A stretch of DNA of 64,000 bases. Origin: Selaginella moellendorffii. Its lineage: Eukaryota; Plantae; Lycopodiophyta. The notes below the pieces were generated by a model. The model had not been told where the DNA came from. It searched no databases and saw only the letters and a program-made list of their open reading frames with translations. The DNA is taken from NCBI RefSeq assembly GCF_000143415.4, contig NW_003314332.1, positions 923,447 to 987,446 of the forward strand, in the 5' to 3' direction. Position 1 is the first letter of the stretch. Each line of letters begins with the position of its first letter. Of this stretch, positions 1 through 64,000 are shown one piece after another. Both the position numbers and the translations under genes were made by a program.

Positions 1-2549
1 GTTTTATGCTCATTGTTCTATTTGTTAGAAGTTGTTGGGGAAGGCATTTTGGCTCATTAGCTTCGATGTTGAAGTTGGCTTTGCATCTGGCAATCATTGG
101 TGATGATTGACTATCATCTAGGGTAGTTGATTGTCCTTATCACAAGTTTTGCTTGATTATTGTTGGTTTGGAATTATTTGTTGTTCTTCGGGATGGTAGA
201 TTCTTTCTTCAACGATCATTATACATTACTACATTGATGGGCTAATTGACGATTTTTCATGATAGTTGGTTGTTCTCTTTGATGGCTTTTGGCTTTTTGC
301 AATACCACATGTTCTTTGTGGTTTGCTTTGGATTGGTCTCTTGGGTTTGAGATGTTAGTAGGATGTTGCTAACACTTGCTTAGGCAAACTTGAGTTCCTT
401 GGTATTGTTGGCTGAGATCTATTTCGATTGGCTTTTGTGATAGTTGGCAGGCATGAGTGTTTGTTGGTCTTACCACATTCATTCTCTTCTGTTCATTGTT
501 GCTCGAGTTAGTTTTGATAGATTTGGATGTTATTTCCTTTGGGTGATACATTCGCGAGCATTGTGCTTGTTAGTCAATGATACTTTGTGTTCTTTGAGTT
601 CTCTCTAGTAAGTTGTTGGCTTACTGTCTACTATCTTCGGTAGTTAAGTTTCATCATTGAGTATCCTTGATGATATACTAGCTATTGAATTTTGTTGGAT
701 GGTCATTCTTATGTTTGCCAAATTATGATGATCTTGATGGTTCCTATACTATAATACTAGTTTATCGGATGATAACTTATTTGGAATACATTTGTGTTCT
801 CATCTAAGCTTTATTCACTGATAATTAAATCTTTAAGATATCATTGTTTATGACTTTGATATAGTCCCTATCTATTGATCTTTGAGTTTGGGCCAGTATA
901 GGCAGACTGGCTTCGGCACTTTGTGTGCATGTTGAAATCTCTAGTCATGGGGTAGCTACTGTCAACTGGTCACATAACCCGCCTCTCTGTCGATGTTCCT
1001 TATTTCGTTGAAAGGGCGTGACCGTGTAAACAACTCTAACTGCCTGTTGACAGTAGTCTATCTAAACCTTACCGACGGGTTTGGTTTCTTTGCTTAGGAG
1101 GGTTGGGGCCTCTGGCTTCTCTCTCTATGTTCCTGCGGGCAGGGGCATATCACACTTTTGTAAGCTGGGTGACTCCCAGAGCAGCAAGGGTGGCTGACTC
1201 TGTTGGTCATTTCCTTGTCGGCAACGGCCGGAAGGTGTCTGAGCTGGTAGCGCATCCACGTTAGACAAAGAGGTTGCCTCCTAACTCATTTAAGTTGGTG
1301 CATTTCTCACATAGTGTGAGTACCGTGAACTTTTTCTGGAGTTGTTTCCTTGGCGGTATTCTAGACTCAAGTATGCATCGACGAGGATGTCGATCTTCCC
1401 AAAGGGGGGAGAGTGTCGTGAATGTGACTTCGGGTATCGAAAGTTACCTGTCAGCTAGTCCTTTCGGATATTCTTTCTTACTGCCATGATGGCAGGAGGT
1501 CGGTATTGCTGGGCTCGTTATCAGTCTCCGCCTAAGCTAGTTGAGAAACTGGTCATCACATGTGCACTTAGACCGGAAAGGCACTAAGGAAGGAAATCCT
1601 AAGTTGTCATTTAGTCAAGCAGACTTGACATGGTGATGAGAAACTCATGATGTTGGCTTGCACTTGCTAGTGTTGGGAACCCCCGCGATATTGAGCTTGG
1701 TCCCTCAATATCGCTAGATGATAGCTTACCGTGTCTGCCAAACACCCTCGCTATCATGCCCTTTGTGTTAGTCTCATTTCGGTCCCAAATGCTATTTATG
1801 CAAAGTGTCTAGATTTGCTCATTTGGCATATCTACGGAATGTAGAGATCGGCCTGAACACAATGGTGTTCGTCCCGTGTCCAAATTCGCATTCTAAGGAC
1901 ATTCCATATTTAGTAAGTTTCGAGCTTGTCCCAGAGACTAACTCCTGATACTAAGGGAGGCTTGGGGTGAAAGCCCAAAGCGTGTGTTCCTCAAGGGGGG
2001 GGGGGCTATGGGGGGTTCCAAATGTCTAGTAGGGATAGTGGGTAGGTCGGGCATGGCCGACCAACCTGAGGCATAGTCTAGCTCCCGCTTGCGTGCCTGT
2101 CCTTGTTCTGCGTCCGGCTTGGGTCTAAGCCCAAGTTCCATTCCATGCTAGCTGGTGGAGTACCCATATCCTCACATTAGGCCACCGGTATGCTAAAATA
2201 GCGCCAGACTTCGTTTGGCTCCGTTTTGCGTGCTGGTCCTAGCATTGGGATGCTGGTTGCTCCAGGACTGTTCCAAGTCGCTCCGGGCCCCTGTCCCTTC
2301 GCTCCTTGGGCTGTATGCTCGGGAGTTGCTCCGTGGTTCGGTTCCATCACTCCTTGGCTCCATGCTTGGGAGTTTGGCACCATTCGTTCGTTCAGTGGCC
2401 CAAAGCCCTGAACCTCGGGTTCCTATGGACATGTGGCATGTGACACATGGCATCTGTCATGTGGCACAAAGAAGGTTTAGGTTCTGCTTCGTGGTGTTAT
2501 CCTATGGTAAATCACCATAGGATAAAGGGTCAAAACCACGTGCGCTATA
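1..2549 (-). mobile_element. Degenerate LTR-retrotransposon 5' part: putative LTR ~1962-2549, PBS-like site ~1941-1953, decayed internal region to the window start
   Basis: 1724-2547 is the reverse complement of 53301-54138, where the copy starts with canonical TG (TGTAGCGCAC). Minus-strand TAGTATCAGGAG resembles a tRNA-Met PBS (TGGTATCAGAG). No intact gag/pol ORF. Confidence 0.5.
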
Positions 2550-2750
2550 GTCACGTGACTCTTACCTTGAAAAACCACTAAAAATGACACATGTTACATG
2601 GCATGAACAGTGTGCCACGTGTCATCCGCTCCTAGAAGTCATCTTGTGACACTCGAAAAAAAAAAAAAAGAAAAAATGACCACTTTTTCATTGTTGATGT
2701 TGCAGGAGTCACACCACTTCCAGATTCTAAGCCTGAACACTAATACATGC

Positions 2751-3420
2751 TGTGGGGTGAAAGCCCAAAGCGTGTGTCTCCCGGGGGGGGGGCTGTGGGG
2801 GGTTCCAAAAGTATAGTAGGGATAGTGGGTTGGAGGAGTCGGGTAGCCGAGGTGGAGTCCGAGTCCGGGTCCGAATCCGGGCGAGCGAGTGCTCTTCACG
2901 TGGTATATTGCGTGCGGGGCGAGCTCAAAGTGGGCTTTGGCTTCTGGCTTTGGCTCGTGGCTCTGCTTTTGCTACCTGCAACATCACACTCCCTGCTCGC
3001 CACCACAATGCGCATTGGGATGGGTAGCCAGGAGACTCGGATCTTTGCATGCGGTGGTGGTGGGCTAGCTGGCAGTTAATCCTCCTGATGTGGGGTGGTG
3101 TGTGCCTTTGGTAGAGGGCTGCAAACCTATTGCTGTGGTGCAACACATGTGCTTGTGACGGGTCCTGGCCAATGCTTCGGCAGAACCGGGAGACTCGGAC
3201 GACCAACATGTGTGGTGCGCCACAGCTCGGGCTAGCCTCTCGCTTTTGTGTGTGTTTTGGGGCAGTGAGGTGTTCACACCCCCTCCCAAGCACACACCCC
3301 TTGCTGTGCTGTAACCATTGAGTCCGGATCCGGGCGGGCAAAATTCCCTCGTGTTTGAACGTGGGTGAGCTCGGTCGCATGGGGGCTTAGTTGGTGCTTC
3401 ACAGCCAGGGAAGTGACACT
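2751..3420 (-). mobile_element. Second related LTR-like sequence (possible solo LTR)
   Basis: 2751-2830 repeats 1962-2045 (GGGGTGAAAGCCCAAAGCGTGTG...poly-G...GTAGGGATAGTGGGT) and ends in CA on the minus strand. Far boundary uncertain; no TSD found. Confidence 0.35.
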
Positions 3421-3779
3421 CTAGACATCTACCCTTTTGTTAAAAATGCACGTGACGGGGGAGCAAGAAGTCATATGCTCTGTGCTATTGAGCGACCTTT
3501 TGGAATCTCGGGCAAGGGATGTATTTCTACCTAAGAAAACCTTTGTTAAAAATGCATGTGACAGAGGGAGCAAGAAGTTACATGCTCTTGTGCTACTCCT
3601 TGTTGTCCCTGATGGGTGATGGCTCCACTTACTTGTGATGCTGAATGAACTGATGTTCCTGGTGTGACCACCAAGTCCAGATCCGGGCAGGCAATTCCCT
3701 TGTCTTGAACTTGGGTGAGCTCAGTCGCATGGGGGCAGCTGGGTTCTGAGGTGACCTCCTTGGTGGTGAGTAGCAAGTC

Positions 3780-3972
3780 CTTAGAGGGACTATTTGCTTC
3801 CAGCAGATGGAAGTTTGAGGCAATAACAGGTCTGTGATGCCCTTAGATGTTCTGGGCCGCACACGCGCTACACTGATGAATTCAACGACTGCGTGCCTGT
3901 GCCAAAAGGCTCGGGTAATCTTTTGAAATTTCATCGTGGGGATAGATCATTGCAATTATTGATCTTCAATGA
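3780..3972 (+). rRNA. 18S rRNA gene fragment (pseudogenic, ~190 bp, 3' third of SSU)
   Basis: Conserved SSU strings TTAGAGGGACT, GGAAGTTTGAGGCAATAACAGGTCTGTGATGCCCTTAGATGTTCTGGGCCGCAC, GGGATAGATCATTGCAATTATTGATCTTCAA. Confidence 0.9.
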
Positions 3973-3973
3973 T

Positions 3974-4029
3974 CTAGGGTTTAGGGTTTAGGGTTTAATC
4001 CTTTTGCGAAAGGAATTTAGGGTTTAGGG
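3974..4029 (+). repeat. Short interstitial telomeric repeats (TTTAGGG)
   Basis: CTAGGGTTTAGGGTTTAGGGTTTA, a short spacer, then TTTAGGGTTTAGGG. Confidence 0.85.
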
Positions 4030-4044
4030 CGCATTTTAAAGGAA

Positions 4045-5290
4045 TTATTCTGATTGAGGATCAGGCTTATTGAGCATGATCTTCAGTTGTCGCTTCGCGC
4101 TATGGGATATCATCACCATTCTCTGCAAACCGATGCGTTGACGAATTCCTTGCTCTTTCTTTCTTGATCCGAAGAACATGCTCCACAGCGTGTGATTCAC
4201 GAGCTGGATCGGCATGATTCTTACACGCTGCCTCTTCCAAGCCAATAAATCCGCTTCAAACGGCATGCTATGGATCAGCTCCTCAACGTGTTCCAGCTTG
4301 CTGGCCCAACCAAGGAGGTCCATCATGCATAGATAGTGATCCAGGGTCTGTTCCATGTGGAAATCCGCCTGCATCCCCAAGAAGTGCTTCCAGCCTTGCC
4401 AGTACAATCCTCCATGGCTGCAAGCAACCAACACAGCAATGAACGTAACATCCACAGGCTCAACCCCCTCCATCACCATCCAGCTGAAAAATTCAACAGC
4501 TTTCTCAGCTAGCCCGTTTTGAGCGTGTCCCAAAACAATACTCGTCCAGGCTACCGCATCCCGTTCCTCCAATCTGTTAAACACACTTCTAGCATCTTCC
4601 AGCTTTCCACACTTGCAATACATGTTCACAACTCCCGTCCAACAGTTAAGTCTTGCTCAAACCCTGCTTCTTTCACGCTTTCGTGCAAAATTCTGGCTTT
4701 TGCTGCTGAAGATGAATTCGATGGATTCGCACACGCGTCCAACAGGCTCACGAATATGACCTTATCGGGCTGCACACCTTCTTGGTCCATTTTCCTCTCG
4801 AGGCCCTCCTTGCGTGCTCAGTCTTGGCATATGCACTAAACAGTGCACTACAGAGCACCACATCGTACTGGGGAAGCTCATCGAACAATTTCCGAGCGCT
4901 CTCCACGAAACCTTTCTCTACGCTTGCGGAGATGATTGAAGTGTAAGAGGCGATGGACTGCTGCGGCATTCTCTCTAAGGTGATCGTGGCGTCTTCAAGA
5001 TGCCCCAGACGGGCATATGCGTGCACCATCACAGACCAAGTCACCGAATTGCGCTCGGGCGCTCTTCTGAAGAGCTCCTCTGCACACTGCATATGGCCGT
5101 TCTGGGCATACCCAGTGACCATAGCGTTCCACAGCACCACGCAGTGGAAGCCATTCTATCGAAGATGTTCAGAGCGCAATCAAGATACCCCTTGAGGGGA
5201 TACGCGCTCACAACAGCAGTCCAGGACCCTTTGTGGCATCTCCCTGAAGACGCACAGCGCCTCCTGGAGGTTCCCATGTTGGGCATACGC
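4045..5290 (-). pseudogene. PLS-class pentatricopeptide repeat (PPR) pseudogene, copy 1
   Basis: ORF pieces 4045-4629, 4748-5140, 5041-5286 with MYCKCGKLEDARSVF, AWTSIVLGHAQNG, TFIAVLVACSHGG, HYLCMMDLLG; frameshifted relative to the 8080-9491 copy. Confidence 0.9.
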
Positions 5291-6059
5291 CCTGATCATG
5301 GTGCCCCCGGGTCTTCTGCGGCTTCTCCTACAACCGCCCCGTCTCGCCAGAGTCGATGATTACGAGACCGGAGCCTGTTACCTGCAAGCTGCTGTTGCTG
5401 CTCAAACTCTGGGTCCTGTTGGGAGGATGATTATTTGGGTGTCATGTTATGTCAGTCTGAACAGTGTTTCTGCTCTTGATCTTGCTGACCAGCAGCTCAG
5501 TTTGTAAAATGATAGTGACCATTTGTTGAAAGTATAATATCCACCAATGATTCTTTAGTGCTGATTTCACCTTTGAGGAGGTAGTTTTCAAGCAAAAAGA
5601 GGTTTGATTTTAATCCCCACCTAGCATATCAAGTTATCAACTATAGCAAATGCTTAATATTTTAAATTTGTTTATCTACTTAGAATATTTAATATTATAC
5701 AAATGGAAAAAAAAAAGATTAAAAAAATAAAAATAAAAATTACAAAGTCATATATATTTTAAACAGCTCAGATCCCGTGGCTCAGCTACAGGAGCACGCA
5801 TGGCGCACCTGTTTCAGTCAGGTATGAGGTTCTCTAGCTGTTGGCAATAGCTTGGTCGCCTGATATCACTATACATTTTACAAGTGATTCAACACAGGAG
5901 TCATGCCGGAAACAAAAGGTATTGTTGGCTGGCCATGCTCGAACATTCCTCGGTCCTTTGCAGCAAATGCCGCGAAAGGGCATTTGCTGGAATGCTATAT
6001 TTTGGGTGGTAGAATATTGGTAGTATATTCTTTAATTTTGGTTCCTAGATTCGCTTAGG

Positions 6060-6346
6060 GTTTTTGGAGCTCGGCGTCGATGATCATGGAGGCCGTCTGC
6101 ATGCCTTCCAGGAGGCTTGTCCATTGAGACCATAAGCAGCCACCGTTGCACTCCAGGAGCTTAGTTCAAGCAGTTGAATAGCTCCTTGGCAACGCTCACA
6201 ATTCCGCATTCCCCATACATGTTGATCAAAGCTGTTGCAACTCCTGCTCCTCCACATTCCCTGACATTGCTGTGAATCAGTTCACTAGTTTGAACTGATT
6301 CACATTCTTTCAAACTGGTAGCTCGCTTCACCCCTGTTTCCCTCAA
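6060..6346 (-). pseudogene. PPR fragment
   Basis: VATALINMYGECGIVSVAKELF motif; similar fragment at ~22980-23270. Confidence 0.6.
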
Positions 6347-6853
6347 GCTATCCAGAAACGCCTTTCTCTACGTTTATGTGGTAATGACTTCTGGAATGCC
6401 CTTCTCTTGCAATCGCTCAGCAAAAACTCTGCCCCGCAACCGTGTCCGAGATCTTTCCTCACCTCTTTCTCCTTTGTGCATTCCGCCAGGGAGACCGATT
6501 TGACGCAGAAGCCGTCTAGGAAGGGGCGCCTGGCGTCGGCGATAGCGGCCAAGGTGAGAGCCACAAAGCTGCCTCCGTCTTGGGTCGCTCACCAAGTATA
6601 TGCGATGAAGAACAGGTTTGTCACCACAAAAACCAGGAACCAAAACTGAAGAATATACTACCACCCTATAAACATACGGATAAAAGTAACGTATATTCTA
6701 CCACCAAAAATATAGCATTCACTTTCGCGGCATTTGCTGCAAAGGACCAGTCTGTTTAAAAAACTTCCTGAATTACAGCATTCCTTCATGATCATTCTTC
6801 AGCAGCTCCACTGAAAACGCAACCGAGCCAGCCAAGTGTCTCCAGTTATGGCT

Positions 6854-7262
6854 TCAGAGCATCTCAATGAGAGCAGCCTGTTCCCCAGCTGCTCCGAATT
6901 CGAATCCTCCACTGGGGCAGAAGGTTATGGTGTATCCCCCACCGGTACCGCAGGTGAAGGTACTAGTCTCATCGTCGTAAGCGTAACTGTAAGCCTGTGG
7001 ACAAGCATGCTTGAACACCTTGGAGAAAGGCGTCGGCGGGCAAGTCTCGGGCTTGTCGTGCGCTCCCCTGCAGCAGTAAGCATCCGTTTGGAAAACCTCG
7101 CAAGCGCTCTTGCAGCCGATCACCCAGTTATCCTTCCAGACTTTCAGTTCGTTCGGGCACATAGCGTTCAGGTCGCTGTGACAGCCAGCGGACTTGCAGT
7201 TCCACTCCGGGTTGATTCTGAATGGCAAGTTGTAGCCGTACTCGGCCAAGGTGGCGGGAGGG
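6854..7262 (-). pseudogene. Thaumatin-like (PR-5) pseudogene, 5'-deleted
   Basis: YNLP...CPNELKV...GCKSAC...YCCRG...CPQAYSYAYDD; lacks the N-terminal half present at 19348-20199. Confidence 0.9.
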
Positions 7263-8079
7263 ACAGCATCCGAGTTCTGAAGCCTGCCCCAAAGAATTTA
7301 TACTAGCAGAAGAGCCGTAGCGAACTTGTCCACTACTCTGCGATGTCGATCAACTACTGGTCCTTCGAAAGTCTTCAATGTGATATACGTCAAGTGGCTT
7401 CAGCCCTCCAGCAACTTTACAAGGACGTCCTGATATAAAAATGTTTTGTGACTCACTGTACTCCTCGTCATTCAGGAGGGCTCGCTAGTTTCTCCACAGA
7501 AAGACCTTTCCACCAGCTCTCCTGTCAGCCAGAGTTAACTTGCCAAGAGCAGGTGTTGTCCTTCAAACAGTTTTGCGACTCACTGTACTCGTCGTCCAGG
7601 TGAAACAGTTTCACCTTGCTTGACCCGACTTTCATTGGTTGCAGTCTCGGATGGCCTTCCAGAACTATAAATGAAACCGGCTATATCCAACTCCAAAAGG
7701 TTTCCATGAGCAAAAACTTACCTGCAGCTGGGTCCACAACGTTCGTCGTTTATATCATTGTCCTCACTATCGCATCCTTCTCGGATTTCCAACAGTGAAT
7801 GCACATGATCTGTAGTCCCACTGCGGACTAAAGCAACGACCTTTATTACTCAGAGAGAGTCAAGTAACTTACGCTGCTGTGCTGGCTACTTGCTGGTGAA
7901 AAGTCCAATCGGGATAAGGAAGAAGACAGTTTGTTTGTAGCCCCAAGCTCTTCAATGGCAGCCTGCAAGCAAGAATGGGATCTCCTCTCAAGTAGTCAAA
8001 CACGAAAAAATTACCTCTTCAGTGGGAAGCACGACGCCCATCAAGCATGATCTTCAGTTGTAGTTCCTCACCCATGCAT

Positions 8080-9615
8080 TCACGAACTCTTTGCTCTTTC
8101 TTTCTCGAGCCGAAGAACATGCTCTGCAGCGCGTGACTCACGAACTGGATCGGCATGATTCTTACACGCTGCCAGCAGAATCTTCCAAGCCGATAAATCC
8201 GCTTCAAACGGCATGCTATGAATCAGCTCCTCAATGTGTTCCAGCTTGCCGGCCCGACCAAGGAGGTCCATCATGCATAGATAGTGATCCAGAGTCTGTT
8301 CCATGTGGAAATCTGCCTGCATCCCCACGAAGTGCTGCCAGCCTTGCCGGTACAATCCTCCATGGCTGCAAGCAACCAACACAGCAATGAACGTAACGTC
8401 CACAGGCTCAACCCCCTCCATCACCATCCAGCTGAAAAATTCAACAGCTTTCTCAGCTAGCCCGTTTTGAGCGTGTCCCAAAACAATACTCGTCCAGGCT
8501 ACCGCATCCCGTTCCTCCAATCTGTTAAACACACTTCTAGCATCTTCCAGCTTTCCACACTTGCAATACATGTTCACAACTCCCGCCCAACCGTTAAGTC
8601 TTGCTCAAACCCCGCTTCTCTGACGCTTTCGTGCAAAATTCTGGCTTCTGCTGCTGAAGATGAATTCGATGGATTCGCACACGCGTCTATCAGGCTCACG
8701 AATATGATCTTATCGGGCTGGACACCTTCTTGGTCCATTTTCCTCAACAGCTCGAGGCCCTCCTTGCCGTGCCCTGTCCGGGCATATGCACTAATCAGTG
8801 CACTACAGAGCACCACATCGTACTGGGGAAGCTCATCGAACAATTTCCGAGCGCTCTCCACGAAACCTTTCTCTACGCTTGCGGAGATGATCGAAGTGTA
8901 AGAGGCGATGGACTGCTGCGGCATTCTCTCTAAGGTGATCGTGGCGTCTTCAAGATGCCCCAGCCGGGCATACGCGTGCACCATCACAGACCAAGTCACC
9001 GAATTGCGCTCGGGCGCTCTTCTGAAGAGCTCCTCTGCACGCTGCATATGGCCGTTTTGGGCATACCGAGTGACCATAGCGTTCCGCAACACCACGCAGT
9101 GGGAAGGCATTCTATCGAAGATGTCCAGAGCGCAATCAAGATACCCCTTGAGGGCATACGCGCTCACAACAGCGGTCCAGGATGCTACATCCCTCTGCGG
9201 CATCTCCCTGAAGACGCACAGCGCCTCCTGGAGGTTCCCATGTTGGGCATACGCCCCGATCATGGTGCTCCCGGGAACCACATTCTTCTGCGGCATCAGC
9301 TCGAACAATCTCCTGGCGCCCATCAATTTGTCATTGAGGACGTGCGCAGCGATCATGATGTTCCAGGAGAAGACGTTCTTCTTCCCAATCCTGCTGAACG
9401 CCAGACACGCGTCCTGCAGGCTCCCCAATCTGCCATACATGTGAACCAGCAAATTTCCGAAGAATGTCTGCTCCTCCCATCCCAGTTTCATCAGCTCCGA
9501 GTGGATCTGCCTTCAAGCTGAGAGAACTGTGCATTCCCGCAGCAGCGACACATACCCGGCCCTTGAAACCATGTTGCTTCCATCTCAAAGTTTTCAGCTC
9601 ACTTGCTTCGAGCAA
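8080..9615 (-). pseudogene. PLS-class PPR gene, frameshifted, copy 2 (longest)
   Basis: ORFs 8574-9491 and 8080-8577 are consecutive PPR repeats plus an E-like end, in different frames (shift near 8577). Confidence 0.85.
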
Positions 9616-9899
9616 GAATTTACCTAGAATATTTCTTTTGTTTACATCCCACGCCGAAGTTAGTGGGAAGCAGCAGAATCCTCAACAATAAAAACCATTT
9701 GAGTACGAAATTCTGCAACCATTTGAATTTCCTCTTGCTCCACGCCACTGAGTACGCACAATAGAAAGATAAAGGTTACTCTTCGTGGCGTCTCTTTGGA
9801 TGAGTTTATCGACATTGTTTCAAGAATAAGTATCAGCCACGATACTTGCTTGGAGCTCTGAATCCAGTATACAGCACAGGGAGGTAAATTCCTGAAATT

Positions 9900-11566
9900 T
9901 CCACCACGGTACGCGGCTTCTCGCTTGCGTGTGTACTTCACTGCGAAAAACAAATTCAAGACTCCAGGACCAAAACGAAAAGGGAAATTCACTTACAAGA
10001 AATGTAGCAGGCGAGGATCAGAGCTGTCCGAATTAACGTTAGAGCCGTATGTCCGTTGCCTCATAAGGACTTCATGGTCGTCTTCAGGAAATGGTTCCGT
10101 CGGGTGCAGGTAGGACTTCATCAATGACCTCCGCAAAAATCCAAACTCTCATCCACATCCATATGCTGAGCAGAAACACTTTTGTATGGAGCTACTGAGG
10201 AAACGCGATATTTCGGAAGAGAGGACACTCAACACATTTCTCAAGACCCCGCATTTCGTGATGGAGATGAAGTCGCTTCTGAGGTATTCAAAACTGCTAG
10301 CACATCCAGCTAAGTCAGCACATAAAATAAACGACAAACTCTGATCCTTTGTAGGAAAAGCTTCTCCTTGGTCGCCAGAAGAGGCCCCCATGCGGTTAAC
10401 ACCCTCTCCATCCCAAGGTAGTTGGAGTCAGCAATGTTGGAAGTCATGATACAGTGAAACTTTATACTTTATACTGCCTTCAACTGATCAGCAAGCAGTC
10501 AAGCATCCTGGCAGAAGAGTTGCTAGGTGAAAGACACGAAACATCTTCCTTAGTAACAAAAGAGAAGGAGTCCAGAATGAACGTGAAACTGCGACCATGC
10601 TGGCTGAAGAGACTTTCCATGGTGTTCTCGACAGGACCGTCTGCACCACCTGCAGCATTGGGACCGAATTGAGCAAAGGACGCTTGCCCAATGCCGACAA
10701 ATGGCTGATCAACCATAGACTGCTGTAGCACAGCCATTTGATGAAAGATTTCCTTCCTAGGCGATGTAGGACAGAAAAGAGCCTGCATGCAATAGTGGTT
10801 GTAGCCGAGTGCTCTAGAAATCCGCATCTCTTGAGAACATCCCAGCCTGCTGCGACAGACACCCGTCTGTCATAGCATCCGATTACCACAAGGCAATGGC
10901 GACCTCTACTGCGTCTCGGCTGAAGAGCTTCAGCAGTTCCAGGATCATAAAGTTCTGGACAGACACTTGAGCGTTGTTGTCGTTCACCAAGACCCGCACC
11001 TTGCCCGAGTAGCCGCAGAGATTACCTGATGCAGCAAAACACAAGTCGTAGAGCTTGACATCTTGAACCCCGGCCATGCTCCTGACACTGCAGTAGCTCA
11101 CCAGCCTGCATCTCTCACAGACAACTCCTTCAACGGGTTTCGCACAACGCCCGGACACAGGCAAGAGCGCCTGGCCGTTTGGCATCGCCTTTGATGAAAC
11201 CTTCAGCTTTGGCCGCGGTGTCAGTGAACAAGCCGCATTCTTGCTGGCGGGAGAAGCTTGACAGCTTCCTGTTGGAGCTCAGGCTTGCTGTTCGCCATCA
11301 GTAGTTTGTACAGGCATTCCACTGCTGCGTCATCCTCACCCACACTGTGTAAAGAGCTCTTGCCTTGTGGAAAGTTGCCTTGACATGGAACTCGTCGTTC
11401 TCGAGAACAGCGATGCCAGAGCATTCGGGAACTCCCCCAGCTTTAGATAGGCCTCCGCGCATTTCAGCTCTTTGGAGGCAGTGTTTTTGGGAATCATCTC
11501 CCCACAAAGTGCGTTGCCTTTAGTGCCTGGAGCCTTAAAGTTCCTGTTGATGATGATGCTCACCAT
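9900..11566 (-). pseudogene. Degenerate TPR / MYND-type zinc finger (DUF4470-like) gene
   Basis: Fragments GNALC..AEAYLKLGEF (TPR-like), CERCRLVSYCS (MYND-like) and DLCFAASGNL...VLVNDNN...NFMILELL, spread over several frames. Confidence 0.45.
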
Positions 11567-12307
11567 GCTCCCTGCTCTAAACCTTAAACCCTAAGACGAT
11601 TGATTTAGGGTACCCTTGCCACGTTATAATGTAAAAAACTCTATTTATAACTCCAGCTTTGATGACCCAAAGCACAAATTTTAAAATAATCTAATTGAGA
11701 ATATTCTAAGTGTGTTTTGCCCAATCAAACAAGAGTGTTAATAAGATTGTTTTATTATTTAATTTATGTTAGCAAATAAAAATTCATCTTCCCACTGGGG
11801 CTTAAGTGAACTGATGAAGATCACTGACTGGTGTTCCACAAAAGAGCAATGATCACATCTCTCATATATTTATGTACATTCTGGCCTTGGAATTATAGCA
11901 ATAAAAAAATGGACCTTGGCTATTAAAACTCGAAAATAAAAGATGTTAGAGGTAAGAAAGTTTACAAATATATTATGTTTAAAAAAAATTTAAGTTTATA
12001 TTTTGAAGTAAATCGTTTAAATATGATATTTCAAATTAATAAAAAATGATGACTGGAGAATCTTTCACCTCCTGTATTGTGTATAATAAAATACACAACA
12101 CAGGAGGTGAGAGATTCTCAACTCATTCCATGCTGGAGTTCAGAATCTGATGGTACAGGCGACAGGGTCCAGAAACTTTCTGGGCGGAAAGAAAGTTGGG
12201 CCAAATGTCACGTCAACATTATTTCATGACAAATCACTTCACAATGAAGAAATTATAGAATGGAAAAATCGTTTATATTCTGAACCCCAGAGGGGCTACT
12301 CAGATCC

Positions 12308-15300
12308 GTGTGTGCCCTGGCGTCCATGGCTCGGGATAGACTTGTCTGGAGGCAATGCTATGGAATTGAGGAGTTTGAGAGATTTCTGGCAGAGAGTCAA
12401 GGGAACTTGATGGTTTCTCTTCCTGGGATGCGGGTGCTGCTGGATGGGCTGCACAAGGTTGAGTGGGGTGAGCTTCTTAGTGAAGGGAGAGTATCAACAG
12501 AGCGAGTGAGTGAATTGGTGCTGCAGTTGAAAGCCAAATTCTCCAGCTTATCGCTGCTGACCATCCTCATCCATGTGGGCGCATTGCTCCGTTATGTCTT
12601 TGCTGACGACGAGTCAAGGCATTTCAATCCGAAAAATGAGTTTGCAGCTGTGTTTCTGGGAGAGGATGGGGATTGTCTTGACTATCAGCTTACCATAGCA
12701 GCTGTAGCGAAGAGTGTGGGTTTCCCTATTGATGAGATGCGGGCGCTGAAGGAGGGCATTGACGATTTCCATGGAGATTTTCTCGGCCCCTCAGATGAGG
12801 TTCTCAGTCTTGCTGCAGAGCAGCAGCAACAACAGCACCGCTTTGAAACGGCTTACGATTGAAGGGTGAGTGAGTGAATTTTTGAGCACTATCGCGTGAC
12901 GGTCATTTAAACAGGGGCAATGACCTGGTGAAGCTGCCGCTATCCAGCTTTCAAGAGCTCTGCTCCTCCATCTCAACCCTGCCATGCCCGCTGGATCGGT
13001 TGGTATTCTGGCACATAGATTTGGGTTATGACAACAAATTGATGGACGCAATATGCCCATTATTCCTTGCGACTGCTGGCATAGGGCTATACTCCGCTGG
13101 AGAATTGGGCGAGAATGCCATGGAGGCTCTAAGCAAGGCTCTGGCGTCTCCCAAGTGTGTGCTGGAAAGGCTGTGGATTTCTGACAAAACCAGATTAGGA
13201 AACGAAGGGTTGGATGGTCTGCTCAAGCACCTTAGTCCGGGCAGCAGTGCTAGACTGAGGAGCTTGGGTTTGATGACAGAGGAGCAGAGGTTCTGGCACG
13301 GGCAGCAGCAAGTTCCAAATTGCAGAGCCTGGAAGAGCTGCACCTACAATATGACCATATAGGTGACAAGAATTTCAAGCTTTTATGTGAGGCTCTTCAA
13401 GGGGGCCATCTCCCTCACCTGAGTGTGTTGCGCCTGGAGCTTAATGGGATCGAAGAAGAAGGTGCAACGAGTTTGGGTGGTGCTTTGGAGAGCGGTAGCT
13501 GCTCTTTGCACAGATTGTGCATCACTTGGAACGACATCGGTTACAAGGGAGTGGAGTGCCTCATGAAGGCCCTGCCTAGCAGCAAAATTCAAGACTTGAC
13601 ATTATCAATAGGGATGCCAAGGCGGGAGGATTCTGCAGAGAAATACTACGCAATCGTGGGAACAGCACTGGTTGAAAATCCACAATACAAGCTGACACGC
13701 TTAAGTTTAGGTTTTACATACAGACTCGAGGCTACAAACATTCCGCAAGTATTTATTGATGGTCTGAGCGAGACGCGCACACTTCAAGAGCTAGTTATAG
13801 AGGACAGACTGACGCCAGATGCTCAAGCGAGGCTTGGGGCCCATCTGAGACACTCAAGCTTGGTACGACTGGACTGTAGAACATTTGAGCATGAAGATCT
13901 ATTCCAGGGAATGCTGGCAAGCAAGATACACAAGCTCAACATATGGGTGACGCCACAGAATCTGGATATGGTCTGTTACTTGATTCTTGGAAACCCAGAT
14001 TGCAATCTTCAAAGCCTGGAAGTCGGGGGAACCTTGGACATGTGGATGCAGAAGCAGATGCTGGAAGCACTAGATAGGAATTACCAAAGCCATCTGGAAG
14101 AACTCTACGTGACAAAGGGATCAGAAGCCCTGGACGCAAAATGCAGTGAACTGTTGAAGCGGAATTCCATATTTCGAGCTGCTAGAGCCTCAAACAAGGA
14201 GGCTTATATGGCAAAACTGTTCTTGTGTGGTCCAACTCAGGCTGGGAAGATCACCATCAAAACAAACATCAGTCGCAAAAAATATTTGCCACTCCCAGCT
14301 TGCCTCCAACGACACCCTTCAACATCTGGAATTGAGTTGCAACCCCTCTCCTTCGCCTTCAACAACACTGAACAGAAGCTGCTGATTTGTGATATGGCTG
14401 GCCAGTATGAGTTTCATGCATTCCACCACTCTTTCCTGAGGGGGTTCGACAAGAGCATGTTCTTGGTAGTATTGAGAGTGGACAACAGTGTCAACCGCAA
14501 AAACTTCACTACTGTGCTGGTGTATTGGTTGAGGTTTATTCCTTCCCACAAGCCGTCATCATCCAAACGGAAGCCTAAAGTGTTTATTGCACTCAACCTC
14601 TTCAGTGAAAAAGTCACCTTTGATACACTTGTGGATGAGGTGGTTTGCATAATTGGGTAGTACCGGGGGATTTTGGACATTGATGAAAACATCTTGAAGG
14701 TGAAAGCAATAAAGGCAAGGACTTTACAGGTTTTGAAAAGCAAATTAAGAAAGTCTTTACAAATATTACTTTCACAACAACTCAGAGTGTCCCTGGCTTG
14801 TGTGAAGATGCCAAAGAAATGTGCATACAACTGAAGAAGAATAAAATGCAGATTGTGGAAGTGCAAGATATTGGCAAACAACTGCTGGTGAAATATCAAA
14901 AACAGATCAAAACAAGTTTGGATGAGGCTCAGAAGCAGAACATGATCAAATTCGTGTTCTTGTTCCTGCATGACTTGGGAGAGGTGGTTTATTTTGATTC
15001 CATTTCAAAGTATGCCATCTTAGATGTGGAGTGGTTTATTCGAGATGTGATCAGCCTGTTTATTGATCCCCAGAAGATAAATATCTCATCAAACAGCCAA
15101 CAACAGATGGTACAAGACATACATGCAGTTGCAGATAAACTATTCAAACATTGTCAAGGAGAACAAGCCAAAGTCGAATATATTTTTCAGTGCCTGTATG
15201 AGATGGGTGTGCTGATACCCATAGACGATGGCTGGACTGGGACATGGAAACCTCTACCTAAAGAAGTTGCTTTACCAGCACTTTCAGGCATCCAGCGGTC

Positions 15301-16706
15301 ATACGCCCCATTTGACAGAAAACAAGGGGAGAAGTACAAGTACTGGGGCAGGAGATTGGAATGCAAGGATGTCACGTTTAAACTCTTTCCATCAGGTAAT
15401 TTAGGATTAAAATTGTATTTCAACTAACAGATGAATGTTGTGTGACAGGTATCTTTGCAATGATTCAAGCCAAACTTCATAAAGAATGTAAGAATCCAAG
15501 TTTTGATGTTGGAAGTGGCTGGGTATCGTTCAATGAAGATAGGCTTGGGGTATATGTGAGGATAGGAGGTGATACAGATTCATGGACAGACAGACAATGG
15601 GTGGAAATCATGCTTTTGGCACCTCAGGATGGTAGTATGAAGGCTGAGGAGCTGATGATGAAGATCAAGAATTGTGTTTTAGATGTTTGCTTTGGTGAGC
15701 TGGAAATTGGTGAAGAGAAAGTTTTGAAGACTAGATATGTTGAGAGGAGAATGCACCAACCACATAGTGAACCAGAAATTCAAAGAATTCAACACTTGAA
15801 CTCACCTGAAGTGGCTGTCCCGCTTTCACAAACTCAAAAAGAAGCAGAGGAGAAAGGCCTCCAGAAGAGAGCTATTGATCTCATTAAAGTCTGTCAGGAT
15901 TATGAAAGGTTTGTGAAGGTGGTGTACGACACTCCCCCGCTGGATAATCACATTCTAGAAGTACCAAGGGACATTGAGAATGAGGATTTTAAAAAAGTGC
16001 TCATTTACATCCAACAGCGATTGGACCGCATGGAAACAAGCTTGGAGTCTATCAAAGCAACACTGGATAAGATAGAGAACATGGGAAGACAAGTGTTGGC
16101 ACACAGCTCCAAAATGTTGCACTCCCTCAGAGTAGAATGTCCACGCTATCCATATCTGGTAAGTGAGGATAACAAGTTCATGAAGTACGTAGAGTTACGC
16201 CATAAGGTGAGAGTCCGGTACCATTGCGAGTATGCTGAGGGGAGTCACCCAGTAAACAACACAGAAGGTATGACAGTGAAGGTGCCAAAAGACTGGCTGA
16301 AAAACTGGGCTCCGATGCTCATCCCTGGACTCATAGTGCTCTTCATGGGGATCAACGTTGCAGCAAAACTATTGCATGTGGATTCATTTGTCAACGGTCT
16401 TGTGTGGATTCATTTGTCAACGGTCTTGTAGATGTTCCCACACAAGAGATGCTGAACTTTCTCAGGAGTAACATGGGTAGGGAGACTTTGGATATAGAAA
16501 CCTGGAAGAAGCTGAACCCGACAAAAGGAGATATTGAACAAGTGTTTGAAGTGGTGCGGCAGCAATGCAATGCAAGAGATAACCTGGAGATAGAGAGTAT
16601 GATGCGCAAGTACTGTGGTCTGCAATGGCATACAGGTGCAGGTGCATGGCTTTGCCAGAGCCACTATTTAGAACTCAATTCAACCTACACGTGTAGTTTC
16701 AACTGA
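12308..16706 (+). pseudogene. LRR-ROC-COR (ROCO, TORNADO1-like) pseudogene
   Basis: RI-type LRRs (LEELHLQYDHIGD, LSVLRLELNGIEEEGA), ROC P-loop KLFLCGPTQAGKIT, ICDMAGQYEFH, COR-like FLHDLGEVVYF...LDVEWF. Premature TAG at 14658-14660 (Gln codon in the paralogue), further frameshifts, and a ~25-bp duplication at 16375-16430. Confidence 0.8.
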
Positions 16707-17739
16707 GCTCTAAACAGGTATGGTTTTATTTGGCAGAATTTTCATTCCTGATGAGCGTATTTTCAGGAGACGCAACCCGGGCCCAACGTTTTGCACAAAG
16801 CTAAATTTGTTTGTCTTCCGGATGCAAGAGGCGTGAAAGCCCCGACAGAGTAACATTCTCGACGGAGTTATCTACCAGGCACAACTACTGTCGTAACAAC
16901 GTCGTTTGCACAGCAGAGTGGAAGTTTGAACAGTTTGTTCCTTTAATTTGGCTTCTCATTGGCTTTCTCTGAAGTTTCTGCCAAGGTGGAGAAGATCAGC
17001 TACGGTGGGCTTTTGTTGTACTGTCTTGTGGATGTTCCACGCTGATGCTGTGCCTCTCAGATGACGAAAGCAAAAAAGCCGCCAGGAGTTTAGGACGAGA
17101 CTTCGTTGATATAAAACAGGTCGTTAAGGTTCAGATTGAGATTCCTTTAGAAGGTAACTTGTCTATCGGTTGTCCCATTTGCTGCTATGATAATGTTGTA
17201 TATTTGTTGCAGCTTCCTCCTGCCCCTGCGTGACATCCAATGCCTCCGCCAACTGGTGGTTTTCCTGAGCAACACCCAAATCCCAATGCACAAGTCCAAC
17301 CGTCTTGAGCAATACGAAGCCCCTCAAAAGCAGGCTGCGACTGACCAGGCCCCAAAACGGTGTTCTACGCGTTGAAAGCTCGAAAACTTTCAGGACGTAG
17401 ACTCGAGGGACTCGTGATCTGACATTTCTGTTTCCTCTGGATCGTGAGCTCCTGGAACTGCTGGCAAGATGTTAAGTACTGTCGAGTTGTCAACATGTCC
17501 CTTGTACCCAACATCCCGCATTCTTGGCCTGCGCATGCTGGTGGTGCTGCTAGTGTGAGACATGGTGTAGCAGAAGTTAGAGACAATAACAAACGAGGAT
17601 GGTAAACTACTTTCTCCAGGCGGTGGTAAATTTGCACGATATGTGAGTTTAAGTTGTTCTTTTGGAGTGCCTGCCTCGAGAGGGACTTGATTGATCAGAA
17701 TCCAAACCTTGGAGATGATTTTGAGGTGCGCTGCTACTT

Positions 17740-19150
17740 CAGGAGGTTCTCTCAAATCGCAAAGTTGTTTGGCCCTCGTTGAAAATTCCGCTTGCTGGAT
17801 CCACCTTGACGGATTCATCCGGCTCCACATCGACATCGTTAATTTAACATTTTTATTTATGTGCATTGACAGCATTATACAAAAAGTTGTGATTATACAA
17901 GGCCTATAGATCCAGCTAGGTTTGCTTATGTCAATAATAAATTTCATTGTGACCTCCCAGATTATTGTGAAGATGGAGATTTTATTTGTGCATGGAAGCT
18001 AGGAGAACCAGGTGGTTTTGGTGCACATTATTATGCATGCACAAGTAATCAATGGGTGAAATTTAATTATGCTTTACTTTTACAATGTCATGATAATACA
18101 AATTCACAAGGTTGTGCATGCTGGTGAAATATAATGTCAAAAACAAAAACTTACAACAAGAGCCATCAAAAACTTCAACCAAATGCAATAAAATAACTTC
18201 TTTTTATAAAATTTAGGACCGGATCATCAACCAATTTACAAAGTCGCCAAAAGAGTTTCCATTACGTTCCAAGCATGGTCAAATTAAAGATGAAGAGACC
18301 ACCTGGAGGTGTACTGCAGTTGCTCAAAGTGAAGCATGATCTTCTGTAAACTGGGCAAACATATAAACAATTTGGTTGAAAACTAGAAAACTTGGGGACC
18401 ACGGGACCAGTACTACGGGCTGAACAGTCGTCATCACCTGTATGGAGGTCCTCTGCTGTACATTGACAATCAAGCTTAACCAAGATGGGCTTCTGATCCT
18501 CCAGAAACAACAGCTGCCTGTGAAAGAATACAGATTATGCTGAATTGAGCAAGAGGAATGGTACAAATTATCTGTAGCCTACCTGAAGGAGCCTGGTTTT
18601 GATAACCTGCACGACATGTTGCGCCTTGGAAGTAGGAATTTGAAGAGGTACTTTGCCTCTGTCGGCTCCATGGTTGAAATTGATCCTTTGCTTCACATTT
18701 ACCACTTGATGTTGACGGTGTGCGTTTCACGGGCGAGTAAGCAGAGCAAGGCAGAAGAGCAAAACGATTACCAGGACGGCTCCCAGTGCAGGATTCTGCT
18801 TAAACAATCTGAGGGGGCGGTGCAGTGTCCGGCTCGCATTTCGTGTAATTTCCTGACCTGCTTCAGCATCTGCTGCCATCGCCTACAAGAGGACAAGAGG
18901 AATTTCACAAAACCTAAAAGATTGGAAGATTCACTCACAGAGATCGTAAATGCTGCTCAATCCACTCCACACCGCGGAGATTCCTGATTTCGGGAGATAT
19001 TGGAGTTCTTGCGGAAAAAATCAAAATGTACCTGATGTGCTTCCCGAGCAGAACCGGAATCTGTGGAGATTGCGCCGAAATCTGTGGAGATTGCGCCGAA
19101 ATCGATCAAGGAACCTACACGCTCGTCGAGGAGCGGCGCATTGTGAGCTC
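17740..19150. repeat. Segmental duplication, direct copy at ~28240-29865 (unidentified multi-exon gene remnant)
   Basis: Near-identical ORFs 18262-18510 / 28975-29286 and 18616-18987 / 29379-29756. Confidence 0.85.
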
Positions 19151-19347
19151 TTCAGTGGGCTCCAAACTCATGCAATTGACGAGAATATACTCATTCATAT
19201 AGCATTCCAGCAAATGCCGCGAAAGGGCATTTGCTGCAAAAAACCGGTCTGTTTTAAAAACTTAAAAAGCCAGCATTCCTTCATGATCATTCTTCAGCAG
19301 CTCCACTGAAAACGCAACCAGGCCAGCCAGTATCTCCAGTTATGGCT

Positions 19348-20199
19348 TCAGAGCTTCTCAATGAAAGCAGCTTGTTCCCCAGCTGCTCCGAATTCGAATC
19401 CTCCACTGGGGCAGAAGGTTATGGTGTATCCCCCACCCGTACCGCAGGTGAAGGTACTAGTCAAATCGTCGTAAGCATAACTGTAAGCCTGTGGACAAGC
19501 ATCCTTGAACACCTTGGAGAAAGGCGTTGGAGGGCAAGTTTCAGGCTTGTCGTGCGCTCCTCTGCAGCAGTAAGCATCCGTTTGGAAAACCTCGCAAGCG
19601 CTCTTGCAGCCGATCACCCAGTTATCCTTCCAGACTTTCAGTTCGTTGGGGCATATAGCGTTCAGGTCGCTGTGACAGCCAGCCGACTTGCAGTTCCACT
19701 CCGGGTTGATTCTCATTGGCAAGTTGTAGCCGTCCACGAGCGAGACGTCGTAGAAGTCTTGGTTACCGTGGCCGTTGAGCTGGAACTCGGCCAAGGTGGC
19801 GGGAGTGACACCACCCGAGTTGCCGCAGTTAAGTTTGTCGCCGCAGTCGCCCGAGTCGCAGTGGCCGCGCCCGTTGCCGTCGAAGTTGCAGCCTCTACGG
19901 CCCCAGAAACGGCCAGCCCAGTCTGCACCGGGGTTGAGGTCATGAGACTGCCAGGAATCGAGTTTAACACCACCGGTTCCTAGTTGTGGCTTCCCGGAGT
20001 TGGAAATCCAGCCAGGCCACACTGTGAAGGGACATTCATTGTAGAGGCGGATCCGAACGCAACTAACACCTGAAAAGAGAACGACAATTCAGAAACAGAA
20101 TTGGAAATTCACCTGAGGAAATGCAAAACAAGTGTTACCTTCAATTGCGAGAAGAAGAGCAGCCAACACAGCCAGCAATCTCACTCGATGAACCTCCAT
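19348..20199 (-). CDS. Thaumatin-like protein (PR-5), apparently intact, two exons (20199-20139, 20069-19348)
   Basis: ATG at 20199 gives signal peptide MEVHRVRLLAVLAALLLAIEG. GT..AG intron 20138-20070 joins in frame to VSCVRIRLYNECPFTVWPG, followed by GRFWGRRGC, CDSGDC, ATLAEF, DFYDVSLVDGYNLP, CPQAYSYAYDD. Confidence 0.88.
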
Positions 20200-20861
20200 T
20201 TCTCTTCAGCTTTCTAGTTCTTCACTTCTTTCGATTCTGAGGATTCTGAGGACTGCCCCAAAGAATTTATACTAGCAGAAGAGCCGTAGCGAACTTGTCC
20301 ACTACTCTGCGATGTCGATCAACTACTGGTCCTTCGAAAGTCTTCAATGTGATACACTTGCCAGGAGCAGGTGTATCCTTCAAACAGTTTCCGTACAGGG
20401 TACCTTGCTTGACCCGACTTTCTTGAGTTACAGTCTCGGATGGCCTTCCAGAACTATAAAGCAAGTGCTTGAAACCAGCTATATCCAACTCCAACAACTT
20501 TCCATGAGCAAAACCTTACCCGTAGCTGGGTCCACAACGTTCGACGTTTATATCATTGTCCTCACTATCGCATGATTTCCAACAGTGAAATGCACATAAT
20601 CTGTGGTCCCACTGCGGACTAAAGCAACGACCTTTAATACTCAGAGAGAGTCAAGTAACTTACGCTGTTGTGCTGGCTAGTTGCCGGTGGCTAGTCCAAT
20701 CGGGATAAGGAAGAAGACAGTTTGTTTGTAGCTCCAAGCTCTTCAATGGCAGCCTGCAAGCAAGAATGGGATCTCCTCCCAAGTAGTCAAACACGAAAAA
20801 ATTACCTCTTCAGTGAGGCTCATCAAGCATGATCTTCAGTTGTAGTTCCTCTCGCTTCTCG

Positions 20862-21790
20862 CTATGGGATGTCATGTGTGCAACGCAGCCAGCTTGATAA
20901 TAAAATCACTATTCTCTCCAAACCCATGCATTGAGGAATTCTTTGCTCTTTCTTTCTCGAGTCGGAGGACATGCTCTGCAGCGCGTGACTCACGAGCTGG
21001 ATCAGCATGATTCTTACAGGCTGCCAGCAGAATCTTCTAGCATCTTCCAACACACTTCTAGCATCTTCCAACACTTGCAATACATGTTCACAAGCCCCGT
21101 CCCAACCGTTAAGTCTTGCTGGAACCCCGCTTCTGTCACGCTTTTGTGCAAAGTTCTGGCTTCTGCTGCTGAAGATGACTTCGATGGATTCGCACACGCG
21201 TCCAACAGGCTCACGAATATGATCTTATCGGGCTGCACACCTTCTTGGTCCATTTTCCTGAACAGCTCGAGGCCCTCCTTGCCGTGCCCAGTGTTGGCAT
21301 ATGCACTAATCAGTGCACTACAAAGCACCACATCGTACTGGGGAAGCTCCTCGAACAATTTCCGAGCGCTCTCCACGAATCCTTTCTCTACGCTTGCGGA
21401 GATGATCGAAGTGTAAGAGGCGATAGACTGCTGCGGCATTCTAATCGTGGCGTCTTCAAGATGCCCCAGCCGGGCATATGCGTGCACCATCACAGACCAA
21501 GTCACCGAATTGCGCTCGGGCGCTCTTCTGAAGAGCTCCTCTGCAGGCTGCATATACCCGCTCTGAGGATACCCAGTGACCATAGCGTTCCACAGCACCA
21601 CGCAGCGGGAAGGCATTCTGTCGAAGATGTGCAGGGCGCAATCCAGATGCCCCTTGAGGGCATACGCGCTCACAACAGCGGTCCAGGACGCTACATCCCT
21701 CTGCGACATCTCCCTAGAGACGCACAGCGCCTCCTAGAGGTTCCCATGTTGGGCATACGCCCCGATGATGGTGCTCCCAAGAACCACATT
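20862..21790 (-). pseudogene. PPR pseudogene, copy 3
   Basis: ORF 21014-21709 is near-identical to 8574-9491, with internal deletions and a frameshift. Confidence 0.85.
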
Positions 21791-23606
21791 CTTCTGCGGC
21801 TTCTGCTACGACCGCCCCAGCTGCACCGCTCCGCCACACCGTCTCGCCAGAGTCGATGATTACGAGACCGGAGCTTGTTACCTGCAAGCTGCTGTTGCTG
21901 CTCAAACTCTGGGTCCTGTTGAGCTTCTGCCCTGCTCAGCAGCAGCATCCACAAGCTCACCAATGGCACCAGCATGATTCCTTGTTCCTTGCCTCCCTAA
22001 ACTTCCTGGACTCTGGAGGTCCTGAAGAACCTCCCGCTCGAAAATGTGTTCAGAGTTGTACCCTTGTAGAGTTGATAACCTGTGAAGATAAGCTAATACG
22101 TGAGGTAAGAGGTTTTAGCAAAATAAAAAATAAAAAACAAAAATAATAAGAAAAAAAAAATTCCAGTGAGGCCACAACTTGCAATTTCGTGGACTTCGGA
22201 AATTGTATAAGCTTGTGTTCTATATCTTGCAGCGAAGAAAGTCCAAAACAAAGTACTAAGTGTAACAATAAATAGTCTTTTACGGGATACCGTTGTTGTG
22301 ATCATCAATGTGATGTCCCCCTGGAACCTAAGTGCTAATGTTGGTAACGGACCAAGCTCGTCATCCATAACCTCATTGCAACATGGACATAGTCCCCGAT
22401 CTGGCTGTACGGGCTTCAGAGAATACTCTACAGCAAACGTTCCATTCTACTAGTTTGATTCAGAAGCTCGGTTCTACTGGTGACTTGAAACAAGCGATGA
22501 TGAGATGCCTCAGCTGAATGCAGCAGCTTGGAATCTCCAAAACGAATTTCTCTAGCTAGCAGTCTATATCATAAAGAGAAGACAGAGAGTTATTTGGGTG
22601 TCATACTATGCCGTGTTTCTACTCAATTTGTTAAAATGATAGTGACCTTTTGTTGAAAGTATATTCGCCAATGAGTCTTAAGTGCTGATTTCAACAAGAA
22701 CAAGCAAATTAATCCATTATTATAGTATATCAACTATAGCAGATGCTTAACATTTTATATTTTTTAGCGTCTACTCATGTCATAGAATATTCAATATTAT
22801 ACAAATGGAAAAGAAAGATTAAAAAAATAAAACAAAGATCATATATGTTTTAAACAGCTCAGAGATTCCCGTGGCTCCAGGAGCACGCATGGCGCACTCA
22901 GGTGTGAGGTTCTCTAGACTGTTGGCAATTGATATCACCATACATTTTGCAAGTTATGAGTATCAACAATGGAAAATTTCCAAGCCTTCCCGAACATTCC
23001 CACACACACAAGACCGTCTGCATGCCCTTCTCCATTGAGACCATAACCTGCCATTGTTGCAGTCCACGAGCTTTTGAATAGCTCCTTGGCAACACATTCC
23101 CCGTATTGATCAAAGCTGTTGCGACTCTGTTTAATTCTGCTCCACATCCCCTGACATTGCTGTGAATCAGTTCACTAGTTTGAGAGAAGGTGAACTGATT
23201 CACATTCTTTAAAACTGGTGCTGCGGGGAAACAGTTGTGCATGATGCATGGTGCACTAGAGAGTGGCATCAGCTCTCAAATAAGCTTCACCCTTGTTTCC
23301 CTCAAGCTATCCACCTTGGCTGCCGCAACTGTGTCTGAATTGCTCTCCAGGTCTTTCCTCACCTCCTCCTTTGTGGAGGCCGACACTACCAGCGCATTAT
23401 CATGCACCACATCGAACACCTCTGCGGTGACAAACCTGTTGCTGTTGGAGAACTCCATCACGGCTTTATATACTTGGGAGCGGAATGATCCGATTGACCC
23501 AAGACGGAGGCAGCTTTTTGGCTCTCACCTTGGCCGCTATCGCCGACGGCAGGCGCCCCTTCCTAGACGGCTTCTGCGTCAAATCCTTCCTCAGGTTCTC
23601 CCTGGC

Positions 23607-25130
23607 AACAACAACAACAACAACAACAGTCTGTTTAGAGGTTGGACGGTGGCATAAACCAATAACGCCCAGGGAAGCAAGACTATGCCCTTTCTGCCAG
23701 TCGAGGACCTACAACATTTCGTGCTAAACTGCCCGGCATATCACTTCATTCGTCGTCTGATACCACAGCTCCACTGGGAAACCGAAAACCTCGAAATCTT
23801 CATGGGGGACGCGTCCAAAACACTATACCTCAGCACCTACCTGAAAGCGGCTACCCAATATTGGAGCGTGATCAACCAGATTTTCCGTTTCTTCGACACA
23901 CGCCCGCAGGGCAACAATAAGGTACGTGTTCGTCTAATGCTTTGCAAAAGGAGGCGCAAACATGCAGTCGATGCAATCCCATTCGATAGGTAGCGATCAT
24001 CTTCCTGGTTCCGGGTCTGCAGTACTGATATAAATCCTGTCCCAGTTGGCGGGTCGAGTTAAGTGAGGTAGCGTAGATTGCTAGTTTTGTGCCAGCGCTT
24101 CGATTAAGCCATGTTGCTATGGCTGTCTGGATCCATCGTTCCTGAAAACCATCCATGCTGTTTAGAACGTCATCAAAGTTGATTCCCAAGTGGTATGTCC
24201 ATTGGGCGAGGTGGAAGTACCATCCATGGTAGTGCGTTTTGGCTAGTTGATCCGAGTCTACAATAGCTGCCTGCGCCAATTTGTCCGTCGTTTTTAGGAA
24301 GGTGTTGAGGAGATATTGCATAGTCTGTTTCCATGCTGAGATCTCGAAGGGAAGAAGTCCGGCTTCCAAGATCATAATCGTGTAAGGAACGGTCCTGCAA
24401 ACCCCGAATTCCTTTTGGATGAGAGTCTTCGTTTGGTTCTCAAAACGTCCCCATGCAGTGTGAGACATGTTCGGGCTCCACATCTCGCAGGCATATAAGG
24501 CCACTGTCGCTACCTTTGTTTGGTAGAGGATTCGTTTTGCATACCATGTCTCTACTCCAGGAATGTTCTGCATTGCGTGATAGGCACACTGCGCTGCTCG
24601 TCTTCTTTCGTAGGTTCCGGCCTTCCATGGATTGTGTCTGTGTATCATGTAGCCCAAGTATTTGTAACTGTCTGTCTGCTCGACTTCCGTCCCTATGTAA
24701 TAGAATTTGCACGAGGAGTGGGCCCGAGCACTACTACCTTGGTCATGTCGAGATTGACTGCAAGCCCCATGTTCGTGCAGAATGTACTGACGCAGTCTAG
24801 TTGTCGTTGCAGAAGTTCCGGAGTTGTGGCAGCCAGGAGCAGGTCGTCAGCGTAAAGTAGAAGATAGATCCAGATCCCTGCTAGCTGAATATCAGACAGA
24901 TTCGCTTCTCGGAGCAATGCTTCCAATGCGTCGATGTACAAGCCGAAAAGCGTCGGGGATAAGGGGCATCCTTGCTTAACCCCGGTGTCGCACTAAATGG
25001 TCTCTCGACGAAAGCCTTAGCAAAATCCACAAAGCAACAGAGTAGCGGTTTACTCGTCGTTAGGCGTCTTGGTTCTGTGATGATGCGGAGGGTGATTAGA
25101 TGGTCGATACACGAGTGTTGGGCCTGCCTG
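23607..25130 (-). mobile_element. 5'-truncated, degenerate RTE-like LINE with (GTT)n tail, ~23-bp TSD and an inverted 3' segment
   Basis: RT motifs VDFAKAF, QGCPLSP, LLYADDL on minus; (AAC)7 at 23607-23627; flanks TCCTTCCTCAGGTTCTCCCTGGC (23584-23606) and TCCTTCCTCAGGGTCCCCCTGGC (25131-25153). Confidence 0.75.
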
Positions 25131-25455
25131 TCCTTCCTCAGGGTCCCCCTGGCGGCCTTGATCATCCACACCGAGCGCCCTATGAGCTCCTTCCGCACCA
25201 TCGCTGCCAAAAACCCTAATCGAATCTAGGAACCAAAATAAAGAATGTACTAACGATATGAATAAGCAAATGGTCTGTTTAAAAACTTCCTGAATTAAAG
25301 CGAATATCCTACCACCGCAGCAAATGCGGTATTTGCTGCAATGGACCGGTCTGTTTAAAAACTTCCTGAATTACAAAAAACCAGCATTCCTTCATGATCA
25401 GCTCCACTCAAAACGCAACCAGGCCAGCCAGTCTCCAGTGTCTCCAGTTACAGCT

Positions 25456-26045
25456 TCAGAGCATCTCCATGAGAGCAACCTGTTCCCCAGCTGCTCCGAA
25501 TTCAAATCCTCCACTGGGGTAGAAGGTTATGTTGTATTCCCCACCGGTATCACAGGTGAAAGTACACATCGTCACTGTAAGCCTGTGGACAAGCATCCTT
25601 GAACACCTTGGAGAAAGCCGTTGGCGGGCAAGTCTCAGGCGTGCTGTGCGCTCCTCTGCAGCAGTAAGCATCCGTTTGGAAAACCTCGCAAGCGCTCTTG
25701 CAGCCGATCACCCAGTTATCCTTCGAGACTTGAAGTTCCTTGGGGCACATAGCGTTCAGGTCGCTGTAACAGCCAGGGGACTTGCAGTTCTTCTCCAGGG
25801 TGATTCTCAATGGCAAGTTGTAGCCGTCGACAACGAGCGAGACGTCGTACAAGTTTTGGTTAACGTAGGCCAAGGCGAACTCGGCCAAGGTGGCGGGAGG
25901 GACGCCGCAGTCGCCGGAGTCGCAGTGGCCGCGCCGGTTGCCATCGAACTTGCAGCCTCTACGGCCCCAGAAACGGACAGCCCAGTTGTGGCTTCCCCGA
26001 GTTGGAAATCCAGCCAGGCCACACTATGAAGGGACATGCATTGTA
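25456..26045 (-). pseudogene. Thaumatin-like pseudogene, copy 3
   Basis: YNACPFIVWPGWISNSGKPQLG, LYDVSLVVDGYNLP, GCKSAC; deletions and frameshifts. Confidence 0.85.
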
Positions 26046-26048
26046 CCC

Positions 26049-28220
26049 CCAGGTTTCTATATCCAAAGTCTCCCTACCCATGTTACTCCTGAGAAAGTTC
26101 AGCATCTCTTGTGTGGGAACATCTACAAGACCGTTGACAAATGAATCCACATGCAATACCGTTGCTCCAACCTTGATCCCCATGAAGAGCACGATGAGCA
26201 CCGGAGCCCAGTTTTTCAGCCAGTCTTTTGGCACCTTCACTGTGATACCTTCTGTGTTGTTTACTGGGTGACTCCCCTCCTCATACTCGCAATGGTACCG
26301 GACTCTCACCTTACGGTGTAACTGTACGTACTTCATGAACTTGTTATCCTCACTTACCAGATATGGATAGCATGGACATTCTACTCTGAGGGAGTGCAAC
26401 ATTTTGGAGCTGTGTGCCAACACTTGTCTTCCCATCTTCTCCATCTTAGCCATTGCTGCTTTGATAAACTCCAAGCTTGTTTCTATGCGGTCCAGTTGCT
26501 GCTGTGTTCGTTCAAACATATTGTGCATGTAACTGGCCAATTTCTCTGAATCCTCATTCTTAAAGTCCCTTGGTACTTCTGGAATGCGATTATCCAGCGG
26601 GGGAGTGTTGTACACCACCTTCACAAACCTTTCATAATCCTGACAGACTTTAATGAGATCAATAGCTCTCTTCTGGATGTGTTCTCTCTGCTCACTTGGT
26701 AGCAGAAGCTTACTCAGCTCATCATCTTCATTGCGGGTCCAAGTGTGGGAGTAGGTCAGGCCTTTCTCCTCTGCTTCTTTTTGAATTTCTGAAAGTGGGA
26801 CAGCCACTTCAGGTGAGTTCAAGTGTTGAATTCTTTGAATTTCTGGTTCACTATGTGGTTGATGCATTCTCCTCTCAACATATCTTGTCTTCAAAACTTT
26901 CTCGTCACCAATTTCCAGCTCACCAAAGCAAACATCTAAAACACAATTCTTGATCTTCTTCATGAGCTCCTCAGCCTTCATACTACCATCCTGAGGTGCC
27001 CAAAGCATGATTTCCACCCATTGTCTGTCTGTCCATGAATCTGTATCACCTCCTATCCTCACATATACCCCAAGCCTATTCCAACGTCAAAACTTGGATT
27101 CTTAAATTCTTTATGAAGTTTGGCTTGAATCATTGCAAAGATACATGTCATACAACATTCATTTGTTAGTTGATATATAGTTCTAATCCTAAATTACCTG
27201 TTGGAAAGAGTTTAAACTTGACATCCTTGCATTCCAATCTCCTGCCCCAGTACTCATACTTCTCCCCTTGTTTTCTCTCAAATGGGGCGTATGACCGCTG
27301 CATGCCTGAAAGTGCTGGTAAAACAACTTTTTCAGGTAGAGGTTTCCATGTCCCAGTCCAGCCAACATCTATGGGTATCAGCACACCCATCTCATACAGG
27401 CACTGGAAAATATATTCGACTTTGGCTTGTTTTTCTTGACAATGTTTGAGTAGTTGATCTGCAACTGCATGTATTTCCTGTACCATCTGCTGCTGCTGGT
27501 TTAATGAGATAGTTACCTTCTGGGGATCAATAAACATGCTGATCACATCTCGAATAAACCACTCCACATCTAAGATGGCATACTTTGAATTGGAATCAAA
27601 ATAAACCACCTCTCCCAAGTCATGTAGGAACAAGAACACAAATTTGACGATGTTTTGCTTATGAGCCTCATTCAAAGTTGTCTTCATTTGTTTCTGATAT
27701 TTCACCAGTAGTCGTTTGTCAATATCTTGCACTTCCATAATCTGCATTTTATCCTTGGACCTCAGCTGCATGCACATTTTTTTGGCATCTTCACATAAGC
27801 TAGGGACTCTGAGTTGTTGTAAAAGCAATGTTTGTAAGGATTCTCCTAACCTGTTTTTTAAAACCTGTAAGGTCCTTGCCTTTATTGCTTTCACCTTTAA
27901 GATGCTGTTTTCATCAATGTCCAAAACCTCTTGGTACTGCCCTATTATGCAACCCACCTCATTCTCAAGCGTATTTTTAAGGTGACTTTTTCACCAAAGA
28001 AGTTGAGTGCAATGAACACTTTAGGCTTCCGTTTGGATGATGATGGCTTGTGGGAAGCAATAAACCTCAACCAATACACTAGCTCAGTAGTGAAGTTCCT
28101 GCGGTTGACACTGTTGTCCACTCTCAATACTACCAAGAACATGCTCTTGTCAAACCCCCTCAGGAAAGAGTGGTAGAATGCATGAAACTCATATTGGCTA
28201 GCCATATCACAAATCAGCAG
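26049..28220 (-). pseudogene. Inverted partial duplicate of the ROC-COR gene
   Basis: ORFs 27945-28205, 27166-27957 and 25959-27062 match the proteins encoded by 14378-16505. Confidence 0.88.
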
Positions 28221-29914
28221 ACACGTTTATTACTTCACGAGGTTCTCGAATCGCAAAGTTGTTTGGCCCTCGTTGAAAATTCCGCTTGCTGGATCCACCT
28301 TGACGGATTCATCCGGCTCCACATCGACATCGTACTTGCTTGATGCTTCCTGTTGTGTTGTTCAGACATTAACAATCCTTTAGTATTTAGCCATAACGAG
28401 AGCGAACCTTGGAGAAGTGATATCCCGGTGGCAGATTGATTTGTAGCTTGCGCTCCCCTTTGGGAGCTGCGACCGGTTGCATGGGGACAACCTCCATATC
28501 AGAAGTGGCACGCCTCCTAAGTATGGAGCCTGAACATGATTCAGCTGTAAGGTACTGACTTCTATTTTAGAAACTTTAGTTGGCGTAAAATAACACAAAT
28601 TAAATAATTGTAAAAACTCTTCATTCGTCCCATGTTTATCAAAAATGAAGTTTAACATGTTAATTTAACTTTTTTTTATTTATGTGCATTGACAGCATTG
28701 TACAAAAAGTTGTGATTACACAAGCCCTAAAGATCCACAATAATCTTACCTGTTTCTTCGTGGTTATGTCAATAATAAATTTCATTGTGACCTCCCAGAT
28801 TATTGTGAAGATGGAGATTTTATTTGTGCATGGAAGCTAGAAGAACCAGGTGGTTTTGGTGCACATTATTATGCATGCACAAGTAATCAATGGGTGAAAT
28901 TTAATTGTGCTTTACTTTTACAATGTCATGATAACACAAATTCACAAGGTTGTGCATGCCGGTGAAATATAATGTTAAAAACAAAAACTTACAACAAGAG
29001 CCATCAAAAACTTCAACCAAATGCAATAAACTAACTTCTTTTTATAAAATAGACGACCTGGAGGTGTACTGCAGTTGCTCAAAGTGAAGCATGATCTTCT
29101 GTAAACTGGGCAAACATATAAACAATTTGGTTGAAAACTAGAAAACTTGGGGACCATGGGACCAGTACTACGGGCTGAACAGTCGTCATCACCTGTATGG
29201 AGGTCCTCTGCTGTACATTGACAATCAAGCTCAACCAAGATGGGCTTCTGATCCTCCAGAAACAACAGCTGCCTGTGAAAGAACACAGATTATGGCATTA
29301 TGCTGAATTGAGCAAGAGAAATGGTACAAATTATCTGTAGCCTACCTGAAGGCGCCTGGTTTTGATAACCTGCACGACATGTTGCGCCTTGGAAGTAGGA
29401 ATTTGAAGCGGTACTTTGCCTCTGTCGGCTCCATGGTTGAAATTGATCCTTTGCTTCACATTTACCACTTGATGTTGACGGTGTGCGTTTCACGGGCGAG
29501 TAAGCAGAGCAAGGCAGAAGAGCAAAACGATTACCAGGACGGCTCCCAGTGCAGGATTCTGCTTAAACAATCTGAGGGGGCGGTGCAGTGTCTGGCTCAC
29601 ATTTTGTGTAATTTCCTGACCTGGCTCAGCATTTGCTGCCATCGCCTACAAGAGGACAAAAGTGGAAGATTCACTCACAGAGATCGTAAATGCTGCTCAA
29701 TCCACTGCACACCGCGGAAATTCCTGAATTGCGTGAGATGTTGGAGTTTTTGCTGAAGAAATCGAAATGTACCTGATGTGCTTCCCGAGCAGAACCGGAA
29801 TCTGTGGAGATTGCGCCGAAATCAATCAAGGAACCTACACGCTCGTTGAGGAGCGGCGCATCGTGAGCGGCTTGGCATGCAGATTCAGCCAGAAGCACAA
29901 GGGACCTCTTCAGT

Positions 29915-30050
29915 GGGAAGCACCAGGCTTATCGAGCATGATCTTCAGTTGTCGCTTCGCGCTATGGGATATCATCGCCATTCTCTGCAAACCGATGCGT
30001 TGACGAATTCCTTGCTCTTTCTTTCTCGATCCGAAGAACATGCTACGAGC
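29915..30050 (-). pseudogene. PPR 3' fragment truncated by a telomere tract
   Basis: Matches ~4060-4182 (GAGCATGATCTTCAGTTGTCGCTTCGCGCTATGGGATATC...GAACATGCT), then switches to TTTAGGG. Confidence 0.7.
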
Positions 30051-30052
30051 TG

Positions 30053-30132
30053 GTTTTAGGGTTTAGGGTTTAGGCGCGTTTAGGTGTTTAGGGTCAAAGA
30101 CACCCCGCGGTGCTGCAATCTGGCGAGATCGC
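30053..30132 (-). mobile_element. Interstitial telomere repeats plus 3' terminus of the telomeric PLE (LINE target site)
   Basis: GTTTTAGGGTTTAGGGTTTAGGCGCGTTTAGGTGTTTAGGGTCAAAGACACCCCGCGGTGCTGCAATCTGGCGAGATCGC, essentially the same as PLE ends at 53152, 54561, 57537. Confidence 0.9.
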
Positions 30133-30615
30133 TGAACGTGTATGTACATTCCCCATGTCCCAATGGGACTAATACAAAAAATTGGCGTGCCGCCCTCTCA
30201 ATGAGCTACTCTACGTGATCCTCATATGCCGCAGCTAGACCTAGTCCTGGAGTAGAAGTGGACGTGTCGATGTCCAAGTCTCCCCCACGAGCTGATCTTA
30301 GAATAGAGTCTGGGGGGCGCCATTGCCAGCGAATCTCGCCACCTCCCAATTTGCCGAAGCATGGGAGCCACCTAGATCTCCACTCCTCGAGCTGTCTCGG
30401 TTTCGCCTGCTCTTTCAGGATGGTGTAGTGAAGACGCACTGCTGCAAGAGTGAGTCTCCACCATGATACCACCACTGCCGATATTCTCGCTTGCTGCCCA
30501 TCAAAGCGACAGTGGTTCCGTGCCTCCCAAAGTGCCTGCAGTCCTGTTGCCCTCCAAATGGACCAGCGCTCATGGCCCAACGCCTCCCAGATGGACATCC
30601 CAACTTCAGCCCCTA

Positions 30616-33600
30616 TCACGTCCCACCGGACTCGCATGTTCCATCGGTGCCGTCCGTAGCAGCGAATACGCCTCCAAGCTGGACCAATGGCTGGACCTCT
30701 AGCTCCCTCAAACCAGTGGAGGATATCCCCACTCCGAGCCTCAAACTCTGGAATGTCGCCGAGTTCCTGCGTCGCTTGAAGATCTGTCGCCAAACTTCTC
30801 TCGCCACGTCACATTCCCATAGGACATGTCGCGTTGTCTCCAGCTCGCCACACTCCTTGCACCGTCGGCATGCTTCTTCCTGGAACTGCTGTCCTATCGG
30901 CAGCCCGTTATTTGCCACCAACCAAGAGGTGGCCTTGACTTTCTCCTGTACCGGTAGTTTCCAGAACGCAAGCGTGTTGCCCACCACCTGATTTGCTTCA
31001 ACTCCTTGCTTGATCCATTTCTTCCAGAGCTTGGGGATCTCCCCTCGGGCCTCCTCCCTGCCGGTCAAGAGACCATCCCTTGCTTCCTTGACGCTGAAGG
31101 AGAAGAAGCTTCTCGCTCCTCGTTTCCATGCTGCGGGGTCCCAATCCAGATCCTCGATGAGCTGCTGTCGCCACCATCTAAGAATGCCTTCCCCCTCTAG
31201 TGCTGCCAACGATTGAACCACCACCGATTGCTTCGGAGCCTGTCGTATTACTCGAATCCTACCCTTGACCTCGTCATCCGTCACCATCGGCATGACCTGT
31301 TCGTCCCCTGCTGGCAACAGCATGTCGCCTCTCAAGACTCGAAAAGGACGCCCAACATTTTGGTCTGGAGACACAACGAACCATACCTCCACATCCCTGT
31401 CCTCCCAAGCTGGTGTTGGGGCCGTAAACGCCCGTGTCCAGGCCCCCAAGCTAACTCGTTCCCTGTCTGGCTCCACGTCCCGTTGCAGAGCCACAAAGTC
31501 TCCAGATTTGAGACAACGCCTAGGCCAGAGCTGCCCCTGCTTCGCCTCACTCATAGCTCTGATAATGCGAAGAAGATCAAGGTGGACTTTCCTCCACCGT
31601 CCCAGGTTAAAGACCTGCATATGCCTCGTAGTCTTCCTCCTGTCCTTGTCCAGAACCCGCACCAGCTGCTTGAGAGTTCGGAAGCCTGCGCTATGTAGCT
31701 TTCTCCAGATTGTGTAGTGGTCCTCCCTGCCCAGCGTCCTGTCATCCAGTTTGAAGAGGTCGTTGAAGAACAGGGGCTGGTTCAGCCAGTCCTCCGCTCG
31801 CCCTGGCAATTCCCTGCTGACTGGAAACGCGCTCCATAACCGGAGAAACCCCTGGACTAGAGTGCCGCCCTTGACTACTTGTTTCGGCCCCTCGGCAAAG
31901 AGCCAACGTGGATCTTCTTCCCACGGTCTTGCAGTGTTGTGCTTGGGCCGGATTGCCAACAAGTTCTGCCTAAACATGAGTCTCCAAGGTTGATTACCTG
32001 GTTGAAGGCCCATGAGGAGGATTTTGTACCGTAGCGCCTTCGCCATGTCGCTCTGATCGATTACTCCAAGTCCTCCCAAGACTCGCGGACGTGCTGTAGA
32101 TTGCCACGCGACCTTGGCCATGCTCCTCCCTGTGACCAGAGCGCCCCGCCACAAATACTGACGGACCATCGTGCGTACCTTTCTAAGAGTGCGTTCTGGA
32201 ACAGGCCAGATGGAGAGGTGGTACCAGATGCCGGGCAGAATGATGCTCCTAGCGACTACCACTCTCGCTGGCAAGCCGAGTTTCCGGGGAGCCCACTTCT
32301 GGATTGACGTTCGTACCCGTCGGAGCAAGGTGTCATCCTGAAGTGCTGCACTAAACCGAGTACCAACCTGGATCCCCAGGTACCTAGCGTCTTCTCCTGG
32401 TTTGAGCCACTGGAAGCCGATGTCCTGCCCCCAAGATTCAATGCCTGGTCGCCCCCAATTTATGCCCACTGATTTGTTCCAGTTAATTGCTGCACCAGCC
32501 GCGAGGTTGAACGTCTCCAACGCCTTCTTAGCTGCATCCATGTTCTCCTTAGTCGCAAGTAGGAACAAGGCAGTGTCGTCCGCAAAAGCACCATCAAGGA
32601 GTTCCCGAGACACCCTTGTGGTTCCCGGAAGTTGCTGTCTCGCAGCCGGCAGTGTGAGTCCTTTAATGCATCCGCCTTCCGCTAGAAACGTGCCCAGGGC
32701 CTCAGCCACAATCAGAAAAAGATAGGGTGCTAGTGGACACCCTTGGCGTACTGAACGTCCCAGCTGGAAACTCGGTCCCGTCTCTCCATTGATTGTGACT
32801 CTGCTTGCGGCTCCTCGGTACAGTAACGAGATCCTAGCGACCATCTCTCTCAGGATGCCGATCGTGTTCATGCACTCCTCTAGGAACCTCCAGTCCACCC
32901 GATCGTAGGCCTTCTCGAAGTCCAATAGCCATGCTGCAGTTTGTTGGTTAGAGATCTCTGCCCATCTCTGAGCCAACAGGTACGTCCAGATGTTTTCTGC
33001 GATTTGCTGCCCTGGAACAAACCCTGTCTGCTGCTCCCGGATGATCAGCGGCATGACAGCTTGGAGCTTGAGGGTCATTGCTTTGGCGTAGACCTTGTAG
33101 GACGTGTTGAGCATGGTGATTGGCCTCCAATTCTTCAGCTCCTGCAGGTCCCCCCTCTTTGGAATAAGCGCAATCTGGCCCTCAAGGATCTCATGGGGCA
33201 AGGTCCCATCACGTTGAGCATCCCACCATGCTTGTAGCAGCAGCGAGCCTATGGTCTCCCAGTGCTCCTCGAAGAAAATGGGCAAGAGGCCATCGATACC
33301 TGGCTGCTTGTCATTGCTGAGCTTCCCGAGCGCTTCCCGAAGCTCCTCCAGTGTGAAGTCCGTCTTCAGTGAGTCGTGCCACTCATGGGGGACTCGCTGG
33401 GGAAGGGACGCAAGCACTTCCACCGCCGCCCTTTCCCTCTCTGGAGTCCACTGCTGGGCCGTATATAGAAGTTGGTAAAACTCCTGGGCGAGCTGTTGCA
33501 TCCCCTGTTGGTCCTCGACGACTCGCCCGTCACTGTGCTTCAGTCCTAGAATGGGAGGAGAGTCCGTCACTGGCCTGATTCCCCTAAAGAAAGCCTTGTT

Positions 33601-34740
33601 GAGAAGGCGTTCATTTAGGGCCCATCCATCATCCATGGCCCGGACGCCCTTGCTCCATGCAGCGTACTCCATGTCACGTAGCTCGGCTTCGCGTTCATCC
33701 AGTATTGTTTGCCACTTGAACTCATCTTGCGTGTTCAGCAACATCCTGTGTGCTGCTGCGACCTTCTTCCTGGCCAGTCTAAGGTCCTTCATCACCGCCC
33801 CTTTGAGATCCTTCTGGCGCGCTCGGAGCTTCTGTGAGCAAGACAAGAGCACAGGGATCAGCCCCAGCTTGTTCTGCGCAAGAGCGTCGTGTATAAGCCC
33901 AATCGCCACTGGGTCTCGCAGCGTGGCTCTAGTGATTGATCGCTGGACCGCTGTCCCTTTGTCCCTTTGGAGCTGGATCACGCATCTGAGGGGGTCGTGA
34001 TCTGAGAAGGAGGCAAACCCTAGCCACGTTTTAAGGCTTCCCCCATCCTGCCGTATGCGAGATGAGGCGTAAATCCGGTCCAGTCTCGACTGGGAGGATA
34101 CTGTCTGTCGCCTTGTAAAAGGGTGAGCGTGAGGTGCGAATCCCGCAGCATGCTGAAGGTCCATGAGCCCCAGTATGTCCATGAGTTGACTCCACTGCTT
34201 CTGTTCACGTGGCTGAATTGTTACCTGCATACCCCTGCGATCACAGACGTCCTCGACCATGTTGAAATCTCCCAGGACCAGCCATTCATCTGCTTGCCCC
34301 TGGGCAGACTGTAGCACACTCAGCCAGAATTCTGCACGTCTCCCTTTCTTCGTTGGTGCATAGACGTTGATTATCCCCACCCGTCCAAAGTGGAGGTGAA
34401 GGACAAGCAATTGAGCCTTTCCTGGGACGAGGACAAGGTGGTTTTGTACCTGAGCAGACCATTTGGTTGAGACTACCACTGCTGTGCCCCCTCCTGGTCT
34501 GGCCACTGCTTGCGTGGCCGGGTTCCACCAGAGCCGTCCCCTCATTCCAAAGGTGTAGTCTGGGGCCACAGTCATTTTGTGCTCTTGCAAGCATAGGATG
34601 TCGATATCTCCTTCTAAGCTGATCTCCCGGATGTGGGACTTGAGCTGCGCCCTTTTGTTGAGTCGACTGCCGGTCCAGCTGAGTCCCCGGCAGTTCCAGG
34701 TGACGAGCGTGAGAGTTGTCATGGAGCCACGTACTTCCAA
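30616..34740 (-). CDS. LINE ORF2: APE endonuclease - reverse transcriptase - CCHC finger; 1-bp frameshift near 30777, true C-terminus continues in 30206-30793
   Basis: TWNCRGL, ILCLQEHK, NVYAPT, GDFN, SRLDRIY, SDH; PGIDGL, WRPITMLN, LDFEKAYDRVDW, RQGCPLAP, FADD; CKECGELETTRHVLWEC. Copy 2 has the extra C (GTCGCCTTG). Confidence 0.95.
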   Translation of the reverse strand: MEVRGSMTTLTLVTWNCRGLSWTGSRLNKRAQLKSHIREISLEGDIDILCLQEHKMTVAPDYTFGMRGRLWWNPATQAVARPGGGTAVVVSTKWSAQVQNHLVLVPGKAQLLVLHLHFGRVGIINVYAPTKKGRRAEFWLSVLQSAQGQADEWLVLGDFNMVEDVCDRRGMQVTIQPREQKQWSQLMDILGLMDLQHAAGFAPHAHPFTRRQTVSSQSRLDRIYASSRIRQDGGSLKTWLGFASFSDHDPLRCVIQLQRDKGTAVQRSITRATLRDPVAIGLIHDALAQNKLGLIPVLLSCSQKLRARQKDLKGAVMKDLRLARKKVAAAHRMLLNTQDEFKWQTILDEREAELRDMEYAAWSKGVRAMDDGWALNERLLNKAFFRGIRPVTDSPPILGLKHSDGRVVEDQQGMQQLAQEFYQLLYTAQQWTPERERAAVEVLASLPQRVPHEWHDSLKTDFTLEELREALGKLSNDKQPGIDGLLPIFFEEHWETIGSLLLQAWWDAQRDGTLPHEILEGQIALIPKRGDLQELKNWRPITMLNTSYKVYAKAMTLKLQAVMPLIIREQQTGFVPGQQIAENIWTYLLAQRWAEISNQQTAAWLLDFEKAYDRVDWRFLEECMNTIGILREMVARISLLYRGAASRVTINGETGPSFQLGRSVRQGCPLAPYLFLIVAEALGTFLAEGGCIKGLTLPAARQQLPGTTRVSRELLDGAFADDTALFLLATKENMDAAKKALETFNLAAGAAINWNKSVGINWGRPGIESWGQDIGFQWLKPGEDARYLGIQVGTRFSAALQDDTLLRRVRTSIQKWAPRKLGLPARVVVARSIILPGIWYHLSIWPVPERTLRKVRTMVRQYLWRGALVTGRSMAKVAWQSTARPRVLGGLGVIDQSDMAKALRYKILLMGLQPGNQPWRLMFRQNLLAIRPKHNTARPWEEDPRWLFAEGPKQVVKGGTLVQGFLRLWSAFPVSRELPGRAEDWLNQPLFFNDLFKLDDRTLGREDHYTIWRKLHSAGFRTLKQLVRVLDKDRRKTTRHMQVFNLGRWRKVHLDLLRIIRAMSEAKQGQLWPRRCLKSGDFVALQRDVEPDRERVSLGAWTRAFTAPTPAWEDRDVEVWFVVSPDQNVGRPFRVLRGDMLLPAGDEQVMPMVTDDEVKGRIRVIRQAPKQSVVVQSLAALEGEGILRWWRQQLIEDLDWDPAAWKRGARSFFSFSVKEARDGLLTGREEARGEIPKLWKKWIKQGVEANQVVGNTLAFWKLPVQEKVKATSWLVANNGLPIGQQFQEEACRRCKECGELETTRHVLWECDVAREVWRQIFKRRRNSATFQSLRLGVGISSTGLRELEVQPLVQLGGVFAATDGTDGTCESGGT

Positions 34741-36564
34741 GAAAGTGAGGAGTTACGGGGTCTCGCCCTCCATTCTGTGGAGATGGTCCACACCGCAGTC
34801 ATCTTCCCCCTGTGCTTCGTCCAGGAGAAGCCTCGAACAGTGTACTTTGCAAAGCCCGTCCACTCAGTGATAGCACTCTCCATGCGTGTGTGGTAGTCTC
34901 CAATAGTGACGACCTCTGGGAAGGCTGTGTTCCCGCGGCACATCAGCCAGTCTCCCGCCTCTGTGGGACTTAATTCCCACTTAGGGGGAATCCACCTGAC
35001 CGCCATTCCTACTGTTTGAGGGAGGACCGGCTGGAAGCCATCTCCTTCGACATCCGTAATAGGTCCCTCGAACAGTTTGGGCTGTGAGGATGAGCCCAAG
35101 AGTGGTGGGGCGACCGGGAAGCGAATGTGGGGAGCTTGGTCCGGAGGGCATGCCTTCAAGATCCGCTCCTGCTCTGCAGGTAACTCAAACGGCTTCTGGG
35201 ATGCCAACCTGTTCCGCTTGACTGAGCAGGCCTCCTCCCGGTGTCCAGCACACTGACAAAAGTTGCATCTAGGTTCTGAGTTCTCCGTTTGGATCCTGAT
35301 ATACTGGCCCAGCACTGCGATCTCTGTCGGGATTTCCGCCGGGGCTGACACGAAAACTTTGAGGCGGATGGGACCTAGAACACCCTCTGCTTCTACAGTG
35401 TCGAGGCCGGCCGCTATCTGGCCGATACTTCCTTCAACCAGCTCCTGTATCACCAATGTGATCCGCATTTCCATGGGAACGTCCCACAATCCAATGTTCA
35501 CTGGAAAGCTCCCGCCCTTGAGACGAGCCTGGTCCTCTGCGGTGAACCTTGGGATCCATGGGTGGAATGACACCGCCCAATTCTCGTCAATGAGGCCATG
35601 CATGGCCTCCGCCTGAGACCGTGCCTCCTCTGTCTCAAAGACGACTGTGTAGCAGCCCTTTCCATGTGGCAGCATCATCTTCATGAGGATTCCCTGGCCT
35701 AGCGTTGCATTGATCCAATCGTTAGCCATGCGACCTGTTGGGAACTTCCCTCTGAAAACAGCGATCAGGGCCTTCTTGCGGAGTTCCTCTTCCTTCTCTG
35801 CTACTGCTCTTTGCAGAGTCTCGGCCAGCTTGACAGGGACTGCCTTTCCTCTTGTGTCATCGTGGATCAAGTCACTTCCGCCTTCCCCTGCTGCTGCCAC
35901 CTTGTGGACTTCGGCCTGACCAGGTGTTCCCCCGTTCACGTTATGTGAGGTGTGCTCCTTGTTAACATCACTGTTCCCGTCCGAGGAGTGCAGCGCTTCC
36001 ACCACCTTTCTGCAGCCCCGAGTCTTCCTCACTCTCGACTGGGCTTTTGCCACTCGCTCCGGGGTGTCAATCTCCTGGTTCTGGTGCACCCGAGACTCTG
36101 TCCTCTTGTCTGGCGGAGCGTGCTCCTCCTCAAGAAAGGCTTCAACTGTGTTTGTCCAGGCCGGGTCCTCCTTGGCAAGTCTCAGAGTTGTAAGCTTCCG
36201 CCGCGTTGCTCGCTTCACTTTCTTCTTCTCACGTTTGGTCTTCCTCTTGTTGAAGGCATCACGGTCCTGGAACTGAAGTGTGCCATCTGACTGTTCCTCC
36301 AGTGAGCGCTCCGTCTCTGGCTCCGTTTCTGGCTCTTCGAGTCCCTCTTCAACTGTTGGTGTTGGCATGGTATCCAACTTGCCACCTTGCTCTTGCGCCC
36401 ATGCATCAAAGAGATCCGCTTGCTGTGTGACCACTGCCTTCGTGATTAATTCTTGAGCTTGACGCAGTGCAGGTCCCAACACGAGGTCCTCCCCCAAAGG
36501 GTTCAGGTCCAGCTCTCTGATTGTGCACATCAATGTTGACTGGAGTTCTTTGCGTACTGGAAGC
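34719..36564 (-). CDS. LINE ORF1, C-terminal part (RRM/DUF4283-like region plus zinc knuckle)
   Basis: GKGCYTVVFETEEARSQA...SFHPWIPRF; CNFCQCAGHREEAC = CX2CX4HX4C; overlaps the ORF2 start by 22 nt. Confidence 0.85.
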
Positions 36565-37253
36565 AAGCTCTATTTCGTTAAAGTGGGATTTATTCAGTAA
36601 AATGGGACTAGGTACAAATTTTCAAGTATTTGAAAATGACATGAAATTATATGTTTTTTGTCCAGGGGCTAGACATATCTGGGGCATGGTGACTAGCGCG
36701 GTGACTTTGTGTCCAGACTGAGTCCATCTGGTTGTATAATAAATCTCATTGTCAAGGTGAACAAGCCGAATCTGAAGCTAAAGAAGAGCGATGGCATGCG
36801 CGCACACACTATTTGTTTGTTCATTGAGCGTGTGGTGAGCTTTCCAAGATGAACGTCATTCCTATTAGCCAGACATATAACTTAATGGTGAGAACATTTA
36901 GATATTATTCAATGTTATCTTTTTCTAACGAATCTAATTGTGAAGGTGTAGCAAGAGGCATTGCTAGTCTGGAGAAGTCATTTAACTCATTTGACCCTTA
37001 GTGTATTTTCATGAAACTAAATAACATTCATATTATTAAGGAATTTCTCTAGTACCTTTTTTTTACGACATAGAGGCTTGCATTTCTTTCAAAGGTGATT
37101 TAGTAAAAGGCCTGAGGGCACATGCCATTCTATTTCTCAGACCAGTATTAAGATATACTAGTGCAAAGGGCCACATGCCATGACGCCTCCTCTGATTCAG
37201 ATTCGGATTGTTCACCTTGAAATAAAATACATTAGAAACTTAGTAAAGGAATA

Positions 37254-39820
37254 TTAAATCTCACCTTGAACCCGGGTTATGAATGCTCTTGCTGCATCTC
37301 TTGCATGGTCTGGCAAGGTGATGGTGGCACTCTGCTTCCGCATCCAACCATGCACAACATTATCCACCGATATGCTCATGCTGGGATCCCTTGGATTCAG
37401 CACCCATCTCTTTTCTAGGCAATCCTTCGTATATCCGGAACTTGGCTTGAACCACTCCACAGTTACATTGAAGGAGTTAGTTTCCGCGTCCTCCTCTGCA
37501 TCAGTGATGCAGTGCCCCACCCATATCATTTGTTTTTTATTACTGGGTCTGACAAGCACGACCATTCCTTTGCAGACTTGTACTGGATTGAATGCTGAAT
37601 CCGGCTTCTTGTTCCTCGGCCCACAATAGTGATCCTCAACATCGTTATCTGTCACTGCATTTCCAGAGGACATTGTTCCGCTACTATCTGGTGCTCTGGG
37701 TTCTGGCCAAAAGGACTCTTCCAATTCTTCATATACAACCGGCCCATTTTGGATAGCAGATATAATCTTCTCCCAGTATTCGAGCAAAGGCTTGCACCTC
37801 TGAAAATAGGATTCTCCACCAAACACCAACCCCCTCTTCCAGAAGGCAATATGCTGTCTAATCCCGGCCACTATACTTTCCTGGTCTTTGAGTCCATCCG
37901 GGTGCATCGGCCGTGGGGAACCCTGAGGAATCATAGGTTCCCCAGTTATGGGATCTCTCTTGAAGAGTTCAATGCCGTCCACTGGCAGCCACACTGTGTC
38001 CCATTCTCTCATCTTGTACCTCATCACTGGAGCACCGTCACGCATGCTGAAATGAAACTGAAGAGGCTTGGAGTGGCCAATCAGCGTTTCGGATCCGTCC
38101 CTGATGTAGCCTCTTACAAACCCCTTAAAGTCTGGAACCTCTGTCACAAGTGCAGCTTCAACAGTGCCTTTGATGCAATTTTGGAATTCATCGTAGAGTT
38201 GTGGGAGGGTGAGGACATTGGATCGCCGGAGGGACTCTGCCAGGTGACTGAACATGGCATCGACGTCTTCATGAGTGTGCCCAACCATGAGAAAGCCAAG
38301 TGTAACCGTTTCAAATATGCCTTTGGCAACAAGCATCGCCAAGTACGCGAAGACGTACATGTTTTTGTTCTCACTGCCAGCATTGTCTGTTTGGAGCAGA
38401 AGATGGGGTGGAAGGCCACATCGGCCGCAAGAACTTCCTTGAGATTCTGCTTCGTTTGGATGAGGCTGTGCATTCACCGGGCGACCAGCCTCGTCGGAAT
38501 GGCATGAGGCCTCACGTGATAACCCTACAATCTGACGGCCAACATATTCACTGGGATGGCATGGGGCCCCACGCGATACTGCAAGCCTTTGCTCCTCCTC
38601 CAACTGAACCCTGTATGGGGTTCGATCGACAAGGGCCTTATGCAAGGGTTGGCCGTTCAGCTCAGTCTGCGCACTTTGCAGAGACCTTAAGTGTTTTGCT
38701 AGGGACGCAATCATCATGTTTGCACCCCCGCCACCCCATAGAGGTACAAAGAAGTTCCCAAGAGGCGGGTTTTATGTGGTTGCTGCTCACTACATGTCTC
38801 GACAAACCTCTTGAAGATTGCCTCTCCATATACAACATGACCCCTGGTTTTGTGCGTACCGTCGTTCCCATGGACTGCCTGTTGAACCCTTTGTTCCTCG
38901 AACTCAGTTTTGATTCTGTAGAATGTGGTTCGAGGGACTCCATAAATGATTCTCCATGCCTTCATGCAGACCAAACCCCTCTGGAAGACCATGCCCCCCA
39001 CCTGATGTTCTGAAGCATCAACAGATGACCGTAATGCCTCATACACAAAATTGCGAGCTGCCTTCCAGGACAATGTCTTGTATCTTGCTCTCTCCTCTTC
39101 AATAGCATCCCAATCAGCATGTTGACAGCACCTCCTCTTGCAACAAGCAACTGTCGAGACCATTCGAACCTCCATCGCTATTTTCTGCCTTTTCGGTTCG
39201 TTGCTCAGATCCCTTTGGCTGTGCTGTAGGAAGGTGTACTTTCTTTTCCCATGAAGAGATGTTCTGTCATCAGTTGTAGTGGTGTTTGATTGTGAATCCT
39301 TCACATTCTCAAACACTAAATGCCTCAATTTCCACCGCACAATGCTTCCAATAGTCAGACTGTTTTCTTCTGTGTCAACAACCTCTAAAATTGCAACTCC
39401 AATATCATCCCAGCCCAATTCTTGATTAGCAACCGCATCTCTTGGATCGACAACTGTGGCTAAGCCCTCAGCTACCACCTTCCCCTCGGGGTTGTTTAGA
39501 AACACCTTTGCCTGAATCCATGTAGCACGGTTCTTAAGATCCACGGAGGGAACATGCGTCGCACTTGCGCTGTCCCCAACATCTGCTTTCTTTTGCAGAT
39601 TTTTCAAGGCAACAACAACATTTACCCCGACGACCATCTCTCCTCGTTCAATAGCGACCACATTCCCATCGAAGACAGTCTCTACTGATACAGCAGCATT
39701 GCCTTCCCCAAGCCTTTGACAGTGTATAACAAAGTTCCGATCCATAGACACAAGGGTCCCTTTTGCAACTCTCTTCCCACCATTCAAAATGTAAACCCTT
39801 TCCCCAACCCTGAAGGCCAT
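37254..39820 (-). pseudogene. Sola1-like (DUF7869-type) DDD transposase, split in two ORFs, probably internally deleted
   Basis: LQTDNAGSENKN and FLMVGHTHEDVDAMFS in 37254-38717; CCKRRCC, VCMKAWRIIYGV, HGN, QPHKTR in 38714-39820; frame break near 38760. Confidence 0.75.
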
Positions 39821-40177
39821 TCTGAAAGTGCAGAAAAGAAGTTAAGACCATACAAAAAATGATTGGAGAATGGCCTAAATCATAACATACCAAATAGCAT
39901 GAGGCCACATGCCATTATTCAAACATGCTATTGACACCCACGTGAAATTTCGCATTCACAAAATTGGCATGAGGCCTCATGCCATCTTGATATACACACA
40001 GCTGCAGGCAAGTAAAAACATACATGACAATACGCTAGCCATGAAATTGCAAGGGCCCAAGATGGCATGTGGCCTCATGCCATTTCTAAATGTGGTCCTA
40101 AACCATTCCATGGTGAACATACCAGGAAGCACAAGTGCCGAATATCAAGAGGAAGCGGTAGCCACACCAAAGACAGT

Positions 40178-40250
40178 GCCGCTCGCAACACCGCAACTAC
40201 TCGTAGCGCCGCTCGCAACACCGCAACTGCTCGTAGCGCCGCTCGCACAA
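40178..40250. repeat. 30-bp tandem repeat (~2.5 copies)
   Basis: GCCGCTCGCAACACCGCAACTRCTCGTAGC units. Confidence 0.8.
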
Positions 40251-40620
40251 ACTGCCACTCGCATAAACTGCCGCTCGCAATGGCGCTCGCAATGCCGCAA
40301 CCGCTTGTAGACGCATAAACCACAGCTCACAACGCCGCTTACACAAGCAGCGCTCACTGCGCTCAGCGGAACCAAGAACACGGCGCACAAAAATGATAGA
40401 CCTAGGAATGAGTTCGAGAATTCAAAAATAACACAAGCTTGAACGTCACATCAAATCCTTTGACAAACCAGATCTTATGATTCCTCTGACAAATTTCAAA
40501 CTGAGTAGCTTCTAGACTTTGCTGTCGGAGGTTGAACTTTGTCACATCATGTCCTTGCCTCGATCCAGCTGTGCTATGTCAGTGATTCGAACTTTGCCAT
40601 GCCATGTCAGCGATCCGCGC

Positions 40621-42470
40621 CAAGATTATTCGCCGTGTAAAGGAATAATTATGCTGTGTGTGTACGTCCATTTATGGCAATATAAGGCCACATGCCATTC
40701 AAAGAATAATGCTAGTCGAGCATCTTTTGGTGCATTTTTGGGTTCAAAATTGCATGAGCCCACACGCTATAAAGTTTATCTGTACCAAAAATAGAAACAG
40801 CTTTATTTACTTGGGAATTTATACGGCTGAGGCATTTTTAAACTTACAAACACATGCCCTACTTACATTCCTTTGGTTGCTTAAAATTCAAAAATATTAT
40901 AAACCTTTCTTTTTGCATTTTCAATGTTTTCAATTATGGTTTTTGATTTTCGCAGGACCAGCCTAGTAATCTATTTGCATCCCGTCATGTTTATAGCTAG
41001 CTTTCGTTTGTCCCCTTCGCTAGCCTGAGATACATCTGCTCGGCATCTGCCTCTTACAGCATTTGCCTAGAAAGGGCATCTTTCTTCACGCAGCATTTGC
41101 CACATGTTTAGGGTTTAGGGTTTAGGGTTTAGCAATTCAGTAGCTTGATAAACATGCAAATACAGAACTTGATGCAAAATCCTTGGATATGTCACAATGC
41201 CCCTAGGACCATAAACACATTTCAATAGAGAGGGTCCTTTCATTTCATAACTCCTTACGTAGATCTTGGTGAAACCAGAGTTAGTGAAGTTGGTTTCTTG
41301 TGATCCCGCATCTGATTGTGATGTCCCTTTGCAGTGTCGATGGAAAGGTCAATGCACACCAAACTGTAGAATCTTGGAGCAAAATAACGGTCGGATCTAT
41401 GGCAAATGCCCCTGAAACATTGTAAGGCTCGTGTGGTCTCATGTGGTGTCCGATCGAGATGCTTTTTTGTAGGGTCATCAAGAAAGACATTGTATACCAT
41501 TCTGTAAAATCTAGTTGCGATCTAACGGTTGGATCTCCAGGAAACTCAAAACAATCTCGCGCGTGTTAGAATATTCTAGGAATATACTCCTATGTGCTCC
41601 AAGATTATTCGCCGTGTAAAGGAATAATTATGCTGTGTCATTTATGGCAATATAAGGCCACACGCCATTCAAAGAATAATGCTAGTCGAGCATTTTTTGG
41701 TGCATTTTTGGGTTCAAAATTGCATGAGCCCACACGCTATAAAGTTTACCTGTACCAAAAATAGAAACAGCTTTATTTACTTGGGAATTTAAGTGGTTGA
41801 GGCATTTTTAAACTTACAAACACATGCCCTACTTACATTCCTTTGGTTGCTTACATTCCTTTGGTTGCTAGCTTTCGTTTGTCCCCTTCACTAGCCTGAG
41901 ATACATCTGCTCGGCATCTGCCTCTTACAGCATTTGCCCAGAAAGGGCATCTTTCTTCACGCAGCATTTGCCACATGTTTAGGGTTTAGGGTTTAGGGTT
42001 TAGCAATTCAGTAGCTTGATAAACATGCAAATACAGAACTTGATGCAAAATCCTTGGATATGTCACAATGCCCCTAGGACCATAAACACATTTCAATAGA
42101 GAGGGTCCTTTCATTTCATAACTCCTTACGTAGATCTTGGTGAAACCAGAGTTAGTGAAGTTGGTTTCTTGTGATCCCGCATCTGATTGTGATGTCCCTT
42201 TGCAGTGTCGATGGAAAGGTCAATGCACACCAAACTGTGGAATCTTGGAGCAAAATAACGGTCGGATCTATGGCAAATGCCCCTGAAACATTGTAAGGCT
42301 CGTGTGGTCTCATGTGGTGTCCGATCGAGATGCTTCTTTGCAAGGTCATCAAGAAAGACATTGTATACCATTCTGTAAAATCTAGATGCGATCTAACGGT
42401 TGGATCTCCAGGAAACTCAAAACAATCTCGCGCGTGTCAGAATATTCTAGGAATATACTCCTATGTGCTC
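40621..42470. repeat. Tandem duplication of a ~0.9-kb unit (40621-41599, 41600-42470), each with (TTTAGGG)3
   Basis: Both units begin CAAGATTATTCGCCGTGTAAAGG; duplicated ORFs 41255-41500 / 42126-42371; telomere motifs at 41108-41132 and 41978-42003. Confidence 0.9.
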
Positions 42471-42898
42471 CTGAAAATGGCATGCGGCCCCACGCCATTC
42501 AAGAGATAACGCCAGATGACGCCGAGCATTTTTTGGTGCATTTTTTGGGATCAAAATTGCATGAGCCCACATGCTTGAATGTCATCCTCTGACAATTTAT
42601 TTAGCTGAACATCTGGCATTTTTGGAAATACAAGATGCTTTGGAATATCCAATCATGCATGGTATAAATATAGCGAGGGTATTAAATGATATCCCAATCA
42701 TGATCTTTCTTTTGGATTTCGCATGCATGCAGTCCGAGGAATGATGACGTTGCGGATTTCTTTTGGATTTCACACATGCGCGCGCCGATCCAGAAATTAA
42801 TGGTGGCGCCCAAGTCCGAGAAATGATGACGTGGCGGGATTACCAACCGTTGTGACATTTCGCGCGTGTGAGGTTAGGTTTTGCATTTTGCTTCGTAC

Positions 42899-43125
42899 TC
42901 GCGCTCGCACACTCGCGCTCGCATCGCGCTCCCACTCGCGCTCGCATCGCCCTCCCACTCGCGCTCGCATCGCGCTCCCACTCGCGCTCGCATCGCGCTC
43001 CCACTCGCGCTCGCATCGCGCTCCCACTCGCGCTCCCACTTCTCTACAGGTTTCTCGTGTGCATCGGCGTCCACTCGCGCTTGCATCACACTCGCGCTCG
43101 CATCGCGCTCGCATCGCGCTCGTGT
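42899..43125. repeat. CpG-rich 23-bp minisatellite
   Basis: CACTCGCGCTCGCATCGCGCTCC x ~5.5 plus degenerate copies. Confidence 0.9.
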
Positions 43126-43341
43126 GCATCGGCGTCCACTTCAAGACACACCCAGTTTGTAACTTCGCCGCCAACTCCGCCGCCCACTCCGCCACCCACA
43201 CGCAGCCCACTTGGCGTCCCGGGAGATTTCAGCGCCACTCTCCAACTGTAAGTGGCAGAGTAGCCTTGCTGCTACGATTCGCTGCACACACAGTGCACAT
43301 TCGCCAGCGAGTCCGGTTGTCACGCCTCCATTCGGCTTCAA

Positions 43342-46157
43342 ATGGTAAGTCTTTTAGGCCAAGTAGAAAATGGCATGAGGCCACATGCCATTCAGTAGCA
43401 ACATTGGCATGCACCGATTGGGCTCTCGAGTGCAGTCCGGTTACAGATGGCGTGTAGCCTCACGCCATCTTAGGATGCAGCCTCAAGACATCTGATGCAG
43501 TGGTGAATGGCGTGTGGCCTCACGTTATTTCCAGCTGCTAGCTTTTCTTCTGTCAGCTCTAATTGTTGTGCATTTCTGAACAGGCGAGGAATTGCGTTCT
43601 TCTTCCAGCCACTGTCAATGTGGATGCAGAGAAGGGGGAGGAGCTCACCAATTGGACTTTCGGGATGGAAGGCAAGGATCTGAGGCTGTACAACACAGAT
43701 GGTGGGAGAAAAGAATGCATGGGGATCCTCATCCAAGTGACAGACACTCCATGCAGTTCCATGCAAGAATATGGACTGGCACTTGTGGTAGAGACAGCGT
43801 CTGCCTTCAAGATCCACCTTGCACATCCTAGCGGCTTCCCGGAGGGGGGCAGCGGCTATGAGGAATTCCTAGAGGGAGCTAGGGAGAGGTTGTCCAGGAG
43901 GCCCACAATTTCAAAGACGCTGCGGGTCTATGAAGATCACATGGAATCCACGGACCTCACCTACGGCGATGTTCAAAAACTATATTCCAACATTGAGCCG
44001 TTGAGAGTGACTCCAGTTCGCGAAGCAAAGGGGAAGGGGGTCGATCTGGAAACTACCTCGAAGCAGAAAAGGGTGGTCAAGCTCAAGCCGACGTCCGACT
44101 CTCCTGCTCCAAAAAAGAAGCTACTCAGTGATGCCATTGCCTCGGGTTCGAACACTACACCCACCAAAAAGAAGAGCCGCAAAGAGCAGAAAGAGCAAGA
44201 AGAGGCAGCAAAAATCGTCGCAGATAATAGTACTTGTTACTATTCCAACAAAGTATATACAATCGACGTGAGCCGTATCGACATCCAAAGCAAATACAAC
44301 CACAGGCTAGTATCTGATGAGTGGGTGGAGAAATTGAAGCAGAAGATGCTGGCAAGTCCAGTAACACCCGACATCACAGACGTGATCCCCTACTACCAAA
44401 AAATGAAGGGCGAGATGAGGTTTCCAGACTTGATCAATAGGAAGGTGTTGGACGATCAGAACATCCGGTTCTATGCCGTCTCCGGGCAGCATTCTAGCTT
44501 GGCGATGCAAGAGATAGTTGTGGATATTATGGTGGGCGAGGAGGTGAAGAAAGTCTTCAAGACAAGAGTTGTCCGCCTGATAAAAGGCAACTCGCCCCTC
44601 CGATCTATCATATACATCTCCCACGCGCAGAATGTCAAGCAAGAAACGTGCTACAAATCGGGTCTGCACGAGACATTGGCACGAACACGGAAGCTCTGGG
44701 TTCAACTGAAGAAGCCACAAAAACCAGGACAAGGACGTGCACTAGCAACTAGCGCCTGGCAGGTAAGCCTCGTTGTATGTGGCATAGCATGTGGCCTCAC
44801 GCCATTTCCATTGCAGGAATTCTCGAGTCTTCTCTCGAAAACACTGGGGGTCAATGACACACTCAGCATCCATAACATTCTACTCGCGACAAAAGTTGTT
44901 TTTGACAAATGGGTAGATGTGCTGAGGAGGTACCATGACGGGGAGTTGCCAAACTCAATGGGTGTGGAGGACGGCCGGAAGCCCAATGATTTGAAGCTCA
45001 ACGCCTTGCGTTTCTCGCGGTCTCTAGACGACGACGACCTTCTGACAGTGGCTAATGCTCTTCTACGTGGTGAGGTTGTCTTCAACAAGACCAAAATGAC
45101 TCCCGGCCATATTGTGACATACGAGGACTTGTGCACGACTCTGAGAGCTCGTGCGCTATTGAAGGATTGGATCTTCGAGCAAGTGGCCGTGGAGAGGGTG
45201 AGCATCGACACCACGCAAGAGATGATGGAAGCGCTGGAGTTGTCAAATGAAGACATCGACGAGTACGTGAAGGGGGCCCCCAAGTTCATCGATCTGCTGC
45301 GGGATGCCACGAAAAGTAAAGCTGAGAAGTTGGATCAGTATCCAAATTTCATTAAGATTGATGTCGACCGCCGGCTTCAGAAACAGCTCGACCCCGCAGC
45401 AGAGGCCTATCGAGAACCTTACCGGGTATACTTGAATTCGGATGAGGATCAAAGGTGGAGGAGCATCGTTTCCCGCGGAGATGAGCAGGTCAAGAACATC
45501 TTTTGTGTGATGGACTTCACAAACGAGGAGATCACTCATGCAGATGAAGTCAGCTCCATCATTGACTTAATGGTGGGACTTGCGGAGGTGGAATCTTCAG
45601 TCCACTATATGATCTACGACTCCGAATCCTATCACAAGTTCTGAAAGGCCTTGAACGAGGTGAAGGCTCGGTTGAAAGGCAAGGAGATGCGGGAGATCCA
45701 TGGGATAATGGCTAAGAAGAAGATACCGACGAATGTCCGCATCTTCACACTCGCCCTTGTTATTGGTCCTGCAGCAGAGTGGGACTGGAGTGACTTCCCA
45801 GCTTCGTTCGACAAGGCCAATCGAATTGATCTAAGGGAGGTCAATTTACCCGTGCCTGAGGAACTGAAGACGGCTATGGAGCTTTCCAATCCAAAGAAAG
45901 CTCCAGGTGCAGCATGGGAAATGCTCAGCTGGGTCTTCAACGCAATAGCGGGTGGGTCACCTGCTTCCGACTCCAAGGGCAAATGCGTTGTCGAGTACAA
46001 CTGCGGCGGACTATTCTTTCGAGCCGCACTACTCAAGGGTGTCCCGTGTGTTGCGGTGACAAACTCCATTGAAGAGGTGACTTCAATGGAGCATATAATT
46101 ACAGTTGCCAAAGAAAAACAGTATCTTCTCTGCGAACCTGGTGAGTACGCACTTTAA
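43342..46157 (+). CDS. Transposon accessory gene: ParB/Srx-like domain plus degenerate amino-methyltransferase-like C-terminus; one in-frame stop at 45642-45644; probably continues through small exons to ~48950
   Basis: ATG 43342, intron 43345-43583, then in-frame ARNC. IDVSRI..NHRLVSDEWVEKLKQKM...FYAVSGQHSSLA resembles the ParB N-domain. PKKAP..KCVVEYNCGGLFFRAALLKGVPCVAV resembles beta-class MTase motifs X/I. ORFs 43563-45644 and 45651-46157 share a frame. Confidence 0.55.
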
Positions 46158-46645
46158 GTTTAAATGTTATCTCACAAGCTCTGTATGCAGGAGCGTGGCC
46201 ACCCCCAGATGCTGAAACGGCGTTAACAGCTACTGTTGAAGATACCCATGTTGGGCCGAGCTCACAACCTGCACAAGGTAAGGTCATGTGAGGCCTCACG
46301 CCATTTTGATTATAGATCGTTGTGAATATTCAGACACGAGGACTGAAAAGCGCACTGGTGGCGCATCGAAGAAGGACAAACAGAAAAGCAATAGGAAAAA
46401 AGGAGGTACAAATTATATTTGCAATGGCGTGTGGTCTCATGCCATTCCTTGCAGGAGAAACTTCTTCAAAGGCAAAACAGGCAAGCACCAGCCAAGCTCA
46501 AACTGACAGTGGTCATAAAAAGTGAAAGCACGTTGGATAGTCGTCGAGATCAGAGGCGTTTGATTCGAAAAGGAAGAAGGGCAACAAAAAGATGATAGGT
46601 AATGCCTCGCGGTTATGGCGTGTGTGCTCATGCCATTCATTGCAG

Positions 46646-47185
46646 ATCAAGGGCTGAGTGAAAGCAGGCAGTCACCACCTCATGACTCAGATTCCTATGG
46701 CGGACTCCCCTTCCCCAATCTCAATGGAGAGGTACAATGGATGAGGGAAGCTTTTCAAGGCAGGGCCATGTTTTTCTCATCTCATCGTCTTCGAAGGGTG
46801 CAAGAACGTGCAGAAACCATGTTAAGACAGTCGGGTGAGGATACGGTCCTAGGTCACGCACTAAAACAGGCTATGGATGTCTTGTATTTTGAGATGGAGA
46901 CTCGGCCAGATGATTTTCCCAAGATGGTCCTGGAAGAACAAGCCATCCAGCCTGAGCAGCCTATGGAAGAAATGCAGGAGGGGGATGAGGAGCCAGAGAA
47001 AGATAATGAGCAGGAAGAGCAGAAGGACAAAGAGGAGGACAAAGAAGAGGAGGACGAAGAAGAGGAGGACGAAGAGGACTTGGATGGTCCTCACAATGGT
47101 GACGATCACAATAACGACGACGACGATGGCCAGCCTGAGGTGGCCAAAGAGCGGCGGAGGAAGGTCATACAAGACAAACCATCAG
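46646..47185 (+). CDS. Acidic (E/D-rich) exon of the accessory gene
   Basis: ORF 46615-47193 with EEDKEEEDEEEEDEED; flanked by TTGCAG acceptor and GTAAAT donor. Confidence 0.5.
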
Positions 47186-48067
47186 GTAAATAATAATACA
47201 TCCATTCCTAACCTTTTACCATTTCTAACATTGTCCATGTAGGTCGCAGAGCAAATGGTAAGTAGAGATTATTCAGTTGAATTTACAAACTCTAGCCTTT
47301 AGTGTCGAGGAAGGATAGTGCCAAGCAAGGGTCGAAACGTATGTCCAATCCTTCAGAATCAGCAGTGCGCTCAAGTGATATCGGTCCTAGTTCCTCAATA
47401 GCAGTTGATGGTAAATACAGTATAGTCGATTCAATGTGCTAATGAGTTTGTTTTTAGTAGCACGGGAGGATACCATCTCAATCGAAGGGAGATATTTGGA
47501 CATGCATATGGATCCGCCAGTGGACTCTACTTGGCTGCAAGAGTCATCAGAGCTGGTGGAGGCTACTATCCATATCAACGCCAAGCAAGCTGACCACGCT
47601 CCACTTGATGCTGCCCATACCACTGAGTCAATCTTGTCCACGTATCCAACTGACGGTGACCAGGCGCCATTGGACCCACATGAGGCCGCCCCAGCCGCCG
47701 AGCCGGTCGTATCCTCATTTCCAACGGACTCAACGTGTGCCCAATCGTCTGACTATGCGCCGTTGGAACCTCCCTACACCGCCCCTGCTGCCTGTTCGGT
47801 CATGTCCACTTTGCCAACGGAGGCACCAGCTGAAATGGCGTGTGATCACACGCCATCGGAACCACCCCATGCCACTGTTGAGCCAGTTGTACCAGAGTCT
47901 ACAGCTGAAATGGCATGTGCCCACACGCCATCGGATGCGATTGACCCCACATTGCAGAGGAGAGTATTTCCGCCCTTCACGTTTCCTCGACCAAAACCCT
48001 CTCAACGACCATCGGGAGCAACATTCGCTAATATTGTAGATGGTAAAATTGACTTGTACCATTTTTT

Positions 48068-48952
48068 ATGCTGACGCATTTCATTTCAGAGTCACGGCGA
48101 AGGTACTGTATCGTTTTTGATCTGAACGGTGTCCTTTTCTCCCATGAGCGTGGCTCGTCCTCGAATGTCATTGCACCCTCCAAAGCCTGCGGTCGCAAGT
48201 TGGTCAAAAGAGACAGATTCACATTAATCACACGGGAGAAACTGCGGGATCTAATAATGACCATGCGACACTTAAAACAGAGGGCCGGGTTCAATTTGCA
48301 ATTGGGAGTTTGGACATCCATGATGCGCCACAATGCATTAACGTTGCTACAGATGATGTACGATCAGACGCGAGTAATATTACCATTTGACTTTCTCCTA
48401 ACGCAGGAGGATTGCTTGACTATGGTCCATGTGAGGGGTAGCAAGCCCATCTTCGTCAAGCCAGAGGCTGTAGTGATGAACCGGACTGCTAGCTCAAGTG
48501 AAATCCTCATTATCGATGACTCGCCGATTAAAACTGCAGCGAACACGCACACATATGCAGTGCACCCCATCTCTTGCAGTATGGAAACTAGGGAGAAGAA
48601 ACCGTATGTTCTGGGGGACCTTGCAAAATGGCTTGGAGCGATGGTGATAGAAAACCGACCAGTCCAGGAGGTGGCTGCAGAAATCAACCAAATGGCAGAT
48701 GGAACGGTATATCAGAAGCCATTTGATCGGACAGACACCAGTCATCATTTATGGCATGTATATTGTCTAGCCAAGCACTATCCGCATCTCCATAATCTGC
48801 TCAACCGGATGGGTTCTTCGACCACTGAACATGAGCGTGGACGTATTAGAGAAGAGATGGCATTACTATTGGGTTTAAATCCTGATAGTGTGGAGAGTGA
48901 TGAAATTCCAAGATTATTGTATAGGCGTTGGAGGCAAAAAATAACAGTCTGA
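48068..48952 (+). CDS. FCP1/NIF-type HAD-superfamily phosphatase-like ORF (terminal exon or separate gene)
   Basis: IVFDLNGVL (motif I, DxN variant), LGVWTS (motif II), PIFVK (motif III), ILIIDDSPIK (motif IV). Confidence 0.75.
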   Translation: MLTHFISESRRRYCIVFDLNGVLFSHERGSSSNVIAPSKACGRKLVKRDRFTLITREKLRDLIMTMRHLKQRAGFNLQLGVWTSMMRHNALTLLQMMYDQTRVILPFDFLLTQEDCLTMVHVRGSKPIFVKPEAVVMNRTASSSEILIIDDSPIKTAANTHTYAVHPISCSMETREKKPYVLGDLAKWLGAMVIENRPVQEVAAEINQMADGTVYQKPFDRTDTSHHLWHVYCLAKHYPHLHNLLNRMGSSTTEHERGRIREEMALLLGLNPDSVESDEIPRLLYRRWRQKITV

Positions 48953-49398
48953 GATGGCATGTATTTATTTAAAAATGTAACTTATTATGGCATGGGGTTC
49001 CATGCCATTGTATTAATATTAAAAGACAATTCTTTGAGAGGATTTGCATTATACTAGAAGTGTTACAGCATGTTATTGGAAGTCTACGAAGTTGTTTTAT
49101 TAATAATGGGAAAGTAAATATTGAATGGGGACTTGGGCTCCACCTAGACTCGGAGCAACTGAGCCAATATTAAAAGGATGGAAAGAAATTGGACGACGAT
49201 GACAAGGAGAAGAGAGAGGTGAAGCAGTGGCAGGGGGAGGAGAAGTGATTGAGTAGACATTTCCTTGTTTAAAATAAAATGGCATGTGCCTCAATGCAGT
49301 TGAATTTTGTTATATTTATATACTATATAAAGGTTTGGAAACCTTATTTTACAAGTGGGATAATGACAATTCCCACTTTAACGAAATAGAGCTTAAGC

Positions 49399-50955
49399 GG
49401 AGAACTTTGGATCCTTTCCTCAAAGTGGCGAGGGTCCCAGACCAGCATCCCTGCCTTGTCGAGTCGTGGGAATGGAGAGGGAAGCGACTCCTTCTGCTCC
49501 TCATGTGGTGTTGTGGGAGAGTCCGGATCTGATTTCCTCACTTGTTGCAAGTGCGCAAGGTCCACCTGGTGTGTTTCCTCCTGTACTCTTGCATGTACTG
49601 GATCAGGGATGAGCCCAGCCACGTCTGCAAGAGTTTCAGGGTGGGACGAGGGGTTCCCACCAGCTGGGCATGAACTTGATGCATTCCCATAAGCAGGGAG
49701 TGTGCCAGCTGCCCAGTCCTTCCGAGTCCTGAGGTTCTCTGTTAGAATTGCGAGAGCTGCACGACGTGCGTCCCACAGAGAGATGTTCTCCACGTCTACC
49801 CCATCCTCTAGTTGGTGAGTTAGCTGCGAGACTTCTTGCTGGATTCGCTGTGCCGACTCTCGACACACCTGTTCCGTGAACTGCTCACTGTTCCAAAAGA
49901 CTATACCACCGCTTGCAGGCTTCGGCAAGACCAAGTGTAGACAATCTGTGCTATCTCCACCCTGTCTCAAGTCCGTGCAGCGCCTCGTCACTGGGGGCTG
50001 TGGGCTGGATCGGGGCCTCACACTTGAGGAATGAGCTGGTGAGGCTGGGAGTGAAGCTCTGGGCTTGTTTGTCAGGTCCGACAAGCATCTGTGGGCAAAC
50101 TTCAGTGTCCGAAGAGGCAGCTCCTTGTTCAGTCCTAGGACCACGGCTGAACGATCTGGCTCTCTGGAGATCTCTTGGCTTGGTTGTGCCTCTGAATGGG
50201 GGATTGTGAACTCACCTTCTAGTGAGGCTTCCATGTTGAGCCTGCAGGACAGAAGTGCATCGTCCTGTTTCCCTCTGTTTTTGGACGATCTGGGTGGGGC
50301 AGACTTGAGTTCTCCTGTCCCACGTCCTGGCTTTGCTGCTGCTGCACGTGCTGCTGCTCTAGTGGTGACGCCTGCCCTGACCCTGGTGTGGCGCTCCTGT
50401 ACTTCTGTGAGACATCCATCCCTGTGAATCCCCTCGACGGCGAAAGTGCTTGGGATAATTCCCCGCAAGCCTTCCTGGCCTTGTAACTGGCCCGAGACCC
50501 TCACGAAGCTCCTGAACTCCAGCCAATGGCCAAGCAAGTGGGTGAGGGGAGGTAGCTTCGTCCTCTCCACCACTCTCAATGGGCACCTCGTCTCTGGCTT
50601 GGCTTTTACTTCCAGCTTGTTCCAGGACCTGGCCATCCCCCAGCCCTGAAACATCCACCACTTCTATCCCGTGGTTCTCATCTTGCTGGGTTGCTTCCTT
50701 GCGTGGCTCGCTTGCTGCCTTGCACAGCAATGTTCTGGCCGTTGATACAGAGGGCCCTTTCCTGTCCTGGCTTGCTGCTATACGTGTGCCAGAACCCCGA
50801 CCTTGTAACAGGCCTCCTCGCGGGAGTCGAATGCTGAGGCCCCTACCTCGCCCTCCACGACCTTGAGAGCTCAGTTTGATGGGCGTGGATGCTGTGATTC
50901 CCCTGCGGCTGTTCTCCATGCTGCTGACAGGGGAGTGAGTACACAGCAGAAGCAA
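49399..50955 (-). CDS. LINE ORF1, N-terminal low-complexity part (frame break near 50360-50650)
   Basis: ...RIQSSPL joins in frame to PVRKELQS across the removed transposon and one TSD. Confidence 0.65.
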
Positions 50956-51192
50956 AAAAAGGGGAACAATACTTCCCTGAATCTCACGGCGGATGCCCCC
51001 GCCGATGGTAGCAAGTGTGGGGAGATTGCACGCTCTCCCCTAAGCGCTCTTCTACCTCTGGCTGCGCCTCCGATCACGGCAGCCATGGTATTGGGTGCTT
51101 TCCTCCACGTCCTCCCCAAAAAACGTCCAACATTAGGGTTTAGGCGTTTAGGGTCAAAGACACCCCGCGGTGCTGCAATCCGGCGAGATCGC

Positions 51193-52192
51193 TGAACGTG
51201 TATGTACATTCCCCATGTCCCAATGGGACTAATACAAAAAATTGGCGTGCCGCCCTCTCAATGAGCTACTCTACGTGATCCTCATATGCCGCAGCTAGAC
51301 CTAGTCCTGGAGTAGAAGTGGACGTGGTCGTCTCGAGCGAGTCATGTCGATGTCCAAGTCTCCCCCACGAGCTGATCTTAGAACAGAGTCTGGGGGGCGC
51401 CACTGCCAGCGAATCTCGCCACCTCCCAATTTGCCGAAGCATGGGAGCCACCTAGATCTCCACTCCTCGAGCTGCCTCGGTTTCGCCTGCTCTTTCAGGA
51501 TGGTGTAGTGAAGACGCACCGCTGCAAGAGTGAGTCTCCACCATGATACCACCACTGCCGATATTCTCGCTTGCTGCCCATCAAAGCGACAATGGTTCCG
51601 TGCCTCCCAAAGTGCCTGCAGTCCTGTTGCCCTCCAAATGGACCAGCGCTCATGGCCCAACGCCTCCCAGATGGACATCCCAACTTCAGCCCCTGTCACG
51701 TCCCACCGGACTCGCATGTCCCATCGGTGCCGTCCGTAGCAGCGAATACGCCTCCAAGCTGGACCAATGGCTGGGCCTCTTGCTCCCTCAAACCAGTGGA
51801 GGATATCCCCACTCCGAGCCTCAAACTCTGGAATGTCGCCGAGTTCCTGCGTCGCCTTGAAGATCTGTCGCCAAACTTCTCTCGCCACGTCACATTCCCA
51901 TAGGACATGTCGCGTTGTCTCCAGCTCGCCACACTCCTTGCACCGTCGGCATGCTTCTTCCTGGAACCGCTGTCCTACCGGCAGCCCGTTATTTGCCACC
52001 AACCAAGAGGTGGCCTTGACTTTCTCCTGTACCGGTAGTTTCTAGAACGCAAGCGTGTTGCCCACCACCTGATTAGCTTCAACTCCTTGCCCGATCCATT
52101 TCTTCCAGAGCTTGGGGATCTCCCCTCGGGCCTCCTCCCTGCCGGTCAAGAGACCATCCCTTGCTTCCTTGACGCCGAAGGAGAAGAAGCTT
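51193..52192 (-). mobile_element. 5'-truncated second copy (1.0 kb) of the same LINE, inserted in the PLE 3' end
   Basis: Near-identical to 30133-31113; flanked by CTGCAATCCGGCGAGATCGC at 51173-51192 and 52193-52212. Confidence 0.95.
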
Positions 52193-53110
52193 CTGCAATC
52201 CGGCGAGATCGCGGCACCACTTTGTGCAATCCACATTCTCCGTGTGCCGTTGTCGAAACGGCGTGATCGAGAGCAAGTAGAGGAGGGGAGGGAATGAATT
52301 TTCATTCATTCGTGAGCAAGGGAGAGGACAAGAGACAACCCGAGACTGGTTTCGTCCTTTTTGGGACTCATCAGCCGGGTGTAGTCGTCTAGTGTCTACG
52401 CTAACCCTAGCTCGGTGCCGGCTCTACTTATATTTTGGCTCTGTCACGTGGCGCGAGTCCGTGTGGCGGCCATGCGAAGTGGTGTGGCAGCGTTGGCTCG
52501 CGAGGGTGCAAACGTAGCACATCTGGTGTTGGTTACTCCACAGCAGTGGTAGTCGCGGAGAATGACTTCGGCAGATCGCCGAAGACAGTAAGCGTTCGGC
52601 CGGCGGGTGACGTACCTTTGACGCAAGATAACTTGTAAACGTGGCGTGATATGATGCATGCATTACGTCCACAATGCTTGTGTCACTCGTACGTACCCGG
52701 CGACGAAAAACGTGGTTCACTTTGCAGGGAATATTCTGGGAATATTCCGTCGTTGACCGTTGACCCCGCGTTGACCGTGTGTGGACTGGGATGGTGGAGG
52801 GCCTGAGGTCACTCATACATACCCGGAGTCCAGCGGTGATGCAGGGGAGAGCCATCCCACGAGCTGTCGGCGTGCGTCGCCGATGTCGAAGGAGCGGCAC
52901 CGTTTTAATGGAATACACGCTTTTCAACGAATTGTGTGTGGAGTTCAGAGTTGAAACTCACATATTCACGATCGGGAGGAAGAGCGGAATCCAACGGTAT
53001 ATGCCCTTTTGACTCGGTCAACAAAAACACTGTCAGGGAATATTCGGGAATATTCCATTCTGACAGTTGACTCCGCGTTGACCGTGCGTTGACTCGAAAG
53101 GGAGGTGGCT
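52193..53110 (-). mobile_element. PLE copy A (3' non-coding part; its terminus is 51133-51192), capped by telomere repeats
   Basis: Near-identical to 54605-55520 and 57583-58495. Confidence 0.9.
52338..52380 (-). ncRNA. Type I hammerhead ribozyme (variant stem III)
   Basis: ACCCGG-CUGAUGA-GUCC-CAAAAA-GGAC-GAAA-CCA-GUC/UCGGGU. Confidence 0.85.
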
Positions 53111-53151
53111 TTTAGGGTTTAGGGTTTAGGTTTAGGGTTTAGGGTTTAGGG
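53111..53151 (+). repeat. Telomeric tract
   Basis: (TTTAGGG)n. Confidence 0.95.
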
Positions 53152-53298
53152 TTTAGGCGCGTTTAGGCGTTTAGGGTCAAAGGCACCCCGTGGTGTTGCA
53201 ATCCGGCGAGATCGCGGCGCCACTTTGTGCAATCCACATTCTCCGTGTGCCGTTGTCGAGACGGCGTGATCGAGAGCAAGTAGAGGAGGCAAGAGAAT
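53152..53298 (-). mobile_element. PLE copy B, 3'-terminal ~150 bp
   Basis: TTTAGGCGCGTTTAGGCGTTTAGGGTCAAAG...GAGGAGGCAAGAGAAT. Confidence 0.9.
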
Positions 53299-54138
53299 TG
53301 TAGCGCACGTGGTTTTGACCCTTTATCCTATGGTAATTTACCATAGGATAACACCACGAAGCGGAACCTAAACCCTCTTTGTGCCACGTGACAGATGCCA
53401 CGTGTCACATGCCACATGTGCATGCCACGTGTCCACAGGAACCCGAGGTTCAGGGCCTTGGGCCACTGAACGAAGGAACGGTGCCAAACTCCCAAGCGTG
53501 ATGCCAAGGAGTGATGGAACCGGACCACGGAGCAACTCCCGAGCATATAGCCCAAGGAGCGAAGGGACAGGGGCCCGGAGCGACTTGGAACAGTCCTGGA
53601 GCAACCAGCATCCCAATGCCAGGACCAACACGCAAAACGGAGCCAAACGGGGTCTGGCGCTATTTCAGCATACCGGTGGCCTAACGTGAGGATATGGGTA
53701 CTCCACCAGCTAGCATGGAATGGAACTTGGGCTTAGACTCAAGCCGGACGCAGAACAAGGACAGGCACGCAAGCGGGAGCTAGACTATGCCTCAGGTTGG
53801 TCGGCCATGCCCGACCTACCCACTATCCCTACTATACATTTGGAACCCCCCATAGCCCCCCCCCCCCTTGAGGAACACACGCTTTGGGCTTTCACCCCAA
53901 GCCTCCCTTAGTATCAGGAGTTAGTCTCTGGGACAAGCTCGAAACTTACTAAATATGGAATGTCCCTAGATTGTGAATTTGGACACGGGACGAACACCAT
54001 TGTGTTCAGGCCGATCTCTACATTCCGTAGATATGCCAAATGTGCAAATCTAGACACTTTCCATAAATAGCATTTGGGACCGAAATGAGACTAACACAAA
54101 GGGCATGATAGCGAGGGTGTTTGGCAGACACGGTAAGC
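53299..54138 (+). mobile_element. LTR plus leader of the same family as 1-2549, joined to PLE copy B and cut off by telomere addition
   Basis: Starts TGTAGCGCAC; reverse complement of 1724-2547; ends GGTAAGC, then GGTTTTTAGGG. Confidence 0.75.
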
Positions 54139-54560
54139 GGTTTTTAGGGTTTAGGGTTTAGGGTTTAGGGTTTAGGGTTTAGGGTTTAGGGTTTTAGGGT
54201 TTAGGGTTTAGGGTTTAGGGTTTAGGGTTTAGGGTTTAGGGTTTTAGGGTTTAGGGTTTAGGGTTTAGGGTTTAGGGTTTAGGGTTTAGGGTTTAGGGTT
54301 TAGGGTTTAGGGTTTAGGGTTTAGGGTTTAGGGTTTAGGGTTTAGGGTTTAGGGTTTAGGGTTTAGGGTTTAGGGTTTAGGATTTAGGAGCGTTTAGGCG
54401 TTTAGGGTCAAAGACACCCCGCGGTGTTAGGGTTTAGGGTTCTAGGGTTTAGGGTTTAGGGTTCAGGGTTCAGGGTTCAGGGTTTAGGGTTCAGGGTTCA
54501 GGGTTTACGGGTTCAGGGTTTAGGGTTTAGGGTTTACGGTTTAGGGTTTAGGGTTTAGGG
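54139..54560 (+). repeat. Telomeric tract with an embedded ~45-bp PLE stub (54383-54427) and TTCAGGG variants
   Basis: Direct reading. Confidence 0.95.
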
Positions 54561-56626
54561 TTTAGGCGCGTTTAGGCGTTTAGGGTCAAAGACACCCCGC
54601 GGTGCTGCAATCCGGCGAGATCGCGGCACCACTTTGTGCAATCCACATTCTCCGTGTGCCGTTGTCGAGACGGCGTGATCGAGAGCAAGTAGAGGAGGCG
54701 AGGGAATGAATTTTCATTCATTCGTGAGCGAGGGAGAAGACAAGAGACAACCCGAGACCGGTTTCGTCCTTTTTGGGACTCATCAGCCGGGTGTAGTCGT
54801 CTAGTGTCTACGCTAACCCTAGCTCGGTGCCGACTCTACTTATATTTTGGCTCTGTCACGTGGCGCGAGTCCGTGTGGCGGCCATGCGAAGTGGCATGGC
54901 AGCGTTGGCTCGCGAGGGTGCGAACGTAGCACAGCTGGTGTTGGTTACTCCACAGCAGTGGTAGTCGCGGAGAATGACTTCGGCGGATCGCCGAAGACAG
55001 TAAGCGTTCGGCCGGCGGGTGACGTACCTTTAACGCAAGATAACTTGTAAACGCGGCATGATATGATGCATGCGTTACGTCCACAATGCTTGTGTCACTC
55101 GTACGTACCTGGCGACGAAAAACGTGGTTCACTTTGCAGGGAATATTCTGGGAATATTCTGTCGTTGACCGTTGACCCCGCATTGACCGTGTGTGGACTG
55201 GGATGGTGGAGGGCCTGAGGTCACTCATACATACCCGGAGTCCAGCGGTGATGCAGGGGAGAGCCATCCCACGAGCTGTCGGCATGCGTCGCCGATGTCG
55301 AAGGAGCGGCACCATTTTAATGGAATACACGCTTTTCAACGAATCGTGTGTGGATTTCAGAGTTGAAACTCACATATTCACGATCGGGAAAAAGAGCGGA
55401 ATCCAACGGTATATGCCGTTTTGACTCGGTCAACAAAAACACTGTCAGGGAATATTCGGGAATATTCCGTTCTGACCGTTGACTCCGCGTTGACCGTGCG
55501 TTGACTCGAAAGGGAGGTGGCCTGGAGTGACTGGTACGTACCCGAGGTCCTTCGGTCATGCAGAAAGGTCCTTTTCCCGCGAGGTGTCGGCGCGTGTGTG
55601 ACGTCGACGTCGTCGCATGGCACCATTATGAGATTCGCAAGCTTTCCAAGGTTTGGTGTCCATCGTAAGGAGATGAGACCAACGTAGTCACACTTGGAAA
55701 GGGGTGCAGAATCGAATGGTGTAGGCCTCGTTGACTCGGTCAACAATCTGACTGTCAGGGAATATTCGGGAATATTCCTGTTTGGACAGTAGACTGAGCG
55801 TTGACCGGGCGTTGACCGGTGGGGGACGACCTGGGGTGACTGGGACATACCTAGAGTCCATTGGCCAGACCCTGTAGGTCATCGGTCATGCGGAGAAGGA
55901 TGCAATCATATGCTTCCGTCTCTTGCAAAGCGCGGTAGAAGATGTGGCTGAGCTCGCAACGCGAGTTTAGCCCTGACCAGGAACGAACCGGGGTTCGGGA
56001 GGCATCTCTAGCACGTGATCACTCAGGGGAGTGTGTCTGCGGGAGCTTCATCCATCACCTGTTTAGGGTTTAGGATGTCCCCCAAGCCTAGCTGCGTGCT
56101 GTGAAGCGTGTAGGGGAGCTTAAAGGCGAGGGGGGTCCGTCGACAAGCGTCGCTAGAGCGGCGCAAGCGTGCAAGGAGAGCTTCATGTCACTGGTCAGAG
56201 GAGATGCTGGAGAGGCAGTGTTGGAGGAAGGAGATCGGGTGTCCCCGGGCACAGAGGCAGTGGTAGAGCCGCGTGCGCATGGCATGGAATCCATTGGCCG
56301 TGCTCTCACGGAGGAGGTATCTCTGGAGCTCGCTGCGGATAAATGCCACTTTCTGGTGCCATGGGTGAACCGACGTCCAGGGGAGGTACTGGTAGGCGTT
56401 GAGGGGCTTCTGGAACGTGGACGAGTCGAGGCAGCGTGTCTCTTCAAAGTGAGGGCCTTTGAAGAGGTGGATATCGAGGATATCCAACTCCTTGAGCAGG
56501 ATCACCGAGGTGATCTTGATCGAGGGACGAAGCGTGCCATATCCTCGGAGCCATCGTTCGAGGCCTGCTCGTGTACCTGTCCAAGTGCTCACTCCATCAT
56601 CTGTGTACCTCCGTAGATGGAAGGGC
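54561..56626 (-). mobile_element. PLE copy C: 3' UTR plus degenerate RT C-terminus
   Basis: 55950-56626 homologous to 58613-59290 (FQKPLNAYQYLPWTSVHP); homology stops near the YIDD region. Confidence 0.9.
54750..54792 (-). ncRNA. Type I hammerhead ribozyme, minimal, palindromic stem III (ACCGGU)
   Basis: ACCCGG-CUGAUGA-GUCC-CAAAAA-GGAC-GAAA-CCG-GUC/UCGGGU. Confidence 0.92.
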
Positions 56627-57360
56627 GATTTGTTGGTTGTGTCGAGGCACTCGTCGAGTCTGTGGGGACAGTGTTGAGCGTGGTGCCATGGACATGCTGA
56701 GCAGAGCCAGGTGCAAAGGTGACGGTGGCTGCTGCGCTGGGCCAGGTCCTGGAGAGCGTTAAGGCGAGAGGGCTCGCTGCTCTGTTCCAGTGGCAGGGGC
56801 TGGCCTGGGTGGCGATTGCAAGGGATCCAGCACCAGAGGTGGTGAGAGCCCGTGCCATCGGCATAGTGTCTGGCTCTGCAGTTGCAGGGCCAGTGCTAGC
56901 ATGCAAGGCTGGTTTTGTGCTTCCATGGCAGATTAAATCGATTTTGGCAGTGTTGTGGCGATGTCTAGGCAGCTTGGGTGCTCTGAGTGGCAGGGAGCAT
57001 TCCCATTGGCATCTTTGGTGATCCTTTGGTGGTGCCAAGGCAACATACCAGAGGGGGGGGGCAAAAAGCCTTTGTGAGGGATTTGCTGTACCAGACCCAA
57101 GTCAGGGGGGCTGGGCTGCGCTAGACGTCGGAAAGACTGCTGAGTGGAGATATTAAGCTAGCTCCCAAACTCTTAGTGGCCGTGAGCAGCTCTAGGTGGG
57201 GATTATTTGTGGGGAATGCGTGGGGAATGCCCAGCCCGTCAGCACCGCGTCCCGGCCAGCCGCTGCCCAGCAGCACCACTAGCGCTGCCCAGCAGTGCTC
57301 CACTGCGCCAGGCACGACCGCCAGAGCGCCACAAATAATCCCCACCTAGAGCTGCTCACG

Positions 57361-57536
57361 GTTTAGGGTTTAGGTTTAGGGTTTAGGGTTTAGGGTTTAG
57401 GGTTTAGGGTTTAGGGTTTAGGGTTTAGGGTTTAGGGGTTTAGGGTTTAGGGTTTAGGGGTTTAGGGTTTAGGGTTTAGGGTTTAGGGTTTAGGGTTTAG
57501 GGTTTAGGGTTTAGGTTTAGGGTTTAGGGTTTAGGA
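57361..57536 (+). repeat. Telomeric tract
   Basis: (TTTAGGG)n. Confidence 0.95.
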
Positions 57537-57725
57537 TTTAGGCGCGTTTAGGCGTTTAGGGTCAAAGACACCCCGCGGTGTTGCAATCCGGCGAGATCGC
57601 GGCACCACTTTGCGCAATCCACATTCTCCGTGTGCCGTTGTCGAAACGGCGTGATCGAGAGCAAGTAGAGGAGGCAAGAGAATGAATTTTCATTCATTCG
57701 CGAGCGAGGGAGAAGACAAGAGACA

Positions 57726-57768
57726 ACCCGAGACCGGTTTCGTCCTTTTTGGGACTCATCAGCCGGGT
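57726..57768 (-). ncRNA. Type I hammerhead ribozyme, minimal
   Basis: Same sequence as 54750-54792; predicted cleavage after GUC between 57732 and 57731; stem I extendable (AGACGA / UUGUCU). Confidence 0.92.
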
Positions 57769-57810
57769 GTAGTCGTCTAACGTCTACCCTAACCCTAGCT
57801 CAGCGCCGAC

Positions 57811-57840
57811 TCTACTTATATTCTGGCTCTGTCACGTGGC
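57811..57840 (-). promoter_or_regulatory. Putative Pol II promoter in the PLE 3' region (G-box GCCACGTGAC plus TATAAGTA)
   Basis: Conserved in all three long copies (52423-52452, 54834-54864, 57811-57840), with the TATA ~45-50 nt upstream of the ribozyme. Confidence 0.4.
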
Positions 57841-58612
57841 GCGAGTCCGAGTGGCGGCCATGCAAAGTGCATGACGGCGTTGGCTCGCGAGGATGCGAAC
57901 GTAGCACAGCTGGGGTTGGTGACTCCACAGCAGTGGTAGTCGCGGAGAATGACTTCGGCGGATCGCCGAAGACAGTAAGCGTTCGTCCGGCGGGTGACGT
58001 ACCTTTGACGCAAGATAACTTGTAAACGTGGCATGATATGATGCATGCGTTACGTCCACAATGCTTGTGTCACTTGTGCGTACCCGGCGACGAAAAACGT
58101 GGTTCACTTTGCAGGGAATATTCTCGGAATATTCGGTCGTTGACCGTTGACCCCGCGTTGACCGTGTGTGGACTGGGATGGTGGGGGGCCTGAGGCCACT
58201 CATACATACCCGGAGTCCAGCGGTTACATGGGGGAGAGCCATCCTGCGAGCTGTCGGCATGTGTCGCCGATGTCGAGGGAACGGCACCGTTTTAACGGAA
58301 AACATGCTTTTCCACGAGTCGTGTGTGGAGTTCAGAGTTGAAACTCACATATTCACGATCGGAAGGAAGAGCAGAATCCAACGGTATATGCCGTTTTGAC
58401 TCGGTCAACAGGGATACAGTCGGAATATTGGGGAATATTCCGTTCTGACCGTTGACTCCGCGTTGACCGGGCGTTGACTCGGAAGGGGGGTGGCCTGGAG
58501 TGACTTGGGACATACCTGAAGTCCATCGGCCAGACCCTGGGAGTCATCGAGTACGCGGAGAAAGATGCAAGCATAAGTGTCCGTGTCTTGCAAAGTGCGG
58601 TACAAGACGTGG

Positions 58613-64000: not shown

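What the first reader, a model, noticed from the sequence alone, without database searches (positions are those of the whole stretch)
30053..52212. L1/Tx1-type LINE that appears to insert site-specifically into the 3' end of the telomeric Penelope-like element
Seen: both LINE copies have the identical 3' junction ...GGCGAGATCGC|TGAACGTGTATG (30132/30133 and 51192/51193), ~60 nt inside the PLE terminus. Copy 2 is flanked by a duplication of PLE sequence CTGCAATCCGGCGAGATCGC (51173-51192, 52193-52212; 18-20 bp, as the CT is shared with the LINE), after which the PLE resumes exactly. PLE ends at 53152, 54561 and 57537 show the empty site. There is no poly(A) tail, and LINE and PLE share orientation. 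Established: Tx1-clade APE LINEs often target multicopy sequences, including other transposons, whereas plant L1s are generally not sequence-specific. Inference: this LINE is a hyperparasite using the continually renewed telomeric PLE array as a safe haven. I do not know of a description of this pairing.
Basis: partly seen in the sequence, partly recalled or inferred. Interest (0 to 1): 0.88.

Follow-up and report, generated by a model that had tools for sequence, protein, structure and literature searches.

The report
Plant LINE targeting a telomeric retroelement
At a chromosome end of the spikemoss Selaginella moellendorffii, one jumping gene repeatedly inserts at a single letter inside the tail of a second, telomere-extending jumping gene; this is known in principle from frogs and crocodiles, but I found it described neither in a land plant nor with this target.

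Summary
Confirmed and extended. The window is a Selaginella moellendorffii chromosome end built from telomere tracts and an endonuclease-less, hammerhead-bearing Penelope-like element (PLE). Two copies of an APE/RT LINE end at the same base, about 60 nt inside the PLE 3' tail, without poly(A). Copy 2 has an 18-20-bp duplication. Public contigs add two other 5' truncation points joined to the same target with 17-bp duplications, so these are independent insertions. Two junctions outside the PLE were also seen: the preference is strong, not absolute. The duplicated stretch is the upper stem-loop of a PLE hairpin, with similar motifs at both cut positions, which points to the LINE's own endonuclease (inferred). 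Corrections: copy 1 spans 30133-51140, is split by a 12.8-kb DNA transposon and has no duplication at its 5' end. The LINE does not group with vertebrate Tx1-like proxies (p=1e-5). It belongs to a Selaginella L1-clade lineage that also holds a LINE lying antisense in 25S rDNA, while fern-like relatives keep poly(A). It works like Xenopus Tx1L in Tx1D; I found no published description of this pairing. The scan noted it before on other pieces of this genome. 'Safe haven' is untested.

The parts
30054..30132 (-). Short telomere tract plus PLE 3' tail, joined to a broken PPR-gene paralogue; likely a former healed chromosome end and the target of copy 1
   Evidence: 29924-30044 is 97.5% like 4062-4182, the 3' part of a PPR gene copy
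30133..36564 (-). LINE copy 1, 3' part: 3' UTR without poly(A), ORF2 (APE endonuclease, RT, zinc finger; ATG 34722; 1-nt deletion near 30774 shifts the last codons), ORF1 3' part (weak DUF4283-like region and CCHC knuckle)
36565..49394 (.). 12,830-bp DNA transposon (24-bp perfect inverted ends, 4-bp duplication AAGC, DUF7869 protein) nested in ORF1 of copy 1
   Evidence: same family in GL377652.1
49399..51140 (-). LINE copy 1, 5' part: ORF1 N-terminal region (ATG about 51086, frameshifted near 50478) and part of the 5' UTR, ending at TTAGGGTT (51133-51140)
51133..51192 (-). PLE 3' tail joined at the LINE's telomere-like octamer; holds the left copy of the duplication (51173-51192)
   Evidence: (X3 contig 9)
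51193..52192 (-). LINE copy 2, 1.0 kb, 5'-truncated, one in-frame stop; 1.6% substitutions and a 20-bp indel versus copy 1
52193..52212 (.). Right copy of the target duplication (18-20 bp here; 17 bp, from 52196, in two other insertions)
52193..53109 (-). PLE unit resuming after copy 2; type I hammerhead ribozyme at 52338-52380
53152..53298 (-). Short PLE unit with empty target (53215/53216)
54382..54428 (-). PLE tail stub that stops 1-3 nt left of the inferred second cut, followed by telomere repeats
54561..57360 (-). PLE unit with empty target (54624/54625); target hairpin 54598-54633; hammerhead 54750-54792; decayed RT end
57537..60150 (-). PLE unit with empty target (57600/57601), hammerhead 57726-57768, and 5'-truncated RT ORF 58613-60145 with no endonuclease domain detected
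60327..60372 (-). Second PLE tail stub ending at the same place as the first
60151..63993 (+). Terminal TTTAGGG array, about 545 units (N run 61045-61217)

Best explanation
A Selaginella L1-clade LINE family has a sequence-specific APE endonuclease whose preferred site is the hairpin-forming pseudo-palindrome about 60 nt from the 3' end of the telomeric PLE. Shown: repeated independent insertions at one base, 17-20-bp duplications, no poly(A), and all endonuclease and RT catalytic motifs present in copy 1. Inferred steps: (1) the endonuclease nicks the G-rich strand at GATCGC^GG; (2) LINE RNA, lacking poly(A), probably reads through into the PLE tail, so its 3' extension can pair with the nicked primer strand and fix the junction, as reported for other target-specific elements; (3) reverse transcription, often 5'-truncated; (4) a second nick on the other strand at the near-mirror motif on the opposite hairpin arm, 16-18 nt away, which duplicates the upper stem-loop. 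Copy 1 most simply inserted this way and then lost its distal side when the end broke and was re-capped by a PLE tail at the octamer in its 5' UTR. Because PLE tails are added repeatedly at chromosome ends and each insertion re-creates the target, sites stay available.
For: Identical 3' junctions in two window copies and in contigs spanning the junction in runs X3 and X5. Three different 5' truncation points at one target: 52192 in the window, 51659 joined to 52196 (X1), and LINE position 33592 joined to 52196 (X3). The duplicated stretch equals the upper stem-loop of a hairpin with z=-4.2. The two cut contexts match 11/15, the top score, reached by 4 of 4,500 position/stagger pairs along the PLE 3' region; the motif occurs nowhere else in the window. 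Endonuclease motifs are at ORF2 residues 9, 45, 119, 151, 212 and 240. A relative in the same clade (100/97) lies antisense in 25S rDNA without poly(A), while five fern-like relatives end in poly(A) with unrelated flanks. An endonuclease that cuts both strands of its target is documented for R1Bm (PMC1919474); co-transcribed target strengthening specificity is cited in PMC4494074.
Against: Two junctions outside the PLE: X5 loose end at 51195, and X1 joint 51027 to 51195, a LINE 3' end within the LINE's own 5' region. Fifty-eight loose ends were not displayed, so the on-target fraction is unknown. The two extra 5' junctions are on short contigs that do not show their 3' ends. Copy 1 has no duplication. 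Copies 1 and 2 share nine letters against the read majority, so they come from one sub-lineage. A mirror-like target should sometimes give the opposite orientation, and none was seen. The symmetry score was computed after seeing the site. No LINE RNA was seen in the one RNA run, so read-through is unobserved. No biochemical test.
Confidence: 0.8

Rival explanations
1. The LINE has taken over the PLE tail as its own RNA 3' end. Read-through LINE+tail RNA docks on the chromosome end through the tail's telomere-complementary repeats and is copied there by PLE or LINE RT without a cut, so the shared junction is inherited from one founder. This may hold for copy 1 even if the main model holds for the rest.
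For: Copy 1 is flanked by telomere repeats plus tail on one side and a fresh PLE tail on the other, with no duplication. LINE polarity is the one used to extend the G-rich strand. The literature describes EN-minus PLEs attaching to telomere overhangs by such tails (PMC8557442).
Against: It does not explain 17-20-bp duplications with the PLE resuming exactly after three different truncation points. The rDNA-inserted relative suggests targeting without any PLE tail. No LINE-tail RNA was seen.
Confidence: 0.12
2. One old insertion was spread by subtelomeric duplication or gene conversion.
For: Subtelomeres recombine (established knowledge); the two copies share nine minority letters.
Against: Different 5' truncation points, each with its own target duplication, need separate integration events. 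The copies differ at 16 sites plus a 20-bp indel, and their outer flanks differ.
Confidence: 0.04
3. The PLE's RT stalls at its own hairpin and switches template to LINE RNA and back, so the site is a template-switch hotspot, not an endonuclease target.
For: The junction lies inside a strong hairpin, and two PLE stubs end within it.
Against: It needs a jump to the exact LINE 3' end and a return 17-20 nt backwards every time. LINE 3' ends also occur at non-PLE sites with partly similar letters. The LINE has its own intact endonuclease motifs.
Confidence: 0.04

Closest known systems
Tx1L of Xenopus laevis (inserts in the DNA transposon Tx1D); crocodilian SINEU-3 in Mariner-N4
   Same: APE-type, L1-related machinery with one preferred site inside another transposon and a short duplication (PMC4494074; PMC1950540). 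SINEU-3 is also strongly but not wholly on target (313 of 347).
   Different: Tx1 is described as an animal clade; this RT does not group with vertebrate Tx1-like proxies. The target is the functional 3' tail of a telomeric retroelement, not a DNA transposon.
EN-minus telomeric PLEs of S. moellendorffii (Gladyshev & Arkhipova 2007, as cited in PMC12477314, PMC8557442 and PMC4209133)
   Same: The host element: RT without detected endonuclease, type I hammerhead, reverse-complement telomere repeats at the 3' end, chains at chromosome ends.
   Different: The passages I could read mention no LINE inserted in it; the 2007 paper was not held. Family identity with the published elements was not checked by sequence.
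TRAS1/SART1 (Bombyx) and R1Bm
   Same: Sequence-specific APE LINEs; TRAS/SART sit at telomeres; R1Bm endonuclease cuts both strands of its target (PMC1919474; PMC10088271).
   Different: R1 clade; their targets are telomere repeats or 28S rDNA, not a retroelement.
Zepp / ZeppL (green algal L1)
   Same: Green-lineage L1 that builds nested clusters by targeting existing element copies (PMC8226300).
   Different: Zepp targets its own copies and its clusters are mostly centromeric; it ends in poly(A).
Land-plant L1-clade LINEs (fern-like relatives P0001-P0034; flowering-plant L1)
   Same: ORF1 with DUF4283-like and CCHC regions, ORF2 APE-RT-zinc finger; 33-43% identity to the nearest relatives.
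   Different: Those end in poly(A): 5 of 5 checked in the fern-like group and 224 of 233 flowering-plant families (PMC3472496), with no fixed flank seen.

Membership tests
L1 clade (broad) | ORF1 plus ORF2 with N-terminal APE endonuclease, RT and C-terminal zinc finger | tested here: met
   Pfam Exo_endo_phos, RVT_1, zf-RVT; ORF1 CCHC knuckle read, DUF4283 only at E=0.12
L1 clade (broad) | RT closer to L1 ORF2 than to other non-LTR clades | tested here: met
   Best solved-structure match human L1 ORF2, E=5e-47, versus R2 at 1e-15; only these two clades were available there
L1 clade (broad) | 5' truncation and short target duplication | tested here: met
   Copy 2 and two contig junctions, 17-20 bp
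L1 clade, typical plant type | 3' poly(A) tail | tested here: not met
   No tail at either 3' junction; relatives L001-L005 have one
Flowering-plant L1 lineages | RT forms one clade with angiosperm L1 | tested here: inconclusive
   Not in the best tree, but not rejected (p-AU 0.159)
Tx1 clade | RT monophyletic with animal Tx1 elements | tested here: not met
   AU p=1.1e-5 against grouping with 11 fish and amphibian elements. These are proxies (their group carries ZCCHC3-type ORF1 domains), not curated Tx1 references, and the tree is unrooted.
Tx1 clade | Target-sequence preference in a multicopy sequence | tested here: met
Sequence-specific APE LINEs | Purified endonuclease nicks the target site | not testable with these tools
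   Catalytic motifs present; no assay possible
EN-minus telomeric PLE (host element) | PLE-type RT without GIY-YIG endonuclease | tested here: inconclusive
   Pfam finds only a weak RVT_1 match in 58613-60145; PLE-type motifs were recognised by eye; the ORF is 5'-truncated and no PLE reference was compared
EN-minus telomeric PLE (host element) | Hammerhead ribozyme and reverse-complement telomere repeats at the 3' end, at a chromosome end | tested here: met
   Three Hammerhead_1 hits above the gathering score; tails and tracts

The most novel reading that the evidence does not exclude
The LINE is tied to chromosome-end turnover, not just lodged there. Its read-through RNA carries the PLE tail, which both guides precise insertion and lets whole LINEs be added to chromosome ends (copy 1). 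Its endonuclease also sometimes severs PLE tails, leaving the stubs at 54428 and 60372 that telomerase re-caps. A plant telomere would then be shaped by telomerase, a PLE and a PLE-specific LINE together.
Probability: 0.2. Interest if true: 0.85.

Novelty: new variant of a known kind. Interest (0 to 1): 0.66.

Why it matters
Sequence-specific APE LINEs are documented mainly in animals, and plant L1s are described as mostly poly(A)-tailed. Here a land-plant lineage appears to have evolved targeting independently of Tx1, and related members sit at different targets: the PLE tail here and 25S rDNA in L007 (one locus checked). That gives a natural pair of related endonucleases for studying how target specificity changes. 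The near-mirror target offers a direct test of whether the same enzyme makes the second-strand cut, a step still poorly understood in LINE integration (PMC6895275 abstract). It also bears on how spikemoss chromosome ends grow: about 30 kb here lies beyond an old healed break, of which 22 kb is the two LINE copies and the transposon nested in one of them.

Tried and rejected
The full-length ORF2 search returned no Selaginella copy, a 400-aa C-terminal search returned nothing, and exact look-ups of window proteins failed; given the length filter these blanks mean little. The 70%-identical sister family (L006) could not test the target: the same DNA transposon family interrupts it just before its 3' end. 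L009 lacks its 3' end, P0018 had no DNA, and L008 shows neither a clear poly(A) nor a recognisable target. Reading 51133-51192 as a 60-bp duplication of copy 1 was rejected: it differs from the left flank, and one X1 contig shows the LINE continuing with other letters after 51140. LINE 3'-end hairpins fold no better than shuffles (z -1.2 and +0.4), so no structured-tail claim is made. The bacterial promoter scan is irrelevant here. Gladyshev & Arkhipova 2007, Arkhipova 2017 and Christensen 2000 were not held, and Repbase could not be consulted. Paper searches found no description of this pairing.
Full report
Source and setting. The window ends in about 545 TTTAGGG units. Its repeats match Selaginella moellendorffii scaffold GL377652.1 at 90-99%, and the nearest protein relative of ORF2 (about 70% identical) is a S. 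moellendorffii model. The species has TTTAGGG telomeres (PMC3400083) and published endonuclease-less telomeric PLEs with type I hammerheads (PMC4209133; PMC12477314). Right of 51133 the window is a chain of PLE units on the minus strand separated by telomere tracts. Three units carry a hammerhead and one an RT frame with no endonuclease domain detected.

The observation. Both LINE 3' ends join the PLE tail at the same base with no poly(A). Copy 2 has an exact 20-bp duplication, two letters of which are also LINE sequence. The PLE resumes at 86/88 identity, and three empty sites are present.

ORF1 of copy 1 is cut at 36564 by a 12,830-bp transposon with inverted ends and a 4-bp duplication, and resumes at 49399. 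Without it the copy is about 8.2 kb. It stops at TTAGGGTT (51133-51140), where the next PLE tail begins. One X1 contig shows other LINE copies continuing past this octamer with different letters, and an X3 contig spans the joint as assembled. So copy 1 has no 5' duplication; its distal side was re-capped at an internal telomere-like seed (inference). Its left flank is a PPR-gene paralogue broken and followed by telomere repeats, i.e. an older chromosome end. Both copies are damaged: copy 1 has frameshifts in ORF1 and late ORF2, and copy 2 has a stop.

Independent insertions. Laying three sets of public contigs and one RNA run on 49400-53100 gave contigs spanning the on-target 3' junction in X3 (51174-52010) and X5 (51164-52191 and on into the LINE body). 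It also gave two new 5' junctions: 51659 to 52196 in X1, and, in X3, letters matching LINE 33563-33592 exactly joined to 52196. Each implies a 17-bp duplication. With copy 2 that makes three truncation points at one target, which duplication of one insertion cannot give. Limits: these contigs are short and do not show both ends of a copy; X1 or X3 may come from the sequenced accession; 58 loose ends were not shown. Two LINE 3' ends lay elsewhere: after ...GATTGATA in X5, and after ...GGGAGATT in the LINE's own 5' region in X1. Both contexts partly resemble GATCGC, but the exact junction letters are uncertain. The preference is therefore strong, not absolute. The RNA run gave 43 reads, all in PLE bins on one strand, with eight across the empty site and none in the LINE body.

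The target. In PLE-sense RNA, 54598-54633 folds into a two-part hairpin (z=-4.2); the duplicated stretch is its upper stem and loop. In DNA this is a pseudo-palindrome. The first-cut context AGATCGC^GGCACCAC and the opposite-strand context GGATTGC^AGCACCGC match at 11 of 15 letters, a score reached by 4 of 4,500 position/stagger pairs in the PLE 3' region (a post-hoc test). The motif occurs in the window only on these two arms. With 17-bp duplications the second cut would lie one base inside the mirror position, or both cuts lie at GATYG^C with one shared letter; the sequence cannot decide. R1Bm endonuclease cuts both strands of its target, so one enzyme making both cuts is plausible. A LINE without poly(A) lying 60 nt from the PLE end would read into the tail, whose first 18 nt are complementary to the nicked primer strand; co-transcribed target is reported to strengthen specificity in other systems. 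This step is inferred, not observed.

Family. ORF2 has APE, RT and zinc-finger domains with all catalytic motifs and is closest to human L1 among solved structures. In RT trees it groups with a fern (Adiantum) element and unnamed assembly elements (97/83). With Selaginella relatives added, it forms a clade with L006 and L007 (100/97). Grouping with 11 vertebrate Tx1-like proxies is rejected (p=1.1e-5); grouping with angiosperm L1 is not (p=0.16). The trees are unrooted, use a subset of hits, and lack curated references. Five fern-like relatives end in poly(A) with unrelated flanks. L007 has no poly(A) and runs directly into antisense large-subunit rDNA, agreeing with earlier scan notes on rDNA-targeting LINEs, though I checked only this one locus. 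The simplest reading is a Selaginella lineage that gained targeting convergently with Tx1 and has members at different targets.

Rivals. Tail capture and docking at chromosome ends explains copy 1 but not the duplications (0.12). Spread of one insertion (0.04) and template switching by PLE RT (0.04) fit poorly. Two PLE stubs end 1-3 nt left of the inferred second cut and are followed by telomere repeats. This could record cutting by the LINE enzyme or RT stalling in the hairpin; I cannot tell.

Known systems and novelty. It works like Tx1L in Tx1D and SINEU-3 in Mariner-N4 but is not filed as Tx1. TRAS/SART and Zepp differ in clade or target. Seven paper searches found no report of a LINE targeting a PLE or of this pairing, but key papers and Repbase were unavailable. 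The scan had already noted the same pairing on other pieces of this genome; those notes are leads and I did not count them as support. Verdict: real, new variant of a known kind, interest 0.66.

Noticed in passing
window 54382-54428 and 60327-60372: Two PLE tail stubs stop at the same place, 18-20 nt left of the LINE junction and 1-3 nt from the inferred second cut, then telomere repeats follow.
   Followed up: partly
window 36565-49394; L006 from 12775: A 12.8-kb transposon with 24-bp inverted ends, 4-bp duplication and a DUF7869 protein (Sola-like by memory, not tested) sits in copy 1; the same family also interrupts the sister LINE in L006. It carries a NIF-phosphatase-like frame (48068-48952) and two internal (GTTTAGG)4 tracts (41106, 41977).
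   Followed up: partly
L007:7955 onward: A related S. moellendorffii LINE (44% in RT) ends without poly(A) directly on antisense large-subunit rDNA. The rDNA site and the empty PLE tail share the 8 letters CACAAAGT, but at different offsets from the junction; possibly chance.
   Followed up: partly
window 51133-51140: The LINE 5' UTR holds a telomere-like octamer (AACCCTAA in sense, like a plant telo-box) at which a PLE tail was joined.
   Followed up: partly
window 53301-54138: An 838-bp piece, 95% like 1724-2547 in reverse (part of a repeat also in L006), lies between a truncated PLE unit and a telomere tract.
   Followed up: no
window 3780-4029: A short stretch that reads like an 18S rDNA fragment (recognised by eye; below the Rfam threshold) ends in telomere repeats: a possible older healed break.
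   Followed up: no
window 57181-57212 and 57329-57361: A perfect 32-33-bp inverted repeat at the 5' end of the PLE unit 54561-57360; this unit is only 83% like the 57537 unit in the RT region and differs beyond 56640, suggesting two PLE subfamilies.
   Followed up: no
window 12308-18220 and 25959-29868: Inverted, decayed duplicate LRR-Roc-COR (ROCO) genes at about 85-91% identity, plus several PPR-gene copies at 4045-9500 and 20900-21900.
   Followed up: no
X23 and X5, loose end before 51138: Twelve RNA reads and one DNA contig show the PLE tail continuing into non-telomeric letters, so at least one transcribed PLE tail has an internal or tandem context.
   Followed up: no
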